Origin: Psammoneis japonica | Lineage: Eukaryota | Length of the DNA: 64,000 nt | Reading direction: 5' to 3' | Assembly (NCBI GenBank): GCA_008632985.1 | Contig: QPGO01000037.1 | Span: forward strand, 310,001-374,000 | In this document: positions 1 through 64,000 of the stretch, in pieces | How the letters are laid out: each line of letters begins with the position of its first letter | How positions within the stretch are numbered: the first letter of the stretch is position 1 | Notes under the pieces: generated by a model | Told to the model about the DNA's origin: nothing | Databases searched by the model: none | Seen by the model: the letters and a program-made list of their open reading frames with translations, nothing else | Translations under genes and position numbers: made by a program

Positions 1-2400
1 AAATGATGGAAGTGTTTGGCTTTGTTTTGCTCTTGTTCCAGTTCAATGATGTCTGCCACTCCTGCAAACTGAGCTTTTGTTTCTCTGTGTTCATGTGGTT
101 TGATGTTGAAGAATGCAGCACTCTTCTTTGCCCCCACCAAATGTGGCTCTTGCCTGTTCCTCCAATCTTTCTCCTTCCTGTCCCATCTCTTGTCTTCCTG
201 GGATTTGTTGCTGTCTTTTTCAGACTCTTTGTCTTCTTCACAATGTCTGCAACATTCTTCCTTGACTTCTTGGCACTGTTGGTGGTGGGACTGGATCTTT
301 TGTCAGCCGGTGTCTGGCTTGCTTCTTCACATTCATCACATGAGTCAGGTTTGTCTTTGCAGTCTTCATCTTCTGACTTGGTTTTGCAGCTGGCATTGTT
401 GGGCTCAGTTTTGTTTTTGTCTTTGTTTTTGCTGTCATTTTTGACTTTTGTTGCTTTTGTTGTTGACCACCCCTGCAGTCCAGACAGCATCACCCAGATT
501 GTCTTGACATTTGCCCATGAATTTGAGCTCTTTGATGCCTTGTGATGTGGCCATCTTCTCAATGGCTCTCATGTGTTCATGTCAGTCAAGGGCACACCAG
601 CGCACTTGTGGGGATTCAAAAGCTTGCCCGAGTGCAGGTTCATGACTCAGTGGACACCCTTGGGCAAATCAAAATGTGGTTGCAGGTAGATGCTTTCAAT
701 GCCATGTGCATCCATGGTGTTCATTGGGTTGTTTTCAACATGAGATGGCACAAAGTCCCCAAAACAGAGCTCAAAGTGTTTGTTGCAGGCAAGGTTCCTT
801 CATTGCATGTCAGTGAAAAAACTTTGGACATGACAGTTGTGTTCTTGAACACAGCATGCTTGCACATCAGTTTGGGTGTCATCTTGTGTGGTGGGTTGCA
901 CACAATGGCTTCAGTTTGTTCCTTGCTGGTCTGCATGCTCCCCTCAACTTTGGGAACATGGTCACTTGTGTTTGTGGACACCAGCTCTAGATTTGTGCCA
1001 TCTGCATCTTCTGTCAGCATGGCCTTGATCTCAGGATCACACTCAACAAAGTTGATCTTGAAAAGAGCTGTGTTGCGCTGTTGGAGAATCATTGTCCAGT
1101 GCATCATAAAAATGTCAGCACACTTCTTGGACTTCAGTCTCACTCTCTTGATTGGCACTTGATGGTCTTAACTGTTGTGCACAGCAGCTCAGTGCTGCAT
1201 GCTTTCACAGTGTCAATGCAGAGGATCACACCTTCTCTCTGCATCTTGCAGGTCTCAGGTGCTGGCATGGCTGTGATGTTGTTCCTCTCATGGGATGATG
1301 TGCACATTTGGTCTTGTCTTTTAGCATGTCTGTTGGTGGACCCCAAATGGCTGCCATCCTGTCCACATCTTAAAGTGCAATGGACCTTGTTTGAATGCAA
1401 AAACAGCTTGAAATCTATCACATTTGGTGCTCCAGCTATGAAGCACAGCCTGAGTGCTTGCTCAGCATTCAATGCCTCCCTCTTGGTGTGGCCTGTGGAA
1501 CAAGCTTCACTGTCAAAACACCACAGCTCCAGATGCACTCCTGTGCTCTTTGTTGCTCTCCTTCTGCTGCTTCTTCTTCTTTGACAGCATGCTCGCCGGC
1601 AACTCACTCTCTTGAAGATCTTTTGCATGGTCATAAAACTTCTGGCTTGGCATGGGGGTGTGCATCCTGGTGTCATTCACTTTGAACACCCCAACTTGCT
1701 TGCCAGTTTTCTTGTCTGATGGTTGAAACTCATCCACCACTCGGTTGTCACATGTCATGCAGAACTTGCTCTTCATGTCCTTTAAACTGAAGATGTTTGC
1801 CTTGCCATTGCATTCTGGATGCAAGCTTCACATCCCCCCATCCAGACATGGCACAGTTTTTGTCTGAAGCACCTGCTCCTGCACTTGTGGACAGAACAAT
1901 CTTGGTCTTTGCCAGTCACACATTGTGCACCACTCTCAGGCTTGCCACCATGCCAAGGGCAGAGCCATTGTCAAGGATGATTTCATCTGCCTTGATGCCC
2001 ATGTTGGCTTGGCTCAGTCTCATCTCTGGTCTCTTGATGCAGTTTTGCTCCTGCTCTGGCTGCAATGGGTTGGTTGGTTGGATCTGGTGGTGTGTTGACA
2101 CTCATGTTCTCACCATCCACCAACAAGTGGTCTTCATCTTGTGTGTCTGTGCATTTTTGTTCTTGTGTGTTTGCGTGCATGACTCTGTCCCCTGGTGCCC
2201 AGCTTCTTTCCTGTGGTCTTGTGAACCAGCTGTCAAATGCCATGTCATTTCAATGCTTGCAGTCTGGGGACTTGTGATTTGGTTCACCACAACAGCAACA
2301 CACTGTGGTGTTTCTCTGGTTGCCCTTCTGGGAATGGCTCTGGTTCTTTGGATTGCTGATCACCATTGACCAACTCCACAGCATGCTGAATCACATGAGT
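1..2400 (-). mobile_element. Degenerate Ty1/Copia (CoDi-like) pol relic: protease, GAG-pre-integrase and integrase
   Basis: Minus-strand fragments EIILDNGS (protease), ANIFSL, and NTSDHVPKVEGSMQTSKE (integrase EHVP..ER motif) in Copia order. Strong TA and CG depletion. Ends not defined. Confidence 0.65.
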
Positions 2401-4360
2401 GGCCAAGATGGGAGAAGGGCTCCAACCAAAGAGAAGTCAGCCCCAATGACAGAGATGTGAGACAAGATCAAGCCAATCAACCAGCCAAGGTGGAAAGCAG
2501 ACTCTGGCACACTGGCATTCCAAGCATGGCACACCACTTGTGGAACATTTCTCCACAATCCATGACTCCCATCACAGCCCCAGGAGGCAGATGTAAAAAA
2601 AGAGCATTTGGCACAGGCATGAAAAACTTCAGAGTGAAAAGGGAGGGATTGACTCTGTTTTCAGTGTCACTCTGCACACAACCTGAATGTCATTGTCACC
2701 TTTGGAGATGACAAGAAAGGGGATGAATGTCCACACACCATGGTGTGGTCATGCACGTCAGTGGACACTGGAGCAAAACTTGGCTGACAGATGGCATTTG
2801 AGAAGTGACCCCTGCACACCCATGAAGGGGCCATTCTGACAAAACTTCTTCAGATTTTTTCTTGCTTCCAAGGCAAACAGTGACCAGTGCACCAAGGCAA
2901 GAACCCCAACTTGACATGCAGCCATGTTCCACATGCAGGATGAACCAGATGTTGTGCAGACCCCAGTCTGTCAAATTTGCCAAGAGGGCCCAGAGCTGTT
3001 GAATGTGCAACATCTGGTTCCTGTCCACTGGTGCACATGCAAGAAGAGCCTTCAGCTGGCAGGTCATGAGATGAGGCAGGAGAAGGAAGCTTGCACCCCA
3101 CTGGGGCTGCCCCCCCCCCTGCAGTGTCTCATTTTCTGTTGGATGCCAGCATGCTCTTGTGAGACAACGTGGAAGCTCCAATCAAAGAATGCAGCAATGA
3201 TGCTGCATCATGAATGTTGCAACTGAGTTGGACATGGGGCAAAGCCAAGCCCAAATTTCAGCAGGGCCATTGAAGGTCACCCCGTGGGCTGAGACCCTGC
3301 ACCCAACCAAGGCTTCTTGACTCTCAAGCACAACTGGCTTCCACCTTTCACTTGATCTTCTGCAGATTGTCGGCAGGTTCAGAATCCCTTGCTTCTGCAG
3401 CACATCCACAAGGCCCTCAGCAAAGCTGCCCTGAACTTCTTGCAAGTGATCCAAGCAAGCAAGGATGTCTGCATCCAAGAGTGGAGGGTTGGCTTCAATG
3501 GCAGATGCATGCAACGCGAGCTGATCATTTCATTGGAGAGTGCTGAGGCGCTCCATGTCCATTCACAGGTTTTGGATTGGCTGCTCAATGGAAATCCTGG
3601 AGGGACCAAAGACACTGTTGCAAGAGAGAGCATCTTCTTCCACATCCAAGCTGTGGCTTCAACCTCATGGACACCTGCTCGGGCCCCAAAGGATTGTCAA
3701 AACCCAGATTCCCGCCCGATGTGGAGGGCAGAGTTGCAGGAAAGGACTCAACTTGGAATGCCAGCCACAAGTCTGTGATGAACTTCCACTGTCCAATGGC
3801 AAGCCAAGCTGGGTCTGCAATGCCACAGATGGCAACAGCAACGATGGGAGCAATGCAGCCCCGTTTGTTGTTCGCAGACTTTGTGGAGTTGCCCGTGTGT
3901 CTTCGCATGCCCACGTGGTTCAAAGGTGCAACTTTTTGTGAGTTGATGTCAGAGTGGAGATCAAGAGGAGTCAGCAAGTGTTTTAAAACACAAGAATTTC
4001 ATCACCTGCAAAAAAGATGAATCCAATGCGTGGTTGATGACTAGATGTTGGGGTCAATGCGAGCGCTGCAGCAGCAGTCGTGGGTTCTTGGGTTCCATCC
4101 GAATCCGGAAACAGTCATTCCTGAAGAACGTGCCCTTCTTCATTTCCTCAACCCAACATGTTGCAATTCAAAGTGCTTGACAACATTGAGGGAAACGAAC
4201 AATTCAATGTCGGAAGACATCATGACCAACAGAATCACGAGTGTCGACGGCGACTCAGTGCCAGTTGGACCCGGAGGTGCAAAGTGCAGTGCCGGCAGGC
4301 ATTCATGCCACAAGTGCGGGTGCGGCAGGAACCCAGTGCGACAACTCTCGTCTGACAGTT
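2400..4360. mobile_element. Unclassified hypermutated repeat relic
   Basis: Same TA-poor, TG/CA-rich composition as the identified TE relics, ending sharply near 4360. No family motif recognised. Confidence 0.4.
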
Positions 4361-4801
4361 AGGAGAAGTCGACTGAAGGTCGAGTAGTAAACGTATTGCT
4401 AGCATTAGGGCTAACAATAGCGATAGAATCGATAAAGCTGCTAATGTCTTGTTACACTAGGTGTTGTAATTGTGAGCAGAAAAAGAGGAGAAGTTCTCCA
4501 AAAGAAGGCGGGAAACCGCATACGTAAGTGAAGCGCGCGCGAATCGCGCATGAGTTCGTACTGTGCTGGCACTCGCATCATCCGTGCATCTCGAAGCTAC
4601 CGGTACCAGCTAGAGAGGGTACCAACCGCAAAGCAACTTGACGAGTCGTCCCTTTGTTAAAATGTCAGCGCGTTGCAGGTCTGTTGCGATCTTGGATACA
4701 GTAACTCTAGACGGTAGGAATCGAACAAACCATAAACCTGCCTCCATCCAACGTCAGCTACTTTTTTCGTCTGGTGTTGTATGTCATCGAAGATATCGAA
4801 G

Positions 4802-5571
4802 ATGAGGGATTGTGTTTTCAGCCTTCTTGGGGCGTGGATGTTTGTCTTCCTGTCATCTGGTGTGACAGATGGGTTTTCTGTTTCTCCCAGTAGAATATCT
4901 TCGTCGTGTTCCACATCAAAACTGCAGGGCAGCACCGGGAATAATGAGGCGCCTGCATCGCCTGTCCCGTTCATCAAGACAATGGTAGCCACGGTAGCCC
5001 TCGGCACAACTCTAACATTTTTATCTGTTCCTGTTCAAGCATTTGAGGAATCGGATTTTGCTAGTGACACCGTGATGGAGGCAGTCAAATCTCTCGACAG
5101 TGCAAACGGTGACGCCGACAAAACTTTTGCAGCCTTTGAAGGCATCGCATCCATAATTACAGAGGGTCGGGGAGTTGGTGGGCAAATCAATTATGAGGGT
5201 GTAAGTCTCGAGCGTGGATACGTCGCTGATGAGGATACCACAGTTTATAATCCCGGTTTGTCCTTACTTACGGAATCCGAGAAGGAGCGCCTCGTCAAGG
5301 CGGCACAGGATGCTCGATCGGTGCCTTGTCAAAGTCCACATGGACAGACAATAATCAGGTGGCATATGAATTCCTGAAAGAAAAGCTTGACCCCCTTCAC
5401 ATGGCGGAACTTCGGGGGTACTTGGGCTTTGTGCCCGTTCTTGGTGCCGTCTTGTACTTGGCGTCGCTTGCCGTGCAACAGTTTGCTCGTGATTTGTTCC
5501 CGGCCGCCTACATTGCCTCGGCAGTTGTAATCTTTCTTCCTATAGCAGTGCTAGTGTTGCTTGGACAATAA
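4802..5571 (+). CDS. Hypothetical plastid/thylakoid-targeted membrane protein, one frameshift near 5325
   Basis: Signal peptide ending TDG-FSV (ASAFAP-like), second hydrophobic leader ending VQA, two C-terminal TM helices. ORFs 4781-5377 and 5326-5571 overlap in different frames. Confidence 0.6.
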
Positions 5572-6160
5572 AGAAAGAAACAGTGATTTAAATTAAACAA
5601 TGCTCCTGCTAGAGAATACAGTACAGGTATTTGTATTTTCAATCTCTTTGTCCTTTCTTAGCAACCCCGAGACTCACAATATCATGCAGATTCTCTCGTG
5701 AGCAAGGAATTAAAACACGTTCAACCCCAGAATGTTGATCTACGGTCTTTTCCACAATATCATGGTCAGTAAGTTCCTCCAAAAACTGACGAAGAATGGC
5801 ATCGCTTGGCGTGACCATGCGTTGGGTGTTCCCGGCCGCCTACATTGCCTCGGCAGCTGTAATCTTTCTTCCTATAGCAGTACTAGTGTTGCTTGGACAA
5901 TAAAGAAAGAAACAGTGATTTAAATGAAACAATGCTCCTGCTAGAGAATACAGTACAGGTATTTGTATTTTCAATCTCTTTGTCCTTTCTTAGCAACCCC
6001 GAGGCTCACAATATCATGCAGATTCTCTCGTGAGCAAGGAATTAAAACACGTTCAACCCCAGAATGTTGATCTACGGTCTTTTCCACAATATCATGGTCA
6101 GTAAGTTCCTCCAAAAACTGACGAAGAATGGCATCGCTTGGCGTGACCATGCGTTGGGTG
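5495..6160. repeat. 332-bp tandem duplication covering the 3' ends of two convergent genes
   Basis: 5495-5826 is repeated at 5827-6158 with 4 mismatches and TG microhomology at the junction. Confidence 0.92.
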
Positions 6161-7716
6161 CATTCCTTCCTCCACGCCGTGTATTCCACAGGCTCATCCC
6201 CTTTGGTTGATGCCTTCAACTGAAGACTGGCCAACAGCTGCAGTGATTCAGAAATTCGTGGTGCGAGAGATTTCAACACGTGCTGGAACTTGTCAAGGGA
6301 GACTCCACCTCGTTTTTTCCGTGATTTTGCTGATGATGCGAGCGCCTTGGACTTTTTGAAATCCTGGTCGTCAAAGCCGTATTTGATTTCCTCGTAGTAG
6401 GGCTTGAATGTATGTATTTCGTGCCAGATCCAAGAGAAGTTGGCGCGGGTCGTTACATCCCATAACACGCCCAAGGCGTTGACATGATCGACGCTTGATA
6501 TCAAACGGATGGCCCTTGTACCTGTCGCACGCACCGTAGAACAAACAACAAGCGCGGACAAGGCTTGCTGCGACAAGCTCCGTCTCAATCCTACACCGTC
6601 AACATTGTGCAACACCAAAAATATCGGCCTCTTTCGTGTTGCTGCCAGCTGTCGAGAAATCGCCACGGCTCGTTTCACCACTGGGTTTGTTGAAAAACGA
6701 CTCGACCGTTCATCCATGCCAACTTGTCGTCCCTCTTCAAGTGACTTTATCGAAGGTTCCCTCCCTTCAAGAAACTGATTTACAAAGACATCCAGAATAC
6801 CTTCTATAGTAACTTCCTTGTTGTACCCTTGAATAGCCAACACGTCCCCGTCGCATTCCAACCGTTTGGCAAACGTCTTGAGAACATTCCGCTTTGATCC
6901 AAATCCAACGAAGAGTAGCGAGTGATTGGTGGAAAGCAAGTAGGCGAACTTTTCCATTTGCCGATTGCTTGGACGTGGATCAGACTCACAGTCTTTCTTG
7001 GCGCCATTGCTCTTTGATAATTCTTGGACGCACTGCGAAGGAAGTGGCATTTCAAGCTTTTCTTCTCCGTCAGCTTTGTCAGAAGTTGCCGTGGCTTGGG
7101 CAGTAGCATTGCGGATTTGACGCTTTTTCATGTACATATCAGCACCAGGTTCGAAGATCGTTGTAGAAGCTCTTTTGCGCTTGCCAGTTGTGCGGGTACC
7201 TGGCTTTTTCTTTGCAACAGCAGCATCATCATCTTCTTCTGTTGCTTTCTTTTTCGATGTGGAGGTCTCTTCAGTGTCACTAGGAGCTTCTTTCTCGGCG
7301 TCCTTGGGCATTTTCCTAGCTTCTGGTTCTCTAGGCCTCCCATCATAGAACATTCTCGTCAAGAGATCATTGCGAAGTGCTTCGTGTCGTCTTCTCCTTT
7401 GTGTTGGTATGCTGTAATGTGGTGCCACTGGCGGTGCTTCCAACGAGCAGAACTGAACGCTCGGTATTGCAAACTTATCAAAGTATTCCTGTAATTCTTT
7501 GGATTCGAGGCATAATGGAGTATCACCGTGTACGGAATCAAAAGGCGGCTCCTCGTACTTGTGGCCATCCCGTTGACGATGCGTCCAGTTGTTTGCAGCC
7601 AGAGAACTCCACTGAAGTGTTTGACCTCCTGTTTTTGTTCGTAGTAACCACGATGATAACTCATCCCGCTCATCACCACTCAACTCATTGAGCGACTGCG
7701 GTAAGTTGTCCGACAT
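5971..7716 (-). CDS. ORC2: Origin recognition complex subunit 2
   Basis: LLFVGFGSKR, LHNVDG, SVDHVNA..WD, HTFKPY and ELTDH motifs. Likely start MSDNL at 7716, although the ORF is open to 8049. Confidence 0.88.
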   Translation of the reverse strand: MSDNLPQSLNELSGDERDELSSWLLRTKTGGQTLQWSSLAANNWTHRQRDGHKYEEPPFDSVHGDTPLCLESKELQEYFDKFAIPSVQFCSLEAPPVAPHYSIPTQRRRRHEALRNDLLTRMFYDGRPREPEARKMPKDAEKEAPSDTEETSTSKKKATEEDDDAAVAKKKPGTRTTGKRKRASTTIFEPGADMYMKKRQIRNATAQATATSDKADGEEKLEMPLPSQCVQELSKSNGAKKDCESDPRPSNRQMEKFAYLLSTNHSLLFVGFGSKRNVLKTFAKRLECDGDVLAIQGYNKEVTIEGILDVFVNQFLEGREPSIKSLEEGRQVGMDERSSRFSTNPVVKRAVAISRQLAATRKRPIFLVLHNVDGVGLRRSLSQQALSALVVCSTVRATGTRAIRLISSVDHVNALGVLWDVTTRANFSWIWHEIHTFKPYYEEIKYGFDDQDFKKSKALASSAKSRKKRGGVSLDKFQHVLKSLAPRISESLQLLASLQLKASTKGDEPVEYTAWRKECTQRMVTPSDAILRQFLEELTDHDIVEKTVDQHSGVERVLIPCSRENLHDIVSLGVAKKGQRD

Positions 7717-8358
7717 GGTCAACGCGAGATTATCAACGATAAGGTCCACTTTTCTTTCCGTGCGTTGATGTAGCCGCCATGGCTTGCGCTGATTTGGATT
7801 GGCATTTTTTTTCGATTTTCGATCTTCACCCATAAAGCACAATTGCCGAACAATCATAGCTCCAAATACCCGTTTACCGGTTACCGTTTCGAAGTTACCT
7901 GGAATTGGAATGGAGCAGGTTAGGTTAAGCAAGTAAGAGGACAGAGTCGCAGACATGGCCAAGCAACCTGAAACTATTGTGTATCGCAAGGTAAAAGACG
8001 TTGAAGATACGTTAATCAATACGACATGGTGAAAGTAAATATTTTTCATGGCATCAAGCTTTAAAAGACAGATCTACCCAGACTTCCAGATCTCAGGTTC
8101 TGGTTCTCTCTCTACCGGTAGAGAGAGCGCTTTGTGGGACGACTCATGCGTCTATAAACCTTGATGATTGTACTGCATCATAGTCCTACGGTACGGTACA
8201 GAGACTGTGTATTGCAAAGTGGTAGCGCATTTGCAATATACAACTAATGCAGGCTTCCTGGAAGTCGAATAATGGATCACGATCGAAGAATTCAAACTGA
8301 ACAAAAAGATAAGCTGCGTCGTTCTTTTCTTTTATTCGTCTGAGATTCTATTCTCGCG

Positions 8359-8697
8359 CTATGTCGCCTTTCCCTCGTTCACTTGCTCTTGTTGCAGCTT
8401 GTTGAAGAAGTTTGCCATCATGGACCGAGGTGGAGGCGCCGGAAGAGCCCAAGGGTTCAAAACACGCATTGAATTCATGACTTCGTCTCTACTTCTTGAT
8501 TCATCCTTTGTATAAGAAGAGGACATCTCCCTCCATGTCTCCGGGGAACGAGCGGTGCGAAGGTTGCGGCTGTACCTTGTGAAATTTTCGTTTTCCTTGT
8601 TGTCGGATGTGTGTCTAATCGAGCTCTTTGTATGATACAGTTCACCGTAGATGGCGACATAATCAGCGTTTTTAGAATTATGCGTTGAGGGCATCAT
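8359..8697 (-). CDS. Small hypothetical protein, paralog of 19642-19947
   Basis: Shares YGE..H.KSS, NKEN and NSMR.LNPWA.PAP..RS.M.NFFNK with the 19642 ORF. Confidence 0.65.
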   Translation of the reverse strand: MMPSTHNSKNADYVAIYGELYHTKSSIRHTSDNKENENFTRYSRNLRTARSPETWREMSSSYTKDESRSRDEVMNSMRVLNPWALPAPPPRSMMANFFNKLQQEQVNEGKAT

Positions 8698-8948
8698 GGG
8701 GTTGCTTGGTTTCTCCTTTTTCTAGTCGAGGTCAAATTGTGAGTAGAAAAATGAGGCAACAAGTGAGGCGCAATATCTTTCGCTGTGCATTTTTCGCGAT
8801 GATGCACAGCGTGTAGATTTGTACAAGGATTCACTACTAAGAAAGCAGACGCAACTCATGACCCTTGTTCGTGACTCCCAAATGTCGCGTTTGTCCCGCG
8901 GCTGACGTGTCTTCAGATGCTACAATAAGTCTAGTTATCCATATCATA

Positions 8949-9266
8949 CTACGAATTGCTGAACAATTGCGCGATACACGTGCCCGAAGGGTGATTGTTG
9001 CTTCGGGCACGAAATTCGTGCTTCGCGCACGTAGAGACCGTAGAAAATATACCAGCATTCGAGAATGTCCGATTTGTGTAGATCACGTAGCACAGTACCA
9101 CAGAGGTCATTGATGAAATTACTTCAACGACTCATGCGACTACAATGATATTTTCAATACCATATACTATGTAGAATGGACATCTGCGCGAAGGAAGAAT
9201 GTTGCTTCGGGCAACGATATTCGACCTTCGGGCACGTGTATCGCGCAATTGTTTTGCAATTTGTAG
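8949..9266. mobile_element. Tc1/mariner-type MITE with TA target-site duplication
   Basis: About 42-bp imperfect TIRs (CTACGAATTGCTGAACAATTGCGCGATACACGTGCCCGAAGG and its reverse complement), flanked by TA at 8947-8948 and 9267-9268. Confidence 0.8.
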
Positions 9267-9566
9267 TATTTAGGGAATTAGTAAGTGGAGCGACACATGC
9301 ACTGTAGCTCCAGAGCTACTAGAGCGTCTATAAAGAAGGGTATCTTCGCTAGAGCTTACACACTTATCCTATGACGAGTGCCTACTCTTTTTGCGAAGAT
9401 ATTTTCCCAAGATAGGCCGCATAGCATGGTGCTCCCTGTTGCAGAGACTTTATGCCATAGTCGGATCGGCGGCAAGTGTTTGGAAAGCTACACGTCAACG
9501 CAAAGCATCACAGTAGCGTGTGAACCCACTCCCCTTCTTTTCAAAGTCTCCCCTATACAATTCTCG

Positions 9567-10786
9567 TCAAGCATCACTGCTACCGTTGTCGTGAGCCACT
9601 GCTTTCTTCATCCCTTCCCATCCCAGTTGCAACATGCGCTGTGCATTCCTTCGTTTAACCCTCGATATATCCCGTACTGACAAACCTTTAAAATCAGCAT
9701 TTCGAATCAAATGAATGGTGGGATAGGGTGCACGGTGCATGGCATTGTCGGGTAACGGTGGTCGCACCACTTTACAACATGGGTTGGTGGGAAGATTGTC
9801 GTCGCTGTCGGGGCTGTCATCTACTACTTTGTCAAGTATCCAATCAACGGGAACATAATGTTCTTGTTCATCATCCTCAAATCTAACTTTGATGTGCCTT
9901 CTACCAAACCTTCGATTGCTCGTCTCTAAAATGGTGGCTGAGTGGGTGGATTGACATCCACGTTTGTGACATTTTACAATGGTACCAACGGGCATATCTG
10001 GTGGTAGACCTCGCCACCTCAAAAACTGGGGATGAAAAGACACCAATGTGATTTCCTGTTGCAGCATTTTCATCAAGTTTGCTCCTTCTTGTTCATCTTT
10101 GATTGACAAGTCTGTAGCAGGGCCGTTGCATTTATCATTCTGCAAGTTATCGTCTGGTATTCGTTGCCCAAAATTCTTGACAAAGTCATCGAAAAGAGAA
10201 TAGTTGTCATTCCAAATTGCAACATGGGGACAAACAATCAACGTACTGGTCCAAGGTAGCACATTATCGCTAGTTGTTCCATCACATTTTCCCAAGAGAG
10301 CTTTTGCCTCCTCGAGCAATACCTTTGCAACGTCTGATACGGTAGTGCAGCTGCAGGTTACATAGTTGAGTCGACCGAGGTTGCGGGATTTCATGGCCCA
10401 CGGACACAAGCCAAGACCAATCGGGATTTGATTGGTCCAGGATCGCACGGCTGCCGTGTATGGGCTATCGTCGTCCTCGTCGTAGTTTTTACGTGGTGAT
10501 GAAGAAAGCGATGACTTTTGGTTGTAGGGCGCACTTGTGTTGTCGCTGTAAGTTATACAGTCGGTACTCGTAGAGCTTGATAATTCTTCATGATATCATC
10601 ATCATCATCATCAGTGCTAGTACTACTGCTCTCATCGATACGCTCCTCCTCCTCTTGGGCAACTCCTTCTTCGTTTTGTGACTCGTCACGATGGCTAAAG
10701 TATTCTTCTCCCTTTGGTTTGTGCTCGTCCCAGCAATCCTTTCCACGAGTCGAATCGTTCATCACCTTTTTCCTCCTCCACGCCAA
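9567..10786 (-). CDS. DUF1415-family protein with an inserted Tudor/SH3-like segment, probable frameshift near 10590
   Basis: IGLGLCPWA, SFHP and HRAPYPTIHLIR..RNA motifs. The upstream acidic ORF 10553-10786 joins through a single frameshift. Confidence 0.65.
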
Positions 10787-11176
10787 TGCAGCAAGAGTGC
10801 CAAATCAATAGTAGCTATCCAACAGCAGACCATGGCTGTCATTCATCGAGTGCGAAAGAACAAACCAACGGAAAAAAGCCCGACCTCAAAATATAAAATT
10901 GAAAATTCACTGGGGCAATTGGGGGCAATGTCTCTTTTTCAAAATAATATATATTGAATGAATCCTGCAAGTTTTTTAATGTTGTATGATTTGGTATGTT
11001 TCACCGTGAGTCGACGTACGAAAGACAAAAATCGTTAGTTCAAGTCTTCCGTTGCCGTTGAATGAATGAAATATGTAACCGCCACAAACTTTCGCTCTTG
11101 CCAGTCTCGCTTTTGGCCATGAGCAAAAACCGCAAGGGCTTGACAGTTTGTGACTTGTACCATACACCAAGATCAA

Positions 11177-12600
11177 ATGACGGAAGGCATTAGTTCTCGT
11201 TTTATGACTGTGTTCAATCGCCATGTTGGACGAATTGTCATGATCCTTACATCAACGGCTATATTCCAATTGCTGCGTCTGCAGATTGCGACAACATCAG
11301 AGACCGTCATGTACATGAGGACGACGGAAACGCAGACAAAGCAACATATCTTTACAAATAATGAGGAAAAACGTTTCTGTACGCGAGATGAGATTAGAGA
11401 AGGTGCATGGAAAAAGGTTTTGCTGAAAGCACCACCCTATGTTCCGACCGATAAGCGAAGCATCTGCTACAGAGCCGACGTCTTTGAGAACCCACATTCA
11501 CGTCTTGGGATTGGCTTCCGACCAACAGTGAAAAAGATGCAGGTGGCTGTCGATTCAGTCCATGGGACAGTGACGCGTTCTGTAGAGTTGCCAACGGCAT
11601 TAGAACGAGTAGTGTGCCGACATTGGCAATAGTTGGGGACTCACTGTCATTTGAACAATACAGCTCGTTGGTACAGCTGTTGGGCTTGCCTTCACAAGAA
11701 GATGATCAGGTGACGGCAAGAACACAGAATATTATCCAAGCGGCTTGTAATTGGACAATGGTATACAGACAGAGTGATTCCCTTGAGATTCTGCCGTCGG
11801 TTGTGGAAGCAAACGATCCAAATGTGATTGTCATAAGCCGTGGTGCGAATTATGTCAATGATGAACAATTTGTTTCTGAGCTTGAGAGTACTATTCAATT
11901 TCTTCAAAGCTGGCAGAAGGGCTGTAGTGCGCAAGGCAAAACATGTTGGCTCTTTGTACGAACTTCAGTTCCGGGACACCCAAAATGTGGTGACTACAAA
12001 GAGCCGAGTAGTAGTAAACAAGCGATGGAAGCTTTGGTTGCAAACCAGAGCAACTACGCAGAAGAAAAACAGAGAATCTTTTACCAGTGGAACATGAAGC
12101 ATCAGAATGAACTGGTACTTGATCTTTTTTCCAAGTCGGGGCTACAATACCAGGTCATTGACGCGTACGAACTCAATATCTTGAGGCCAGATCTCCATCG
12201 GCTTCCAGATTGTCTACGAAACTGTTATCCCGGAAAGATAGACGTATACAATCAATTGCTTCTCCACTTTTTGCAACAGAATTTGATTGAGACACAATCA
12301 TACAGCGCTGGACAAGCGCAAGTGCCCACACACGACAGCAGTTCTACACCTAGTTTGAAAGAAACCACAAATAGTGAGCCTCAAGTCATGAACTGTGGCT
12401 GTCCTTCAATCTGCAACGACACTGCGCTTGGACAACGGAGAAAGAAATACCCTTTTTCTTGTAAGGAACGCATCCTATACATGATGAGCAGGTATCAAAT
12501 GACCGAGGCCGCAGCTTGCGCACACGCGAGTAATCCAGAATATGGCGCATGTGGTCCAGAATGCGATCCAAAGCTTTGTGGAGCGAACCCTCCTTCATAG
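11177..12600 (+). CDS. TBL/PC-esterase (GDS...DxxH) O-acyltransferase-like protein, copy 1, frameshift near 11489 and DxxH changed to DxxR
   Basis: N-terminal anchor, IVGDSL, RTSVPGHP, DCLRNCYPG, Cys-rich C-terminus. Restoring 1 bp near 11489 aligns it with copy 2. Confidence 0.72.
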
Positions 12601-13130
12601 AATTTTAGAGCAAGTCCTCTGTCTCCATATCGACGTCATTTTTTGCCTACATGTCGATGTCCCCGTACTGTTATGTGTTTTTGTGTGGAGAACTTGCCTA
12701 ATGAACTACGTGAAATTTGATCGACGGCTTGATCGTCCAATGGTAGGTGGACTACTCCATGCAACACAAACTATGTTAGATGAAGTTTTCTTCTCCCTCT
12801 GGCTTCATGCTACCGTACAGTGTATTGTGTATTGTTGCGCCGCGAGGGAAAAAAGAAAACACGAAATCCATCAACGAATCGGTCATTTTTGTCGGGTCAT
12901 TTGAAGGACGTTTTTTGGTTGAGGTGCTGAGGTCTGCCGTTACCGCGTTTATTTAGCGTTCACCATAAACCGTAACCCAAGAGACCAGCCAAACAAAGCC
13001 AAGCGTGGGCAAGAGCAACATATAACAGTTGCGTTGCTTCCCCCCCCAAGACACTGTAAATGAGTTGCTGTAATTTTACCGCTATTCATGCGATCATTCG
13101 CAATGTTGGACGTATTTTCCTGATCCTGAT

Positions 13131-16100
13131 TGCCAAGTGGCGCCAAGTAATAGTATAAAGTAGCGTTGTAAAGTTGTCTGTTGCTAATATTGTGAGAAGA
13201 AATGAAAGAGATTCGGCTACTCCGAAATCTCGTAGAATTAATACTAAGAAACCGCGTAGAAATATAAAGAAACAATCTTTCGAGAGGCATCGAGATGTAT
13301 CGAGAAAGGAGAAGAGGTTTCTAGAAAGTGTCATCGTTGACATCCTTTTGACACTTTTGACACCAGGCTGACACCCACGAATGAACACACGAATGAATAT
13401 AGATGACCGTGATACTCGGCACTCGCTTCCCCAATTGAGACGTTAGAAGACAGGGTGAAGACGGTGGATGTTGATACGTTCAGTGACGTGAGGCGAGCGC
13501 TGGATGGCAACGGTTCCATTGGCATGGACACGTACGATGCGGAAAGGACCATCTTTGGTGTTGAGTTTGCGTTGGATGTCTTTGGTCATGACGAAGACTT
13601 GATCGCCGATGTTGCAGTCGCAAGCAAGACGTTTTGCGTTTTCGCGGAGATTGTTGCGTAAGACATCGCGCTTGCGACGGGTGTTAATCATTTTCCAGTT
13701 CGCAAGATAAGCAGCAGAAATGACCATGTCTCGACCGAAGACAATTTGTCCGGGAGACAACACAAGGGCAGTGTGGCAGGTGCTGCGCAAGGCCCATGCA
13801 ACGGATTGCAAAATTCCATGAATTGTGTCTTCATCATGATCGCGAGAAGGGAGATCCATCGCACGGAGAGAATCGGCCATCACTTGATGAGTGTGTTCAA
13901 CGAACGCGTTGGCTTGAGGATTCTTGATTGTTGTGGGTTTCGGTTTAACACCACAACTGCAGAGGAGATCTGCAAACTCGGAAGTGAATTCGGAACCGTT
14001 GTCATAAATGACAATTTCTGGTCGCGGACAGCGACAAAACCACTCGCGATCGACGACAAGTGAAATGTCTTCGGACGTTTTGAACTTGCAGTTCGCGAGT
14101 TCGACCCAACGGGTTGCGACATCAATGGTTGAAACGGCTCTGATTTTGCGATCGACACCATTTTTGTCGGCACACGTCCAGGGACCAAAAAGATCGACTT
14201 GAGTTGCCTGCCAAGGTTTATAAGTAGCATCTGGAAGAGGCAATTCGCCACAGTTTGCCATGGCACGCTTGGATTTGGAACACGTGCGGCACTTGCGGAC
14301 AAAAGTGCGGACTTTCGTCTGCATGTCGCGAATGTAAAAATGTGAAGCCAAAGTTTGGCAGGTGCGATTAGCACCAGGGTGGCAGAGAGTTTCATGGCAC
14401 CACCGTAGAACTGCAGGAAAAAGCGTTGGAGGGAGGACAATCTTGTTCTTGTAAAGGACAATCTGTTTTCCGTTGAATGGTTCGGCTGAGCAGGATTCGG
14501 ACTTGTCGAGTCGTTGCTGAAGAGCAGAATCTTTTTTCTGATGGTCGGCGACAATGTCAAAAGTAACGGGGAATGTCGAAGGATCGATTTCCAACGAAGT
14601 CATTTCCTCGTAATCACTTTGATCGACTTGGACAACAGGACAGCGACTCAAAAAATCAGCCACGACATTCTCATGGCCTGGTGGGTGCTCGAAAGAGCAA
14701 TCGCACTCCTCGAGAAGCAAATGCCAGCGTTTGACGCGTTCTGACTTGAATTTGTCAAATGCAAGATTTTTGTGATCGGCAAACAGGTGGCATCGATGAC
14801 CAAAAAGGATGCTTTTGAAATTTTCGGTCGTTTCCACGAGCGACAGCAGCTCTTTTTCCATTGTCGTGTAGTTTCGTTGCGCTTGAGATAATTTTCGGCT
14901 GTAGAATGCAATTGGCCATTCGCCATCGTCAAAATCTTGAGCAATCACTGCACCAAGTTGACAATCACTCGCATCCGGATAGATCTTGAAAGGTTGAGAG
15001 AAGTCGGGGAATCGGAGGAGGATTTCGCGCGCCATGATTTTTTTCATCTGATTGAAAGCTTCCGTGTGGACGTCAGTCCACTTGAATTTGACTTTGTCTG
15101 ATGACAGCGCAGTTAAGGGCGCAAGAGTGTGGCTGCGTCGGCACCACAATTTCTTGTAACAATTCACGAACCCGATGAAACCACGTAATTGTCGACGGTT
15201 TTGAGGGCGAGCGAAGCGAAGCAAGGGTAGGATTTTCTTTTTCTGAGGCTGAGTGCCTTTTGCAGTCATGGCATGGCCTGAGTGGTCGACGGTCTTGGCG
15301 GCGAAGTAGGATTCTTCGACATGTGCATGAAGATTGTTCGCGAGGAGCCGTTGCAAGACGAGTTCGAGTCGTTGACAGTGATGGTTGAAGTTGTTCTTGG
15401 TAAAGAGGATGATGTTGTCGATGTAGACTATGACATCTTCCATGTCATGAAAAACATCTGTCATGCAAGCTTGAAAAATGTCGCTTGCCGGTTTGATTCC
15501 TTGCGGCAGGCAGTTGCAGCAATGCTTGCCCCACGGCAGGATGATGCCGCAGAGTTTTTTTGACTCGTCGTCAAGCACGAAGTGACAGTAGCCTCGGTTG
15601 AGGTCCAAACATGTCGCATGGGTAAAGCCGTTCATTTTCCATGCGACGTCGTCGATGACAGGCAGTGGATGTGGATGCCGTTCGAGACACTCGTTGAGTT
15701 TCCGTAAATCGGATAAGAAACGGATGCCACCGCTTTTCTTCGATCGGAAAAGACAGGATGCGCCCCAAGGAGAGTGAAGTTTGCGCGTGACAACATCGAT
15801 TTTTTCCAATTCATCCACTTCTTTGCGAGCCATGGGATGTGACGCTTGCGGAATGGTGCAAGCTTTCGCACAGCATGGACGCGATCCTGGTTTCAGGGTC
15901 AAATGGACGGGTTTACCGGGTGCAGCTCCAAGTGCACCATCGAACAATTGCGGGCATCATCCGAAGAGTTCGATGAGTTGGTGCTGTTGATCGTTGTCAA
16001 GGTGTTTGCAGCGTAGAACCATGTCGCGATAATTGTGCTTGTCGCACGCATTGCTCGTCATACCTCGAACCTGACGGTTGACGGCATTCTGGAAGAACTT

Positions 16101-18030
16101 GGGTAATTCAGCATCGCCGGGATGAATTGCATTAACTTCGACTTGGTCGAAAGAGCCCTTGGATTGCATGGACAGGGTGACATCGTCCCACGTGATTGTT
16201 TGATGTCGAAAATCAAAAACGATTCCCATTTCTGTGGCGGTTTTTCTTCCGATGATAATGTCGTGTTTTCCTGCGGCTTTGTCTTCCATGTGAGCATCGA
16301 CGGAAACCTTCTTGGACGATGCGAAGTCTGGGAACTTCAATGTCAGCGTCGCAATCTCGTGTAGATTAACGGCACTGTAACGGCCTTTAACGGGAACGTT
16401 GCATTTACGGATTTTGTGAGGAATCCCGCGAAGGGCTGAGCGCTTCACAAAATTGCGATTTGCGCCGGCATCGAGTAAAGCAACACGGAACTTGTGCATT
16501 CCAGAATGAGCATCAATCATCTGGACACGCGCTTCCGTGGTAAGATTGTCTTCTATTTCGGATTCGATGGAATCGTCTAGAAGAGACGTGACGTCTTCAA
16601 AAATGTCGTTGATGTCATCTGACGCGACGCTGTCGACATCGTTAGAAGCGGAGCGACTAGCTTTGGAGTCCACATTGTTGTTTTCGACGTTCCGTGTGCG
16701 GCTCCGTGTGGGATGGCGGTGTGTCGGCTCGTTTCGAGAGTTATTTTGTTGATTCGGCGCGTTCCGATTTGTGCGGTTCCGCTCATAATTTTCACGTTCA
16801 CGACGGATGACATTGCACTCTTGACCGTTCGGATGTACAACGCCATGGATTGGACATGTTTGTTCACGATTGTTTTGGTTCCTGTTCCTGGTGTCGCGAT
16901 TTTGGTCGTCATTCTGGCCGCGACGCGCATTTCGACCGTTGTTGCATCGATTCCGATTGTCATTGCATCTGTTGTTGTCGGTAGACCCTTTGTCACCACG
17001 TTGTTCCATGCGTCGGAGAGTCTCGTAGCATTGAGCTTGGTCGTTCAAGTTTAAGTTGCGAAGACGGGCTTTAGTCTGAGTTTCGGCCCATGATCTTGGT
17101 CCACATTTTCGAAGGATTACGGACAATTCCGCTTCCGTGAATGACGGAACTCTTTCGGCGTCATCTTCGGTTGGCGCAGGCATGATGTCAATCAACTTAT
17201 TAAAGCGACGTACATCATTAACAAATGACTTGACAGTTTGGTTCCTGGGTTTCTTAAGGCTTTGAAGCCATTCCTCAGTGTCAAGGGCAATTTCTCCATC
17301 CATGCATTGGAGTAGAAATTCTTCACGACAAGTGTCGAATGTAACTTGGTCGTGGTTTTCGTATTCGTTTACGACGATTTCCCAGTCGTCTTTTGGTGTT
17401 CCGGTCATAAGTCTGGTCACGAGCCGGAAACGTGGCTGTCCTTCAGCCGCACCGAGATCGTTGATAAGTTCATCGAAGTTTGACCAGAAGGTAAGAACAT
17501 CTTCCGGTTCAGTTGAAGCTAACTTACGTACCTTGATCGTAGTTTTAAGCCCATCTAGATCGTCAGGATCAATGGGGCTTTCAAAAGACACGAATTGGTC
17601 TTTGCGTCGCTCTTCCTCAGAGCGGTCAGGACGCTTAAGTTCGAATGGGCAGTTTTCTGCTGACATGTCTGGTCAGGACAATATGATCGGTAGATATATC
17701 TCAAGAGAGATGAATAAGTGTTTGGGAGTAAATTTACTATGCCAAGTGGCGCCAAGTAATAGCATAAAGTAGCGTTGTAAAGTTGTCTGTTGCTAACATT
17801 GTGAGAAGAAATGAAAGAGATTCGGCTACTCCGAAATCTCGTAGAATTAATACTAAGAAACCGCGTAGAAATATAAAGAAACAATCTTTCGAGAGGCATC
17901 GAGATGTATCGAGAAAGGAGAAGAGGTTTCTAGAAAGTGTCATCGTTGACATCCTTTTGACACTTTTGACACCAGGCTGACACCCACGAATGAATATACG
18001 AATGAATATAGATGACCGTGATACTCGGCA
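13131..18030 (-). mobile_element. Full-length Ty3/Gypsy LTR retrotransposon (element A)
   Basis: 291-bp LTRs at 13131-13421 and 17740-18030 (TG...CA), 5-bp TSD CTGAT, PPT next to 13421, gag-PR-RT-RH-IN order. Confidence 0.97.
13443..17666 (-). pseudogene. Element A single-frame gag-pol with one in-frame TGA at 15957-15959 and many Tyr->Cys/His changes
   Basis: LLDAGA protease, YIDN (YIDD), DAS RNase H, H..LCH..C..C and D,D,E integrase, GPF motif. ORFs 15957-17666 and 13443-15947 are in the same frame. Confidence 0.9.
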
Positions 18031-19641
18031 CTGATATCAGCGGCTACCTTCCAAACGCTGATTCCGCAAATAGCGACTTCGTCTAAATCAATCCTGTACG
18101 TGAGATTGACGACAAAAGGAAATACGAGTATCTCTGGAAAAGAGGAAAAGCACTTGTGTACTCGAGACGAGATTAGAGATGGTGCATGGAAAAAGGTTGT
18201 GCGGAATGCGCCGCCGTATGTCCCGACGGACAAGCGAAGCATTTGCTATGGTGACGACGTTTTTGAGCAACCGACATGGACTACGTGGGATTGGTCGCCA
18301 TTCAACGTTTCACAAAGTGAACAAGGCTCATCTGAAAGTGGCTGCCTATTCAACGCATGGGACAATGATACGTTCTGTAAGGTCGCAAGTGGCATCCAAA
18401 CGAGCAGTAGGCCGACATTGGCCATTGTTGGGGACTCGCTCTCATTTGAACAATACAGCTCGTTATCACTGCTGTTAGGATTGCCTTCAAAAGAGGACGA
18501 TCATCACGCAGCAAGAAGAGCGAATCGGAATATTGTTAAAACGGCATGTAATTGGACAATATTGTACAGACGGAGTGACAGGCTTGAGTTGTTGCCTTCG
18601 GTTGTGGAAGCAAACGATCCAAATGTGATTGTCATTAACCGTGGTGCTCATTATGTCAACGACGGACGACTAGAGTCTGAGCTTAAGCGATCAATTCAAT
18701 TTCTGCAAAGCTGGCAGAAGGACTGCACTGCTCAATGCAAAACATGTTGGCTCTTTGTGCGAACTACGGTTCCGGGGCATCCGAACTGTGGTGGTTACAC
18801 CGAACCGAGCAATAGTATAGAAGCGATGGAAGCCTTGGTTGGAAACCTGAGTAACTATGCGGGAAGCGAGAAAACCTATCATTGGTGGGACATGAAGCAT
18901 CAGAATGAGCTGGTACTCGATCTCTTTTCAAAGTCGGGGCTACAATACCAGGTCATTGACGCGTACGAACTCAATATCTTGAGGCCAGATCACCATCGGC
19001 CCCCGGATTGTCTACATAGTTGTTATCCTGGAAAGATGGATGTATACAATCAATTGCTACTCCACTTTTTGCGACAGAATTTGATTGAGACAAGATCACC
19101 CTCAACCTGCTTTCGACAAGAGCAAGCGCTCACAGGCAACTCAAGCCTTAAACTGTGAATACGCATGTGGTTCCGAATGTGATCCCCAAACTTTGCGGAA
19201 TGACCCCACTTTCATAGTTATTTGGAGTAATTACTATCAATATCGTCTTTGACTAGAATGGCACGCATATTCAACGAGCATATCTATAGAGAGTGTTCCG
19301 CTCATGACGAAGAAAGAATATTCGTAGCTGTCCAAAACAAAACTGTTGTCGATGTTTCCTTGTGCGTTCTAGTGCGGAGAGTTCGCTAAACGATCTTCAT
19401 GAAAGTTGATTTAATACTCCATCGTCCTATAGTTCGAATACTTCATACATCATCAAGGAAGCCATCTTTTGCCGCCTACATTGCCCGTCAACGGGGTGTC
19501 CCTGGCTTGCACGACGAATATCATGAGCATTGATGGCTACTAAAGCTTTCAAGGAGTCTCAGAATATGCAAAGAATGTTGATTCATATTCCTTAGATTAT
19601 TCAGCTGCTATTCCATTCCCGCTCTATTTTGCCTTCTTCGA

Positions 19642-19947
19642 TCACTTGGTCTTGTTGAAGAAGTTTGTCATTATGGATCGAGACGCGGGAGCGGGAGCCG
19701 CCCATGGGTTCAGAATGCGCATGGAGTTCACCACTTCATTTCTTCTTCTTGACTTGTCCCTTGCGCAAAACGAAGACGACATCTGCGTATCTTGTGAGCG
19801 ACCAAGCTTGCCATGGCGTCCAAACTCGTCATTCTCCTTGTTCTCGGTTGTGCGTGGACTGCTCGAGCTCTTTTTGTGATGCACCATTTCCCCGTAGACA
19901 GTGGCTGCATGATTGGCGTTATTCGAGTTGTGGATGGAGGACACCAT
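19642..19947 (-). CDS. Small hypothetical protein, paralog of 8359-8697
   Basis: Conserved blocks shared with the 8359 ORF. Likely start MVSS at 19947. Confidence 0.65.
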   Translation of the reverse strand: MVSSIHNSNNANHAATVYGEMVHHKKSSSSPRTTENKENDEFGRHGKLGRSQDTQMSSSFCARDKSRRRNEVVNSMRILNPWAAPAPASRSIMTNFFNKTK

Positions 19948-20372
19948 GTTTACTTTATTTCCTCTTTTGTCTCCCTGGAGTTTCAAGAAATTTAAATTGT
20001 GATAAGATATGATCGATGTGAGGCAAAAGAAGTGAGGCGCTGTGCAATGTTTGCACTTCCTGCACGACGCGTAGAAATGTACGACAGTTTAGTACCGGAA
20101 AAGCGCGCGAACCGACTCCATGACTGAAACAAATGTCGCGCGTGACGTGGCACTTCAATCGGCGTCTGATTTCGTCCGTGTACTACAGTAACTGACGGTT
20201 TATCGTCTGTCTTCGTCCGAACGCCACGATTTCTGCGGGGAACGCGGAATGCAATTTTCGACACAATGATGCCGAAGTGAGTTGGCGATTTGCGTCGGTT
20301 GACGACTCGAGAGTAGCATTATTGATTGTAATTCATGGCTCTTAGTTTGTAACAAGTGCAAAAAAGAAAAAA

Positions 20373-21879
20373 ATGGGCTCTAGTTACTCCCCGATAGAAT
20401 CATCCACCAGCGAGAACAAGAATTGGTTTCAAGAGAACAAAATACACATTTTCTTTTGGTTTTTAGGTCTTTTGAACAATGCCCCTTTTGTCATCATGTT
20501 GGCTGCTGCCAAGACAATATCCGAGGGCGGTACGGCGCTTGTCTTTCTTGCCAATGTCTTACCTTCCATGGCGGTAAAGCTTAGCGCACCCTATTGGTTT
20601 GACCGAGTATCATATCGGACACGCTTACTGCTGGCTTCGGCATTTATGTTTTGTAGCTTTGCTGTCGTGGCGATATTCAGTACGTCCGAGGAAGAATCGA
20701 AGAGTAACGAAACGGTTGGTTTTGAACTAATTGGAGTAGCATTTTCAAGCGCTGAAGGAGGACTCGGAGAAGCATCCTTGTTGGCATTGGCTGGCAAGTG
20801 TGATGCATCGGAAGCAAATAGTAAGAAGCAATGTATCACTTGTTTCTCATCCGGAACAGGTGTTGCGGGTGTCTTTGGCTTTTTCTGGAAGTTTATATGG
20901 AACGATTGGCTCGGCTTCTCATGAAACAAACCCTCTGGATGGCAACTGTGTTGGCTTTTTGCTACGGCTCGGCCTGCGTACAGTGCTTGACACATGCAGA
21001 AGAGGACCATGGCCTTGAAGAACGGAGAACCAACTCCGACGATGCAGCTATAGAAAACGGACAAGAGGAGAACGATGACACTAACAGAGCGGTGCTTATC
21101 AAGAAGCATCTCAACAAGAAAACGAGGAACAAGACACTGACGCGCTGGTCATTAGTCCTGTGGAGATTGCAGAGTGTGATGAGGAATGGGAGGATGAAGT
21201 CGAAGTGCAGGAAGAATCGATCAAGCATGTACATGACATGTCGCAAGCGGAGAGGTTTCGACTTGTGCTAGTCTTTACCCGTATATGATACCGCTCTTTC
21301 TCGTTTACACAGCCGAGTATGCATTGCAAGCTGGAACGTGGACAGCTATTGGCTTTCCCGTGACCAGTGTTGAAGCACGAGATCGCTTTTATGAATACAG
21401 CAACTGGATGGTCAGTGAGAATATGCGGATTTCAATCAAATTGACTGTACGTCTTCTTTTCTCAATCGATTCTTGTTATGCTTCTTCACCTCTGCAGTAT
21501 CAAGTGGGTGTGTTTTTGTCGCGCTCCTCCGGAACAATATACACGGCACCCATGTCGATTTTATGGCTCATGCCAATGTTGCAAATCGTCAATGTTGTTT
21601 TCTTCAGTTTGGTTGCCGTGCATCACTTTTTTTACAGCTATTGGCTCCTGATACCATGCTTTTACGTCGGATTGCTCGGCGGTGGGTTACATCAACGGCT
21701 ACACGCGAATCTGCGCTGATTTGCCTCTGGAGCATCGCGAATTTGCCCTGAGTAGCACGAGCGTGGCAGAGAGCTTTGGCATTGTCATGGCGGATGTGCT
21801 GGGCCTCTTCATCCAGAGTTGCATTTATCAAGCAAACAATTTGGACGGAGCGGTCGTGGGTTGCCCTGTGTCTAGCTAA
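20373..21879 (+). CDS. CLN3: Battenin/CLN3 (BTN1) family membrane protein, intron 21411-21497, several apparent frameshifts
   Basis: FWFLGLLNN, LANVLP, GGLGEASLL, FSSGTG, PLFLVY.AEY, YQVGVFLSRSS, GLLGG and REFAL motifs, plus a GT...CAG intron. Confidence 0.85.
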
Positions 21880-23179
21880 TGCAAGGTGTAGACTACTGGC
21901 TTGAGTTTTCGAGGCATGATCCTTGGACTTATTTTGTCATCTGGTAAAGGAACAACACGATATTCTGGCAGAATATGCCATCGTGCTTTGTGAAGAAAGC
22001 CAGATATGCATCTCTTCCTGGCGGTATGAATCGGCAATATGTTTGGATCGAGACGTTTCGATCATCATCTGAAATGACTGCACGTGGCACAGGTTTGGTT
22101 GACTCGGAATGGACCATACCTGTAGGTCGTGTAGAGGTTCAAGGGAGCAAGAAGGAGTACACTCCATACTCCCACGGGCACTTATGTACTTCGAATCTTG
22201 TCGAAATATTGTTCTCTTCAACATCGAACAATCCGCACCGCGGGACCGACGGCCGACTCGACAATTTTTTTGTATCTATCTCGACACAATCTGACGGTAT
22301 GCACATTAGCTGTGCAAAGAAGACTTCATTTATGAGTTTAAGGACGCAGCCTTTGCCGGATTGTGCTGCGCTAGGTTTGCACGCACTTGTCTCATTGGAA
22401 GCCATCGGTTGACCAGGTGAGGCGTTGCGCCACCCCTGGCAGCCACCGCTGCGATGATCTTCTCGAGTCGGCAGCAGATCCGAAAGTTATCATCGGGTGA
22501 GCCCGTGCTAGTGTGAGTGGCATCACCGTAGCAAAACTGAAACATCTAGCACCGATTTTTGTTCTCGCAAGAAGCCTCATTTGCTGTCGCCTCCCTTCCC
22601 CCCCCCTGCTGTGGATACGTAAAAAATGTTGGCGCCGTTTCGTAAGCCAATTATGTCGCCCTATTCAACATGTTCTAGCCGTTGCAATCACCATGGGTCT
22701 CCAAGCTGTCCTAGAGATGGAACACAGTCCTGCAGTCATTTTTTCTTATCTCTCTGCATCATCCAATGGCGAACTCTTGTGCCTTGATTCTCCTTCGGCT
22801 GTTGGGGCCGCCATCCTGGTTGGCGCTCGCCGTTTGTTTCTTGTTGTAAGAAAAAAGGCCAGGATCAAGGAAGGTTGTGTGAGTTACGACTACATCCTTC
22901 CAAGAAAACGTCCTTCCAAGAAATTCAGTTGAATTCATGTTTTCGACATTGTTGTGTGTTCAATCTATGATGTGATTGTCGCGTTTTAAGGAAGGAGACA
23001 GGGGTGTTGTTGTTCAACAACCTTCACTAAATGTTGTTCATGGTCAGAGTTGGGGGTCACAGAGCCACTCAAATCGGGGGCACACTACAAGTGATCATTG
23101 TCAGAGTGAATCCGGTTTCTTCACAGCTCAACAAAGCTGTTCTTTTTGCCGTTCTATGATGTGTCCATGAACGCGTTGG

Positions 23180-24757
23180 GGAGACGACTCCTCTCCATAA
23201 TGCCAAAATGAAGCAGTTCCTAGTCATGGCCAGAGAGAAGCTTTAGCTCTACAGCAGCAGAGAGGGGCCAAAGGCTAAAGCTGTACATTGTTTGTTGGTT
23301 GCCATGCCACACCACAGGGAAACTACCTCTCTGCTGTAATTTCTGCTTGGTGCTCATGTGGTGTGCCTCCGCATCAGGGTTGAGAGTGGGGGCAGGCAAG
23401 CCAGGAGGAGCGGGAAGTGGAGGAGAAAGTTTCGGGATGGTGGTGTCAATTGCAAGGTGTCAATGTCCCATTGGGGAAGCAGCAGAGGCAGCTGGGTTGA
23501 GCTGGACAATGAGGTCAGTGGGGCACTTGAGGGGTGAGTGAGGTGCAAGGTTTGTGGGTTCATGATGGACTGCGGAGGAGTCGGCACAGATGCCAGAGAG
23601 AGAGAGGAGCAACAAGTTTTTGGAATGTGGTGAAGAGGCCATCACGTGTGGCATTGGACAGAGCAGCTTTGTGTCTGAGAGGCTGGCAGCAGAAAGCATG
23701 ATCTCTGCAGGGGTTGGCAGCACCATTGCAAGAAGGGCAGGAGACAGAGTCAGGGTGATCAGCCAAGATGGGGAAATGCAGCTTGCATTGCAACACAAGG
23801 TGGAATTGATCAGGGGACAGCAGGCATTGGTTGGGGGCATGGAGCGAGCAAGGGAGTGAAAAGGGAGGCTTGCAAGTGCGGAGAGAAGGGAGGGGAGATG
23901 TGTGCAGGGCCTTGCTGTTGGAGCATTTGCAACTGGCATTGAAAGTGGGCATGGCACAGATCATGAGAGAGGTTGCAGGTGGGTTGTGGGTTTTGACAAG
24001 GGCAGTGATGGAGGGTGGAGCAGGGTCGAGCGTTGGGGTGGTGGCAGTGCCACAGTGTTTGAGAAAGACTTGACAGAGGCACAGGAGCCAATGGGAAGTG
24101 GCCCATGTGCAGAGTGAGCAGGCACAGAAGGGAGGCAGTTTGGGGAGTTGTCCTTGCCAGCAGCAGGTCCGTGCATGGTGCATGGCATGCCCCAGACCGG
24201 GAGCGGTGGGCAAGTTCGCAGATGAGGAAGGGTGTGATGGAGGTGGAGGTGGAGATGGAGTGGCAGCCCAAGCTGCTGGTGTGGATGTGGGGAGATGAGC
24301 AAGGAGCATTGCATGGGTTGGCAAGGGCTGTGATTGTGCCATGAGATGCTGCAAGAAGGCATCAGTGCAGCAGCGGCATTGGACATTTTCTTGTTGGAAA
24401 GGCCAAGCCCAGGAAGCAAGGCGGGGTGGGCCAGTGGGTTGTCTGGGTGCGTGGAAGAAGTTGAAGCACACTTCTGAGACCAGGAGGTGCAGGAGTGAGG
24501 AGGTGGCACAGGCATGGCATGGGGAGCTTTTGGTTTGGGTGTCTCAGAGGCAGGAGGAGAGCATGTCGAGGTTGGTGCGGAGCGCAGGTGCTTTTTGGTC
24601 GAGGCAGGCTCGGGGGCAAAGTCAGGGCTGCCGATGCACTGGCCAAGGAAGCGGAGGTTTGTGGCAATTTCAGGGTGGAGAGTGGGGTCGTTGGCAGGGT
24701 TGAGGAAGGGATTGCTTTGGAGGAGAGCGGCGCAGAGGCGTGGGCACTCGCTGGGGG
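23180..24757 (-). mobile_element. 3' relic of a CRE-like (restriction-like endonuclease) non-LTR retrotransposon
   Basis: C..C....NPCRDHAFCC......SNATRD followed by EPTNLAP..PLKCPTD (RPAD-like). TA/CG depleted and interrupted by element B. Confidence 0.6.
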
Positions 24758-27700
24758 TGCACTGTGCTCGAAGAACGAGTGTAAACGAAAGTAGAATAGT
24801 GCACGAAAAGTGGAAATTATAAGATCAATTTTTGCTCTGTGATTTTTGGTTTCTCCGAACGAGTTCTCAATGGCCTAAAGCTTCTGTACTGCTTCTACAG
24901 ACAAAAGGCCTTTCGGAGAATATATTCGTGACAACAGATTGTCCGGATACGATTGCTATTGACACGTAAGATGTCAACATCGTCAATCGATCGTATTTGC
25001 AATTCTCGACATCCGATCAACTCTGTGTGATCGTTCTGTCCTTTGTACGCATCCACGACTGTGGTACGATTGACATATAAATAATATATAATCATAAATA
25101 TGTATATAACAGTCGCATACTGCATTCGCCTCCCTAATTGCACATTAGAGTCATTTGTAAGTGGATTATTCGACGGACATCGACAGTGTCAATAATGTCT
25201 CCACTTTCACTGTATTGTGCCATTAGCAATGACTGTTGTTGTTTTGTATAGGCAATATAGGGCCGTTCCAATTTCCGAATGTCTTTTGAGAGTGACATTG
25301 TTTGTTTCTCACTTAATATGTATATATATAGTATTACGTCGAGTATTCTCATTGACGTTCTTGTTGATATGAACACAAGGACTAATTGTCCTGGAGTAAG
25401 TGTTTTTCCTGATATCGATTGTACATAGCATCGTGCCCAGTACTTAATGTACGCTCTTAATTATGGCGTTCACTTACTTACTTGTGGATTTCATGTAGTT
25501 TGGCGGGCTTACTTTATATGCCATATTGCTCTGCTGCACTACCACGTTTCATAAGTAATAATAAACGATGGTCAAAGATATTATGACCATTTCGTCTTGA
25601 TAATCAATCCTGTGATGGTTATGAATTCCATTGTGGATTTTTTTTTTTTTGTACTTCAACCATCTATCAGTTGGATTTTAATCGTTATTTGGACGTTTTT
25701 TTCTGACATGCCGGTGTCATTTTGTCATTCCGAAGGCACTGGTTTCGTGCACTGAGTGGATGAATGTCCATTTTTCTTTTCTTTTTCTAGATCTTTGGCA
25801 CATCTCGTGTGTCGACATGATGTGTGTTTTAATGTCTTGCCTCGTACATTGTACAGTGCAACCGTGCGGGTGTTGTGAGATTGTCTTTTGCCAGTGTGAA
25901 GTGGACACGTGTGATGCACACCAATCTGTCACTGTTTTTTCCCAAATCGTCCTTTAAAATGGCGATTTTATCCTTGTGACATGAGCATTTTTCGATCTCG
26001 CTCGCCTCCACGAAAAGTGTTCGTATGACATGTCGCGTCCGACAATTTGGAGGGGAATGTCTTTATCCCGTTTTAACGGCAGGACATTGTCGCAGGATTC
26101 AATTTTCTGTGGCAAGTCGGCTGATCGCGTCTGTCGCGACGATGTTCGCCTTGCCCTCGTTGTGTTCTAATTTGGGGCTGAAGTTGTCAACGTGTGACTT
26201 TGTCCGTTGTGTCTTGTGATCCGTGTGTGCACAAATCTGTTGGCCAAACAGCACATTTCGGAATTTTATGAGTGTTTTCACCATGGACAGAAGTTCTTTT
26301 TTCCGTTGCAACGCACAACATTGAAATCCGTGCATGATGACAATGTGGTTTTTGATTTGATGCGCTCCACATTTTCGGAGACTTTTCGTTCCGTACTTGT
26401 GCTTTTGCCGTTTGACCTTCACTGAGGTGAATTTGGCTAGTGTTGTGCAGGAGATCGTTGAGACTGCATGTCTCGACAATGGTGACGCATGACAACGAGA
26501 TGTCGCAGTGTTCTTTGCGTTTTTCTCGTGTTGCGATTGCTTGAATCGCCTCCATTTTCTTTGCAATCGATTGCATGTCGTTGCGCATGGAAGTCTTGAC
26601 AGTTTATTTCAAGTTAAATGGTGAAGGACTTTTGTTGTCAACCTTCTAAGCGACTGTTCTGGTCATTTGAATGCCGCATTAAGCTGTCACTTGTGCAGGT
26701 GACATTTTGAAGTTACTTTTGTCAGGCACAAACGATCACACACAGTCGTTTTGACAACTTCAAACCTGTTGTGAGTTCACTCAAGTGTTGCACAAAAACA
26801 TCTGGGGCTCCACAGATTCTCATTGGAAGTCCGTGGCACTCATTTTCTCCCCACGGCATGATTTTCGTGTGAGCACGACGTGTGCTTTTTTTATTTGACA
26901 TGGTGGCATTCCATGTTTGAATCAAATGGATTGCATGTGTGAAACGTTCTTGCTTCAATGGCATTTCCTGAACATTGGGCAAAGGACACACCACCTGTGT
27001 GAACCTTGTGCCAAGCTTCTGAGTGTCGGATGCGGTCGAACTCGACCTGTTTTCTTTGGACAATGAGTCTCAGAGCGACTTGTTCAGAGCAATTTCATTC
27101 TCAAGACTTCAATCTTTCACAATGGGTCAAACTCCTTTTGATTGGACGCCTCCAAAGACTGTGATGGGAGAAGGTTCTCACGCGTCATGGAATCGCGTCA
27201 GATTTTCCACAATGAGATCCACTGATGCTTCCCATGCATTCGTCTGAGGAACTTTTCAAAACGATTTCAACCTCTTAAGAAGAAGATTGAGTTGGTTGTG
27301 TTCATTTGGGTTAGATGCATCGCCGCAGTTGTCACTTGATTAAGATCGATGGCGTGACAATGTGAGTCGAGGACCATTGGCTCCGTTGTTGACTCCATTC
27401 ACGGCGTCACATTTTTCAATGTGATCGGTTTTCAGCTTGAAAACATCGGCATCGAAGAGTGCATGAACATTCTTCATAAGGCAATTGCTTCTTCCCATTA
27501 GATTTCTGCATTTGCGCAGTCCAACATGACTTGCAGGACTGGACATTAAGTCGCGTCCCATGATCATGTCATTTGAACCTGAAGAAAATTTGGTGTTTTC
27601 AACATGTGCTGTTTGAATGTCACCATGCTTTAAATTTCGCATGGTGAGAACTGAATTCGGTGTTTGCTGTCAGTCGTAAAGAGCTCACCCTTGGTTTCCC

Positions 27701-28854
27701 AAGTTTTTGGTGGCGGATTCTTGTGTTCTCAACTTTCGCACGAATTTGCGCAAAATTGTGGTTGACGATGTTCCGTTGTCGACAGGAACACGCAGATGCT
27801 TTTTTTTTTTTTTTTTCCTTTCCCAAGGAAGCATTCACACAAATGATGACTCCTGGACCAGTGTGAATTATTTCTGCCTTTTTTTTCTAGGCTTCCTGAC
27901 ATCCAGCAAAGCGTGTAATTCGTGAACAGACCAAAATCATTCTTCGGATTCAGTCTGGATCATCCGATCAAATTGGTGTTTTTCTTCACTGAGGGCATCA
28001 GAATCTGATTCTTTGCCCTTGTGCTCTTTTTCTTTGTTCAAGGAACTTGCTTTGAGCATTTTTTTGAACCGCCTGATCAATCATGACGTTCATCTCTTTT
28101 TTTTGCGAGCGGCATTTTCGTTGTCGCGACGCGACCGCGTGCGATTGCCATTTGAACGGCGCATTTTTGGGTCTCTTTCAGAGTCACCCTTGCACTCTTT
28201 TGCTGGTTCATTTTCGGAATGGCTTTAATCCATGATGCAGGCATTCTTTTTTCAAAGATTGGACCTTTCACTCACTTTGGATTGTGGTGGTGCCATGTGG
28301 GAGACCATTTTTGGAACCAAAATTGGAACCTTTTTGATTGTGGAATCAACTGCGCTGTCAGAGCCCGAATTGATGTGTTTTTTTGTCACAGACGTCCTTG
28401 CCGACCTCTAGACGACTCAAACCTCAATCAGCTCGTCAAGGGTATGATGTGCACTATGCTCGAAGAACGAGTGTAAACGAAAGTAGAGTAAAGTTCAAAA
28501 AGTGAAAATTGTGAGAATTGTTTCTGCGCAATCATTTTGGGTTTCTCCGAACGGGTTCTCAACAGCCTAAACCTTTTGCACTGCTCCTACAGACAAAAGG
28601 CCTTTCGGAGAATATGATCGTGACAACAGATTGTCCGGATACGATTGACATTGACACGTAAGATGTCAACATCATCGTACGATCGCATTTGCGATTCTCG
28701 ACATCCGATCACTTCTGTGTGATTGATCTGTACTTCGTACGAACCCACGATTGACGTACGATTGAAATATGCTTTTATTTAATGTATAGATATACATATA
28801 TAATACGTACATGACAACGCATATTGCATTCGCCTCCCTAATTGCACATTAGAG

Positions 28855-31800
28855 TCAGTCGTTAAACGGCATTATTCGACGAATATTGACAGTGTCAATA
28901 ACGTTACCGCGTTTGATCTGTACTGTGCCATTAGTATGTACCGTTGTTATTACATACGGTCCAACATAGGGCTGTTCTAATTTTTGCGAGTCTTTCTCGA
29001 GTAGTATCTTTTCTCCTACTCTGTACGTGTAAGGAGTACGTCGAGCATTCTCTCGAGCGTTATTTTTATTTATGATTTCTTGTTTTCGCTGCTGGATTAA
29101 TTTCCAGTCTGCGACATGTTGGACGTTAAATATCATGTCTCTATTGAAGATTAGTTGTCCTGGTGTAGCTTGCGTAGTGGTATGATATGTAGAACGTACC
29201 GCAAATGCTACTGCTGATAGTATTCCAGCGAAAGGATCCTCAGTATCTAGAGGTGTATGTTGCAAATCAAATGTACGGAGCATGTTCCCCAGTACTTGAT
29301 GTACGCGTTCAATAATTGCGTTTGCTTGTGGATTTCGTGTAGTTATAGGCTTGACTTTAATGCCATAATCATCTTGCACCATTTCTTTAAATTGGTGTCC
29401 GATGAACTCACTTCCACGGTCATATGTAATTAACGATGGCCAAGGATATCTACTTAACCATGTTCGTTCTAGTAGTCCAGCTACAGTTATGGACTCCTTA
29501 TTTGGGATTTCCACAACTTCAAACCATCCGGTTGCTGGATCGATCATAGTTAAACATTTCAGGACTAGGGGTTTTTTCTTTCCCTTACGACGTATTTTGT
29601 ATGGCCCAATAAGATCCACACATAGTCGTTCCCATGGTACGGATTCTGCGCACTTAGGAGGTAAATGTCCATATTTCTTGTGTTTCTTTTTGAATTTTTG
29701 GCACGTCTCACATCTCGACACGTATTTTCGTATGTCTTCACGTAAGGTGGACCACCATAGGTGTTGTGAGATTGTTTCTTCTGTTCGATTTATGCCAGGG
29801 TGAAGAAGGTACGTATGATACCAATCTATCACTGCCTTTTGTAACGTCCTCGGGACGACAATTTTATCCTTATGACATATGAGCAACCGGTCTCGCTCGC
29901 CTCCACGAAAAGTCTTCGTATAAAACGTCTTATTTGACAATTGGGAGAGAATGTCTTTATCCCGTTTTTGTTCATAATCAAGAACTTTGTAATTTAACGG
30001 AAAGACATTGTCGTAGGATTTTGGTAGGACCTTTTCAGCTAGCTCTTCTGTGCTGAGGGTTTCCATAGGTTCTATTTTCTTCATAGTAAGTCGGCTAATC
30101 GCGTCTGCGACAATATTTGCCTTGCCCTCAAGGTATATTATTTCGGGACTGTATTCTTCTATTATTAGACGCCAACGCATGACTCTGTCCGTTGTGAAAT
30201 TTTTGTGTGTGAGATTTTTGTGATCCGTATATATATTTATCTGTTGGCCAAACAGTATATTTCGGAACTCTTTTAACGTCTCCACTATGGACAATAGCTC
30301 TTTTTCCGTTGTAGTATAACGCGTCTGCGCTCCATTCAGCTTGCGGCTGTAGAAGGCAATTGGTCGGTTTTTCTGAGTAATAACCGCCCCCAATTGAGAT
30401 TTACTAGCATCGGTATATATCTCAAAGGGTATATTAAAATTCGAGTATGATAATAGTATATCTTTGGAGATGATGCGCTTCATATTTTCGAAGGCTTTTT
30501 GTTCTGTTTCGGTCCATTGCCACTTTACTTGGGTAGAAGTGAGTTTGGCTAAGGGAGCTAAAACATGAGATCGTCGAGGCCACATGTCTCGATAGTAGTT
30601 GATCATGCTGATAAAGCGTCGCAATTCCTTGCGAGTTTTGGGAGTTGCGATCGCGCGAATCGCTTCCACTTTTTTTGGAATCGGACTGATGCCCTTGCGG
30701 GTGATGTGAAAGCCTAGATAGTCTACTTCGGGTTTAGCGAAAAAGGACTTCTCGGCGTTGACCTTCAATCCGGCTTGTTCTAGGCGTAAGAACACCGTTT
30801 CAAGCTTCTTGAGGTGGTCTTGAAAATCACCTTTTGCAAGACACAATGTGTCGTCAATGTAAGTTCTGACGAACTCCAGACCTGCCATGAGCTCACTCAT
30901 GTGCTCTTGGAAAATATCTGGAGCTCCACAGATTCCCATCGGGAGTCTACAGTGCTCACATTTGCCCCAAGGCATGACAATCGTGCACAAGCGACGTGCA
31001 TGTGGCGTCAATTCGACATGACAGTGTCCCATGTTTAAATCTAGGGACGTTGCATGCATGAAGCCTTCGAGCTTCTGTAGCATATCCTGAACATTGGGTG
31101 GAGGAAACGGAGTACGAATTAACCTCTTGTTTGGCTCACGAAAGTCGGACAAGAACCGAACTCTACCATTTTTCTTGGGTTGAACAAAGGTTGGAGCCGC
31201 CCATTCAGAACAATTTATTTTTCTCAAGACTTTCAACTTGCATGGTCTTTCAACCTCCTTACGAGTGGTCGCCTCCAAGGCTTGTGGCACGGGAAATGGT
31301 TTGGCATGATGCGGACTCACGCCCGATTTCAACTTTAAATCCACCGGTTTCCCGGTCCATTTGCCCAGAGAACCATCGAAAAGGTTTTCAAATCTTTTTA
31401 AGAGGAAGTTCAGCTGCTTCTGCTCTTCAGGAGTTAGATGAGCAGCTGCTGCGGTCACATTATTGAGGTTTGCAGCGTGATGGTCTGAGTCAAGGATCCG
31501 ATTGACCCTGTCATTAAGACCAATCACTGCATGAGATTCCTCAATGTGATCGGCAATCAACTTAAAAACATCGGCATCGAAGAGTGCATCAACATTCTTC
31601 ACAGGAGCAGTTGCATCTTCCCATTTAATTTCTTCATTCAAGAAGTCCAACATTGTCCCAAGACTTGACATTAAGTCGCGTCCCATGATCATGTCATGAC
31701 GACTCGAAGAAGAAGGGGAGTTGTCAACATGTGCCGTTGTTTCAATCATCTCATGTTTGTCAAATTCGGGCAAGGAGAATTGGATCTTACATCGACTGTC

Positions 31801-32055
31801 AGTCGTGAAGAGCCCTCCTTTGGTTTCCCAGAGTTTGGTGGCGGACACTTTTGTTCTGAGTTTCTGCGTGAATTTGCGCAAAATTATGGTTGACGATGTT
31901 CCGCTGTCGAGGAGAACGCGCAGAGGCTTGTTTTTCACCTCACCTGATGAAGCATTCACATGGGCGACGACTGCTGGACTAGCATGAATTACTTTGGCCC
32001 TTTTTCTGGGCTTCCTAACATCCAGCAGAGCGCAAGACTCCTCTTGCGGTGCAAG
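28855..32055 (-). CDS. Element C Pol (PR-RT-RNaseH-IN)
   Basis: LLDSG, YIDD, YTDAS, HPG...C..C, DLIGP, DRG, NAIIER and GPY motifs. The frame is open up to the gag stop. Confidence 0.92.
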   Translation of the reverse strand, partial: LAPQEESCALLDVRKPRKRAKVIHASPAVVAHVNASSGEVKNKPLRVLLDSGTSSTIILRKFTQKLRTKVSATKLWETKGGLFTTDSRCKIQFSLPEFDKHEMIETTAHVDNSPSSSSRHDMIMGRDLMSSLGTMLDFLNEEIKWEDATAPVKNVDALFDADVFKLIADHIEESHAVIGLNDRVNRILDSDHHAANLNNVTAAAAHLTPEEQKQLNFLLKRFENLFDGSLGKWTGKPVDLKLKSGVSPHHAKPFPVPQALEATTRKEVERPCKLKVLRKINCSEWAAPTFVQPKKNGRVRFLSDFREPNKRLIRTPFPPPNVQDMLQKLEGFMHATSLDLNMGHCHVELTPHARRLCTIVMPWGKCEHCRLPMGICGAPDIFQEHMSELMAGLEFVRTYIDDTLCLAKGDFQDHLKKLETVFLRLEQAGLKVNAEKSFFAKPEVDYLGFHITRKGISPIPKKVEAIRAIATPKTRKELRRFISMINYYRDMWPRRSHVLAPLAKLTSTQVKWQWTETEQKAFENMKRIISKDILLSYSNFNIPFEIYTDASKSQLGAVITQKNRPIAFYSRKLNGAQTRYTTTEKELLSIVETLKEFRNILFGQQINIYTDHKNLTHKNFTTDRVMRWRLIIEEYSPEIIYLEGKANIVADAISRLTMKKIEPMETLSTEELAEKVLPKSYDNVFPLNYKVLDYEQKRDKDILSQLSNKTFYTKTFRGGERDRLLICHKDKIVVPRTLQKAVIDWYHTYLLHPGINRTEETISQHLWWSTLREDIRKYVSRCETCQKFKKKHKKYGHLPPKCAESVPWERLCVDLIGPYKIRRKGKKKPLVLKCLTMIDPATGWFEVVEIPNKESITVAGLLERTWLSRYPWPSLITYDRGSEFIGHQFKEMVQDDYGIKVKPITTRNPQANAIIERVHQVLGNMLRTFDLQHTPLDTEDPFAGILSAVAFAVRSTYHTTTQATPGQLIFNRDMIFNVQHVADWKLIQQRKQEIINKNNARENARRTPYTYRVGEKILLEKDSQKLEQPYVGPYVITTVHTNGTVQIKRGNVIDTVNIRRIMPFND

Positions 32056-33210
32056 TCATTCCTCGGAATCACTGCGCGTCATTTTTTCAAACTGACAATT
32101 TTCCTCGTCAAGGGCATCAGAATCACAATCTTTGCTCTTGTGTTTTTCATCATTGTTCGAAGAACTCGCTTTGAGTAATTTTTGAACTGCTTGGATCGCC
32201 ATGGCATTCAACTCTTCTTTGCGAGCGGCGTCATCGTTATCGCGACGAGACCACGTGCGATTGCCATTTGAACGGCGCCGTTTCGGGTCGGGTTCATAGT
32301 TCCCACGGCGTTCTTTCGCAAGTCTTTTGATCGACCAGCACTTGTCCGTGTTGTGAGTGGATTTCTCGCATAAAATGCACCACTTCTCGGACTGAGATTT
32401 TTCGGTGCCATGTTGGTGACCATTTTTGGAACCACGTTGGGAACCACTCTTGGCTTTTGATGCAGCACCGCCACTGCCATCAGCCTTGGCATGAATGCCA
32501 TCAAACATGTCTTCTGCGACCTCTAGGCGCTCCAAGAACTCAACCAACTCGTCATGGGCATGTTTCAAAATTTCGAAACCCTGGACGGTCGACTGACGCT
32601 GCCACTTTCGAGGTGCAAGGTTGAAGAGGATGTCCTTGAGCTCGTTGTCCTCGATCTTCTGTTCCTTCCCAAAGGGAGGATAGAACTTGAGGTCTTCGTT
32701 GACTTCTTGGACCCAAGCAGCAATTTCGCGTACTTTCATGGACTCCGGCTTCTTGAGATCACGACGCAAATAACGTTTCTGCACCGAAAGTGCGTTCTTG
32801 GGAAACACATGCCTCGTGAGATGTTGTGGGCATTTCTCGAAGCTTCCTTCCGCAGATTCGTCTTCAAGGTTCGCTGCCGCATTCTCAAAAGCACGTAGAG
32901 CGTCTCCTTGGAGCAACACACGCATGAGACGAAACTTGTCAGATTGCTTCCTGACACTCTGGCCCACTGAAAGTTGATCGTAGCTCTTGAGAAATTCGAT
33001 GAACTTGGGGACACCTTGTTTCTTGTAGCACTCAACATTGATGGTGTGGGTGCGGCTGTCCTTCTTCTCGGGATGAAAACGTTGCTCCATCTTGAGGCAC
33101 TGGCTCGGTTTGAGGCTCTTCGGCTCGGAGTTCGATTCCAGCGGTTGAGGGACGATTTTCTCCTGCCTCAACGAAGTTTTGGCGTTGGTTGCATGAGGTG
33201 AAAGCTTCAT
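32056..33210 (-). CDS. Element C Gag
   Basis: QKRYLRR capsid-like motif and C..C....H....C zinc knuckle. Same frame as pol, separated by one TGA. Confidence 0.88.
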   Translation of the reverse strand: MKLSPHATNAKTSLRQEKIVPQPLESNSEPKSLKPSQCLKMEQRFHPEKKDSRTHTINVECYKKQGVPKFIEFLKSYDQLSVGQSVRKQSDKFRLMRVLLQGDALRAFENAAANLEDESAEGSFEKCPQHLTRHVFPKNALSVQKRYLRRDLKKPESMKVREIAAWVQEVNEDLKFYPPFGKEQKIEDNELKDILFNLAPRKWQRQSTVQGFEILKHAHDELVEFLERLEVAEDMFDGIHAKADGSGGAASKAKSGSQRGSKNGHQHGTEKSQSEKWCILCEKSTHNTDKCWSIKRLAKERRGNYEPDPKRRRSNGNRTWSRRDNDDAARKEELNAMAIQAVQKLLKASSSNNDEKHKSKDCDSDALDEENCQFEKMTRSDSEE

Positions 33211-35269
33211 CTTGAACTTGTTACCTTCTTGTGGTGTGCACACACAATGCACTGTGCTCAAAGAACGAGTGTAAACGAAAGTAGAGTAAAGTTCAAAAAG
33301 TGAAAATTATGAGAATCATTTCTGCGCAATCATTTTGGGTTTCTCCGAACGGGTTCTCAACAGCCTAAACCTTTTGCACTGCTCCTACAGACAAAAGGCC
33401 TTTCGGAGAATGTGATCGTGACAACAGATTGTCCGGATGCGATTGATGTTGACACGTAAGATGTCAACATCATCGTACGATCGCATTTGCGATTCTCGAC
33501 ATCCGATCACTTCTGTGTGATTGATCTGTACTTCGTACGAACCCACGATTGACGTACGATTGAAATGTGCTTTTATTTAATGTACAGATATACACACATA
33601 ATACGCACATGACAACGCACATTGCAGATCCAGCAGTTCAATGTTTTGGACAGCAGGCTGATGCTGCCATCCTTGCGGTGTGAGTGACAGCTGATAAATC
33701 AGCGCTCGGTTTCCCGCGAGATTCGACTTAGAATCCATCTGAGGGTCGCACAGACTCTCATCGTTGACCTCTTGGGTCTATCAGAGGCTTCTTTGCTGTT
33801 GAGCGGCTCTGGTTTCTTCAGGTCGTCTCGAAAATAATTTCCCTGATTCTGAAGTGCATTTCCTCAGAGGACATGAGTTGTGAGACGCTTGAGGTACTTT
33901 CCAACGATTCCCTCTTGCTCCTTGGACTCAAGGATCATCGATTCGGTCTCAAAAAACTCTCCAATAGTCTCTCCTTGCATGGTAGACGCATTTCTCGGAT
34001 CTGATCGACTCGGAACTTGCATTCTCTGCAACCATGACTTGGTGTAGATTTTTTGACAATGCGGTGCACTTGAGAGCCCTTGATCCTTGGGTGCTTGGAA
34101 TAGACCGCACCAGAGCGAATCCTCTTGTTTGGTGGACGAAAAACAGCGTTCCATCTTGAGGTGCTGCTCGGCTTGAGCTTCTTCCGCTCGGAAATCGATT
34201 CCAGCAGAACTGGTGCGATTCGTTCCTGTTTGTAGAAGAATTTGCAAAGGCACATTAGTTGAAATTTTCATTTTCCGTGCTTTTTACCTTCTGTGGTGTG
34301 CACACACAATGCACCATGCTCGAAGAACGAGTGTAAACGAAAGTAGAATAGTGTGCGAAAAGTGGAAATTATAAGATCAATTTTTGCTCTGTGATTTTTG
34401 GTTTCTCCGAACGAGTTCTCAATGGCCTAAAGCTTCTGTACTGCTTCTACAGACAAAAGGCCTTTCGGAGAATATATTCGTGACAACAGATTGTCCGGAT
34501 ACGATTGCTATTGACACGTAAGATGTCAACATCGTCAATCGATCGTATTTGCAATTCTCGACATCCGATCAACTCTGTGTGATCGTTCTGTCCTTTGTAC
34601 GCATCCACGACTGTGGTACGATTGACATATAAATAATATATAATCATAAATATGTATATAACAGTCGCATACTGCAGGGGCAAGTCTGCAAGTCAGGTGG
34701 GCCAGTGCGGGCGATCGGACGACGTACGTACATACAGAAAGGACAGTAGTACCGTACGTCACCCTCGGATCGTAACAGATTTCAACTGGCGCACAGACAG
34801 ATTTCTACGCGATTTCTACGTACCTCGTACAAATCACGTAGCCGTACTAGTACAAAACGTCTGCCCTCCACCCCAATGTGAAGTATTACGGCTGATGATT
34901 TTCATTCTCTCGATTTCGGGAAACTCGGTGCAATAAGGAGTCGACACCGTACTTGTAGGGGTCCTAGGACTGAAGTCAAAAGCTTGTCAAAAGGACGTCC
35001 GTAAGATGACAGAACAAACAAAGAGCTAAGCCTAGTGTCAAAGAATTATAATAAAACTGTTAAAAGACACCAGCTCGATTCCGAGGTAACGGTGACTAGA
35101 TGCAAAAAAACGATGCTGCTCATTGAATGGAGTGCGCTGTGTAAACCCCGGCCAGTCGCACGCTACTTTGCACCTCCGACAAGAATAGTATGAGACATGT
35201 AGTTTGCCTTGGTCTAGAGGTAGGCCACCACGTACACCATCAGAATTGTAAGCACGTTTGAAAACTAGG

Positions 35270-35880
35270 CGTAGCAGCAGTAGTAAGAAAGTAAACGGCA
35301 AAAATCCAAACGATGTCCCAATCGGTAAAGGTCCCGGGAAAGGTTTTGATCCACCACATCTTGACAGTGCTTAGCCTCATGCTGATAGATTTGGCTCATT
35401 CCCACGTCCCAGACTTTCCCACCTGCATATTCCTTGAAACCAACTGATCCACCATGAATGCCATTGTTTGTAACCCACAAAGATATCCTCCGAGAGATTG
35501 ATACCTTTTGAGGTCTTGCTGATACCACCATGAGAAATAAAAAAAGGACTGTCAGACAGATCAGGGTGTCCATAATGTAAGCGGGTGCAGAGAGGTCTTG
35601 TCAAAACCCTTCGTCCCAGCGTGACGAAAGAAACTAATGCCACGAAGTGTGGCAGAGAACTCAAAATCCCTGTATGTATGTGATCCACGAACACCACGGC
35701 TGGTATCATCAACATATTCGACAAAGTAAAATATCAGGCCATTTTGCGGGGAAGAATCTGCTTGTGGACCGAGAAACAAGCAGAATACGTGCCGGACCGC
35801 TAACGTCTGTTGGAAACACACCGAACACGCGCCGCGACGTCCAGAGCTCATCTCAAACACGCCAAAGGTGTCCCACACAT
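35270..35880 (-). pseudogene. Fragment of a 1,3-beta-glucan (callose) synthase, GT48/FKS family
   Basis: RLHYGHPD, GGISKTSKGINLSEDIF and DVGMSQIYQHEAK...QNLSRDLYRLGHRLDF motifs spread over several frames. Confidence 0.88.
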
Positions 35881-37031
35881 CATCCCCTTTTATCTATATT
35901 TATTGTGAAACGATTGAGGCACAGGTCAAGGGATGAGAGGAGGGAAATAACAACAAACTCGACGAAACATACCGGAATGACGACAACAGCAGCAGACTCA
36001 CACACCGAAGGAATCGAAATCGATATTCTTACGTGGAGTGGCACTTGTCAAAAATGCGCCAACACGATATGGCACTATAGACAAATTCCGACAACATCCC
36101 GAGTGACTCACCTTGTGAAAAACGGTGACAACGACGGTGGACGCGACACAAATTCGCCATGGTGGCTACGCAAATTCTGCGTAGAATTTCTCGTTTTTGT
36201 ACCAGCGACCAAAAAAATCGCACGGTGCGATTTTTTTAAGCTGTGCCAGTTAGCCTGGTACAGCGATATGTTACGATCCGTGGGAGGTCTTCTCTGTCTT
36301 CTTCCGTACCACTTACAGACCTCCCAGTTGGGAGCGACCGTACGTGTGCGCAGCGTGCGTGAACGAGCAGAGCGCGCGAACGGACGAAAGCCGAGCGCAG
36401 CCAATCACAAAATGCGAATGCACAGCCGAACTTCATCGAAAATTTCTTAGCGAACTCCGAAGACAGCACATTGGCAGGGCTGGCGTGCATACGTACGTAC
36501 AGTATTTCTTTTCTTTCCTGACGTGACAGTGGACCGTCAACCTGAAAATTTCAAATGATATTACCAAAACATTCGAGTATTTAAATAAATTTATTTCTTG
36601 TTTGTAATCGCCGTTTTATATTTAAAGAATGTTATTAAATGTATTCACTCTCCGACACTTTATATGAGTTGTTTGAATTAACGTTTGGAATGCTCACTCG
36701 CATACATTATGATATGATTACGTGGATAAGACTGGAAGATTTAACGTTACTGTCTGTAGTTGTTCTTTGGCTGTGTAGGAAGTGTGAAATCAGTACCCCA
36801 GGGTCATCGTGTCAGGCGTGACAGACGAATCGACCCGTCAGTATCCTGGCGAAGTGCTTTCAGTTGGGTCAAAACACGATACTCGCCAAGGAAGACCATA
36901 AGACTGCTCAGACGCACTCCGACGGCAGAACCCTCTGTTGAAAACACTATTATCTCTGTTCTCGATACCAACAAACGGTCGAACTCTACTCACATTGTTA
37001 AGTCTGCAAGGTGCAAGTTGGAATCTGCACA

Positions 37032-38495
37032 ATGACAACGAATTCCGGTCCCGATGACGATACGGCCAAAAAGCCAGCCAAACGCAGGCTAAAACAGCCA
37101 GTCAAGTTTAAGAAGGCACCTCAGGCGCCCCGTCGGTTCAAGTCGGCCTACATGTTCTTCTCGACCGCAAAGCATCCCGAGATCCGTGCGAGACTCAAGA
37201 AAGAAGGCATAGAGTCGGAGAAGGTACGTAAGCGAATTCTGGTGGCTGTCATGGCTTCAATACCGGTTTGCAATGAGAACTCCTATTGCCCTCCTCGTTT
37301 TTGTTCTGATTCTGATGAATCTCGGGGTTGTACCATAAGTGTCTCTTCAATCTTTTTTCTAATTCTGTTGAATCTTACGGTTGTATGATTGACTCTTTCT
37401 CCTCCTTCCTTTTTAGACTACCAAAATTGCCAAGATGGTATCTCAAGAGTGGAAAGCTTTGAGTCCTGAAGAGAAGGAAAAGTGGGAGGAGATGGCTCGT
37501 GAAGACAAAGCAAGATATGAGATGGTGCGTGAAAAATGACATATGATTTGTTTGTTATAGTTGCCATCCCCTAACGTTCCTTCATTTACTACTTGGTATC
37601 ACAGGAAAAGACCATGTACACAGGTCCTTGGAAGATTCCGGCCAAGAAACGCAGCCAGAAGGACCCCAACGCACCCAAGCGCCCCATGTCGGCATTCTTG
37701 TCCTTCTCCAATAGCAAACGGGCCGAAACGAGGAGGGCCCATCCTCATTGTAGCAATGCGGAGATTTCTCGAATCTTGGCTCAGTTGTGGAAAGACGCTC
37801 CTGAGAAGGAGAAGAAGGACCATATCGACAGGGAGTTCAAGCTACGCCAAGAGTACAAGGTGGCGATTGCGGCGTGGAAGAAGAACGCAGAGAACGAAGC
37901 GCAAGCGGAGCGCCAAATTCGAGAGGATGTCGCTCGTAAGGCGGCTGCGAGCCGTGAAAATGCTCAGGCTTTTGGCGGCGCTCCTCATCAAGGCGCTTAT
38001 GACGATGGGCCCAACCAGGGTTACTACGGAGGTCAGGGAGACTACTACTCTCAAGGTCCTGGAGGAAACAACCCATACGGGGCGCAGCAAGATGATCCTG
38101 CCTCCTCCTACCCTCCCTATGGGAGCGCTGGGGCAAACTACGCTGCTTATTCCTCAGGATACGGAAGCAGCTATCCATCGCAGTATGCTGCTGCTGGTTA
38201 CGGTGGTGGTTACGACGCGCCTTCGTCATACTATGGTAGCTCGTCCTATGGACAGGGCTATTCGTACTATCCTCCACAGCAGTATGCTGGCTATTCTGGG
38301 TATGATGGCGGTGCAGGACCCCAAAGAGAAGGCGATCAGCAAGCTGCAATGGCCGAAGGGGGTCATGCTGCTGTTAGCGCAGGATACGCAGGTGAGTTTT
38401 CGACAGTGCTCAGCGTTGTTTCCTTTGTTTGATATCCAGAAGAACTTGCTCACCTCTTTTGTCGTTGACTTTGTTCTTCAGACTATGGTGCCTAA
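37032..38495 (+). CDS. Tandem HMG-box protein 1 (exons 37032-37223, 37417-37524, 37605-38391, 38482-38495)
   Basis: KAPQAPRRFKSAYMFF and DPNAPKRPMSAFL boxes, GT-AG introns that keep frame, Y/G/Q-rich tail. Confidence 0.88.
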
Positions 38496-39580
38496 AAATG
38501 TTGCGAGACAACGAGAAGGGACTTGAGATTGCCATGGAGTAGGCTTTGCCCGGTTAATGGGGAATCGGTGCATGCTTTGCTACTTCTAGAGTGTGAAATG
38601 CCTTTTCTCCGTTTCAGTGAAGGAGAAAATCGATTTATGAGTCGGTGTTCAGATGGATGGTAATGATTTTTTGTTGTCTTCGGTGCCGCTTCATGTTCAA
38701 CTTGTGAAGATCAGAATTATTGTCCGTGCTACTAGTGCTAAACGTTTAGTGTTACATATTGCATTTACAGTCCTAGTCACCTTGTCCTTATCGCTAAGGT
38801 AGCAGAACATCCTCTCTACCACTTGAGTAGCTAGACTTATACCATAGGAACCTCAAAACATACTACTAGTACTTAGCTAGCTAGTACTGTAGAGGCAGGA
38901 CTACCGTACTTCTGGTAGAAAAAATGGACTGCAAGACAGTCACAGCCAGTTCACAACTGATTCGAAGTTGAGGCCTTTCATTCAAAAAGGCCTGATTAGA
39001 AGTAGGCCCTCTACTACTGTAATTACTGAGTTATCCGTACTGAACGATTGCATAGGCCCTACATCACGACATCATAGCTACGACAGATTCTCTAGACGCA
39101 CTTTCATATAGACATTTTTGGCATACCGCACGTCATCGTGGAATGTACATCAATACCGGATACCCAAAAAACATTGTCGCTCTCACACTTAAAAAGACTA
39201 TGTCTTGGTGCTATAGTTTTACTTAACGTTAATGGTCATTCTAGTCGTAGTTTTTGATCCAATTTGTTGTCATGTTATCATGGTGCTATATCAACACTTC
39301 AACACCCTCTCGAAATCTTTCGCCGAGAAACGTCGCAACACCTCATCCTTCATTCAGGGTCGGTGTTGATCGAGAACGAGGGTGCTACTGTGTGGCTACT
39401 GTGCAAGTCAAGCAATTCTGCTGATCTGAAACCTGAAACCCGCCTCAAATCAAAGACAAGTGGGCCTACAGTCTTGCGTCGCGCTTTCTCACATCGTGCT
39501 GTTTCCAGAAGGGAGTCCCACTATTACCCTCATTCATGCTCACTTTCTTTCTGAGCGTGTATTAGTGCACGGTACGAGCC

Positions 39581-41098
39581 ATGGACGAATCGGAGTCTGC
39601 AAGGAGGAAGAAACCACCAGCGTCGAAGCGCAAGCCGAAGCAGACGGTGAAGTTCAAGAAAGCACCTCAGGCTCCTCGGCGTTTCAAGTCGGCTTACATG
39701 TTCTTCTCAACCGACAGACATAAAGAGATACGAGCTCGTCTTAAAGCGGAAGGGAATGTGACTGAAAAGGTGAGGTGGCAAAAACGAAATGAGGGCGAGA
39801 AAACCCCTTAATATCTTTTGGGAACGAAGCGCTCTATGCTCTATCTCATGTTTGCTTTATGCGATTTCACCTCGAAAGTTGAGGATCTGATTCGTCCTGT
39901 CATCATCGTTATCTTCTGACGTGCTTTCATTTTTCGTGTTTTGTTGATTTGCTTCTATGCTACACAGACGACAAATATTGCGAAAATGGTATCAAGGGAA
40001 TGGAAAGCCCTTAGTCCGGAAGAGCGGGACAAGTGGGAAGAAATAGCGCGTCGAGACAAGGCAAGATATGAAATGGAAAAATCCATGTACACGGGTCCTT
40101 GGAAAGTTCCAGCAAAGATGCGAAATCAAAAAGATCCCGCAGCTCCCAAACGCCCAATGTCGGCATTCTTATCCTTCTCTAATAGCAGAAGAGCTGAAAT
40201 GAAGAGAGCTAATCCCCACTGCACCAATGCTGAGATTTCTAAAAAGCTAGCTGACTTATGGAAGGATGCATCTGAAGAGGAACGAAAGGAACACGTTGAA
40301 AAGGAATTCGAACTTCGCAAACAATACAAGGCTGCGTCTGCCGCGTGGAAAAAGCAACAGAAAGAGTCGTCAGCCAGTGCTGCTTATGATCACGAACACG
40401 GTGCTTCAGTGCCACATCGTCAAGGTATGGCAATGCCAGTAGGTGATTTCACTCACTCACACACAGGCGGCTACTATCCTCCGTATCCTGGTGGAGGCAA
40501 CCAGGGCTTCATGCCTTACCATCACGCATCTGCAGGGACGGCTGATCAGAATGACAGAGAAGGGATGACGTCGTATCCTACCGAGGCTCCGTCCTCCTAT
40601 GGAAACCCAGAAGCAGGGATGGGATATTATCAGCATCAGCAGTATCAACAAGGCCAGTACGCTTATCCTAACTCTTACGATGCTAGTATGCAAGCCCAAC
40701 CTCAGCAAAAGTATGGTGATCCGTCTTCTTTTGGACCGGGTTACTCGCAATATCCGCCGCAGCAAACATATGGTTACTACCAGCAACAACAACATCCATA
40801 TGATTCTGGTGGGGGGGTGCAAATGGGACAAGAAGGTAAGAATTGAAAACGAGATTCCGCTTTCATTTTCTGACTGGCCTGATACTTTCTTTGGTTTTTT
40901 ACGGAATGCGTCTCCTTCTTGTAAGGTTCTGCTGAGGCTTCATACCAGAATGCAAACATGCAGTCATACATGATGCAGCAACAAGGTGCTGCTCCATACC
41001 ATTCTGGATACGGAGGAAGCTATAACGGTGTTCAGGAAGGCGATGAAGCTGACACTGCGGAGCAAGGAGGCATGATTCCGTACCCGCGTTACCGGTAA
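39581..41098 (+). CDS. Tandem HMG-box protein 2 (exons 39581-39769, 39968-40835, 40926-41098)
   Basis: Paralog of 37032-38495 with the same two HMG boxes and the same first intron position. Confidence 0.88.
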
Positions 41099-41379
41099 CG
41101 CTACAGCCGGTAGCGTATAATGTACTACTCGATCTAGTGCATCTCAGACTAACAAGTTTGTGATGCTTGAGAGTAGCAGCTACAGGGGATTTATAATATA
41201 GTAAGGGAAGTATCTAAACTTTTTCGTTTTTCGGGTTGGGGAACATGCGGTTGATTCGGGGTTTCGACCAGTGATGGGGAATAAATACCGTAGTTAAGTT
41301 TATGATGTGATAAATGTGTCACGAGTCACTTAGATTGGTATTTGAAAATGAAGACTGTGTATCGGACCGCTTTTTGGAT

Positions 41380-42243
41380 TCATGATCTATGAGTTTTATG
41401 AAGCGGTCTATTAGGATGCCGTTCGTAGTGTCGTTTCAAGGCTTGTCCTGCTGCGTGGACAAAGGTCCATTCATTGTCTCGGTTTTCTATTTTTGGCATT
41501 GATTCTTCATTCCACCACCATTGCTGCATACCCTCCAATATAACATCCACATTTAGTGGCTCGTGTTTGTCGATTGGAATATTGCTTCTTTTCTCAATCG
41601 CTTCCAGCGGCCATCGCGCACAACTCGTGCCAAGCACATTGGCTCGATTCTTAGACCGATTCGGTTGTATTCGCCGATCAATTAACATTCCAACAATCAC
41701 AACAGCCGGTGGTGCTTCTGACGGTACCAGCGCTTTTGGTGCATCCGGTGATAAATAGACAGCCTCACACTTCTCTGGAAAATCAAAACAAAACTCCACG
41801 TGATTGGGCAGAGTCTTTTTCCAAAGTTCTATCAGTCGAGATTCCAGAGAATCCTTGTCCTTCTCAGACTTTACTACAATCTTTATAGTCGCATATTTTC
41901 CCTTGTTTTGATCCTTTTCTTCCGTCTGCCATTGCAAAAAGTTATAGAGTTGCTTTGCCACGGCAAGAATCTTTTCACGTCGTGGACGAGACTCGGATGG
42001 AAAACCATAACCTGCATCACAAATCAAGACATTCTCAGTGCTTTTGTCTTGATACGACGAACGATCAAGCGAGAGACCTGATAACATATTGCTTATGTCC
42101 TTGTCTTGTTGTGGTGTCGCTGCGTCCTCTGTCGTGCTGCCGAGGGCTAAATCATCCTCACTTTTTGTTCGAGTCGGTTTCAACGATGATTTCTCCACAT
42201 TGGTTGCCGGAAGATCTTTGTTTTGTTCTATGTCGTTCATCAT
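41380..42243 (-). CDS. TRM10-type SPOUT tRNA methyltransferase-domain protein
   Basis: VYLSPDA, VIVGMLIDR, ARWPL and LNVD motifs. Likely start MMND. Confidence 0.75.
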   Translation of the reverse strand: MMNDIEQNKDLPATNVEKSSLKPTRTKSEDDLALGSTTEDAATPQQDKDISNMLSGLSLDRSSYQDKSTENVLICDAGYGFPSESRPRREKILAVAKQLYNFLQWQTEEKDQNKGKYATIKIVVKSEKDKDSLESRLIELWKKTLPNHVEFCFDFPEKCEAVYLSPDAPKALVPSEAPPAVVIVGMLIDRRIQPNRSKNRANVLGTSCARWPLEAIEKRSNIPIDKHEPLNVDVILEGMQQWWWNEESMPKIENRDNEWTFVHAAGQALKRHYERHPNRPLHKTHRS

Positions 42244-42762
42244 GGCGGAATCTACTTTTAAAAGAGAGTGGAGTAGACAGCAGGTACCCAGAGCAAAAGG
42301 CAACACTTCTTTTGGCTGTCCTCGTCTATCTCGATGAGCACCCAAGTTGAAAGTGTCAAGTGTCTTTTTTTTAAATAGAAGATTAAGGGGAAAAAGTTAG
42401 GGCCCTAGGGCCTACTAGCTAGAGTAGGGGTCTACCGGTATGGTGTGGTCTCTACTCTAGTCTCTACGGTAGCTCTCTACTAGCTAGAGTGGTAGAGGCC
42501 CTACGTACGCTGGACGCTGGTACGAGCGCACAGCATTTTGAAATTTCAATCTTAACCTACAAGAACGAATCATATTCAATAATGATATTTATGTTTATAT
42601 ACAAAATCGTAGGAAGGGAAAGCGCAATACTTCCCACCACCACCAACCCGCCCAGAACCGCACGTTGCTCCGCGATGACCATGGACTTGCTCGGTCCATG
42701 TTGACACGAACAAGAAGACAAATTCACTATACGACGCTCCAATAGAGTCACTGACAAAAAGT

Positions 42763-44310
42763 ATGAAAAGGACTATCAAGGATGGTGCACTCGTTTACCG
42801 CGTTACATGGCGGTTGGAACCCATTTTGTGGACGAGTTTATCTGCATGGTTCTCATATCGGTCATCATTCACTGTATCGTCAATAATTACCCTGATTGGT
42901 TCCGTCTGGAACCTTGTATGGTGCTTGGAACGCGACAAAGAGCAAAAGGACTCGTCTTTGCTCTGGCGACATGGCCACAGCGCTATTTCATGTGACCCTC
43001 AAGGTCGTTCCATGGCCGTGGCTCTAGTACCGCTTCTCATTATGAGCGTCATGAGCACTGCTCGTAGCAATGATCCCACATGGTCCCATTTCGCCAACAT
43101 TACTTGTCTTGCGTATTTGTTTAATACATCTGTACCAATGGGAGCTTTAATTACTCTTGTTGTGGTAACAGCCTTCGATTCCTCCCTCTGGTGTTTTGAG
43201 TCCCTCTGGATGTGTTCATTGTGGCTTGTTGTGGATTGGAGGATTCACGTGTCCGCTCGCTTTCATCAAGTTTTGACGAGAGGCGAATGGTGGGTTATTT
43301 TGGGACTCATTGTCGTTTCAATCACCTACTTTTCCCGACGGATTCTTGAACAACATGCGGAGGTGCTGCCTCTATATGCCGTCGTGTCTTTTATGGGATT
43401 GTTGGGCTGTGGAGTTGCGTCTGCCGTCGCGTCACCCTTGGCTGCGAGATCAAGTCAACGAATACCGACTGCTCTTGTCAGAGTCTTGGTGCTTGTTGGT
43501 ATTCCATTCGCAGCCATTGAAGGGTCGTTGCTCTGGTTGGACTACGAGGGAGATTTGCGCTTTCTACCAAAATGTCTATCGTGGCTCGTCTCCTTTCTGA
43601 GTCAACACGAGACACTCGCCTATCCAAGGGGTACATGGCTATTGTACTGGGGAGCAGTTTTGATTGTAACGATACCTCTATCTCCCAAAGTGGAGAGATG
43701 CTACGGTTCTGTTGTTGTGGCTCGAAAGTGGTTTCATTTTGTTGCCTTTGTACTGTTTGCTCCAGTAACTCTACTGGCGCCACAGCTCATGTCCTTGGCA
43801 TACGCTGTCGCACTGGCTCTCCTGATTCTTGTTGAAAACATTCGGAATGACTTGCTTCCTGAATGTGTTCAAGATTTTTACAGCGCTTACTTGGACACGG
43901 GCAAGGACATGGACAACCGAGACAAGATTGTGGTGACGCACATGGCACTGATTGCCGGGTGCGCACTGCCCTTGTGGATTTCTCAGGTAGTGGTGGGTTA
44001 TTCGGGAAGACTGTTGCCACTATGGGGGACCATTTGCTTGGGATTAGGAGATTCCATGGGCGCCATTGTTGGAACCTTTTTCGGCAAGACGCCGTGGCAC
44101 CCACGAAACAAGCGAACACTAGAGGGGTCGCTTGCGGCATGGATAACCATGGCGGTAACATGCCATCTTATTACATCTGGAAGTGGCCAGAATGAACCAT
44201 GGTTTGCCGCTGTATCATTTGTAACTCTACTTGAAGCTTCGACGCAACAAATTGATAATTTGGTACTACCTTTGGCTGGAACTGTTGTAATTCTAATGCA
44301 AGAAGGTTGA
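42763..44310 (+). CDS. DOLK: Dolichol kinase
   Basis: Multi-TM protein with RKWFH, GLGDSMGAIVG..FGK..W, KRTLEGS and QIDNLVLPL motifs. Confidence 0.88.
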   Translation: MKRTIKDGALVYRVTWRLEPILWTSLSAWFSYRSSFTVSSIITLIGSVWNLVWCLERDKEQKDSSLLWRHGHSAISCDPQGRSMAVALVPLLIMSVMSTARSNDPTWSHFANITCLAYLFNTSVPMGALITLVVVTAFDSSLWCFESLWMCSLWLVVDWRIHVSARFHQVLTRGEWWVILGLIVVSITYFSRRILEQHAEVLPLYAVVSFMGLLGCGVASAVASPLAARSSQRIPTALVRVLVLVGIPFAAIEGSLLWLDYEGDLRFLPKCLSWLVSFLSQHETLAYPRGTWLLYWGAVLIVTIPLSPKVERCYGSVVVARKWFHFVAFVLFAPVTLLAPQLMSLAYAVALALLILVENIRNDLLPECVQDFYSAYLDTGKDMDNRDKIVVTHMALIAGCALPLWISQVVVGYSGRLLPLWGTICLGLGDSMGAIVGTFFGKTPWHPRNKRTLEGSLAAWITMAVTCHLITSGSGQNEPWFAAVSFVTLLEASTQQIDNLVLPLAGTVVILMQEG

Positions 44311-44649
44311 AAGGCAACGGTGCATGCATGATCCGAAGTGCCAAAGAGAGGAGCTACGATATGCATCCAAATACAGAGATCTTTCAGTGTCAACCAAAAG
44401 CTGATGTGTTACCATGTTATCGTGGACGGAGTTTTCGCACTTTTAAAGATGTGGCTTTCTGCAGTCCGATTCAAAGAACAACCGCGAGGAGGGAGGGAGA
44501 GAACAGGTCGGGCCTTTCTCACATTCTTGGATCTCCTCGTATGTGGGGACAGAAGTCATTCAACTCTCGCTTATTCCAAGTGTGGTCTAGCTCCTGTAGT
44601 AACAGTTCAGTTCGTTGTGTAGTCAACGACTTGGTTCACTTCTCCTTCC

Positions 44650-45972
44650 TCACTTCTTGTCCTTGTAATAAAAGCATATACCGACAAACGTGACACACGA
44701 TCCAGATGGGACAATCAGTGATGCTGGTATTCGCCATGGCTCACCAAGGTGGTCATTTCCCGACACGGCAAAAACCACCAAGCCCAAGAGCCAAACCAGG
44801 AGTGTCCGCAAGTTCTTCCAAACGTTCCTCGTCATGGATGAGGTGGCGGCTGTTGCCAAAATGTTTGTGATACTCGTCATGGCGAAGATTGTTGTCAAGT
44901 AGAAGGTATATCCTATTCCCGCAAACGATGACGACAGTCTCTCGAACGTATCCCGTGGATCTTCATCGATCATATGCGACAACGGCACGTAAAAGAGAGC
45001 GAGAATGGCTGCCCCAAACAAGCCTTCAACGCCCAAAAGTAGAGCAGCGGGGAAGTCACTTTCTTGCAAAAATACCTCCTCGGTGATATCTTGCATAACA
45101 CTGGTGATACACTCGCCAACTATCAACGCCAGTCCAATAAGGTGACTCTTCCTACTACCTTCGTCACCTTCTCGCTTATCCTTCTCTGCAGTGACTAGAT
45201 CCGCTGCTCCAACAATCAACAAGCTAATCACAACAATACCTACTCCAATCCAACGGGAAAATGACACACGGCGCTTTCGAACGAGTCGGGCGGCCACCAC
45301 ACTGAGTGTCAGCTCCAAGCCAGACATCAAGATCTCCGCCACGGAAGCTGCAACGTAAATCAAAGATGCCAAGCGCATACCCGAGTTACAGAGATTGAAA
45401 AACGCAGGAATGATGGGCTTTATGTACCAAGGAATAGTATGAACCCAAGAGACTGCCTCGTCTGACTCGTCTGTTAGGCCTGTATCAGATCCTTTTCGTC
45501 GTTTTGAATGCTCCTCGTTCAGCATCGTGTCTGCTTCCACTGTACCATCATCTAGGGAATTAGTGGGTACTGTCTCGTCATCAACGTGATGCGTGTCTTC
45601 TAAATGATGCGCTCTGATATGCAGCGCAGAAATTTCAATGCTCTTGTCACTTTTTAAAACTGTCTCTTCACTTTTGTTATTGAGCGATTCGTCGCCAAAT
45701 CCATTTTCTAGTACAGGAACTTTCTCAAAGCCTCTGTGATCAGAAACAGGAGCCGTTTGGAGAAAGCTCTGTGAACCATGTCTTTTTTCGACATACTTTG
45801 ATGCCCAGTGAAACACCAATGACAACGATTGACCAATCAAGTACAACAGAGTTACCAAGAGAGGATCCTCGAATCCAAGCTGATAAAAGAGTCTGACAGA
45901 CACAATACGAACTGCTCCAAAAATGATCATGCACAGCAGAGTGACTGTCGTTCTTCGAGAGTACTTGAACAT
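44650..45972 (-). CDS. SLC35F-like drug/metabolite (nucleotide-sugar) transporter
   Basis: About 10 TM helices with IIPAFFNL, YVAASV, LLGVEGLFG and SSMTRNVW..LRT motifs. Confidence 0.75.
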   Translation of the reverse strand: MFKYSRRTTVTLLCMIIFGAVRIVSVRLFYQLGFEDPLLVTLLYLIGQSLSLVFHWASKYVEKRHGSQSFLQTAPVSDHRGFEKVPVLENGFGDESLNNKSEETVLKSDKSIEISALHIRAHHLEDTHHVDDETVPTNSLDDGTVEADTMLNEEHSKRRKGSDTGLTDESDEAVSWVHTIPWYIKPIIPAFFNLCNSGMRLASLIYVAASVAEILMSGLELTLSVVAARLVRKRRVSFSRWIGVGIVVISLLIVGAADLVTAEKDKREGDEGSRKSHLIGLALIVGECITSVMQDITEEVFLQESDFPAALLLGVEGLFGAAILALFYVPLSHMIDEDPRDTFERLSSSFAGIGYTFYLTTIFAMTSITNILATAATSSMTRNVWKNLRTLLVWLLGLVVFAVSGNDHLGEPWRIPASLIVPSGSCVTFVGICFYYKDKK

Positions 45973-46329
45973 AGGAGTTGGTGACTTCTCTTCAACAGCT
46001 GTTAACCTTCATCCATGAAGCCTTGACCGCTCTCAACCAGCGGTGAACCACAGACACCGCACACCGCCATTTTTGTGATGTGTGATGGTGCGTGTGATGG
46101 TCAAAGCACGGACCGACCGCACGCGCGCTCTGCCTGCGCTCATTTGCTCATGCTGCTATTCGCACGCTAGACGATGCAGTGTGATAGACTCTACACTCTA
46201 CAGCACTCTCTACTCTCTCTCTAGAGAGAGAGTCTCCAGCAGCAGAGAGCCAGCTAGCTGGCTGCTCCCAGAGTGTAGCTGCCAGCTGTGGCTAGCAAGC
46301 TGGCTAGCTGGCAGTTGCTCTGCCAGAGA

Positions 46330-49300
46330 GCAGCTGGTGGAATCTGTCATCGGAGATGAGCCACTCCCAGCTTGGGGAGATGAGCCACCAGAATCTGGTG
46401 CGCCATGGGTGTTTGGACTTTTGCTGTTGAGAAAGCTCTCAATGCAGTGCAGTCTTGACACTGCTGGCTTTTTACACTCTCTGGATGCTTTGTGCTCCAG
46501 AGATCTCTTTCAAATGTGATGGGCGCTGAGTCTTTGGACTCTTGTGAGCTTGTGTCCTTTTCAGCTGTTCTCGTTCTTGCAGTGCCAGTGGCAGGCTCCA
46601 CATTGTGGCACTCAAGTTTCCCCTGGCATGATGGGTCAAGTGCCCAACTCAAAACTTCTGAGAACAATGTCTCTGAGAAGTGCAGCAAGGCAGGCACAAT
46701 GGTGTGGCTTGCTGCAATCACAGCATTTTGCCCACATCCTGCCTTGGACACAGCTGTGTTGAAACCGCTGTCTGCCTTCATGTGAGCAGCTCTCCATCAG
46801 ATTTCTGGACAGATGAGCAACTTCCAAGTCAGCAGAAATGTGATGAGTTCTTCTTCAATCATCTCAGCCACCCAAGCTTCTTTCCACACCAGTGGCTGCT
46901 CAATGTGACGACGCTTGTTGGTGCAAAGCCTTGGGGGGGGGGGGGGGGGGGGGGCACTGGAGTGTGGTGCTTGCCTCTGGGCAACTTTGTACAACTCACT
47001 CTGTCCAAATGCTTTGTTGTGTTTTTCTCTGAATTTGGGTGCACTCTGTCATTTTGAGAAGCTGTCCCCTTCTTTTGATCACCCGTGAGCAGCAACCCAA
47101 AACAAGGCATGCCACCTTTATCAACACTGAGCAGCTTGTTGCATTGCATCAGCTTCCTGAGGTGTGTTTCTTGAATCAGGTGCCACATGAGCTCTTTCTC
47201 TTCCACAACACTTTCAGTGCTGATCCTTGTCAAGATAAAAGGAGTTGCAGGCAATGGCCATGGTTGCTGCCGTGGATTCAAAACTGCACCTGTGACACCA
47301 ACAATCTGGGTCTGACCACCAGTCACAATCTTGGTGTTTCTGCACTCCAATCCCAGACAATTGTGAACTTGCGAGTAGACAACTCTTCCCTTGGATGCCA
47401 GTTGAGAACCAGTTGAGTTTATGAACTTCTAGAGTCTGCTTTCCATGCCACCTTGAAGTGTGAACATTCTTGACCACAATTGTTTTTCAAGCCATTTTGT
47501 CATTTGGTTTTCCTCATGCCTTCATCACATCTCTTTTGCCACCTGCAATCCACCCTCTGCACCCATGACTTCTTTCCACATTTTGTCTCCTTGAGTTGTT
47601 GCATTAAAAGCAAACATTGCAACTGCCATTTGTTGTTGACTTCTGATTGCCTTGCAGTTTGCCTTGTTCTTTTAACCCTGTTCCAGGTTTAATTGTTTGC
47701 TGCAATTTACGTTCACACACCAGCTTGGATTGTTGCCATGGCTGCAGTTGCTTCCGCGCCATTGCTGGCTGCCACTGGCTGCAATGGCAGGTCATCCCAG
47801 CAGCCCATCCGTCCTCTCTCTGCTTCTTCTTTTCTCCTCTCTCTTGTGCTTCTTCTCTGCCTGCTGTGACAAGTTTGCCTTCTGTTGTCTCTGTTCCTTG
47901 AACCATGCATCAAATCCTGCAGCCGTTCTCCTTGCTGTTTTTTGCCGCCCACCCATGCATGCAGTCAACCGCACTTGGTGATTCCTTCCTTGCTCCATCC
48001 CTGGTTCCTCTTGACCAATCCCCCCTCTTTCTGTGACATGCACTTTGCGGTTTGGCATCCTCCACCATCAGCTTCCTGTGCCTTGCAATGTTGTCATCAT
48101 TTTCCAGCTGCTCCGCATGTCGACCACCCTGTCACAGCAGTTGCAACACAAAAACTGCATTGACGAAAGCAATGGAAAATTTGCAGACAATGTGTCAGTG
48201 CTCCAAGTCCCCGACAGTCACATGTCATCATTGCATGTTCTCACCTGCCATCCTCTTCTGGGTGTTGTCAACATGGACCCTGTCAATTTTTCACCCACTG
48301 CCAGAGCCCAATCCATGAGATGATGTCCCTCTGTCAGAGTGACTGCTGAGCTTGCCCACTGCTCCTTGAGAGCTGGAGTTGACTCAACTTCCTGTGTCTG
48401 CTCTTTTGTGAGTTCAACAACCCTGCAAGCACTGGACTCACAGCAACTGTCCAGCACAACAAAATGGCCAATCTCCAGCTGGTTGGTGACACAGTCTCTG
48501 TTTGTTGTTCTTTTGCTGTCACTGACCTGACTCACCAGTGCACTCCGACCATCTTGCGCCGTCACTCCCGCTGCAACAACCAGTTTGTCCATTGCCTTCC
48601 CTTTCAATGGGGTGTCACTGCCACTTGTTTCACTGCCCTCTTCTGTCTAATTTGTGTGTATCCTGGCTGGTTTGTGCCATCGCCATGACAAGTTGTGTGA
48701 TTGATCCACTTCTGCAAGTGGTGATCTTCCCCACTCAGCTGTTGAACCTCTCACAGATCAATTCAAATTGGTCTGTGCATCACCATTGTGAGCCCACACA
48801 CAACTCAATGTTTTAAATTGTTCCAATTTTCCACTGTTTTAAATTGTGCACCCACACAACTTTGTGTTTTTAATGAATTCAAAATGTGCACAAGAGATCA
48901 AAAATTTGTTTGAACATCAATGTCGAGCATTGCTTTCTGTTTGCTGACACTCACTTGCCATTGAGCACAATCTTTTTGTGACTTTACAGAGATCTTGGTG
49001 CAGATCCAATTTTTGCAACAGCACCCTGTCCACGCACTGCAGTGCTGCAGGCTACGGTCAATGCAACCATCGCAGTGATCCAATGCTGTCACAACTCCAT
49101 TGGCGCCACTCCAACTTTGAAGAACAACACGTGCCATGAGACAACTGAGTGCATTGTCTGCCACTTCATTGCTCTTGGAAAAATGCACACACCCACTGCT
49201 GCTGGTGCTGCTGCAGAGAAGCAACAGCACGTTGGCCAAGCTGCATCACTTTTTGACAGCCGGCTCCACATTGCAGCATTGGTTTCCTCTCTCTGGTGGA

Positions 49301-52300
49301 CCCAAACAGATGCTGAAAGTTTGAGGATCCAATGCCCCCGCTTAAAAAAAAAATGCTGAAAGACTCAAGTCATGTGGAACATTGGCCCAGAAAAGACACT
49401 GTGACCTCTCTCAGTCCTGGATGTCCATGCTGAAAAAATGACAAGTAAAATGCAAGTGTGTGCAACGACATGCACAACAACAACAGACTGAGGCCACATG
49501 TCACAGTGCACTCACCAGGGCACCTTTCTCAGGTGCTTCTGAGTCGCCCCACCAAATCTTGTGGCCCTGAGTGCTGCCAGCGGTTCGTTGCATCCGCACA
49601 TCCAAGGGTGGGCAAGCAGCCCGGCAACGAAAGCCTCCACCTCACCATTTTGCCAAGTGCAAAGCCTGGACCAGTCAGCGCACCACCAAAATCTTCGAAA
49701 ATGGCATGGATGATGTCATGTTTTAGACAATGAAGAGAGTGTGGTTGTAGAGTGGGAAGAAGGGCCATGACAGACCAGACACCTGCACGCATGAACGAGA
49801 CACACCACAAAATGTCAGCAAGGCACGCAATTTTTGTCAAAACAAGTCCAAAACTCAATCACAACACACTCACAGGAGCATCATCTTTTGACTGTGACAA
49901 GACTGTCCAACAAATGGCAATGTCATGGGTATCTCTGAGGCTCCATTGCATTGTTTTGTTCCCACGGTGTGCACTTGCAAGAATTTGTTGTCACTGAAAA
50001 ACAACATGCTGTGATTGCGAGCCAACCAAGACCTTCACAAACACATCAAGCTCATCACAAGTCCAAACAAACAGTGCAAACAGATGCGCAAAAGGATGCA
50101 GAGTGGGGCAAAGCACAAGGCTCCCAAACAGATGTGCTGTGGTGGTGCAAACGCCATGAAAAAGACACCAACATCACAGATGCAACAATCAACCATGCAA
50201 GACGAACAATCGACCTTGCAAGCTGCAACAAAAAACAACAATGATCTTCAGTGAACAGGAAAACAATGTAAAATGATGGAACACAAAGAGAACTCACCAT
50301 TGCAACGTTGTCAACCATTCAGATGTTGCCAGCACCCTGCAGCAATTGAGCCACCAGTCGAGGTGTGCAACTGTTTGCACCATGTGTCAAAACCAAAGCA
50401 CCCTGGAAAACCAAACCAGTGCACCAACTCTTCATGACAATGGATCCAGCAAGAAAAGGACACCTGGCTTAAAAACAAGGGTGAAAAGGCAACGAAGGTG
50501 TTGCAAAAAAGGAGTGGATGGTGGCGTCAGTTGGAAAAAATTTTGGAAAACAACAAAATCCAACTTGACAGACAAGTGCCGAGTTTGGATCCCCAACATT
50601 TTGAGCTCCACCATGTCTGGAAACAGGCTGATGTTGCTTTCAACGCCATTGTGGCAAACACATTTGCAAAGCATTTGTTGGCAATGGGGGTTGACAAGCA
50701 GATCAACGCTGGGAAAATGGAGTGCTTCCAAAAGGTTGTTGGAGACGACCTTTCCGCCATGTTTGCCGCTCGTTGTTTCTTGGAGCAGCTTCACACGCAC
50801 AATGGCAAATCTTCAGTTCACTGATCAGTTTTTCATTTTCAGCAACTGGTGCCAAAAGGGTGTTCTGGACATGACCAAAAGTGCCAATGAGGCTGACACC
50901 CACCCCGTTTCATTTTGGATGATTGAGCACTGAACAGGCTCTGTTTGCTTCTTTCTGGGATTGGAAACATCTGTGATTGTTTCTGCATGCATCCCATGCA
51001 ACAACAGTTTTCGGCAGATGTGTTGCTCTCTGTGATGAGTCAATGCTGCAAGCAGAGTCAAGATGCACACATGAAGATGAAGTGCAGCTGTGGTGCAGCA
51101 CAACACCCACGTGGGGCGTTGGATCACAGTGTCACATGGATGATGGCAGGGACCCTGTGGCAGCAGAGAGAGCAGGGCTTGATGAAGTTCAGAAGAATCC
51201 AATGACAAAAACACATCACACAAGCATTTCTTGACCTGCACAAATTCATCTGTGTCCCCCCCCCCTGCCCTGACCCCAACCGGAGACAGACGGGCAAGAC
51301 GAAGTCGGGGTTTGGGGTTGACCACTTTCAAAATGACCAAATTTGCAAGTGGCCATTGCATGCAAAATGGAGTGCAATGACTTTTGCATGGTTCGGGATT
51401 TCACAAAAAAAATCACTGTGTTTGCCAATGTAAAACATTCCAAATTTTATGTTGCCCCAGTCATTTTTTGGTTGGGATGCCATTGACTCCCAGCCAATTG
51501 ATTGGCTGTTTTTCTGTTTTGAGGTCATTTGCATTAAATGTTTGAATGCCAGTTGCTTTTGTCTTTTTTGTGCCCTGAACACATGCATGTGATGCAGCAC
51601 TTCTTTCCATTGAGATGATGGATTTTTGGATTTTGTGCTTTTTTTGTGCTCGCTTGCTTTCAACAAATTCAAACTGGAGATCGTGAGCACAAACAACTCA
51701 CTCAACCCTTGTTTCCATGCCTGACAAGGACAATCACATGATGCAAGCCTGGATTGTTGCTGCATTGTTAAAAACCATTGTCCAATGATTGCAATCTTCA
51801 GCTGCGAATGCCCTGCATGATGGTCATTTGCAGCAGCAGGAGCCCCTGACAGCCTTCGTGGAGCCCTCTTTTGTCTCCTCCTGAAGCGAGCAAGGAACTC
51901 ACTCAATGCCAATGGCATGTTCTTCATTCTCCTGCCATCAAGCTTCTTCCTAAGATGAAGTCCCTTTCTTGTTGTTGCTCCAGACAGAACCACACAAACA
52001 CCCAGTTGTCTCTGCAGTCAAAGTTGTTGACAACCAGGAGGCTCTCTGAGGCAAAGTGGCCTCCATGTTGAACAAAAAGAAGCCTCCTCTTTACACCCAA
52101 ATGACTTGCACTTCAGCAGACAATGTCGCTCAGCTTGCAGTTGTGGACAGGGAGAACAAGGTCCAGTTCTCTTTGCACCTGAACAAGGATGTGAGGAACA
52201 GATTGCTGGCAGATCACGGCTCTTGACTTTCAGATGTTTTGCCATGAGAGTCAGTTGCAAAAATGACAAAGATCCAGAGGAGAGTGGCTGGCCTGTCAGG

Positions 52301-52950
52301 ACTCATCTGATCACAACAAATGAAAACACTGCCAAATCACATCTTCAGCTTTGTCAGTTCACCAAGAATTGGGTGACACAAATCACAAAGACAACAAGCG
52401 CACAAGACAGAGCATGTTGCTGATGACAGTGCATTGTGCAATGTTGTGCACTCTCCGCCTGTTGCACCCAACCATTTGTGCACCACCAGCACCGTCTTCA
52501 AGCTGATTGGAGAGGTGCACAATGAAGATGATGCTGATTGGACATTTTGCGAAACTTGTGCAGATGTTGCAAAGCCGCAGTTTGCTGGCCATGAATGTCC
52601 AAATGAAGCAAAAGAGCATTGCGGATGTCCTTGTTCTCCCTGACATTTTGTCGAACATGACATCATTGTGTTGTTTGAAGCACCCAAAATTTTTGCTTGA
52701 TGTTTGCAAACAAAGAGACAGTGAGACACAGCCGTTCAGCAAAGTGCCCAATTTGAGTCAATGTGCATTTCACTGACCACCCTGGGCAAGTGACACAAAA
52801 GTTTTATTTGTGACTGACTGAGTGTTGCAGTGTCACGCACCCTGTTTTTCTGACACACAGTGTCAATGATCCTGTCAGATGCAAGAGAAGCCATTGCAAT
52901 GGGCTTTGCTGAAAGTGACCTCGTCACCTTGGTCTCTCTCTCACAACTTT
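46330..52950. mobile_element. Block of unclassified, heavily hypermutated repeat relics
   Basis: TA nearly absent, CG strongly reduced, Tyr almost absent from all six frames. No family motif recognised with confidence. Confidence 0.5.
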
Positions 52951-53221
52951 GTTGTCACTCAAGTCTTTATCTTGTTGGACCTTGCACTGCAATCTCAGTT
53001 GACTTAAGAACTGGATGGAGACTGGGAACGATGCAAACAGATTGACCAAACATGAGAAAAGAGAACTGCGAGCAAGAGCAGCAGCTTGGGCGATTGACCA
53101 CCAGAAACAAGTGCAGCAACGCAAACAACACAAGCAGAATTTGGCAAGCCGAGTGCATCATTTGGAGTCAAAGGCAGAGTCCTTGGAGAGGACTGTTGTG
53201 CAATTGTGCTCCATGTTGCAT

Positions 53222-56163
53222 GATGAGTGACTCGTTAAAAGAACCCTGTGTTGCCTGTGAGGGGAAATTTGAACATTCTGATTTGGAGGAGGACGTGAAA
53301 TTGAGTCAGTCGTGTGATGATGGCAGCACTTGCACTCAGAAGTGTCTGCCCTTTGATGGTGCTCATGGCATTGAAGCTTTGTTGTTTGTTGAGGATCATT
53401 TTTGTAAAATTGCCATGAAGTTGGAGTTTGCAGCTGGTGAGGAATTGTTTGACAATTTTGAAGAAGTGTTGACTGACACTGCTGAGGACAAGTGGGTGAA
53501 CTTGACCGATGCTGTTGCCAATGCTGACAAAACTGTTGCACATTTTGATCAAGAGACGAGTCATTTTCATCTGTCTCATTGTGACAATGAGGCATGTGAT
53601 GCTGTGATTGAATGCTTGCCAACCTTGAAAAAACCACTCAAATCTGAAGCGCAGGCACACGCTGATTGTGTGGAGACCCCAACTTGCCATTCCAACAAAT
53701 CACCTGGAAACACTCCTCAAGCTGACAATGCTCAGAAGAAGAAGATGATCTTCGACAGCTTTCCTTGTCTGTGGCACAAGTGTGCACTCAAGCAGTCGAC
53801 AGCTGATGAGACAGTCTTGCTGAGATCATCAGCCCTCACGTGAACAAAACAAGAAGTCTTCCTTTGCCAACAAGAGTGACGACAAGAAGCAGGACAAGAA
53901 GTGAGTTGGCAATTCCTCATCCTCTCAAGCTTCAAAGCAAAGTTGAGGCAACAATGCTCAAGCTGATCCAGAGTCCAGATGCCCAGCACATGCCAGCCAT
54001 GACCACAAGTGGAAAGATTGTGTTTTGAACCCAGACAGCCAAAATGTTGACAAAGGACAGACCATGGAGGTCGTGGTGGAGGCCATGGAAACTTCCAAGG
54101 CAGAGGTTTGCAAGGCCGAGGAGGTCATGGCAACTTCCAAGGTCAAGGACGTGGCAGCTGCGGCAACCAAAGCAATTGTGGTGGCCGAGGTTGCGGCAAC
54201 TGCCAAGGCTCTCAGATTCCCCAAGGCGGAGGATCCTGTTGTCAAAATCAATGTGGCACCCAAGCCAACTGTGACACCCAAGGCTGTGGAAATCTGTCTG
54301 GATCAGCTCCTCCTGGTGGCTGGCAAATGGAGTTGCACCACTTTGATCAAGGAGGGCCTTGTGAGTTACGAGGTGGAAACGGGTGCAACCAAGGCAGTCG
54401 CTTTCCTCAAAGCCAATGCAGTTGGCACAGTTGATGAGGGATGGAAGTGCCTGAGTCAGAGTGTGTCACTCAATCCTTTTGTGTTTTGTGCAATTGTGAT
54501 GAACACATGTGTTTTAATGTTGATGAAAGTGTGGGGGACCTGATGGAATCCTGTGCTGTGAATGAAGAAGAAATGGGCAGCGCCTTGGAGTGCGCTGCAC
54601 CAACCCCAAAAACTGTGACTCCCAAACCATTGAATGTGGCATCTACAATGTTGATGGCAGCACACACAACGCACAATTCAAAATCAAGAGAGCAAGCAAG
54701 CATTGCATGTGTTGTTAGATTCAGGAGGCACTGACACACTTGTGCATTCTTGAGTTTTGCAAAGGGAGCCAATCTGACTGTGAACAACAAGGGACAACTG
54801 AGTTTTCAGACGGCAGCTGGATGGCATGAGTCCTCCCGACATGCAATCATGAAGGATTTGGTGCTTCCCAAATTTGACAAGTCCAAGCAAGTTGATGGAT
54901 TCGTGGCTCAAGCATTTGATTTGCTGTGCAAGTGTGGTGTGATGTTGGGCCAAGACTTCCTTGCTCAAGCCAGCACAGTGTTGGATTTCTGGTTCGGAGT
55001 TGTGAAGTGGTTGGATGCTGCGATCCCGATGAAGCAACCCAATCATTGGAGCCAGGTTCAGAATTGGGTGGATGTGCCAGACGACCATGAGGAGGACAAA
55101 GATGACAAGGAATTGCCAGGTCAATCCTTCATGTTAGATGCCAAGTGTGAGAAAGTGTCGACCGCAAAAGTGGTGCAATCACAGACTCATTTGATGCAGG
55201 AACAACATGACAAATTCCAAACCGTGCTTGAAAAGCATGAAACTCTTTTTGATGGAACCCTTGGCAAATGCCCGCATGAAACGGTGCACTTGGAAGTTGA
55301 CCCTGACACTGTTCCCTTTCATTCTAAAGCCTGCGAAGTGTCCAAACAAGACAAGGCAGTCTTTAAGAAGGAGTTGCAACACCTCTGCAATGTCGGTGCA
55401 CTGGAACCAGTGGGACCAACAGAATGGGTGGCAGGAACCTTTGTGACACCCAAGAAGGATGGGCGAGCCAGGTGGGTGTCCAACTTTTGAGAGTTGAACA
55501 AGGCACTCAAGTGGAAAGTGCACCCTCTGCCAATCATTCAAGACATTCTACACTGACGATCAGGATGCAAGTTTTTGACCAAGTTGGACATCACCATGTT
55601 TTGTTGTCACACCAAGCTGGGTGACAAGTCCAAGAACCTTTGTGCAATTGTCGCCCCATTTGGAAAGTTTCGGCACTGCAGACCAGCTGTGGGTTTGAAA
55701 GCTTCACCAGATGTTGCTCAAGCCATCATTGAAAAAGTGGTAATTGGATTTGATGTTGAGGCCTGCATTGATGATGTTGCTGAATTTGATGATTCGTTTG
55801 ATGCTCACATGCGTCAACTTGACAAGTTGTTGTCCAGGCTGAAGGAAAACAACCTCAAAGTCAATCCACTCAAATGTGAGTGGTGCATCCAAGAGATGGA
55901 TTTTCCAGGCCATTGGCTCACACCTGCAGGAGTTCGACCACGGAAGAAGAAGGTTGACATGGTGCTGCAAATGCAGCCTCCTCAGAACATGACTCTTTCA
56001 TTGGTGCAGTGACCTGCTGTTGAAACATGTGGCCCCATCACTCTCATGCACTTGCTCCACTGACCAAATTGACGGGCAAAAGCAAATTGGAATGGACCCC
56101 AGAGTGTCAGAAGGCTTTTGAGGACATGAAGACTTTGACAATGGATGATGCCCTTTGGGTCCA
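53222..56163 (+). mobile_element. Degenerate Ty3/Gypsy element D (gag, PR, RT), 5' part, LTR not identified
   Basis: LKKP gag motif, LDSG protease, FDGTLG, PKKDG..RWVS, TKLD, PFGKF, and VEACIDD (YIDD). Confidence 0.88.
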
Positions 56164-56280
56164 TGACAGGATTTGAACAGGATTTAGGTGTGCGCGAAAT
56201 GTCGCGCGCTGCTCAGTTTACCGCGCACAGTTTTGTGTGCTCTTTGGTTCCGCGCGCACGCGCGATGCAGTTTGCTTTCA

Positions 56281-56610
56281 ACAGGAATCATTCGAAAATG
56301 TCGCAAGAGTCATAATTGTTGGCATTTTACACAAGGAAAAATGCCAAATCGTGTAGAAATGTACACAATGTCATACGAGAGGGTGATTGGGGCTACTGGC
56401 TTTTCGGGAACTCAATTGAAATGTTGTCTGACCAAGGGCATTTTGATTTGGATGGTGAAGAGCAATGCCCTTGGTCAGACAACATTTCAATTGATTTCCC
56501 GAGGAGTTGACATTCGAAATGCAGACGGGTGGACAGACTGACAACAAACATTTCTGGCACTCTTCTACACAACTTCTGCGTGATGACTCTGAGAGCCGAA
56601 TGATTCCCAG
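56281..56610. mobile_element. MITE of about 330 bp in the 5' LTR of element E
   Basis: Absent from the 3' LTR. TIR core GGAATCATTCG/CGAATGATTCC, internal inverted repeat 56405-56442 / 56464-56501. Confidence 0.75.
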
Positions 56611-56912
56611 TGGAGCCACTTTGGCTCACAAGAACAATGACAGCAGCCCGATCACTGCGAAATGCCTGACAATTGTCATGATTAAAAGCAGCAAATTTCT
56701 CTTGCAATTTTTCAGTCAACCTCAACAAAAGTTCAACAAAAGTTGCGCGCTTCAGTTCGCTCCAGCACACTTGTGCGCATGGCCAGCACTCTGACGTCAT
56801 GGTGTTGGCGGCACGAATCAAATGATTGCTTCCATCAAACGAGCAATGATCATCTCATTGCAATGAGGACATCAACCTGGAAGCAGTGGTGCTGTGGACC
56901 ACATGACGTGCA

Positions 56913-58058
56913 ATGCAGAATGACCCTGCGGATCAAAGAGCTGCTGCCCGTGTTGCCATTGGGGCTCACAGGGAGCTCGGATTGACACGTGCACGGCTCC
57001 CTGACCCATCGCGTGGTGGATGCCGAGGGCACCCAGTTTGGTTCCGTGAAGCGGAGCTGCAGCAATTCTTCAACGGTGATGACATCAGCACATCAATGCG
57101 ATCCATTGCTCGTTGGCGCAACCGACTGGATCCACGCCGAATGACTGGCAACAGTGATCGAACAAACTTGGTGGGCGTCGATCAATTCTTGATGTGTCTG
57201 TGCCTCATTGGTTGCCCACATGCCAATGAAGACAAAATCGCGGCATTCATTGCGGATCAAGGCGGAAAGATCTATGGACAAGCCATTGTTTCTAAGCGAA
57301 TGAAGGAGATGAAACTCACTTTGAAAAGAGGGTCTGCTGAGGCATGCCAGGCAATGACACCCATCAACACAGCCAAACGCGAAATGTTCTGGAGCATGCC
57401 CCCACCCCTTGGCATTCATCTTGTTGTGAGAAGGCGTCTTGCCGACTTTGATGAGTTTGGCATTGAGCTAAACCAAGTCAATCGAAAACATGGGCATGCT
57501 TTTGTTGGTTTGCATGTCAGAAAACTTGGGCACTGTGTCCGTGGTGTGAAGTTCACCGCAATTTTGTGTGTTGAGCCGGGTGACCCCCGACTTCCTCCCC
57601 ATGTGCACGGTGGCGCACAATGGCCTCGACGGTGGACAAGTGTGAGGTGAGCAGGAGGCACAGACCAATTTGCACTTGCTGATTTTGTCAACCAGGTGCT
57701 GTCTTCAATCGAGGCGAACCCAATTGCTGGTCTGGACGACCACCGAATTTTGATGTGGGACAATCTCAATTCTCATCTCACTCCACTTGCAACCCAAACA
57801 GTGGAGGGTCGCAATGCTCCAGGACATCGCTTTGAAATTGTCCAGAGACCACCCCACCAGCCCAAGGACGGTCCTGTGGAGCATGCTGTTTGCCAGATCA
57901 CGGACCGGCTCAAGGACCAGCTTTTTTCCATCAACAGCCTCCACGATCTGGATCAACAAATCCACATGGTTGCCGCCCAAGAGTTGCACGGTGTTGACAA
58001 CACCTTCCACAACTGTGGCTGCATTTGGAACCAGTGCAATGGAACAAGAATAAAGTAG
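56913..58058 (+). pseudogene. DDE transposase (DD39E spacing), one internal TGA at 57648
   Basis: HTH-like N-terminus, LADFDEFG, ILMWDNL..H, RPPHQPKDGPVE (P.YSP..NP.E-like). The two ORFs are in the same frame. Confidence 0.82.
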
Positions 58059-58099
58059 ATGGAGGTCCACTCTACAATGCTTTTTGCTGCTCATCAGAA

Positions 58100-60240
58100 C
58101 ATCAAATCAACGTCGACTAGTGTTGACAGCTTGTGCCACTGCCGGTGTCGTGAGAGGCACCAACAAACAGACACACTGTTTTCAATCAAGTCTGCCGTAC
58201 AGCCTGTTGCACATGCATGCAGTCGCGAAGATTCTCTTGACTGCAGTGCAATCTAGATGAACCCGGGACACTTTCAACACCTCCAGCTCAAGGCGATCCC
58301 GTGGCCACCTCAAGCGCAACTTCCGTGACGTCTTGCGAGCCCATTTCTTGCACGGCATCACTCTCAGCAACAGAGGTGACCAATTCATCACCTTGAACAA
58401 GATTGCGACAGAGCGTGCGGAGCTTTTTCCTCTCTACAAAATGCAGGAGAACAGAAAACAAGTGAGAACACAGATCAATTGCAAATGGAACACCAACAAA
58501 ACAAAAATGAGCACAATCTTACCCGGATTTGCATCAGAAAAGTTGGTCATGTTGCGAAGGGTTGCATCCATGACGCACTCAGTTGTGCTTTTCTTGGGAG
58601 TTTGGTGCGCAGGAGTTGCCAAGGCCTCGTCCAAAGCCTCCGGACTGCTGTCAAGTAAATCAATTGCCTCATCTTGAGGTGGAAATCTAGCAACTGATGC
58701 TCCTGGACCACCTGCACCTTGTGCTGCAATCAAAGGATCCAACCGATTATGGCAAAGACGGCTGTTGGCAGTCTGGCCGCTGTCGCCTCCGGAGCCCTTG
58801 CGTTCGAGCTGCCTCGCCTCACTCACGTGCCTGCGAGCATCGTCAATGTGCTCCCCAGCAGCCAAACGACGGCAGGGCTTGCCAAAAGCATCTGTGAGAA
58901 GCTTCTGAGCTCCCGTCATTTGTGGAACAACTCCATTGAATGCAGCAGCAAATCCCGCGATGCCGAGTCCTTCCAACGCGACATCACATTGGCTCCTGCT
59001 CTCGTCGCCACCCTGACTGGCATGCACCATGCCGTTCCCAATGTTGTCCCCAATGAGGCCTTGCAGCATTTCAAGCTGCCTCTGTGGTGCAGCCTCAGTG
59101 GCCTGAGTCTCAAAATCATTTAGATGCTTTTCAATGTGGGCATCCCCCATGATCTTGGTTCTCTGGATGCCGAGAAATGCAAACCACAGCATCAGCAGAG
59201 CCAAAATAAAAGAGTTGGCAAACAATGCCACCTTCAACAGACTCACCTCGTGCACTGCGCAGCTTGCATCGCATGGGCAGCAACAAATGGCACAGGAACA
59301 CATCTGTCCGTCGGGTCCACCGTTTGGGTCCGGTGCAAATCCGGGTTGTCCTCCAACCAACGCGCGTTGAAAGCAGCCTTCCCCATTGGGCCTCATCAGA
59401 CAGTTTTGCTTGCAACAGTGGCACGCAAGCAGTGCAGAATGAGTCTTGCCACACTTTGGCTTGTTGCCCTTCTTGCCGTTTGCTGTCCAAGCCGCAACCG
59501 CCTGCCTGTGCTTCTCCTTCACCGCGTTGTTCTTGCGGTCCACCTCTTCGTTGGACTCTACTTGCATCACGGCATCATGACCACAGCGAGCACATTCATC
59601 TACATGCCTTTTTGTCTCGTCCCACTCCACCATGTCCTGGACTCTCTGACCTGTTTTCTTAGCACCAGCACGTCGACTTGCTGCATTCTTGCTCGATTCG
59701 ACTGGTGCTTGGGACTGGACCTTCTTCCGGCAGTCTTCAACAAGCTTGACAAGCTGCGCAGCTTCTTCAGTTCTTTTCTCTCATGTCCTGCTGTTCATTT
59801 GCTGCTTGTGCTCTGCTGACATGTCAAGCAGTCTGCTTAGATCCAGGGTGCGTCATGTGCAGAAGTCTGTGTTCCAGCTGCGTTTGCGCACCGCAGTCGC
59901 CCCTGAGATTTTGAGATTGTTGATCTCGGCGACAGCATGCTCCTCTGCCGGTCCTTGGAAGTCAGCCTTTACAGGCCTCTCCACAAATTCTGCCAACAGC
60001 TTGCGTTTGGTTTCTATCTTCTCACACTGCTTCCTTTCAGTGCGGTGAAGCCGATGTCGTCTTCAACAACCCTGCAGCTCAACCGACGTCTGCTCCGGTG
60101 GCGGTTGAGCGGACGCTTCATTTTCATCCCCGGTGTGATTGGGGATGCCTCTCGTGCCTGTGTTGACAGTGGAGATGTTTGTTGGGAGCTGTGACATTGT
60201 TGATGAAGAGTGTGGACAAGACGAGCAATGCCATCATCCA
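58100..60240 (-). pseudogene. Accessory gene of the DNA transposon, Cys-rich and probably intron-containing
   Basis: 399-aa ORF 58434-59633 with CxxCGH, CHC..QNC, C.C..C.C.C clusters, lying between the TIRs. Boundaries approximate. Confidence 0.5.
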
Positions 60241-62340
60241 CCTTATGATGTGATGATGTGATTCTGTGTTTTTCGTGGTCAGTCAGTCGTCAGAATCATG
60301 TGCGCTGAAAAGTCTGCAGGTTCTGCGTGATGCAGATCGAACCGCGCCACTTTTGTTGAACTTTTGTTGAGGTTGACTGAAAAATTGTAAAAGAAATTTG
60401 CCACTTTCAATTGTGACAATTGTTGGGCATTTCGTAGTGTGCCGACTTGCACGTCTTTCGGCTCCTGCAACGGTCTCTGAGTGGAGACTCATCTGCCATT
60501 TAGATAGCAGCAAGGAGTTGTTGTTTGAATTCTTGCCATTTGCCTTCAATTTCTGTCAGATTAACAGTCTTGATCATTGTCAACCCATTGAGCAATCGCC
60601 ATCGTCGTCGTTGATTTACCGACGACGCCATTTCAATTCTGCGTGGACCTCCGTATATATTCTACGTACATCGGCAATTCTACGCGCATTCAATGCCAGG
60701 CATCGGCAGGAATTTAACGTCAACGTCAAGTCTCCTTACCGCTGCATATCTGGATTGATTATACTACCTTTTATCGCTTTAGACATACATTCAACGGTTA
60801 CATCCAAGTCTATCCTTGATCTTCATCCCTTCATATACCCATTCAACGGTTAACGGTCAAGAACCCTACATATTCAAGATCTTCGTTGCTAAAGACATAC
60901 ATATACATGTCTTCACGGCCAAGAACTTGAACCCATTTTTTGGACTGCGGCTTTGCCACCACTCTACAAGCACACCGAGTCTATTGCACCTGATCTACCC
61001 CGGACTACTGGTGCTCTACAGTTCCACTAGGTCCACGAGGATGACTGTGAGAGCAAGCAGCCGTGATTGCAGCCTGCGTTGGGGCGAGGGTGTTTTCCCG
61101 CGTTTGTTCGTTCGTCCACAGCGCCTGACGCCTGCGTCAACTGGCCAGCCTGATCAGGAAATCCAACCGATGTAAAACAAGAATGGTTCGGGGTCTTGTC
61201 CACCTCTGGTCAGCTTGCCTGCAGGGGTTTACAACCCGCTGCTCCGCTCGCAAGCAACCCAAAGCACCGCTGGCTGCGGGTTCGGATGTGCCGGCACAAC
61301 TCCACCGACCGGATGGGAAGTTTGGCACTCAACTACGAACGGGACAGCACAACCCGGCGACTTCTGATTTTAAGACAGTCCAAGATTTCAAGTCAAGTCT
61401 GGCTCAAGTCAAGTCTTTTTCAAGCCAAGTTGCAAGTCAAAACTCCGAGTCAAGACCGCGCTCTAGATTGGTTCCTGTCTTTTGTTTCCACTGCACCGTC
61501 CCCGTCATGGTTCTCACGTGACAGCAACAAACCGAAAGCTTTAAATGCATTCCAGGCACTGTGCTCAATCAAGATGATGACAGCCCTCTTCGTTCTGCCC
61601 TGTCCATCAACGGGATTGAATCGTGTGGAGGAGTTGTTCACGTTCTTGCCCACCCAAATTGACGCCCTCACTTGCAGAGACGGTGCCAATGTAGTTCCTT
61701 TGCCATGGACCTGCAGAAACCTCCTAGCAGCTTTGATCAGCTTCTACTTTGTCAAAGTTTGCAATGGTGATGATGTGACCAATGAACCCCAGTTGCTCAC
61801 ACCCGAGGAATTTCGCGACTGCCGCCTTGGTCCGGACTGCTTGACCTCTCTGGCCACTGGCGCAGCACCCTCTGCACCTGTGCCGAGTCCCTTGCCATCT
61901 AAACCAGGTGAACCCAGCGCCATTTTGACACCAGCCTTGCACTGTGCCGCCACTCAGGTGTCCCCAAGAAGTGGTGTCAGTCGCGCCCCGCATGTCTTGA
62001 CCAACCCGCCTGCAAGCAAACTCGGCCCAGTGCAGGATTGCAGCCCTTGCGCAGGCCCGCACTTCGAAACCAGTTGGGACACTCCACCAATGGCTTCCAA
62101 AGCTGCAGCCTTTGCACCCCGCAAACCATGTGCTGCCAACCTCCATGTGTCGACTGCTGTCACCCTTCACGACCTTCGTCAGGGAAGTGATGGAGATGAC
62201 AACTTGCTTCTCGTATCTCCTGATGGGGAGCCTCCTTTTCCCATCATTGAATCTGTTCACAACAGTTCAACCAGTTCATCAGATGGGGAGTTCAGGACAT
62301 CCAAGCAGCTTTGTTGTCTTTCGATCCTCCAAGCATCGCA

Positions 62341-62870
62341 CCACAAGATGAGGCCTCCTGATTGGATGCCCCAAGTCTCACACCTTGAGACCAGGCCTCC
62401 TGACTGGATGCCTCAAGTCTCGTGCCTTGAGACCAGGCCTCCGGATTGGATCCCTCAAGTCTCGTACCTTGAGACCAGGTCTCCTGATTGGATGTCCCAA
62501 GTCTCGCACCTCGAGACTGGGCCTCCTGATCGGATGCCTCAAGTCTCGTACATCGAGACTGGGCCTCCAGATTGGATCGTCCATGTCTCGTGCCTCAAGA
62601 CTCGGCCTCCGGATTGGATCCCTCAAGCCTTGCGCCACAAGACTCGGCCCCCCAATTGGATTCCCCAAGTCTCGCACCTCAAGACTTGGCCTCCTGATTG
62701 GATCCCCGAAGACTCGTGTCACAAGACTGGCAAGTCCTTTTGGATTCCAGAAGTCTTGCAGCATGGGACTGGTTGCCCCAATCAGACATCTGCAGTCTTG
62801 CACCACAAGATGTCTTGCTCCAATCTGATCCCCAAAGGCTTGCACCTTGAGACTCGTTCCTCCAATTGGA
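62341..62870 (+). repeat. 42-bp coding minisatellite (ETRPPDWxPQVSxL), about 12 copies, decaying toward the 3' end
   Basis: Repeated GAGAC..GGCCTCC.GA.TGGAT.CC.CAAGTCTCG units inside element E. Confidence 0.9.
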
Positions 62871-63695
62871 TCAGTCTCTCAGGAGATGCAGCTGAGCTTG
62901 CAATCGGATTGGTGGAACACAAGACCACTGCTTGTGCCTTTGAACTCATGCTTGCTCTGTTCCCCAAGTCGTGCAAACGCCATGCCACCCTGCTTGGGCA
63001 CTGCTCTGTTTTTCTGGCAGCAGCCCAGTGTGGCAACCATTCCAAGAACCAACAGACGGCTGTCATTCTTTATGACCTTTGCTCAGGGAGTGAAGGTGAT
63101 GTTAACTTGTTTGCATTGTCCTGCAATGTTGCCCCGCTGTTCAACATTGTCAACCAGACCAAGCTTTGCTCCTTCCATTGCAAGTGCGGATGTGGAATCC
63201 CACAAGATCCCAAGTGTGCCTTGAGCTTTGAAAAGCACAATGGCATCTGCAATTGGGGAGACACAGCTCATCTCAAGATGACCCACTTGGAGAATGCAAC
63301 GTTGCTCCAGGATCTTGATCCTTTCTTGTCTCCTCATGTTTTGGTGCTTTGACTCCAAAGTTCTTTGGTCAATCCGAAGTTGAATCTGTTTCTGTGACTC
63401 TTCAAGCAAACTGGGGAGTGACAGGATTTGAACAGGATTTGGGTGCGCGCGAAATGTCGCACGCTGTTTAGTTCACCGCGCACAGTTTTGTGTGCTCTTC
63501 AGTTCTGCGCGTGCGTGCGATGCAGTTTGCTTTCGAGCCACTTCTGCTCACAAGAATGATGACAGCAGCCCGATTGTGCCAACTTGCACATCTTTTGGCT
63601 CCTGTGACGGTCTCTGAGCGGAGACTCATCTGCCATTTAGACAGCAGCAAGGAGTTGTTGTTTGAATTCTTGCCGTTTGCCTTCAATTTCTGTCA

Positions 63696-64000
63696 GTCCA
63701 CCCGAATCACAACAAACCCTTCCACATTGATCATGCAAGATGGAAAGCTGGTGGTGCGTTGGTCACAGAAGCTCAGTGCAGCGCAGCAAAATCATTCAGC
63801 CATCAAGAAGGAACTTCTCGGGGCGGCAATGTGTTTCAAAGAATTCCGTTCTATGTTGCTTGGAGCTGATTGCGCTGTTTTGCTTGTCACAAAAATCTCA
63901 CCTTTTGCATGTTCAATTCTCAACAAGCACTCAGGTGGAGGCTCTTTTTGGAGGACTTTGCTCCAACTTTTGAGCATGTTGATGGCAAGGACAACCTGTC
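63696..64000 (+). mobile_element. Continuation of Gypsy element D (RNase H)
   Basis: HPNHNKPFHI, KLSA.Q.N....KELL, KEFRSMLLG and HKNL continue the reading interrupted at 56163. Confidence 0.85.

Follow-up and report, generated by a model that had tools for sequence, protein, structure and literature searches.

The window, i.e., the whole 64,000-nucleotide stretch of DNA analysed here, holds host genes, three LTR elements, old repeat blocks and short repeats. Ten host ORFs of 800–2,079 bp run without interruption and together make up ~46% of the host DNA (GC ~46%). The repeats and their parts are as follows, with dinucleotide contents given as observed/expected ratios (o/e):

1–4250, no strand assigned: saturated block, element type unassigned; TA 0.05 (13 TA), CG 0.14, TG 1.73, CA 1.91
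8946–9269, no strand assigned: MITE-like short repeat, spared; inverted arms 8946–9029 and 9185–9269
13131–18030, minus: LTR (Ty3/gypsy) element 1; intact gag and pol ORFs, interior hypermutated
13131–13423 and 17740–18032: LTRs of element 1; 4 differences, every one TA<>CA; TSD CTGAT
22751–24757, no strand assigned: old saturated block; TA 0.15, CG 0.35; its end abuts the start of the outer LTR element exactly
24758–34676, minus: outer LTR element; LTRs 24758–25124 and 34310–34676
28450–33626, minus: nested LTR element, within the outer element; LTRs 28450–28828 and 33248–33626
28829–30700, minus: spared stretch of the nested element, taken as its unmutated reference; TA 0.95, GC 41.2%
30701–33247, minus: hypermutated tract of the nested element; TA 0.25, GC 48.0%
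46400–64000, no strand assigned: old composite repeat block in which one patch, at ~60501–61000, is spared; TA 0.07 and CG 0.26 in 46400–56000, TA 0.19 and CG 0.64 in 56001–64000
55557–56009: RVT_1 remnant, weak match; contains CIDD at 55764–55775
57651–58055: DDE_3 remnant, weak match
62323–62716, plus: 42-bp tandem array; one unit position varies TA/TG/CA/CG
63472–63999: RNase H remnant, weak match

Element 1 retains RT, RNase H and integrase domains, and the pol ORF of the nested element is 1,034 aa long. The domain remnants of the composite block are weak (E 6e-4 to 1.5e-6), two of the three lying under Pfam's score cut-off. An ORF domain scan of 1–4250, 22751–24757 and 46400–55500 finds no recognisable transposon domain, and the 14 ORFs scanned in 1–4250 hold no convincing Pfam domain; these three blocks are repeats or foreign DNA. 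The MITE-like repeat has a summed contig depth of 3,525 in its bin, against 57–63 nearby.

TA depletion and its boundaries

The repeat blocks, 31.0 kb in sum, contain 237 TA dinucleotides against ~1,439 expected at the host-gene rate. Mobile DNA has a TA o/e of 0.05–0.33 (0.25–0.33 in the interiors of the three LTR elements; 0.33 and 0.27 in that of the outer one), whereas the three adjoining host-gene regions have 0.60–0.69, and the boundaries fall within 250 bp. At one block edge TA o/e rises abruptly from 0.06 at 4001–4250 to 0.90 at 4251–4500, and five adjoining 250-bp windows (23501–24750) contain no TA at all, whereas the host rate would predict ~61 (Poisson P ~4e-27). The depletion is confirmed as real and far above chance. 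The LTRs are not depleted (TA o/e 0.55–0.83; 0.83 in element 1, 0.82 in the outer element), and the 3' end of the outer element (windows 24751–25750; 0.66–1.09), the patch at ~60501–61000 (0.69–0.94) and the MITE-like repeat (0.87) are likewise spared. Repeats of 293–379 bp and the MITE-like one of 324 bp escape; kilobase-scale interiors are altered.

The original prediction held that all large transposon blocks, a few protected patches excepted, are TA-poor and TG/CA-rich while host genes keep normal TA and tyrosine. The host genes agree with it (tyrosine 2.9% in 12 ORFs), and so do the block interiors, but the LTRs do not, and three blocks lack a recognisable transposon domain. Its proposed sliding-window comparison of TpA and CpG returns a TA loss that tracks the mobile blocks with sharp edges.

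TG and CA reach an o/e of 1.5–2.1 in depleted regions. A fit to 128 windows, each of 500 bp, gives freq(TG+CA) = 0.232 − 0.83*freq(TA) − 0.88*freq(CG), with R2 0.84; across the whole dinucleotide spectrum losses are restricted to TA and CG and gains to TG and CA, in a ratio near 1:1, and the remaining 12 dinucleotides deviate from host values by no more than 0.14. The TG and CA products are intermixed at fine scale, ~50:50, and their runs are not clustered (z −1.2 to +1.13 in nine blocks), i.e., both strands are altered about equally.

One account needs no mutator: modified DNA would have given rise to an artefact in sequencing or assembly, or TA would be natively low through selection or horizontal origin. 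A modified base in repeats could fool some base-callers, and the reads (runs X1–X3, a single sample that is possibly the window's own assembly source) have no recorded library type. The original prediction had named such an artefact as a concern; in this one sample, error-free k-mer contigs of 1.3–2.9 kb at ~60–90x depth reproduce the depleted sequence, and X1 contigs match 631–3831 with one letter different. Nor is low TA a family trait of the elements, since 79 related metagenome loci have a normal TA o/e of 0.42–1.08. Moreover, a single element is part depleted and part normal, conserved tyrosines of the catalytic region are lost, and LTR pairs differ as described below. We regard this account as the least probable of all those considered.

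Direction, timing and sequence context

The two LTRs of an element start identical at insertion. The three pairs now differ at 23 positions, of which 22 are TA<>TG/CA and none is a transversion, and the change must therefore have followed insertion. Polarisation of the single LTR changes gives TA loss in 8/10 and TA gain in 0/10, and at two TG/CA doublets the sister LTR family has TA. Two TG<>CA doublets are the sole differences between the outer LTRs (98.9% identity). The nested pair is 96.0% identical, its 15 differing positions comprising 10 TA<>TG/CA, 2 doublets and 1 CpG, with 7–9 changes falling to the 5' LTR and a single one to the 3' LTR; clock-like divergence cannot explain a nested pair that is more diverged than the pair enclosing it. 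In addition, an X1 contig spans the empty site of element 1, joining 13125 to 18031 with CTGAT in single copy. The evidence supports a DNA-level rewriting that follows insertion, eliminates TA from either strand and is directed at mobile DNA. The post-insertion mutator proposed at the outset, and the LTR-pair spectrum suggested for checking it (three pairs, window only), are borne out to this extent.

Element 1 is recent, because its insertion is polymorphic. Its interior (TA o/e 0.30) has lost ~65–70% of its TA, and each LTR just 2 of ~23. Given a recent insertion with barely changed LTRs, a large share of the interior depletion may have been inherited from a pre-mutated source copy rather than acquired at the present site. 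Such a heavily mutated interior would be accounted for by editing in retrotransposition, where RNA or cDNA is altered at UA/TA (by an ADAR/ADAT-like enzyme, or by a deaminase on single-stranded cDNA) and copies insert pre-mutated. LTR-element interiors are indeed far more depleted than LTRs, a contrast resembling APOBEC3G cDNA gradients, which spare LTRs, and tyrosine-to-cysteine outnumbers tyrosine-to-histidine by 12 to 4, a sense-strand bias. However, LTR pairs diverge at TA sites after insertion, the strands are altered about equally without strand-coherent runs (z as above), AA is not depleted, contrary to ADAR's 5' preference for U/A, and saturation is also found in blocks without reverse transcriptase and in a DDE transposase remnant. 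We therefore consider such editing quite unlikely as the main process; it could be an additional contributor. ADAR-type hyperediting fixed by retrotransposition was rejected on the missing clustering of TG/CA runs, the kept AA and the post-integration LTR changes.

The base 3' to the mutated adenine is a pyrimidine in all 14 events (T-A-Y; T in 11, C in 3), with TA taken as ancestral throughout, and none of 91 opportunities with a purine at +1 is mutated (Fisher p=0.006). Across the depleted DNA, TA survival relative to host is 0.02–0.11 for RTAY, 0.09–0.31 for mixed contexts and 0.20–0.67 for YTAR. Surviving TA is over-represented in TTAA, TTAG, CTAA and CTAG, an enrichment that had been noticed at first reading for TTAA, CTAG and TTAG and that follows from the mutated adenine requiring a 3' pyrimidine.

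An A-centred T-A-Y and a T-centred R-T-A are equivalent, and cannot be told apart here. The motif can thus equally be read with thymine as the mutated base, as it would be if a TET/JBP-type dioxygenase oxidised the T of R-T-A (5hmU to 5fU) in silenced DNA and 5-formyluracil paired with G, giving T→C, to be seen as TA→CA or TA→TG according to strand. The symmetry of the TpA step and the 50:50 products fit this reading; base J is located at TpA in trypanosome telomeres, and 5fU is mutagenic. Against these points, no dioxygenase gene or modification was seen in the window, and the literature searched for the signature yielded no precedent for near-complete T→C conversion by such a route, so that we hold the thymine route to be unlikely.

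Error-prone patch repair of the Pol eta type, recruited to heterochromatin, was among the original candidates. Pol eta makes A→G changes at WA, TA included. The AA half of WA is retained, however, with AA/TT o/e of 1.22/1.24 in depleted blocks and 1.12/1.10 in host DNA, which disfavours this candidate; the LTR differences confined to TA/TG/CA, free of transversions, also speak against it, and saturation to an o/e of 0.05 would be hard to reach through repair errors. We judge it very unlikely.

Protein consequences and CpG loss

The altered retroelement motifs reported at first reading are present: CIDD at 55764–55775 (plus strand), and GHCH (31018–31029), GKCEH (30952–30966) and PNKR (31123–31134), all three on the minus strand within the hypermutated tract of the nested element. 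Thirteen relatives have GYYH, WG.Y.Y and LN at the corresponding places. Tyrosine makes up 0–1.6% of nine ORFs or ORF parts in mutated tracts, as against the host value above, and within the nested element it falls from 4.2% in the spared tract to 0.5% in the mutated part of pol. Polarised by the 13 relatives (53–56% identity), element 1 has 121 differences at 502 conserved columns, among them 12 Y→C and 4 Y→H and no conserved Cys or His changed to Tyr; conserved tyrosine has become Cys or His at 16/25 aligned positions. In the spared tract of the nested element, 11/16 aligned conserved tyrosines are retained. Since A→G and T→C make no stops and erase TAA/TAG, elements are disabled by missense and their ORFs remain open.

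CpG is lost as well. The CG o/e is 0.14–0.35 in the old blocks and 0.90–1.02 in host regions, and young mutated elements have a normal 0.79–1.27 despite a TA of 0.25–0.33; among the CpG contexts of the window, TCG has been depleted least. In the old blocks CpG loss is the source of roughly half the TG/CA gain. This decay is separate from the TA rewriting and looks slower, and is most simply explained as decay of 5-methylcytosine, which accounts for the missing CpG and some of the added TG/CA, i.e., for the CG term of the fit alone, but is incapable of removing TA. The original prediction was right that neither RIP nor 5-methylcytosine decay removes TA, but had overlooked this parallel loss.

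Proposed mechanism and known systems

The best explanation, to which we give a probability of about 0.6, is a host-directed A:T→G:C rewriting at TpA of chromosomal mobile or foreign DNA, for which we infer adenine deamination. The process would act on chromosomal DNA, converting TA to TG or CA on either strand, over mobile or foreign tracts of roughly at least 1 kb, near saturation, and would halt within ~250 bp of the tract edges. Adenine would be deaminated enzymatically to inosine, opposite which the following round of replication would place C; a TadA/ADAT2-like deaminase is the candidate enzyme, and silenced chromatin or small RNAs may guide it. A second, seemingly slower process would strip CpG from older blocks. 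We note that the sparing of the LTRs and of 28829–30700 has no explanation in this model.

The natural tRNA target of ADAT2/3 and TadA, A34, follows U33 and thus forms a U-A step, and filamentous fungi have ADAT-based mRNA editing. The target step is alike, and the fold is adaptable to DNA. No deaminase domain is found among the 82 scanned ORFs of the window. In the accessible text of PMC10354150, amphioxus ADAT2 is the sole ADAT2 to have been assayed on DNA, and its preferred context is GAA when A is the target and TCG when C is, rather than TA, yet TCG is the CpG context least depleted here; this preference counts against the deaminase step.

In RIP of ascomycete fungi, CpA sites undergo C→T transitions, which generate new TA as well as stop codons. 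The window resembles it in saturating, context-specific transitions in mobile or duplicated DNA, sharp edges, escape of short repeats and a shift in composition, but in the opposite direction: TA declines, GC is 41% in the spared and 48% in the mutated tract of the nested element, and TAA+TAG density falls from ~21 to 2.3 per kb, so that no stops are made and RIP itself is rejected. AID/APOBEC enzymes deaminate C (C→T/G→A), mainly on a single cDNA strand. They share deaminase-type hypermutation against mobile DNA at a short motif, whereas in the window A is the inferred target, the strands are equal and the substrate is chromosomal.

No description of the signature was known at first reading, but Mettrop et al. 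report the same one: in Bigelowiella natans, viral inserts are hypermutated from AT to GC at TpA only (bioRxiv 10.64898/2026.01.13.699255). According to the main text of that preprint, de novo TpA-only AT→GC mutations arise in mutation-accumulation lines at ~1000 times background, episodically and at a very high rate during propagation; a single-copy viral insert is mutated in vegetative growth; TpA-poor coding sequences are enriched in RT and DDE domains; and an ADAT2-like deaminase is likewise proposed. That the target there is non-retroviral chromosomal DNA also argues against editing in retrotransposition. As in the window, changes are exclusively A→G/T→C and exclusively at TpA, yielding TpG/CpA, host genes are normal, long-term TpA depletion is clustered with a gain of CpA+TpG, and foreign or mobile DNA is targeted. 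Unlike in B. natans, it is LTR retroelements and further repeats that are altered in the window, nearly to saturation, with an o/e down to 0.05, compared with 0.45 in the B. natans giant-virus region. A mutator aimed at repeats, as first predicted, thus stands as far as mobile DNA is targeted, but not as regards repetition itself: the LTRs and the 324-bp high-depth repeat are spared, and the single-copy insert is mutated. The window adds the 3' pyrimidine rule, the escape of LTRs and of short repeats, and the separate CpG decay; searching the main text of the preprint by term finds none of them.

The window and the B. natans viral inserts have one kind of process in common; here it acts on LTR retroelements and further repeats, and the organism is probably a different one. 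B. natans has 7.8 introns per gene and a mean exon of 159 bp (PMC12730881, accessible text), whereas the window's genes are intron-poor with long ORFs, although GC is similar; the long uninterrupted genes argue for an organism other than B. natans. If the lineage lies outside the chlorarachniophytes, T-A-Y-specific A:T→G:C rewriting may be a widespread eukaryotic genome defence with a natural DNA adenine editor, to which we give slightly less than even odds. It would then be a functional mirror image of RIP, editing both strands of chromosomal DNA and crippling elements by missense with open ORFs, well before methylation-driven CpG decay. On a small scale, the variable dinucleotide of the 42-bp array reads CA in four, TG in three, TA in two and CG in one of its first ten units.

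Gene islands, repeat blocks and the loss of TA

The window is eukaryotic, and its gene islands encode ORC2, DUF1415, two PC-esterase paralogues, CLN3, two HMG-box genes and a cytidylyltransferase-like gene. The closest relative of ORC2 is 34% identical, and an atlas search matched only ORC2 clusters, spread over several phyla. Neither an Rfam family nor a tRNA was found in the window. Ten ORFs of 800–2,079 bp, including the 692-codon ORC2, are uninterrupted. CLN3 (battenin, 20346–21716) is spread across at least two reading frames, which points to short introns in some host genes, though most ORFs in the window are uninterrupted.

Gene islands and repeats of the window
4.3–13.1 kb, 18.0–22.7 kb and 34.7–46.3 kb: gene islands, with repeat blocks in between
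13131–18030, minus strand: element 1, a complete Ty3/gypsy LTR element, TSD CTGAT
24758–34676, minus strand: outer element, a complete Ty3/gypsy LTR element
28450–33626, minus strand: nested element, a complete Ty3/gypsy LTR element inside 24758–34676
1–4250, 22751–24757 and 46400–64000: older blocks, with weak remnants of RT, DDE transposase or RNase H, or no domain

Over the whole window, the observed/expected ratio (o/e) is 0.42 for TA, 1.40 for CA and 1.34 for TG. The original prediction, made from the letters alone, held that the repeats lose TA and gain TG and CA, and a sliding-window comparison of TpA and CpG with the annotation confirms this, separating the repeats (TA o/e of 0.05–0.33, comprising 0.05–0.19 in the old blocks and 0.25–0.33 in the interiors of the LTR elements) from host regions (0.60–0.69). 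The depleted sequence (31.0 kb) contains 237 TA against approximately 1,439 expected at the host rate, the interval 23501–24750 has none against approximately 61 expected (P ~4e-27), and the edges of depletion are sharp to within one 250-bp window. The mass balance is taken from a regression of frequencies, since o/e values alone are unreliable for it: for 128 windows of 500 bp, the fit is freq(TG+CA) = 0.232 − 0.83*freq(TA) − 0.88*freq(CG), with R2 of 0.84, and the twelve other dinucleotides are nearly constant. The dependence on both TA and CG indicates two distinct losses, each feeding TG/CA at about 1:1.

Counted together, TAA and TAG drop from a density of about 21 per kb to 2.3, and TGA climbs from 18.5 to 25.4. 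Because TAA and TAG have been erased, the dead blocks (1–4250 and 46400–64000) carry many overlapping ORFs of 110–730 codons in several frames, with 0–0.7% Tyr and 3.9–8.3% Cys. Such ORFs are likely to be miscalled as genes by gene finders, and homology searches miss the mutated elements, since their codons for Tyr, Ile and Leu have been rewritten. One of the ORFs, 61196–63352, contains a 42-bp tandem array (62323–62716, 9.4 copies) coding for a 14-residue repeat, in which one dinucleotide position varies between TA, TG, CA and CG over the ten units read.

Timing and direction from LTR pairs and element proteins

The two LTRs of one element are identical at integration. The LTR pairs of the three elements now differ at 4, 4 and 15 positions (23 in all), comprising 14 single changes between TA and TG or CA, eight positions in four TG/CA doublets, and one change between CG and CA; there is no transversion and no other type of transition among them. 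In the controls, TA-type changes account for one of four in a 332-bp host tandem duplication and for 17 of the 199 differences between the PC-esterase paralogues, which include 94 transversions. With a related LTR family as the outgroup for the nested pair, eight of ten single changes are losses of TA, none is a gain, and two are not polarisable. At two doublets the sister family retains TA, so the TG and CA copies go back to a single TA that was hit on opposite strands. With 22 of 23 differences between TA and TG or CA, and with every polarisable single change of the nested pair a loss, the LTR pairs support the predicted DNA-level, post-insertion origin.

The nested element must be younger than the outer element, yet its LTRs are more diverged (96.0% identity, against 98.9% for the outer pair), a pattern that a clock is unable to produce. 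The excess sits in the nested 5′ LTR (7–9 hits, against 1 in the other), adjoining the hypermutated half of the element. Dating by LTR divergence is unreliable here, as the nested element appears older than the element hosting it; once TA-type changes are removed, one LTR difference is left in the nested pair and none in the outer pair. RNA editing of the ADAR type is at odds with the LTR differences, with the strand symmetry and with the non-retro blocks, though editing ahead of integration may contribute.

The host duplicates are local. The 332-bp tandem duplication (5495–6160, exact phase, 98% identical) overlaps the 3′ end of the ORC2 ORF (5971–8049, minus strand), the PC-esterase genes (11251–12300 and 18036–19098) are 78% identical, and the HMG-box genes (37080–37883 and 39626–40354) are 73–82% identical. 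The PC-esterase and HMG-box duplicates have ordinary substitution spectra with plentiful transversions.

The element proteins were polarised against 13 relatives of 53–56% identity. Of the 502 columns on which at least 75% of these relatives agree, element 1 differs at 121, most commonly by Tyr-to-Cys (12), with four more Tyr-to-His; at the 25 of 32 conserved Tyr columns where it aligns, it has eight Tyr, 12 Cys, four His and one Phe. Conserved Tyr is kept at 2 of 12 positions (with three His and two Cys) in the hypermutated half of the nested element and at 11 of 16 in the spared half. The reverse change, from conserved Cys or His to Tyr, occurs zero times in element 1 and once in the nested element. 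The altered motifs noticed beforehand (CIDD, GHCH, GKCEH and PNKR) are all present, and the relatives have GYYH, WG.Y.Y and LN opposite them.

A protein search for further copies of the element family gave no match above 56% identity, and a first metagenome scan found no copies. A second scan found 79 related loci, and TA is ordinary at every one of them (o/e 0.42–1.08), although the search peptides carry Tyr and would miss hypermutated relatives, so that normal TA there does not mean that the process is absent elsewhere. The closest of these loci have a GC content of 40–43%, which resembles that of the spared half of the nested element (41%) rather than that of the mutated half (48%).

The T-A-Y motif, candidate mechanisms and a known relative

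If all 14 single LTR changes are taken to have started as TA, the mutated A is followed on its 3′ side by T in 11 cases and by C in three. Opportunities numbered 193 with a pyrimidine there and 91 with a purine, and none of the latter was hit (Fisher p=0.006). On the 5′ side, the base preceding the T had no significant effect among these changes. In the depleted blocks, the share of TA that survives, measured against host regions, is 0.02–0.11 for RTAY, 0.09–0.31 for one-sided contexts and 0.20–0.67 for YTAR, highest at TTAA; the surviving TTAA, CTAG and TTAG noted in the original prediction are thus explained by the T-A-Y rule. The predominance of Tyr-to-Cys (TAY on the sense strand) over Tyr-to-His fits the same motif.

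The leading reading is that a TadA/ADAT2-like enzyme would act on T-A-Y steps in DNA and convert the A into inosine by deamination; the natural target of this family is the U33-A34 step. The main rival is thymine oxidation; the motif is just as readable as R-T-A in which the T is the mutated base. Pol eta-type mutagenesis at WA, an earlier candidate, is disfavoured, since AA/TT is not lost.

The loss of CpG behaves differently. Young elements have lost TA and kept CpG (o/e 0.79–1.27), whereas old blocks have lost both (CG 0.14–0.35), which makes the two losses distinguishable. The sole ADAT2 assayed on DNA, according to PMC10354150, prefers GAA and TCG, yet TCG is the least depleted CpG context here; a single enzyme for TA and T-C-G loss was rejected on this ground, and the CpG loss is treated as putative 5mC decay, separate from the TA process. 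We note that CpG o/e reaches 1.2–1.6 in young elements and LTRs (13424–17739, 28829–30700 and the LTRs), against 0.90–1.02 in host genes; because unmutated parts are also high, the excess belongs to the element family itself and is no product of the mutator.

The original prediction knew of no description of such a process, a statement overtaken by one preprint on Bigelowiella natans (10.64898/2026.01.13.699255), from which alone, and in one species, the phenomenon is already known in kind. According to that preprint, 231 of 302 new mutations in mutation-accumulation lines fell in two integrated viral regions, nearly all of them A-to-G or T-to-C and all of those at TpA, at a rate about 1000 times the background and in only 11 of 15 lines; the genome has 124 clusters poor in TpA and rich in CpA and TpG, TpA-poor coding sequences are enriched in RT and DDE domains, and the authors proposed an ADAT2-like deaminase. 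A term search of its main text found no trinucleotide context. Beyond this preprint, searches for the TA signature elsewhere, or for genome defence by adenine deaminases, gave only papers on RIP, ADAR, APOBEC and base editors. The core interpretation, a mutator acting on mobile DNA, is supported, and the window probably represents a second organism or host lineage with this process: B. natans genes average 7.8 introns, and the exons of that species average 159 bp (PMC12730881), unlike the long uninterrupted ORFs here. New from the window are the saturation on LTR elements, the proof in situ that the LTR pairs give, the T-A-Y rule, the pattern of spared tracts and the separation from CpG decay. 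A sequence-specific natural A:T-to-G:C mutator directed at mobile DNA would represent genome defence of a new class, and also a candidate adenine base editor from nature; the window provides a testable motif and testable targeting rules for it.

Spared tracts and sequencing reads

Kilobase-scale interiors are hit, including 30701–33247 of the nested element; the tracts that escaped, wholly or in part, are as follows.

Spared and partly hit tracts
LTRs of element 1 and of the outer element: spared, TA o/e 0.82–0.83
Nested 3′ LTR: spared, TA o/e 0.75
Nested 5′ LTR: partly hit, TA o/e 0.55
Outer element, 3′ end: spared
28829–30700, nested element: spared, TA o/e 0.95
8946–9269, MITE-like repeat of 324 bp with inverted ends of ~84 bp: spared, TA o/e 0.87

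A length threshold, chromatin state and small RNAs are the likely candidates for what marks a tract. In element 1, the interior has lost approximately 65–70% of its TA and each LTR 2 of ~23; its depletion may be partly inherited from a mutated source copy. The TG and CA products are randomly mixed, runs tests for one-strand tracts being negative in all nine depleted blocks (z from −1.2 to +1.13), which indicates that there are no long single-strand tracts at saturation. Given these tests, an order of four TG followed by five CA in one LTR was discounted as evidence.

Contigs built from k-mers of the public read run X1, whose word depth is about 57–63 over single-copy genes, reproduce the TA-poor letters, with no other letter at 631–1970 and one at 1957–3831, which makes noisy long reads an unlikely source of them. 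X1 confirms the letters only and is not independent biology, as its sample may be the assembled one and its library type is unrecorded. The MITE-like repeat has a summed contig depth of 3,525, against ~60. One X1 contig, 1,558 letters long and 62.3 deep, runs from 13125 straight into 18031 with a single CTGAT, the sequence that flanks element 1 at 13126–13130 and 18031–18035; the contig spans the empty site, and element 1 is therefore absent from at least part of the sample. The heavily mutated element 1 sits between the two PC-esterase paralogues as a recent, polymorphic insertion. Over 20 kb, contigs of at least 85% likeness show 444 transitions and 82 transversions relative to the window. 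Variant types were read from the 40 listed of 532 variants, 22 of them inside repeats: three single changes of TG or CA to TA, eight in four TG/CA doublets, six at CpG and five others.

Follow-up and report, generated by a model that had tools for sequence, protein, structure and literature searches.

TpA-directed transitions in the LTRs and other mobile-element DNA of Psammoneis japonica

Introduction

Three pairs of LTRs in one 64-kb stretch of Psammoneis japonica DNA (contig QPGO01000037.1, positions 310,001 to 374,000; the whole stretch is called the window here, and its own coordinates are used throughout) differ almost solely at TA dinucleotides. What process would leave such a record, in which direction did it run, and did it act on RNA, on reverse-transcription intermediates, or on integrated DNA? 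The original prediction, made from the letters of the window, held that 22 of 23 LTR differences are of TA type, that some of them are reciprocal, with TG in one LTR and CA in the other, and that the changes arose in chromosomal DNA on both strands.

TpA-specific hypermutation restricted to mobile DNA has one earlier report in the literature that we searched, a 2026 preprint on the integrated viruses of a single alga, Bigelowiella natans (Mettrop et al., 2026, bioRxiv 10.64898/2026.01.13.699255). According to its main text, the mutations in the integrated viral DNA of B. natans mutation-accumulation lines were of the A>G or T>C type in 230 of 231 cases, these all falling at TpA, and they affected some lines only. 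The hypermutation arose de novo at approximately 1000 times the background rate; its substrates were integrated giant-virus and virophage DNA, and a single-copy insert was targeted (Mettrop et al., 2026).

Results

LTR pairs differ at TA-type sites

Our LTR evidence comes from three pairs in one 64-kb window, delimited by self-BLAST and direct comparison; all three alignments are ungapped, and all six LTRs lie on the minus strand. Element A, of the Ty3/gypsy type, has its 3´ LTR (in element sense) at 13131..13421 and its 5´ LTR at 17740..18030, with the pair alignment extending to 13423 and 18032. These LTRs have TG..CA ends and a 5-bp target duplication, CTGAT, which adjoins the 5´ LTR. The 3´ and 5´ LTRs of element B (B1 and B2) are found at 24758..25124 and 34310..34676, and those of element C (C1 and C2) at 28450..28828 and 33248..33626. 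Because a contig with an empty site joins 28445 directly to 33627, C must have inserted into B.

The pairs differ by 4 (A), 4 (B), and 15 (C) bases. All four differences in pair A set TA against CA, with two changes in each LTR, and pair B shows only two reciprocal sites of two adjacent bases each (acTGtg/acCAtg and gtgCAcg/gtgTGcg). Pair C has ten single sites with TA versus TG or CA, two reciprocal sites, and one CG/CA site (tcGa/tcAa), the single CpG-type difference among the 23. TA-type differences thus make up 22 of 23 differing bases and 18 of 19 sites, as read from the letters of the assembly. There are no transversions (0/23), and 21 of the 23 are T/C or A/G differences at TA-type sites. 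Our recount arrived at the same tally as the original prediction, including the reciprocal sites and the breakdown of each pair.

The LTRs are not low in TA, with 18-28 each, and a random transition would look TA-type at 26-29% of their positions. When the same numbers of transitions were placed randomly in the LTRs, 100,000 simulations gave a mean of 6.6 and a maximum of 17 TA-type changes, and none (0/100,000) reached 22. The enrichment of TpA over LTR content, which had been put forward as a check, is therefore present, with a binomial P of ~2e-11.

TA is the ancestral state

The LTRs of B and C are ~85% alike and so could serve as mutual outgroups. With B as outgroup, TA is ancestral at C offsets 61, 164, 191, 199/200, and 319, and C1 (at 28450) has kept TA at B offset 5/6, as originally noted, so that TA is ancestral there as well. 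None of the informative sites in this comparison has the reverse polarity. A TA ancestor is thus backed at two of the four reciprocal sites (B 5/6 and C 199/200); at the other two (B 44/45 and C 69/70) the outgroup is uninformative, in agreement with the original reading, whose assignment of TA as ancestor holds at all informative B and C sites. Since TA is ancestral wherever polarity can be assigned, both strands have undergone A:T>G:C transitions at TpA. Over the whole of B and C, CA is paired with TG 62 times and TA with CG 10 times, the expectation if the flow leaves TA and CG.

The sites also share a context. Among the 14 single LTR events, the base 3´ of the A is T in 11 and C in 3, and never A or G, whereas T follows the A in 45 of 128 unmutated targets. 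TA tetramers that survive in depleted blocks include no ATAT (0/118, versus 101/1164 in the background) and are 4.8-fold enriched for TTAA. The extended target preference is A-T-[A]-T/C, with TTA/TAA (TTAA) spared.

Changes lie on both strands and do not follow a clock

TG and CA products are both present within single LTRs of B and C and are balanced over whole elements (32 versus 26, and 22 versus 20). This balance excludes single-strand editing of RNA. Two further claims of the original reading are supported, namely that the changes occurred in DNA on both strands after integration and that neither ADAR-type RNA editing nor reverse-transcriptase error is their source. The premise that LTRs are identical at integration is not absolute, since DNA editing of RT intermediates can differentiate the LTRs. 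Such editing predicts reciprocal sites with TG in the 5´ LTR and CA in the 3´ LTR on the sense strand, and only two of the four fit. No strand-coordinated tracts, such as a processive deaminase of single strands would leave, were seen at the element scale; along the plus strand, the C2 changes are A>G at six sites and then T>C at five.

Same-site double hits number four, against 0.75-1.2 expected; simulations reach four in a fraction of 0.001-0.011, and hot spots could explain the excess. A simple independent-hit model does not account for pair B, which has two double-hit sites and zero single hits. LTR divergence is not clock-like: element C is nested inside B, yet has 15 LTR differences versus 4. 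TA loss is uneven between the C LTRs, 11 of 29 inferred ancestral TA sites being gone from C2, which adjoins the TA-depleted half of the element, and 3 of 29 from C1.

Element interiors lose tyrosine codons and stay open

The interior of element A (13422..17739, minus strand) has gag-pol as two ORFs, 13443-15956 and 15957-17672, with one in-frame stop between them. That of element C (28829..33247, minus strand), nested in B, has a pol ORF (28855-32055) with RVT_1, RNase H, and integrase, and a gag ORF (32056-33306). Both A and C carry the Pfam domains RVT_1, RT_RNaseH, Integrase_H2C2, and rve, in the order RT - RNase H - integrase, and are Ty3/gypsy LTR retrotransposons; the RT motif is YIDN in A and an intact YIDD in C. 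The interior of B, also on the minus strand, consists of a 3´ part with degraded gypsy pol (25125..28449) and a 5´ part (33627..34309) that is reached in the empty-site contig.

TA loss comes in tracts. Element A has 53 TA versus 274 CG in 13477-17024, element B has 31 TA in the 2713 nt of 25690-28402 with normal CG, and in element C depletion is limited to the 5´ half (31262-33270). The depletion in A is apparently common to ~20 copies, with few window-private letters in 3 kb among the rows listed, so that it would stem from an already mutated progenitor and does not directly attest to changes made in A after integration. A related gypsy element on a metagenome contig has TA at an O/E of 0.94 and CG at 1.08.

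The coding consequences are visible at columns with Tyr in at least 80% of 60 homologues. The pol of A retains Y at 5 of 23 such columns and has C at 10 and H at 4 (14/23 are now Cys or His); that of C has 16 Y, 6 H, 2 C, and 1 L at 25 columns, and all eight of its changes from Tyr to His or Cys (8/8) fall within aa 120-368 of the pol ORF, the TA-depleted half. The gypsy pol ORFs nevertheless remain open. Changes from TpA to TpG or CpA cannot make TAA or TAG stops, and dead elements thus retain long ORFs; long spurious ORFs occur in all six frames within TA-free blocks.

Depleted blocks extend over much of the window

HMM segmentation of the 64-kb window yielded 31.2 kb of TA-depleted and 16.2 kb of CG-depleted sequence, and each CG-depleted segment overlaps a TA-depleted one. 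TA-depleted segments take in the interiors of A, B, and C as well as blocks that hold remnants of RT, RNase H, and DDE. About half of the window carries the signature, whereas the original prediction was confined to the LTR pairs and proposed no mechanism. A block nearly without TA and CG at 4..4356 (13 TA, 43 CG, 468 CA, and 515 TG; CG-depleted in 4-3839) is complex sequence, which rules out a microsatellite. The largest block (46309..60497, 14.2 kb) has 80 TA, 1485 CA, and 1549 TG, CG depletion in 46175-56191, and weak remnants of RVT_1 (55557-56009) and DDE_3 (57651-58055), and a further TA-depleted block running up to the window end (61034..63997) contains an RT_RNaseH remnant (63472-63999) and a 42-nt tandem array. 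No TA at all is found in the 1437 nt of 23344..24780, which has 31 CG and reaches 23 nt into the B1 LTR; this block is near single copy in short-read contigs and is reproduced there (1028 nt with 7 other letters). Near-single-copy blocks are thus TA-depleted as well, and both LTRs of every pair are mutated.

Over 1-4000, 46001-59000, and other regions, 1-kb windows have TA O/E of 0.02-0.2 and CA/TG of 1.5-2.3, and CG O/E is 0.03-0.35 in older blocks; TA O/E in the host background is ~0.5-0.8. The host background has 0.243 Y-R dinucleotides per nt and the blocks have 0.227-0.243, while the share of TA+CG among Y-R steps falls from 40% in the background to 4-19% in the blocks, the outcome that transitions alone would give. 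Clustered 1-kb windows here also fall within the cut-offs that the B. natans preprint gives for a long-term footprint, TpA O/E of at most ~0.43 and CpA+TpG of at least ~1.5 (Mettrop et al., 2026).

Host sequence lacks the bias

Outside its repeats, the window holds host genes that are long uninterrupted ORFs. They differ in this from the genes of B. natans, which are intron-rich. Between duplicated host PC-esterase genes, which are 78% alike, ~209 differences were counted, 17 of them TA-type, and the 17 variants listed for a single-copy host stretch include 2 TA-type and 7 transversions. The bias is confined to mobile DNA; neighbouring host genes and host allelic variants are without it.

In single-copy sequence, most of the listed pieces match short-read contigs with 0-2 other letters, although these reads may be the assembly's own data. 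The whole comparison with short-read contigs, which is dominated by repeats, gave 470 transitions and 56 transversions at 526 variable places. Among the best-supported listed rows inside elements, 16 of 23 have CA or TG in the window where the other contigs all have TA (4) or CG (12). Word depth is 6000-23000 for the B/C family and 1200-2500 for A, versus ~55-96 for single-copy sequence, so that the depth of the B/C family is roughly 100-400 times that of single-copy sequence. Some of the LTR differences could therefore owe their form to gene conversion or to polishing with reads that came from other copies.

Discussion

The window shows the signature and the direction in which it runs, together with its confinement to mobile DNA, its preferred context, and its effects on codons. 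To account for these observations, we propose a DNA-level, locally targeted TpA to TpG/CpA hypermutation of integrated mobile-element DNA with host genes spared, an explanation that is probably right. Retrotransposon and other mobile-element DNA would acquire A:T>G:C transitions at TpA after integration, on either strand, with the changes coming in tracts and not at a clock-like pace; post-integration action would lead the two LTRs of one element to diverge almost solely at TA sites. A slower decay of CpG to TpG/CpA would accompany TpA loss in the same elements, deamination of 5-methylcytosine in silenced repeats being the simplest account of it. Between them, the two losses would push elements to a TA-free, CG-free state in which Y-R steps are all CA or TG, and Tyr and other TA-containing codons would be destroyed with no TAA or TAG stops created. 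A mutational process of this kind favours one dinucleotide at least 200-fold; we infer a role in genome defence.

The chemistry could, tentatively, be enzymatic deamination of adenine, the resulting hypoxanthine being read as G; the candidate is an ADAT2/TadA-like enzyme or some other deaminase, in line with the proposal of the B. natans preprint. ADARs and ADATs likewise produce A>I changes that are read as G. ADARs prefer a 3´ G; in the 14 events here, the 3´ neighbour is always T or C. A 5´ U/T neighbour, on the other hand, is favoured by ADARs (Mettrop et al., 2026, Discussion). ADAT2 enzymes have been reported to deaminate DNA, and amphioxus BjADAT2 is described as acting on A and C (PMC10354150), which would parallel the loss of both TA and CG. 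The window sequence itself does not discriminate lesion chemistry. Because TpA is self-complementary, T>C and A>G at TpA are indistinguishable in sequence, and the primary lesion could instead be a modified thymine, with TET/JBP-type oxidation to 5-hydroxymethyluracil (5hmU) or a further base that mispairs with G. The near-equal frequency of TG and CA products is compatible with this, and the accompanying CpG decay suggests base modifications on the elements, but we consider the idea unlikely; 5hmU is only weakly mutagenic. As far as its main text goes, moreover, the sole experimental report favours adenine deamination, with an ADAT2-like candidate (Mettrop et al., 2026).

Could the record have been written by something other than mutation of resident DNA? 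The high word depth of both families, the excess of transitions among short-read contigs, and the larger number of LTR differences in the nested element would all suit mosaics, produced by polishing, by assembly of a family of at least 100 copies, or by gene conversion, that sample TA-type family polymorphism. This is improbable: it shifts the signature to the family, where a TpA-specific DNA process is still required, the TA loss concentrated in C2 next to the depleted half of C fits a local tract better, and CpG-type differences are 12 of 23 among listed family rows but 1 of 23 in LTR pairs. Editing before integration, by an APOBEC3-like deaminase on single-stranded RT intermediates or by ADAR/ADAT on genomic RNA, has in its favour element A, where on the sense strand each of the four LTR changes is A>G, conserved pol Tyr has become Cys more often than His (10 versus 4), and the depletion is apparently inherited, and also the precedent that vertebrate APOBEC editing is detected by LTR-pair mismatches (PMC4866542). 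We hold it quite unlikely, given both-strand changes within single B and C LTRs, the predicted orientation at only two of four reciprocal sites, balanced products over elements and blocks, equal depletion of a block with a DDE-transposase remnant, and, in the main text of the preprint, the de novo appearance of the signature in integrated single-copy viral DNA (Mettrop et al., 2026). Its APOBEC-type form was rejected on the finding of only 1 G/A difference (CpG) in 23, the rest being A/G and T/C at TpA on both strands, and its ADAR-type form, hyper-editing of element RNA, because RNA editing cannot differentiate the two LTRs of one copy, which here differ, and because of the TG/CA ratios of 32/26 and 22/20.

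Two further readings take TA loss to be something other than mutation at TpA. One is that selection, acting on the transcripts or codons of elements, disfavours UpA (and CpG); it draws on the under-representation of both in many RNAs and viruses (PMC3829696) and on the likewise lowered TA O/E of the host background. However, the changes lie in non-coding LTRs of young copies, O/E falls to 0.02 on both strands of degraded non-coding blocks, and the Tyr replaced in catalytic domains is conserved, a loss that selection would oppose, making this reading very improbable. Fungal RIP, or other cytosine deamination at CpA with TA as product instead of substrate, yields the same TA versus CA/TG differences when these are unpolarised (RIPCAL, PMC2621366). 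It is hardly credible here, as outgroups put TA as ancestor at all informative sites and affected regions have TA O/E of 0.02-0.2 with CA/TG of 1.6-2.3, the opposite of RIP products.

Post-integration hypermutation at TpA, the reading that we prefer, has its closest match in B. natans, where, as described in the main text of the preprint, changes are almost solely A>G/T>C at TpA, giving TpG/CpA, are episodic and limited to foreign DNA with the host at normal rates, and leave clustered TpA-poor, CpA+TpG-rich 1-kb windows, with RT and DDE domains enriched in TpA-depleted CDS (Mettrop et al., 2026). The substrates here differ, being LTR retrotransposons together with degraded blocks of transposon sequence, and it is the divergence of LTR pairs, not mutation-accumulation lines, that provides the evidence. 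In the main text of the preprint, the words 'LTR', 'retrotransposon', 'CpG', and 'context' do not occur, and the LTR-pair evidence, CpG co-depletion, the A-T-[A]-T/C preference, Tyr>Cys/His replacement, constant Y-R density, double hits, and non-clock divergence are described here and not in that text.

Other known systems share single traits. RIP of ascomycete fungi is likewise transition-only and dinucleotide-specific, inactivates mobile DNA in place, and leaves sharply bounded blocks of skewed dinucleotides; its mutation of both repeat copies may have a parallel here. RIP, however, is C:G>T:A mainly at CpA and makes TpA and stops, whereas the process here removes TpA, raises GC, and can give rise to neither TAA nor TAG stops; in B. 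natans, a single-copy insert is a target (Mettrop et al., 2026). APOBEC3 offers a deaminase-type retroelement hypermutation visible as LTR-pair mismatches (PMC4866542), but APOBEC changes are plus-strand G>A only, from C deamination in minus-strand cDNA before integration, in contrast to A:T>G:C at TpA on both strands, old resident blocks included. CpG decay of methylated transposons by 5-methylcytosine deamination gives CG>TG/CA in the same elements, methylation being presumed here; plain CpG decay would explain the CG component only, which is slower and here always alongside TA depletion.

The same signature is now seen in LTR retrotransposons, whose LTR pairs record the process without an experiment, and the extended target motif gives a handle for testing candidate deaminases. 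The same-site hits in both copies of a repeat raise a question of their own: a strike on the same TpA in both copies during one episode would account for the excess of reciprocal TG/CA sites. A broader reading, which is doubtful, is that of a RIP-like, oppositely directed genome defence outside chlorarachniophytes, which would recognise repeated or foreign DNA, may hit the same TpA in both repeat copies per episode, would collapse Y-R steps to CA/TG, and would leave open-framed mutants that may still amplify in trans, invalidating LTR dating. Within the window, the nested, younger element C looks older, so that dating by LTR identity fails here, and in such DNA an open ORF is no proof of a live element.

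TpA mismatches between paired LTRs

Self-comparison aligned both LTRs of each of three minus-strand Ty3/gypsy retrotransposons without gaps, giving 4 mismatches in element A (13131-13423 / 17740-18032), 4 in element B (24758-25124 / 34310-34676), and 15 in element C (28450-28828 / 33248-33626). When every mismatch was listed in context, each pair read as in the original prediction: four TA/CA sites in A, two per LTR; two reciprocal TG/CA sites in B; and ten single sites of TA versus TG/CA, two reciprocal sites, and one CG/CA site in C. The LTRs are AT-rich (GC 39-41%, 18-28 TA per LTR), and a random transition would appear TA-type at 26-29% of positions. The suggested enrichment at TpA nevertheless withstood comparison with LTR composition: in 100,000 simulations placing equal numbers of transitions at random in the LTRs, the mean TA-type count was 6.6 and the maximum 17, and none reached the observed 22 of 23. 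In A, the sense strand shows all four LTR changes as A>G.

On the minus strand, both A and C code for reverse transcriptase (RT), RNase H, and integrase, arranged as in Ty3/gypsy elements, and A has TG..CA ends with a target duplication, CTGAT. A short-read contig joining 28445 straight to 33627 represents the empty site of C and thus places C within B. C is therefore the younger, and its 15 LTR differences versus 4 in B indicate that divergence was not clock-like.

Direction, clustering, and context of the changes

Using the LTRs of B and C each as outgroup to the other (about 85% alike, gap-free across the first 330 columns), we recovered the proposed ancestral TA at C offsets 61, 164, 191, 199/200, and 319. 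At B offset 5/6, where the four LTRs of B and C read TG, CA, TA, and TG, a related LTR keeps TA, as had been claimed; the earlier caution over the reciprocal sites B 44/45 and C 69/70 was also sound, their ancestor not being given by this comparison. Offset 12 changed from CG to CA, and TA was the derived state at none of the informative sites. In the whole-element alignment of B and C, CA stands opposite TG in 62 pairs and TA opposite CG in 10, an excess expected when each lineage takes a single step away from TA or CG. Ancestral TA and this excess together point to A:T>G:C transitions within TpA, opposite in direction to fungal RIP.

Of 29 TA sites inferred to be ancestral, 11 are gone from the 5´ LTR of C, which adjoins the depleted half of that element, and 3 from the 3´ LTR. 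Changes in the 5´ LTR form two clean runs on the plus strand, six A>G followed by five T>C (~0.004 by post hoc arithmetic), a pattern seen in this LTR only. For strand-coordinated tracts at large, TG:CA over-dispersion in the TA-depleted blocks (1.3-2.2) did not exceed the range set by one host region (1.9) to any meaningful extent, and as few strand runs as in the whole-element comparison of B and C arose in 0.90 and 0.98 of shuffles. Four sites changed in both LTRs with opposite products, where independent-hit models, run with and without context weights, expect 0.75-1.2 and reach four in a fraction of 0.001-0.011 of simulations. This excess could reflect more pronounced hot spots, or a process that targets the two copies of a repeat jointly. 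The models tried leave unexplained that B has two double hits and zero single hits.

When the 14 single LTR events are oriented so that the change is A to G, the A is followed by T in 11 cases, by C in 3, and never by A or G, against T in 45 of 128 unmutated targets; the base before the T of TpA is A in 9 of 14. Of the TA tetramers that the blocks retain, ATAT is absent (0/118; background 101/1164), ATAC/GTAT falls to 0.22 of its background share, and TTAA is 4.8-fold enriched. These two independent lines point to a preferred site A-T-[A]-T/C, with TTA/TAA spared.

TA- and CG-depleted blocks across the window

Across the whole window, observed/expected (O/E) ratios are 0.42 for TA, 1.40 for CA, and 1.34 for TG. 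In a 1-kb profile the blocks have O/E of 0.02-0.15 for TA, 0.03-0.35 for CG, and 1.5-2.3 for CA/TG, versus 0.5-0.8 for TA and ~1 for CG in host stretches. Two-state segmentation called TA-depleted segments at 4-4356, 13477-17024 (interior of A), 23344-24780 (0 TA in 1437 nt, adjoining the 3´ LTR of B), 25690-28402 (interior of B), 31262-33270 (5´ half of C), 46309-60497, and 61034-63997. They sum to 31.2 kb, and the CG-depleted segments, each overlapping a TA-depleted one, to 16.2 kb. The sequence at 1-1800 is complex rather than a microsatellite. Composition is normal from 34677 onward, on the far side of B, which together with the TA-free 23344-24780 shows B to border an older block of mutated sequence.

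The density of pyrimidine-purine steps is steady (0.243 per nt in background, 0.227-0.243 in blocks) while the TA+CG share of them drops from 40% to 4-19%, the outcome expected if TA and CG became CA/TG through transitions only. Pfam still detects faint traces of RT, RNase H, and DDE domains in the blocks, which marks these as old mobile DNA. Among block ORFs, 4 of 109 had any Pfam match, with PF17917 (RT_RNaseH) alone above the curated cut-off; a separate set of 24 ORFs gave no Pfam match inside blocks. Self-comparison in a transition-blind (purine/pyrimidine) code added nothing to the repeats that BLAST had found among the large TA-free blocks. Short repeats, 88-93% alike (56163-56281 / 63418-63536; 60438-60559 / 63575-63696; 56653-56743 inverted to 60349-60439), connect two large blocks over a gap of normal composition at ~60500-61030, and may all be pieces of a single older element. 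A tandem array of 42-nt period (62320-62880; self-matches at offsets 42, 84, 126, 168, and 210) falls inside a TA-depleted block and a 732-aa ORF.

Host sequence and baseline composition

Two PC-esterase (Pmr5/Cas1p) gene copies lie on either side of A (11251-12300 and 18036-19098), the second starting immediately past the target duplication. These host duplicates, 78% identical, carry 17 TA-type changes and 95 transversions in ~209 differences. A tandem duplicate (5495-5828 / 5827-6160; ~333-334 bp, 98.8% identical), which overlaps the 3´ end of the ORC2 ORF, has 1 TA-type change in 4 differences. Comparison with short-read contigs, in which 40 of 544 variant rows were examined so that counts are samples rather than totals, gave 2 TA-type changes and 7 transversions among 17 listed variants of a single-copy host stretch. 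Inside elements, in 16 of 23 rows listed the window has CA/TG where every other short-read contig has TA (4) or CG (12). Transitions account for 470 of 526 variable places over the whole compared stretch, which repeat families dominate. Contigs from one run covered 9 of 30 bins, and those of another matched none of the stretch. A metagenome scan with the C pol, used as a baseline only, returned one gypsy relative (47% identity; O/E of 0.94 for TA and 1.08 for CG), and the untouched 3´ half of C likewise has an ordinary O/E of 0.8-0.93; both indicate that the ancestral element composition was ordinary. As judged from these sequences, the process is specific to TpA and restricted to mobile DNA, and works in tracts with a CpG component alongside.

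Other features of the host stretches were recorded. In one run a stretch inside the CLN3 gene (20714-21147) has a second haplotype at about half depth (e.g. 35.8 of 68.5), with 12 differences listed, a possible sign of diploid heterozygosity or of a mixed culture. At 19648-19847, a 200-nt contig at depth 4769, versus ~17-58 in its neighbours, marks a short, very high-copy repeat; the surrounding 19597-19968 is 67% alike to 8332-8720. No tRNA genes were found in the window, and identity to ORC2 homologues does not exceed 34-40%, with no near-identical ORC2 on record.

Conserved tyrosines, a related process, and rival explanations

Loss of TpA has an expected coding footprint, TAY to TGY/CAY, or Tyr to Cys/His. 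We aligned the pol ORFs with 60 homologues 52-61% identical to C and took columns with Tyr in at least 80%. In the C pol (28855-32055), the 25 such columns hold 16 Tyr, 6 His, 2 Cys, and 1 Leu, all eight His/Cys within aa 120-368, the TA-depleted half; in the A pol (13443-15956), the 23 columns include 5 Tyr, 10 Cys, and 4 His, and the RT motif reads YIDN. Strand preference differs between A (Cys 10, His 4) and C (His 6, Cys 2), in numbers too small to interpret.

Our literature search returned a single matching report, on B. natans mutation-accumulation lines, in which 231 of 302 mutations lay in integrated giant-virus and virophage regions, and 230 of those 231 were A>G or T>C, all at TpA (Mettrop et al., bioRxiv 10.64898/2026.01.13.699255). 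The rate was ~6e-7, only some lines were affected, and the authors proposed an ADAT2-like DNA adenine deaminase. Its main text has no mention of LTR, retrotransposon, CpG, or 'context', and its supplements may hold context data. At the sequence level the window's signature agrees with that phenomenon in every respect; the substrate reported there is integrated viral DNA, whereas here it is LTR retrotransposons and old blocks of mobile DNA.

The observations establish the earlier contention that the process acted on DNA, on both strands, after integration. Editing before integration, RIP-type C>T change, and selection against UpA are contradicted by the polarity of change, the occurrence of changes on both strands, and the substitution of conserved residues. 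The polarity rules out CpA>TpA specifically, and editing of single-stranded reverse-transcription intermediates was rejected as the source of the reciprocal sites, since it predicts the orientation of only two of the four. Mosaics produced by polishing or gene conversion are a rival for the LTR pairs only. For A:T>G:C transition at TpA, adenine may be deaminated to hypoxanthine; a thymine-modification route is a rival inseparable by sequence alone. Such a process would plausibly serve in defence.

Host genes in the window are long uninterrupted ORFs, including ORC2 at 700 aa; B. natans is intron-rich, so the window probably comes from another species. Among the rows listed, the interior of A has few window-private letters in 3 kb, and its depth is ~20 times single copy. 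Most of its TA depletion is therefore probably common to the family, from a mutated progenitor that still multiplied. Because TA to TG/CA is unable to make TAA or TAG, frames stay open. In blocks without TA the sole remaining stop is TGA, and all six frames contain long ORFs without a Pfam match, such as those at 61154-63349 (732 aa) and 58437-59780 (448 aa). The long ORFs of the blocks at 1-4356, 46309-60497, and 61154-63349 are thus likely to be miscalled as genes.

Follow-up and report, generated by a model that had tools for sequence, protein, structure and literature searches.

Mutation directed at TpA has been found in print only for Bigelowiella natans, an unrelated alga, in a 2026 preprint. 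According to the preprint text, integrated giant-virus and virophage DNA undergoes TpA-only hypermutation in mutation-accumulation lines of this organism (Mettrop et al., bioRxiv 10.64898/2026.01.13.699255), and the mutation is episodic, takes place in integrated DNA during growth and exceeds the base rate about 1000-fold (bioRxiv 10.64898/2026.01.13.699255). A search for literature on TpA hypermutation in diatoms gave nothing relevant. The DNA analysed here, a stretch of 64,000 nt called the window, is from Psammoneis japonica (GCA_008632985.1, QPGO01000037.1, positions 310,001-374,000, forward strand). As far as the preprint text describes it, the process in B. natans and the one found here are alike in consisting near-exclusively of A-to-G/T-to-C transitions at TpA, giving TpG or CpA, in affecting only foreign or repeat-derived DNA while host genes are untouched, in leading to long-term TpA depletion with an excess of CpA and TpG, and in being enriched in reverse-transcriptase and transposase genes. 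In the window nearly all sites that differ within LTR pairs are of the TA type (18 of 19), the direction is A:T to G:C with TA as the lost state, as judged from Tyr in homologues, TA in outgroup LTRs and TA in sibling copies, and the host is spared, as seen in gene bins, in the flanks of the retrotransposon named element A below and in host duplications. The two systems differ in that B. natans is a rhizarian and the present organism a diatom-like stramenopile, that viral insertions are the target in the former and LTR retrotransposons in the latter, and that the process was measured in mutation-accumulation lines there but is deduced from sequence here. The preprint text mentions neither CpG nor diatoms; relative to that text, the order and rate of TA loss compared with CpG loss, the sparing of LTRs and the preference for TA followed by T or C (TAY) are therefore new.

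Repeat-induced point mutation (RIP) of Neurospora and other ascomycetes produces dense tracts of transitions in transposon copies, changes CpA to TpA, introduces stop codons, leaves a dinucleotide footprint and inactivates the copies. The tract-wise dense transitions, the inactivation of elements and the dinucleotide footprint are common to RIP and the process described here. However, RIP makes TpA from CpA, while here TA is destroyed and CA and TG accumulate, and RIP creates stop codons, which the present process cannot do. RIP, referred to in the preprint text as C-to-T mutation of repeated sequences (bioRxiv 10.64898/2026.01.13.699255), acts on duplicated DNA, whereas host duplications in the window are unaffected, and being duplicated is therefore not enough to trigger the process here. 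For diatoms, published passages describe CpG methylation concentrated on transposons. Decay of methylated CpG would resemble what is seen in the old blocks of the window, where CpG has become TpG or CpA, CG o/e is 0.06-0.30 and CA/TG o/e is 1.7-1.9. It cannot account for the loss of TA, and CpG loss here lags behind and is found only in TA-depleted DNA.

Element A is a complete Ty3/gypsy retrotransposon on the minus strand (13131-18030). It has two direct LTRs of 291 nt, each of the form TG...CA (3' LTR 13131-13421, 5' LTR 17740-18030, both minus strand), an identical 5-bp target-site duplication, CTGAT, at 13126-13130 and 18031-18035, and a pol with the order RT, RNase H, integrase. The latter is encoded by a frame of 837 aa (13443-15956, minus strand) with the Pfam families RVT_1 (73-224), RT_RNaseH (293-417), RT_RNaseH_2, Integrase_H2C2 (509-564) and rve (581-680). 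The gag-protease frame of 571 aa (15960-17672, minus strand) gave no Pfam match, and it matches the N-terminal parts of homologues of 1400-1441 aa. The two frames are separated by the only in-frame stop codon of the element, a TGA at 15957-15959 (minus strand), which is aligned to a sense codon (Q/E/N/P/K) in 10 of 10 homologues checked. The LTRs align over 293 bases with four differences, each of them TA versus CA: 13386 and 13388 are now CA in the 3' LTR, and 17763 and 17797 in the 5' LTR. In a contig from a public DNA run (X1), 13125 is connected to 18031 with five letters in common; this contig represents the empty-site allele, so the insertion is still polymorphic, and it is recent. The flanks of this contig are 99.8% alike to those of element A, with one other substitution and one indel in 1223 nt and no TA-type difference within these 1223 nt.

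TA is depleted between 13400 and 17200, where TA/(TA+CA+TG) is 0.03-0.17 and CG o/e 1.0-1.7; the LTRs, and likewise the 5' 540 nt, have a TA fraction of 0.29-0.39. In 400-nt bins TA o/e is lowest at 13601-16000 (0.14-0.24), intermediate at 16001-17200 (0.30-0.38) and highest in the bins of the LTRs (0.55-0.79), while CG o/e is 1.02-1.68 throughout the element. The depletion thus increases 5' to 3' along the sense strand and ends at the 3' LTR. The consequences for the proteins were examined by aligning the 12 closest public homologues (53-56% identical) and taking the columns in which 10 or more of them share a residue. Seven of 24 conserved Tyr are kept in element A, while 12 are now Cys, four His and one Phe; as controls, each homologue was compared with the other 11, and at most one Tyr-to-Cys/His change was found among 24-31 Tyr columns. 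Conserved Arg encoded by CGN is kept in 29 of 33 cases, the remaining four being His or Cys, so that 16/24 Tyr codons and 4/33 CGN-Arg codons are lost (p = 4e-5). Replacements at conserved columns number 94, of which 29 are single TA-type steps and five CpG-type. Among the 74 single-step replacements in pol these 29 TA-type changes cover 16 of the 17 lost Tyr, and they have produced TG 23 times and CA six times, so both directions are present. The ratio of 12 Cys to 4 His was considered as evidence for a strand bias and dropped (p = 0.08), as a preference for TAY alone favors Tyr-to-Cys. The original prediction described element A as having near-identical LTRs, one stop codon and abundant CG, with many conserved Tyr already changed to Cys or His, and all of this is borne out; the motifs it cited, RPCCAKAC, WGKHCC and STCH, are present in the translation and align with KPYYARAY, WGRYxYxRL and TTYHT of relatives. 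It also held that elements are disabled by missense changes without breaking the frame. This agrees with the genetic code, as there is no codon context in which a TA-type change yields a stop, while CpG-type changes can.

Sibling copies were compared using reads, and 37 of 619 variant rows were classified, with three rows seen only in run X2 omitted; the rows listed reach one of the 16 mutated Tyr codons of element A, and runs X2 and X3 contribute almost nothing. Within these rows, the Tyr codon at 14029/30 is Cys in element A and His in 5/5 sibling contigs, and at least four further sites are TA in siblings where element A has CA or TG, so the changes are not family-wide. The same rows contain at least six private CpG losses, where the sibling contigs all have CG and element A has TG or CA; five of these are within the tract and one outside, in proportion to the CpG numbers. 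A run with the family at high depth contains 48% of the sampled 31-mers of element A, about half being absent. No sibling was found in public protein sets, the best matches being 53-56% identical over the full length and at most 69% in short fragments.

Two further elements are nested in one another. The outer one, B', belongs to another gypsy family and has LTRs of 367 nt at 24758-25124 (3') and 34310-34676 (5'), both on the minus strand, which differ at four bases, forming two sites at which TG in one faces CA in its partner. It is TA-depleted with CG retained at 25600-28449 and again at 33627-34300 (TA index 0.00-0.18); at 26001-28000 TA o/e is 0.16 and CG o/e 0.94. B' is mutated everywhere except in the 3'-most 480 nt, and its LTRs are spared like those of element A. 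The inner element, B, has a nearly unmutated 3' LTR (28450-28828), frames at 28855-33306 (pol 28855-32055, gag 32056-33306) and a partly mutated 5' LTR (33248-33626), all on the minus strand. Its 3' half is TA-normal with 9/10 conserved Tyr kept, while the 5' half (30600-33200) is TA-depleted with 0/6 kept; the two halves have a similar CpG density of about 10 per 200 nt. The LTRs of B differ at 12 TA sites, with 14 loss events, 11 in the 5' LTR and three in the 3' LTR. The more mutated LTR thus adjoins the mutated half, a contrast found within one element of one age. The interiors of B and B' were tried as a before/after pair and discarded as too diverged, with 438 transversions in 3618 aligned bases; their CpG differences go in both directions (56 and 32).

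The 19 sites that differ within the LTR pairs of A, B, and B' comprise 14 with TA versus CA or TG, four with CA versus TG, and one CpG, the last in the mutated 5' LTR of B (partner position 28462) and the only CpG loss in any pair. In terms of events this corresponds to 22 of 164 TA site-copies, one of 120 CpG (Fisher p = 4e-5) and 0 other changes in 1510 bases; the fraction changed is 13.4% for the TA site-copies and under 0.2% for the remaining bases of the LTRs. At two of the four sites with CA opposite TG, no outgroup supports TA as the ancestral state, and CG may have been the origin, in which case the counts become 18 TA and five CpG events. For the pairs of B and B' the other LTR family keeps TA at nine of 14 TA-type sites; five are uninformative and none contradict. 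TA followed by T or C is the context of 20 of the 22 events. Inside element A the loss is much greater than in its LTRs, 16/24 Tyr compared to 4/46 TA sites (p = 8e-7), and uniform in-place mutation since insertion therefore does not fit this element; either the tracts spare LTRs, or the interior changed before insertion. The LTRs of element A date its insertion and not its interior, whose changes may have arisen before transposition or in the course of it.

The original prediction pointed to older relics without both TA and CG at 1-2400 and 46-56k. Both dinucleotides are indeed lost from these regions, but the first block reaches about 3500 (1-3500). TA o/e is 0.02-0.08, CG o/e 0.06-0.13 and CA/TG o/e 1.7-1.9 at 1-4000. 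The second block (46500-56000) contains a gypsy pol relic at approximately 53500-56200 on the plus strand; the values at 46001-56000 are 0.04-0.19, 0.26-0.30 and 1.7-1.9. A block at 56000-60000 is intermediate, with TA o/e 0.10-0.16 and CG o/e 0.62-0.68. It is by decay and not by divergence that the blocks at 1-3500 and 46-56k are judged older; LTR pairs or long copy pairs that could date them were not found in the window, and six long frames from these blocks gave no Pfam family. The whole window was divided into bins of 500 nt, and those with CG o/e below 0.5 were taken as CpG-poor. TA o/e is below 0.15 in 30 of the 34 CpG-poor bins and below 0.45 in 33, while 16 bins with TA o/e below 0.3 retain CG o/e of at least 0.75 (Fisher p for nesting = 4e-17). 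TA survival follows the order TAT < TAC < TAG <= TAA. CpG loss in the old blocks spans all four 3' contexts, and both there and in conserved Arg codons CpG has become TpG or CpA (TGA, TGG, CAC). Host gene bins have TA o/e of 0.5-0.8; a host tandem duplication of 334 nt, 98.8% alike, has four differences of which one is TA-type, and a tandem host gene pair displays an ordinary mutation spectrum.

Three LTR pairs and six copies or parts of copies within the window stand in for a family-wide plot of each copy. With a broader criterion for the copies (eight or more aligned public homologues per column, with 80% or more of them in agreement), Tyr and CGN-Arg, respectively, are kept in 9/10 and 13/13 cases in the 3' half of B, 5/14 and 16/19 in A, 0/6 and 4/5 in the 5' half of B, 0/4 and 7/9 in B', 0/4 and 1/3 in a relic at 63.5k, and 0/9 and 0/3 in the relic at 54k. 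Per site, the rate of TA loss is about 6-17 times that of CpG loss and exceeds that of mutation at other bases by a factor of at least about 70. The proposal that TA loss precedes CpG loss holds as far as speed is concerned (22/164 and 1/120 in LTRs, 16/24 and 4/33 in codons). The two losses nevertheless overlap in time, as element A, with at least six private CpG sites among the rows listed and four lost Arg, already shows CpG loss under way, and 'faster' is therefore a better term than strictly 'before'. The ratio between the two rates may have been constant from the start, and two rate constants within a single process could likewise account for the data.

The comparisons establish the direction and specificity of the TA and CpG losses, the contrast in rate and the nesting. 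The best overall explanation, which we consider probable, is that element A is recent, that a TpA mutator acts on integrated transposon DNA and that a slower loss of CpG comes after. Such a process would change TA to TG or CA by A:T to G:C transitions, preferably at TA followed by T or C. It would hit transposon DNA within the genome, with tract limits that vary by element and LTRs that tend to be spared. As the rate per TA site far exceeds that per CpG, TA loss would run nearly to completion with most CpG still present. Missense changes, chiefly from Tyr to Cys or His, would disable the elements, whose frames would stay open because the genetic code forbids stops from TA-type changes. CpG loss would be slow, come second and be confined to DNA already without TA; deamination of methylated cytosine is its likeliest cause, since CpG methylation in diatoms is found mainly on transposons. 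The kinetics make it plausible that TA loss is independent of 5mC deamination. We infer that the chemistry is adenine deamination on DNA, and likewise the in-place timing of the changes inside element A and the role of methylation.

The interior of element A could also have been mutated elsewhere, either by copying from a hypermutated, LTR-spared parent with the help of proteins from intact siblings, or by editing of RNA or cDNA during retrotransposition as with APOBEC3 or ADAR; the near-identical LTRs would then be uninformative about how fast the interior changed. APOBEC3 edits cDNA and gives G-to-A changes. ADAR edits double-stranded RNA, on one strand only and without restriction to UpA, and its hyperediting should leave A-to-G changes in any context on the transcribed strand alone, with 5' neighbors weakly favored, and two identical LTRs. 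Deaminase editing has in common with the present pattern that copies are possibly dead on arrival, that the transitions depend on context and, for element A, the 5'-to-3' gradient. This gradient on the sense strand, ending at the 3' LTR, resembles that reported for APOBEC3G on HIV cDNA, and the excess of interior over LTR losses (16/24 and 4/46) and the flanks free of TA-type differences over 1223 nt also speak for an origin elsewhere. So does the sparing of the LTRs in B', as a mutated parent would retain its promoter and cis signals. A gradient linked to replication should, however, be alike in all three elements, while the mutated parts are the 3' four fifths of A, the 5' half and part of the 5' LTR of B, and all but the 3'-most 480 nt of B'; a retrovirus-like gradient was therefore rejected as a general rule. 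The tract positions thus vary, and LTR pairs differ after LTR synthesis: in B they do so at 12 TA sites, with 11 of 14 events beside the mutated half, which is impossible by editing of RNA. The changes in element A are confined to TA and go in both directions (TG and CA), unlike those of ADAR. The dominant one is A-to-G on the sense strand, not the G-to-A of APOBEC, and if minus-strand cDNA were deaminated the other strand should be affected. The preprint text further describes B. natans as acquiring the same signature in integrated DNA during culture (bioRxiv 10.64898/2026.01.13.699255). An origin of the changes outside the present insertion site is thus unlikely, but it is the alternative to which we give most weight.

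Alternatively, a single mutator might be responsible for both losses, the TA-directed enzyme deaminating the C of CpG about 10 times more slowly with no need for 5mC decay. The nesting of CpG-poor bins in TA-poor DNA (33/34 with TA o/e below 0.45) and the location of the sole LTR CpG loss in the mutated LTR of B are in line with this, and for ADAT2 enzymes, according to the preprint text, deamination of A as well as C in DNA has been reported (cited in bioRxiv 10.64898/2026.01.13.699255). But CpG density in B is equal inside and outside the TA tract, the private CpG losses of element A among the rows listed show no excess in its tract (five in, one out), and CpG loss in old blocks occurs in all four 3' contexts. 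The CpG methylation of diatom transposons, as documented in published passages, suffices as an explanation, and a shared enzyme seems quite improbable. That low TA and the Cys and His residues are instead an inherited family trait, due to composition or selection and not to mutation of this copy, hardly merits consideration. Another odd feature of element A, YIDN, is admittedly found in all 12 close homologues. The 12 closest homologues retain Tyr at the columns concerned, however; sibling contigs in the rows listed read TA or the opposite product where element A has CA or TG, its LTRs differ from each other at TA sites only, and about half of its sampled 31-mers are absent from the family-rich run.

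With a TpA mutator on integrated DNA as the preferred explanation, the locus serves as a clock, in which three LTR pairs and a polymorphic insertion place TA loss about one order of magnitude above CpG loss and about two above background. It gives a testable order of events for the retirement of transposons in diatoms. It also explains the long open frames in dead copies, and hence protein predictions in databases, and it serves as a warning that LTR identity, Tyr/Cys/His content and dinucleotide statistics are atypical in these genomes. More tentatively, and with more doubt than confidence, one might suggest that a fast DNA mutator of TpA/TAY, probably an adenine deaminase, is the first-line inactivation of transposons in diatoms, hitting insertions that are still polymorphic, causing missense changes without stops, sparing LTRs, and acting before and independently of the slow CpG decay associated with methylation. 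Together with Bigelowiella this might represent an old genome defence of the SAR supergroup, opposite to fungal RIP.

The pol of element A has YIDN instead of YIDD. This feature is common to 12 of 12 close homologues, and the idea that it is a killing mutation of the element was dropped for this reason.

TA is lost more quickly than CpG from the transposons of the window, through changes of TA to TG or CA (TA-type) and of CG to TG or CA (CpG-type). The sequence is eukaryotic and diatom-like, and element A is a Ty3/gypsy retrotransposon (13131-18030, minus strand) that lies between two tandem PC-esterase genes. Its LTRs (13131-13421 and 17740-18030, minus strand) are 291 nt each with TG...CA ends, and both are flanked by the 5-bp target duplication CTGAT (13126-13130 and 18031-18035). 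The interior encodes a gag-protease frame of 571 aa (15957-17672, minus strand) and a pol frame of 837 aa (13443-15956, minus strand) in which the Pfam domains RVT_1, RNase H, integrase zinc-binding and rve are found. The sole stop between the two frames is a TGA at 15957-15959. This position is a sense codon in all ten homologues checked, which are single frames of 1400-1441 aa.

Over 293 aligned bases the LTRs of A show four differences, all of them TA in one copy and CA in the other, two per LTR. A public DNA run from the same organism yields a 1558-nt contig in which 13125 is joined straight to 18031 with five letters shared at the junction, and whose flanks differ from the window by one base and one indel. 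This contig is the empty site of A, and the insertion must therefore be hemizygous or polymorphic. In the same run the family of A reaches a summed depth of 236-2774 over the element bins versus 62 in the left flank, a sum that is not equivalent to copy number.

TA is scarce in most of this young element. The observed/expected TA ratio is 0.14-0.24 at 13601-16000 and 0.30-0.38 at 16001-17200, while it is 0.55-0.79 in the LTR bins and over the 5'-terminal 540 nt of the interior. The CG ratio is 1.02-1.68 over the whole of A. A pol column was taken as conserved if 10 or more of the 12 closest public homologues (53-56% identical) share its residue, and A retains 361 of the 455 columns so defined. 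Among the 24 conserved Tyr columns it has 7 Tyr, 12 Cys, 4 His and one Phe. When each homologue was compared to the other 11, at most one Tyr-to-Cys/His replacement was seen among 24-31 Tyr columns. Accordingly, the pol protein of A contains 1.55% Tyr and 8.7% Cys+His, while the medians for 240 homologues are 3.97% and 4.66%. The original prediction of a young element with its CG retained and many Tyr already turned into Cys or His is borne out by these 16 of 24 columns, and the relatives do have Tyr where they align with the RPCCAKAC, WGKHCC and STCH motifs of A.

A carries 94 replacements in the conserved columns. A single sense-strand step accounts for 29 of these, TA to TG in 23 and TA to CA in six; five are of the CpG type, and 60 are other or multi-step changes. 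The CpG-type changes are Arg to His at 14722, 13894 and 13465, Arg to Cys at 15512, and Val to Ile at 15725. All 29 retained conserved Arg are encoded by CGN, so that CpG has been lost at 4 of 33 Arg codons versus 16 of 24 Tyr codons (Fisher p 4e-5).

Read-derived contigs of the same family (siblings) were compared with A; 37 of the 619 variant rows were classified, covering one of the 16 mutated Tyr codons. At no fewer than four sites (13621, 13625, 14789, 15789) every sibling contig covering the site has TA while A has CA or TG, and at least five sites display opposite TA products in A and the siblings. At one of these, the conserved Tyr at 14029/30, A has Cys and five sibling contigs have His. 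At least five further sites retain TA in A and have lost it in siblings. The replacement of Tyr by Cys or His is thus not a family-wide trait according to this comparison, in which one of the 16 Tyr codons is directly checkable. CG is found in every covering sibling contig (2-12 per site) and TG or CA in A at six or more sites (13894, 14616, 16772, 16962, 16967, 17534), of which the loss at 13894 has already been counted above as an Arg-to-His replacement. In the other direction, at least three sites retain CG in A and have lost it in a single sibling contig. CpG loss in the lineage of A is small but real. Of the sampled 31-mers of A, 48% are found in the DNA run, which corresponds to about 2.3% private differences, or roughly 115 across the element.

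A second gypsy family is represented by B (28450-33626), which is nested inside B' (24758-28449 and 33627-34676). B' is flanked by GGGGG and GGGGC, while no clear target duplication was found for B, with TGATG before it and GATCC after. The outer LTRs (24758-25124 and 34310-34676) differ by four bases, making up two sites with TG in one copy and CA in the partner. The inner LTRs (28450-28828 and 33248-33626) differ by 15 bases, distributed on ten sites with TA versus CA or TG, two with CA versus TG, and one with CG versus CA. Summed over the three LTR pairs, there are 22 TA-loss events in 164 TA site-copies, one CpG loss in 120, and no changes in 1510 other bases (upper 95% bound on the rate <0.2%). 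For B and B', the other LTR family retains TA at 9 of 14 TA-type sites and CG at the CpG site, and no outgroup site contradicts the assumed direction of TA loss. Two of the four CA-versus-TG sites are without outgroup backing and might have originated from CG, in which case the tally becomes 18 TA versus 5 CpG losses. Calculated as -ln(survival), TA is lost 17-fold faster than CpG in the LTRs, 8.5-fold in the conserved codons of A, and 6-fold in the broader set of 240 homologues. The claim that TA loss precedes CpG loss therefore stands as regards rate; since CpG loss has already begun in A, "outruns" is the better word.

Host duplications served as controls. A 334-nt direct tandem duplication adjoining the ORC2 gene (5495-6160) is 98.8% alike, and one of its four differences is TA-type. 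The tandem PC-esterase genes (Pmr5/Cas1p-type; 11488-12600 and 18022-19158) are 77-88% alike and display an ordinary spectrum of differences, indicating that host genes duplicated side by side do not attract the TA process.

The window as a whole was divided into 128 bins of 500 nt. A CG ratio below 0.5 is found in 34 of them, and 30 of these also have a TA ratio below 0.15; the only CG-poor bin with a TA ratio of at least 0.45 is the edge bin at 46001. Conversely, 16 bins combine a TA ratio below 0.3 with a CG ratio of at least 0.75 (Fisher p 4e-17). Individual copies were also compared in columns at least 80% conserved among eight or more aligned public homologues, a broader set than the 10-of-12 test, for which reason the figures for A differ. 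The counts are small. Tyr and CGN-Arg are kept at 9/10 and 13/13 positions in the 3' half of B, 5/14 and 16/19 in A, 0/6 and 4/5 in the 5' half of B, and 0/4 and 7/9 in B'. The corresponding values are 0/4 and 1/3 for the relic at 63.5-64k, and 0/9 and 0/3 for that at 53.5-56.2k, where the Arg codons now read TGA, TGG and CAC. Judged by their decay the relics would be older than A, B and B'; no LTR pairs or long copy pairs were found among them within the window. Two other TA-poor stretches hold frames that lack Pfam matches. One is a short block directly left of B' (23500-24757) that has lost TA as well as CG (TA ratio below 0.15, CG ratio below 0.5) and contains a 327-aa frame; the other holds a 732-aa frame (61154-63352, plus strand) containing about ten head-to-tail 42-nt units (62281-62856).

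The depleted tracts have different limits in the three elements. In A the tract covers about 13400-17200, so that both LTRs are spared along with 540 nt at the 5' end. In B it covers 30600-33200 and part of the 5' LTR, sparing the 3' half and the 3' LTR, and in B' it covers 25600-28449 and 33627-34300, sparing both LTRs and 25125-25600. The TA-depleted DNA of B' ends sharply where it meets the clean 3' LTR of B, which makes it probable that B' had already been mutated when B inserted. All three elements have relatively spared LTRs. The LTRs of A have lost 4 of 46 TA site-copies, its conserved Tyr columns 16 of 24 codons (p 8e-7), a difference that leaves three readings of its interior. Mutation in place is favoured for the process in general, given that the tract positions vary between the elements, that the LTRs of B are unequally mutated, and that both TG and CA products are seen. 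The interior of A may likewise have been mutated in place, but it might instead derive from a parent copy that was mutated beforehand except in its LTRs, or have been edited in the course of transposition.

The TA process was also proposed to disable elements without breaking the frame, and this holds: there is no context where TA to TG or CA turns a sense codon into a stop, while CpG-type changes can do so, and 16 of 24 Tyr have become missense. This explains why the frames of A and B are open and why long frames persist in the old blocks (1-3500 and 46500-56000), where both TA and CG are lost. Alone among the stop codons, TGA is not removed by the process, and in B, too, the gag and pol frames are separated by a single TGA (32056-32058). 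All Tyr codons are TAY on the sense strand, which makes Tyr-to-Cys the hallmark change. For the same reason the ratio of Cys to His in A (12:4) is no evidence for a strand bias. A pyrimidine (T or C) follows the mutated A in 20 of the 22 LTR events, and over all tracts TA survival is lowest for TAT, followed by TAC, and then TAG and TAA. In the old blocks, 54% of the few surviving TA are preceded by T and 54% are followed by A, versus 22% in unmutated transposon DNA, and TTAA-like sites seem to be refractory.

RIP acts in the opposite direction to the TA process and makes stops. The closest described system is the TpA-only A:T-to-G:C hypermutation of integrated viral DNA in Bigelowiella natans, which according to a 2026 preprint reaches a rate of about 6e-7 per site and generation in some of the mutation-accumulation lines and is proposed to involve adenine deamination on DNA (Mettrop et al., bioRxiv 10.64898/2026.01.13.699255). 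The same chemistry might, by analogy, underlie the TA loss seen here. The preprint text contains neither "CpG" nor "diatom", and full-text literature searches gave no account of a TA-directed process in diatoms. The present locus contributes the rate contrast from three LTR pairs, an empty-site allele, the codon-level comparison of TA and CpG, and a caveat on the history of the interior of A. The CpG loss that comes later would most economically be read as 5-methylcytosine deamination, since diatom CpG methylation is located chiefly on transposons (PMC9998398, PMC5124317); a slow second activity of the TA mutator itself might also account for it. Overall, the original interpretation is supported in part, and a TA process separate from 5-methylcytosine deamination, as it predicted, is plausible.

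The reverse-transcriptase active-site box of A (15400-15440, pol residues ~175-185) reads YIDN and not YIDD. YIDN is shared with all 12 closest public homologues (P0001-P0012), while B and remoter relatives have YIDD or YLDD. Reverse transcriptases do not usually have a conserved Asn in place of the second catalytic Asp. As the TA process makes no stops, hypermutated copies can be predicted as proteins and deposited in databases. A Tyr-poor or Tyr-less, Cys+His-rich footprint is found in 4 of the 240 public homologues (P0226, P0200, P0192 and P0114), all public metagenome or assembly proteins. P0226 has no Tyr at any of the 10 reference Tyr positions, and Cys or His at 8 of them.

Follow-up and report, generated by a model that had tools for sequence, protein, structure and literature searches.

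A broken, non-autonomous Ty3/gypsy retrotransposon with near-identical LTRs and a TpA-depleted interior in Psammoneis japonica

Results

Architecture of element B

The window analyzed here is a 64,000-nucleotide stretch of Psammoneis japonica DNA, and all positions refer to it. Between 24758 and 34676, on the minus strand, lies element B, a broken, non-autonomous Ty3/gypsy LTR retrotransposon that, as the evidence below supports, was lifeless before it integrated. A younger coding relative, element C, is nested within it, and the window also holds an element A. The parts of the locus are as follows.

24754..24757, no strand: left copy of the B TSD, GGGG, matching 34677–34680
24758..25124, minus: B 3′ LTR, 367 nt, TG...CA ends, TpA observed/expected (o/e) 0.82
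25125..25153, minus: PPT region of B, 29 nt, the same as 28829–28857 of C
25125..25695, minus: TA-retaining 3′ end of the B interior, a broken integrase C-terminal remnant, TpA o/e 0.93
25696..28449, minus: TA-poor part of the B interior with remnants of the gag 3′ end, PR, RT, RNase H and IN, TpA o/e 0.16
28450..33626, minus: nested Ty3/gypsy element C, 5177 bp, outside B proper
33627..34309, minus: 5′ part of the B interior, a gag remnant, TpA o/e 0.27
34310..34676, minus: B 5′ LTR, 367 nt
34677..34680, no strand: right copy of the B TSD, GGGG, matching 24754–24757

The span 25125–28449 given for this element in a first-pass annotation lies inside B but covers only the 3′ part of the interior, the remainder (33627–34309) being found past C. 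The two LTRs form a direct pair of 367 nt each (TGCA...TGCA) that are 98.9% identical. They differ, as the annotation had it, at just two dinucleotides: the four differing bases are two CA/TG swaps of adjacent letters, in which 24763-4 reads TG and its partner 34315-6 reads CA, and 24802-3 reads CA and its partner 34354-5 reads TG. The PPT, likewise described as intact, is so; the 29 nt before the 3′ LTR, including the polypurine tract AGGGAGGCGAA that directly adjoins it, are the same as in C. As for the TSD, GGGG is present on both flanks, but such a low-complexity motif in a G-rich flank is weak evidence, and read as 5 bp the copies are GGGGG and GGGGC, with one mismatch; element A has a clean 5-bp TSD, CTGAT. 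In the public DNA run X1, the unitig of the unique left flank stops exactly at 24757.

The 18 nt next to the 5′ LTR (34292–34309) are, letter for letter, the primer-binding region of C. This region lacks a TGG start, no complementary stretch of at least 8 nt occurs within the B LTR, and X1 contains a variant of it from which the window's copies of B and C depart at two TpAs. The two TpA differences and the missing TGG start make the present competence of this region doubtful in both elements. Taken alone, B is an ordinary non-autonomous LTR element.

Element C has LTRs of 379 nt that are 96.0% identical, a gag of 416 aa, a TGA and a pol of 1066 aa with the domain order RVT_1, RT_RNaseH, Integrase_H2C2, rve. 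Homologues of pol, from metagenome contigs, number 1037 proteins at E ≤ 0.001 among 8000 scored, the best at 61% identity. C matches B in its LTR ends as well as in the PPT and primer region; identity between the two elements is 85% in the LTRs and 65–75% in the interior. The only copy of C seen in the window is hypermutated in PR and RT, with 8 conserved Tyr changed, and is thus not a clean reference for B. Further copies of C are present in X1 at depths of 5,410–8,095.

The ruined interior and its TA step

Relative to C, the coding region of B is indeed ruined: its interior is 411 bp shorter, its reading frame changes at least 8 times and is broken by 31 in-frame stops (23 TGA, 7 TAA and 1 TAG), and neither gag nor pol is intact. 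In a tblastn comparison with C gag and pol, 3456 of the 4008 nt of the B interior were tiled in order, with 8 changes of frame from one chained HSP to the next and amino-acid identities of 30–56%. The remnants are collinear with residues 1–416 of C gag and 45–1062 of C pol, and comparison with C pol found no counterpart of the RT ‘YIDD’ stretch in the B interior.

Part of this ruin is TpA-to-CpA/TpG hypermutation, a process that the annotation had met as ‘TA retention’ without naming it. TA is kept beside the 3′ LTR, as it had noted, with a change-point at 25695 that separates 52 TpA in 570 bp from 33 in 2755 bp (o/e 0.93 versus 0.16; binomial p = 1e-19). The step is abrupt, the last dense TpA being at 25686 and the next at 25788. 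Opposite 172 Tyr alignments from 10 homologues, a count that also takes in 33627–34309, the TA-poor interior of B has 1 Tyr, 43 Cys and 41 His; among the homologues' Tyr positions aligned to the TA-retaining end, 6 of 10 are still Tyr. The similar step claimed for C was recovered near 30619 (148 TpA in 1790 bp versus 43 in 2629 bp, p = 2e-25). In the TA-poor half of C, His or Cys stands in place of Tyr at eight positions with at least 87% conservation (five are invariant), compared with 0 in its TA-rich half, and 16 of 25 conserved Tyr columns of element A now read His or Cys. The ORFs of A and C are still open in spite of this damage. Since TA-to-CA/TG changes make no in-frame stops, activity cannot be read from an open gag-pol.

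So sharp a step could mark a template switch during reverse transcription that joined a hypermutated RNA, the source of the TA-poor remainder, to a TA-rich one that supplied the 3′ end and LTRs. The steps of B and C do lie at non-homologous positions, at pol residues ~820 and ~500, respectively, as such a switch would allow. However, the TA-rich end of B is broken as well (5 stops and 2 frame changes), the TA-keeping part of element A is its 5′ end, which leaves the pattern without a fixed polarity, and the asymmetry between the LTRs of C described below indicates that block-wise loss happens in place too. We regard a template switch as quite unlikely.

Three further candidates for the steps were rejected. 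A purine tract acting as an internal PPT is represented in B by an A13 run (25648–25661, sense), and C has nothing comparable at its step. A 5′-proximal, transcription-linked zone of ~3.4 kb is excluded by the sparing of the 5′ end of A. A RIP-like gain of TA in the 3′ ends fails on polarity; it also fails because the TA-rich part of C has RNase H–IN coding that is intact and conserved, and because TpA o/e reaches only ~1.0.

TA-poor blocks and cellular genes

Where the window carries ORFs of the ORC2, DUF1415, PC-esterase and HMG-box types, TpA o/e is 0.5–0.8, and in the repeat-derived blocks it is 0.03–0.26. GC content is higher in TA-depleted DNA, rising from 0.36–0.41 to 0.44–0.48, and old TA-depleted blocks are CpG-poor too. 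Relic gypsy pol was found within the TA-free parts, where eight scanned long ORFs gave no Pfam family. The converse arrangement, with TA-free, CpG-poor blocks as the host background and TA-normal DNA as a transposon island, is excluded by the Pfam-assigned cellular genes in the TA-normal parts. The overall pattern matches TpA-to-CpA/TpG hypermutation of foreign DNA with cellular genes spared.

Sibling copies of B

Evidence for siblings comes from unitig depth in X1; all four runs are from one study. The X1 genome is close to, though not identical with, that of the window, with 62% of sampled words present, and at 24829, 25699, 27187, 27623 and 27629 the window's letter is seen in no aligned X1 contig. 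Contigs at least 90% like the B interior have depths of 6,559–11,547 per bin when summed over contigs, a sum that is not a true copy number, compared with 52–76 for the adjoining unique flank. B-like interior is therefore present at ~100–200 times the single-copy flank depth across its whole length, with few indel differences. A 153-nt interior piece (25137–25289) is matched exactly at a depth of 819.5, and the B LTR reaches ~18,000–20,000 versus the single-copy flank. The single-copy depth of that flank implies that the B-like copies have other flanks and lie at other insertion sites.

Of the check proposed in the annotation, for other insertions with the same internal deletions but different TSDs, the first half is borne out by these many B-like copies. 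Within 25125–28449, indels with a share of at least 10% occur at eight places (25909, 25918, 25960, 26052, 27268, 27879, 28059 and 28097), and a clear depth majority is seen only at 27879 and at two low-depth places represented by one contig each (25909 and 25918). With so few majority indels, most of B's frame lesions are common to the family. Variant places among the family contigs are transitions in 240 of 259 cases, and relative to most of these contigs B has private TA losses at 25762, 26620 and 27102. Contigs in X1 also join 28445 to 33627, so B copies without C exist.

These data bear on the possibility that B was intact on insertion and was ruined in place by ordinary decay together with TpA hypermutation confined to the interior, the LTRs lying outside the block. 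In-situ hypermutation does occur here, given that the C 5′ LTR has lost 11 TpAs and the 3′ LTR 3, and the private TA losses of B would fit such a course. The process is also ~1000 times faster than ordinary mutation according to a preprint on Bigelowiella natans (bioRxiv 10.64898/2026.01.13.699255), so that an interior could be hit before its LTRs diverge. Yet TA-to-CA/TG changes cannot yield frameshifts, deletions or new in-frame stops such as those in B, and the lesions and the TA-poor state alike are common to the family at its high depth. Moreover, the B LTRs show zero ordinary substitutions: under substitution and indel rates borrowed from that preprint, which makes the estimate an inferred one, 8 in-situ indels would predict 6.4 ordinary LTR differences where 0 are observed (P = 0.002). 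Ruin in place is, in our judgment, unlikely.

Differences between LTRs

In the LTR pairs of A, B and C, all 19 difference events over 1039 nt compared fall at TpA (18) or CpG (1), and no ordinary substitutions were found. The events comprise 14 of TA versus CA/TG, 4 CA/TG swaps and 1 CG/CA. Outgroup LTRs and protein homologues show TA to be the ancestral state and CA/TG the derived one. At sites where the two LTRs of B disagree, one reading CA and the other TG, the C 3′ LTR still has TA, and B still has TA where the two LTRs of C read CA and TG. Because LTR differences are set by TpA hypermutation rather than by time, LTR dating fails in this genome.

Both B LTRs carry three letters (24821, 24826 and 24829) unlike those of most family contigs, as well as CA/TG states of their own at sites that are TA in the family; most X1 contigs have T at 24802. 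The three shared letters and these private CA/TG states together indicate that the pair is not a collapse or polishing artifact. We nonetheless weighed gene conversion, assembly or polishing collapse, and duplication or retrotransposition of the B[C] composite as sources of the near-identity. If the composite had moved as a unit, the nested C LTRs would be expected to be the more diverged pair, as they are (4.0% versus 1.1%), and the TSD of B is merely GGGG. But a collapse would give the family majority, TA, whereas the LTRs hold opposite states and share letters that depart from that majority. Every difference between the C LTRs lies at TpA or CpG, indicating hypermutation rather than age, and copies of B exist without C. 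All these sources appear very unlikely. The annotation had named a lack of siblings, or LTR identity through conversion or assembly collapse, as what would speak against its reading; siblings exist, and the LTR states are private.

Two features of these LTRs count against the reading of B that we favor below. The same two of 30 TpAs have been lost in both B LTRs (chance 1/435), with no common sequence motif at the two sites as judged by eye. In addition, the LTRs of C differ at 15 bases versus 4 in B, though C is nested in B, which is explicable only if hypermutation is local and episodic.

Discussion

The shared lesions, the copy depth and the kept cis signals support the earlier proposal that B was dead before insertion and was mobilized in trans. 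We consider it probable that B is a member of a high-copy, non-autonomous Ty3/gypsy family that was defective beforehand and moved in trans, with hypermutation a separate process. In such a history, the frameshifts, deletions and TpA hypermutation of the family interior would predate this copy of B, while its RNA would have retained the needed cis signals (LTRs, primer-binding region and PPT) in common with C-type elements. Proteins of the C type presumably then reverse-transcribed and integrated B in trans, giving two identical LTRs, and C would have inserted into B afterwards. The genome would apply TpA-to-CpA/TpG hypermutation to foreign DNA in contiguous blocks of ~2.6–3.8 kb, which may have made the family interior TA-poor. 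Later hits at the locus would have been light in B, where each LTR lost two TpAs, and heavier in C, in the 5′ LTR and 5′ half. TA-rich LTRs may endure in families that amplify because a copy is recopied only if its cis signals work.

The value of the locus lies in elements A, B and C taken together, block-wise hypermutation that spares LTRs being the interesting part. Tentatively, and with considerable doubt, TpA hypermutation could be a defense acting in blocks of ~3 kb, in which Tyr-to-His/Cys changes kill the coding capacity while ORFs stay open and LTRs usable, so that hit copies become parasites mobilized in trans by the elements still intact. Were this so, families of the B type would be its direct product, and the abruptness of the block ends, which in some cases coincide exactly with LTR borders, would stem from guidance, for example by an RNA covering part of the element. 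In the window, the tracts come in blocks, LTRs are spared, and decay can be followed from fresh copies down to debris that is free of TA and poor in CpG; the three elements are concrete loci for testing the targeting rule of the hypermutation.

Non-autonomous LTR elements with autonomous partners include LARD-type elements and the pairs Dasheng/RIRE2 and BARE2/BARE1. Like these, B combines a lack of usable ORFs with near-identical LTRs and many copies of the same defective interior, and it has LTR ends, a primer-binding region and a PPT in common with its coding relative C. It differs from them in that its interior is collinear with gag-pol throughout, much of its divergence is due to directed TpA hypermutation and an intact partner is not seen in the window.

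The changes also invite comparison with RIP, in which CpA/TpG become TpA, stops are created and GC is lowered. The window resembles fungal RIP in that a genome-level process degrades DNA that is repeated or foreign, through transitions at a single dinucleotide, but here TpA is the depleted dinucleotide and changes to CpA/TpG, no stops are made and GC goes up. APOBEC enzymes edit C to U on a single strand, increasingly so towards the PPT. Like APOBEC3-hypermutated proviruses, B is a dead integrated copy with identical LTRs that are edited less than the interior; unlike in those, both strands are changed, and the spared stretch adjoins the PPT in B and C and lies at the other end in A. APOBEC-like editing of minus-strand cDNA is accordingly not favored, since TA-to-CA and TA-to-TG both occur in the sense orientation, the PPT-adjoining stretch is spared and the LTR pairs differ after integration.

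The closest parallel is B. natans, in which TpA-to-TpG/CpA hypermutation of integrated viral DNA has been measured experimentally (bioRxiv 10.64898/2026.01.13.699255). The inserts in that preprint come from a giant virus (186 kb) and a virophage (25 kb), and reverse-transcriptase domains are reported there to be enriched among TpA-depleted CDS; the term ‘LTR retrotransposon’ has 0 occurrences in it. Our window would extend the hypermutation of virus inserts to LTR retrotransposons at single-element resolution, although the supplementary tables of the preprint may already list such elements. The two systems agree in that only TpA is changed, on both strands, with TpA down and CpA plus TpG up, in bounded regions whose nearby cellular genes are spared. 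The window differs in its blocks of 2.6–3.8 kb within single elements, its mostly spared LTRs and the CpG-poor state of its old blocks.

Anatomy of elements B and C

Self-comparison of the window located four related LTR copies, whose pairing delimits B, a minus-strand Ty3/gypsy element, and places its relative C within it. The LTRs of B are 85% identical to those of C.

Features of elements B and C
24758–34676, minus: element B, LTR-bounded
24758–25124 and 34310–34676, minus: B LTR pair, 367 nt, 98.9% identical
25125–28449, minus: B interior, piece between the B 3′ LTR and C
33627–34309, minus: B interior, remaining 683 bp
28450–33626, minus: element C, nested in B
28450–28828 and 33248–33626, minus: C LTR pair, 379 nt, 96.0% identical

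The reading frames of C comprise gag (416 aa), an in-frame TGA and pol (1066 aa), the last with RVT_1, RNase H, integrase zinc-binding and integrase core domains ordered as in Ty3/gypsy elements. The first-pass annotation described the B interior as deleted and frameshifted relative to C, and this is borne out: 3456 of 4008 nt are collinear with C gag and pol, with eight frame changes between chained matches, 31 in-frame stops, 30–56% amino-acid identity and no counterpart of the YIDD stretch of the C reverse transcriptase. The polypurine tract (PPT), also noted as intact, is identical in B and C with the surrounding 29 nt, as are the 18 nt following the 5′ LTR. GGGG flanks each side of B as a putative target-site duplication, although its low complexity makes it weak evidence. 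The primer-binding regions of C (33233–33247) and B (34295–34309) are identical and lack a TGG start; a variant in X1, a public DNA run (loose end at 33229), departs from both of them at two TpAs.

TpA is converted to CpA or TpG

Across the LTR pairs of B, C and A, a third gypsy element (13131–18030; family unrelated to B and C, 291-nt LTRs), we observe 19 difference events in 1039 nt, 18 at TpA and one at CpG, and none outside these dinucleotides. The B LTRs do differ at only two dinucleotides, as first noted (four bases in two adjacent pairs), and at each of these CA in one copy faces TG in its partner. Wherever CA opposes TG between the LTRs of B or of C, the other element has TA, and at position 24802 most family contigs in X1 read T, that is, TA. 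Comparison with protein homologues tells the same story. In the TA-poor 5′ half of C, His (CAY) or Cys (TGY) stands at eight positions where at least 87% of 60 homologues have Tyr, five of them invariant; the TA-rich 3′ half has no such change. Element A has His or Cys at 16 of 25 conserved Tyr columns. In the TA-poor part of B, alignments summed over 10 homologues cover 172 Tyr positions, of which 84 now read His or Cys and one reads Tyr; the TA-rich end keeps Tyr at 6 of 10. Together, LTR outgroups, family majority and protein homologues show that TpA is turning into CpA or TpG and that both strands are affected.

In frame, these changes create no new stop codons, so A and C, although crippled, retain long ORFs (in A, 571 aa, TGA, 837 aa). 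C looks intact but probably is not. Its eight altered tyrosines, changed via TA to CA or TG, lie in PR and RT (pol residues 120–368), and the RNase H–IN half (below about 30619) is untouched. A has a perfect 5-bp target-site duplication, CTGAT, and its LTRs show four differences, all TA/CA.

The signature matches one described in a preprint for Bigelowiella natans (bioRxiv 10.64898/2026.01.13.699255), where the mutation rate of two integrated viral regions is about 1000 times that of the remaining genome; the changes run almost only from TpA to TpG or CpA, and only in some culture lines. Its authors report reverse-transcriptase domains enriched among TpA-depleted coding sequences and suggest an ADAT-like adenosine deaminase. 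The term "LTR retrotransposon" does not occur in the preprint, and further literature searches found nothing closer.

Tract borders and probable hits in place

The TA retained beside the 3′ LTR, in B as in C, was correctly noted: in B, a density of one TpA per 11 bp gives way at 25695 to one per 83 bp (p = 1e-19). The end that keeps TA marks one edge of a hypermutation tract; this kind of tract entered the literature only this year, and no description of it in LTR elements has yet appeared. In each of A, B and C the TA-poor tract is unbroken, and the three have similar lengths.

TA-poor tracts
A: 3.8 kb (13424–17194), 5′ end spared
B: 3.4 kb, 3′ end spared
C: 2.6 kb plus part of the 5′ LTR, 3′ end spared

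The spared end varies among elements, which speaks against models that depend on the direction of transcription or reverse transcription. In A and B the tract ends coincide with LTR borders, for which the simplest reading would be survivorship: a hit copy would have been copied again only if its LTRs were still usable.

C is nested in B, yet its LTRs differ at 15 bases and those of B at four. All 15 lie at TpA or CpG; LTR divergence here reflects exposure to the mutator, not age. TpA losses in C number 11 in the 5′ LTR, which adjoins the TA-poor half, and three in the 3′ LTR (two-sided p = 0.057), a skew pointing to local mutation in situ, later than the insertion of C. Of the 30 TpAs in a B LTR, the same two are gone from both copies and 28 persist in both (chance 1/435); the losses lie at 24763–24764 and 24802–24803 and at 34315–34316 and 34354–34355, each site reading CA once and TG once. 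One of the two is also lost in the C 5′ LTR, which suggests that they may be hot spots; we looked for a sequence context common to both and found none.

B was probably dead before it inserted

X1 contains only 62% of sampled words and at some places never shows the window's letter, and thus represents a close but non-identical genome. From this one study we summed depths, per 400-nt bin, over contigs at least 90% like the B interior. The claim that B was already dead and was mobilised in trans is supported by four lines of evidence. The first is copy number: interior bins sum to 6,559–11,547 and LTR bins to about 17,000–20,000, with 52–76 for the unique left flank, and a 153-nt interior piece has an exact match at depth 819.5. 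A flank unitig ends precisely at the B LTR border, so these copies are located elsewhere; a contig joining 28445 to 33627 shows that C-less copies exist. Second, family contigs list few indel differences from B, with a well-supported majority at 27879 only, so most of its frame lesions are common to the family; siblings with shared lesions, the first half of the proposed check, are thus indicated by contig depth. Third, B resembles C much more in cis signals than in the interior, as would be expected of a parasite of C-type proteins, judged by sequence; no intact helper element was seen in the window. Fourth, the B LTRs have no ordinary substitution; had eight indels formed in situ, about six would be expected at rates borrowed from the preprint, an inferred figure. 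B is a non-autonomous LTR retrotransposon, an ordinary kind of object. Its right flank (34828–35600) is TA-normal and itself repeated, summing to ~366 in X1, about six times the single-copy level; the TA-free stretch extends only ~45 bp past B on this side.

Cellular genes and TA-free debris

Cellular genes lie in TA-normal, CpG-normal stretches, with the two PC-esterase paralogues flanking A, one on each side. Hypermutated repeats directly adjoin cellular-type ORFs.

Other features of the window
5971–8073, 9567–10595, 11488–12600, 18022–19158, 39920–40846: cellular-type ORFs (ORC2, DUF1415, two PC-esterase, HMG-box)
1–4000, 23300–24757, 46300–60400, 61000–64000: almost TpA-free blocks
54864–56155, 63646–63998: relic gypsy pol in TA-free blocks

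The TA-free blocks (TpA o/e 0.03–0.13) are CpG-poor (0.10–0.66) and CpA/TpG-rich (1.4–2.4), and eight long ORFs scanned in them matched no Pfam family. They look like old repeats, fully converted, and stages of decay can thus be ordered across the window, beginning with the fresh C 3′ half, passing through the A, B and C interiors, and ending with converted, TA-free debris. The extra CpG loss of these blocks is absent from the published B. natans signature. Within one TA-free block, a 732-aa ORF (61154–63349) without a Pfam match contains a 42-nt unit in at least nine tandem copies (62278–62781).
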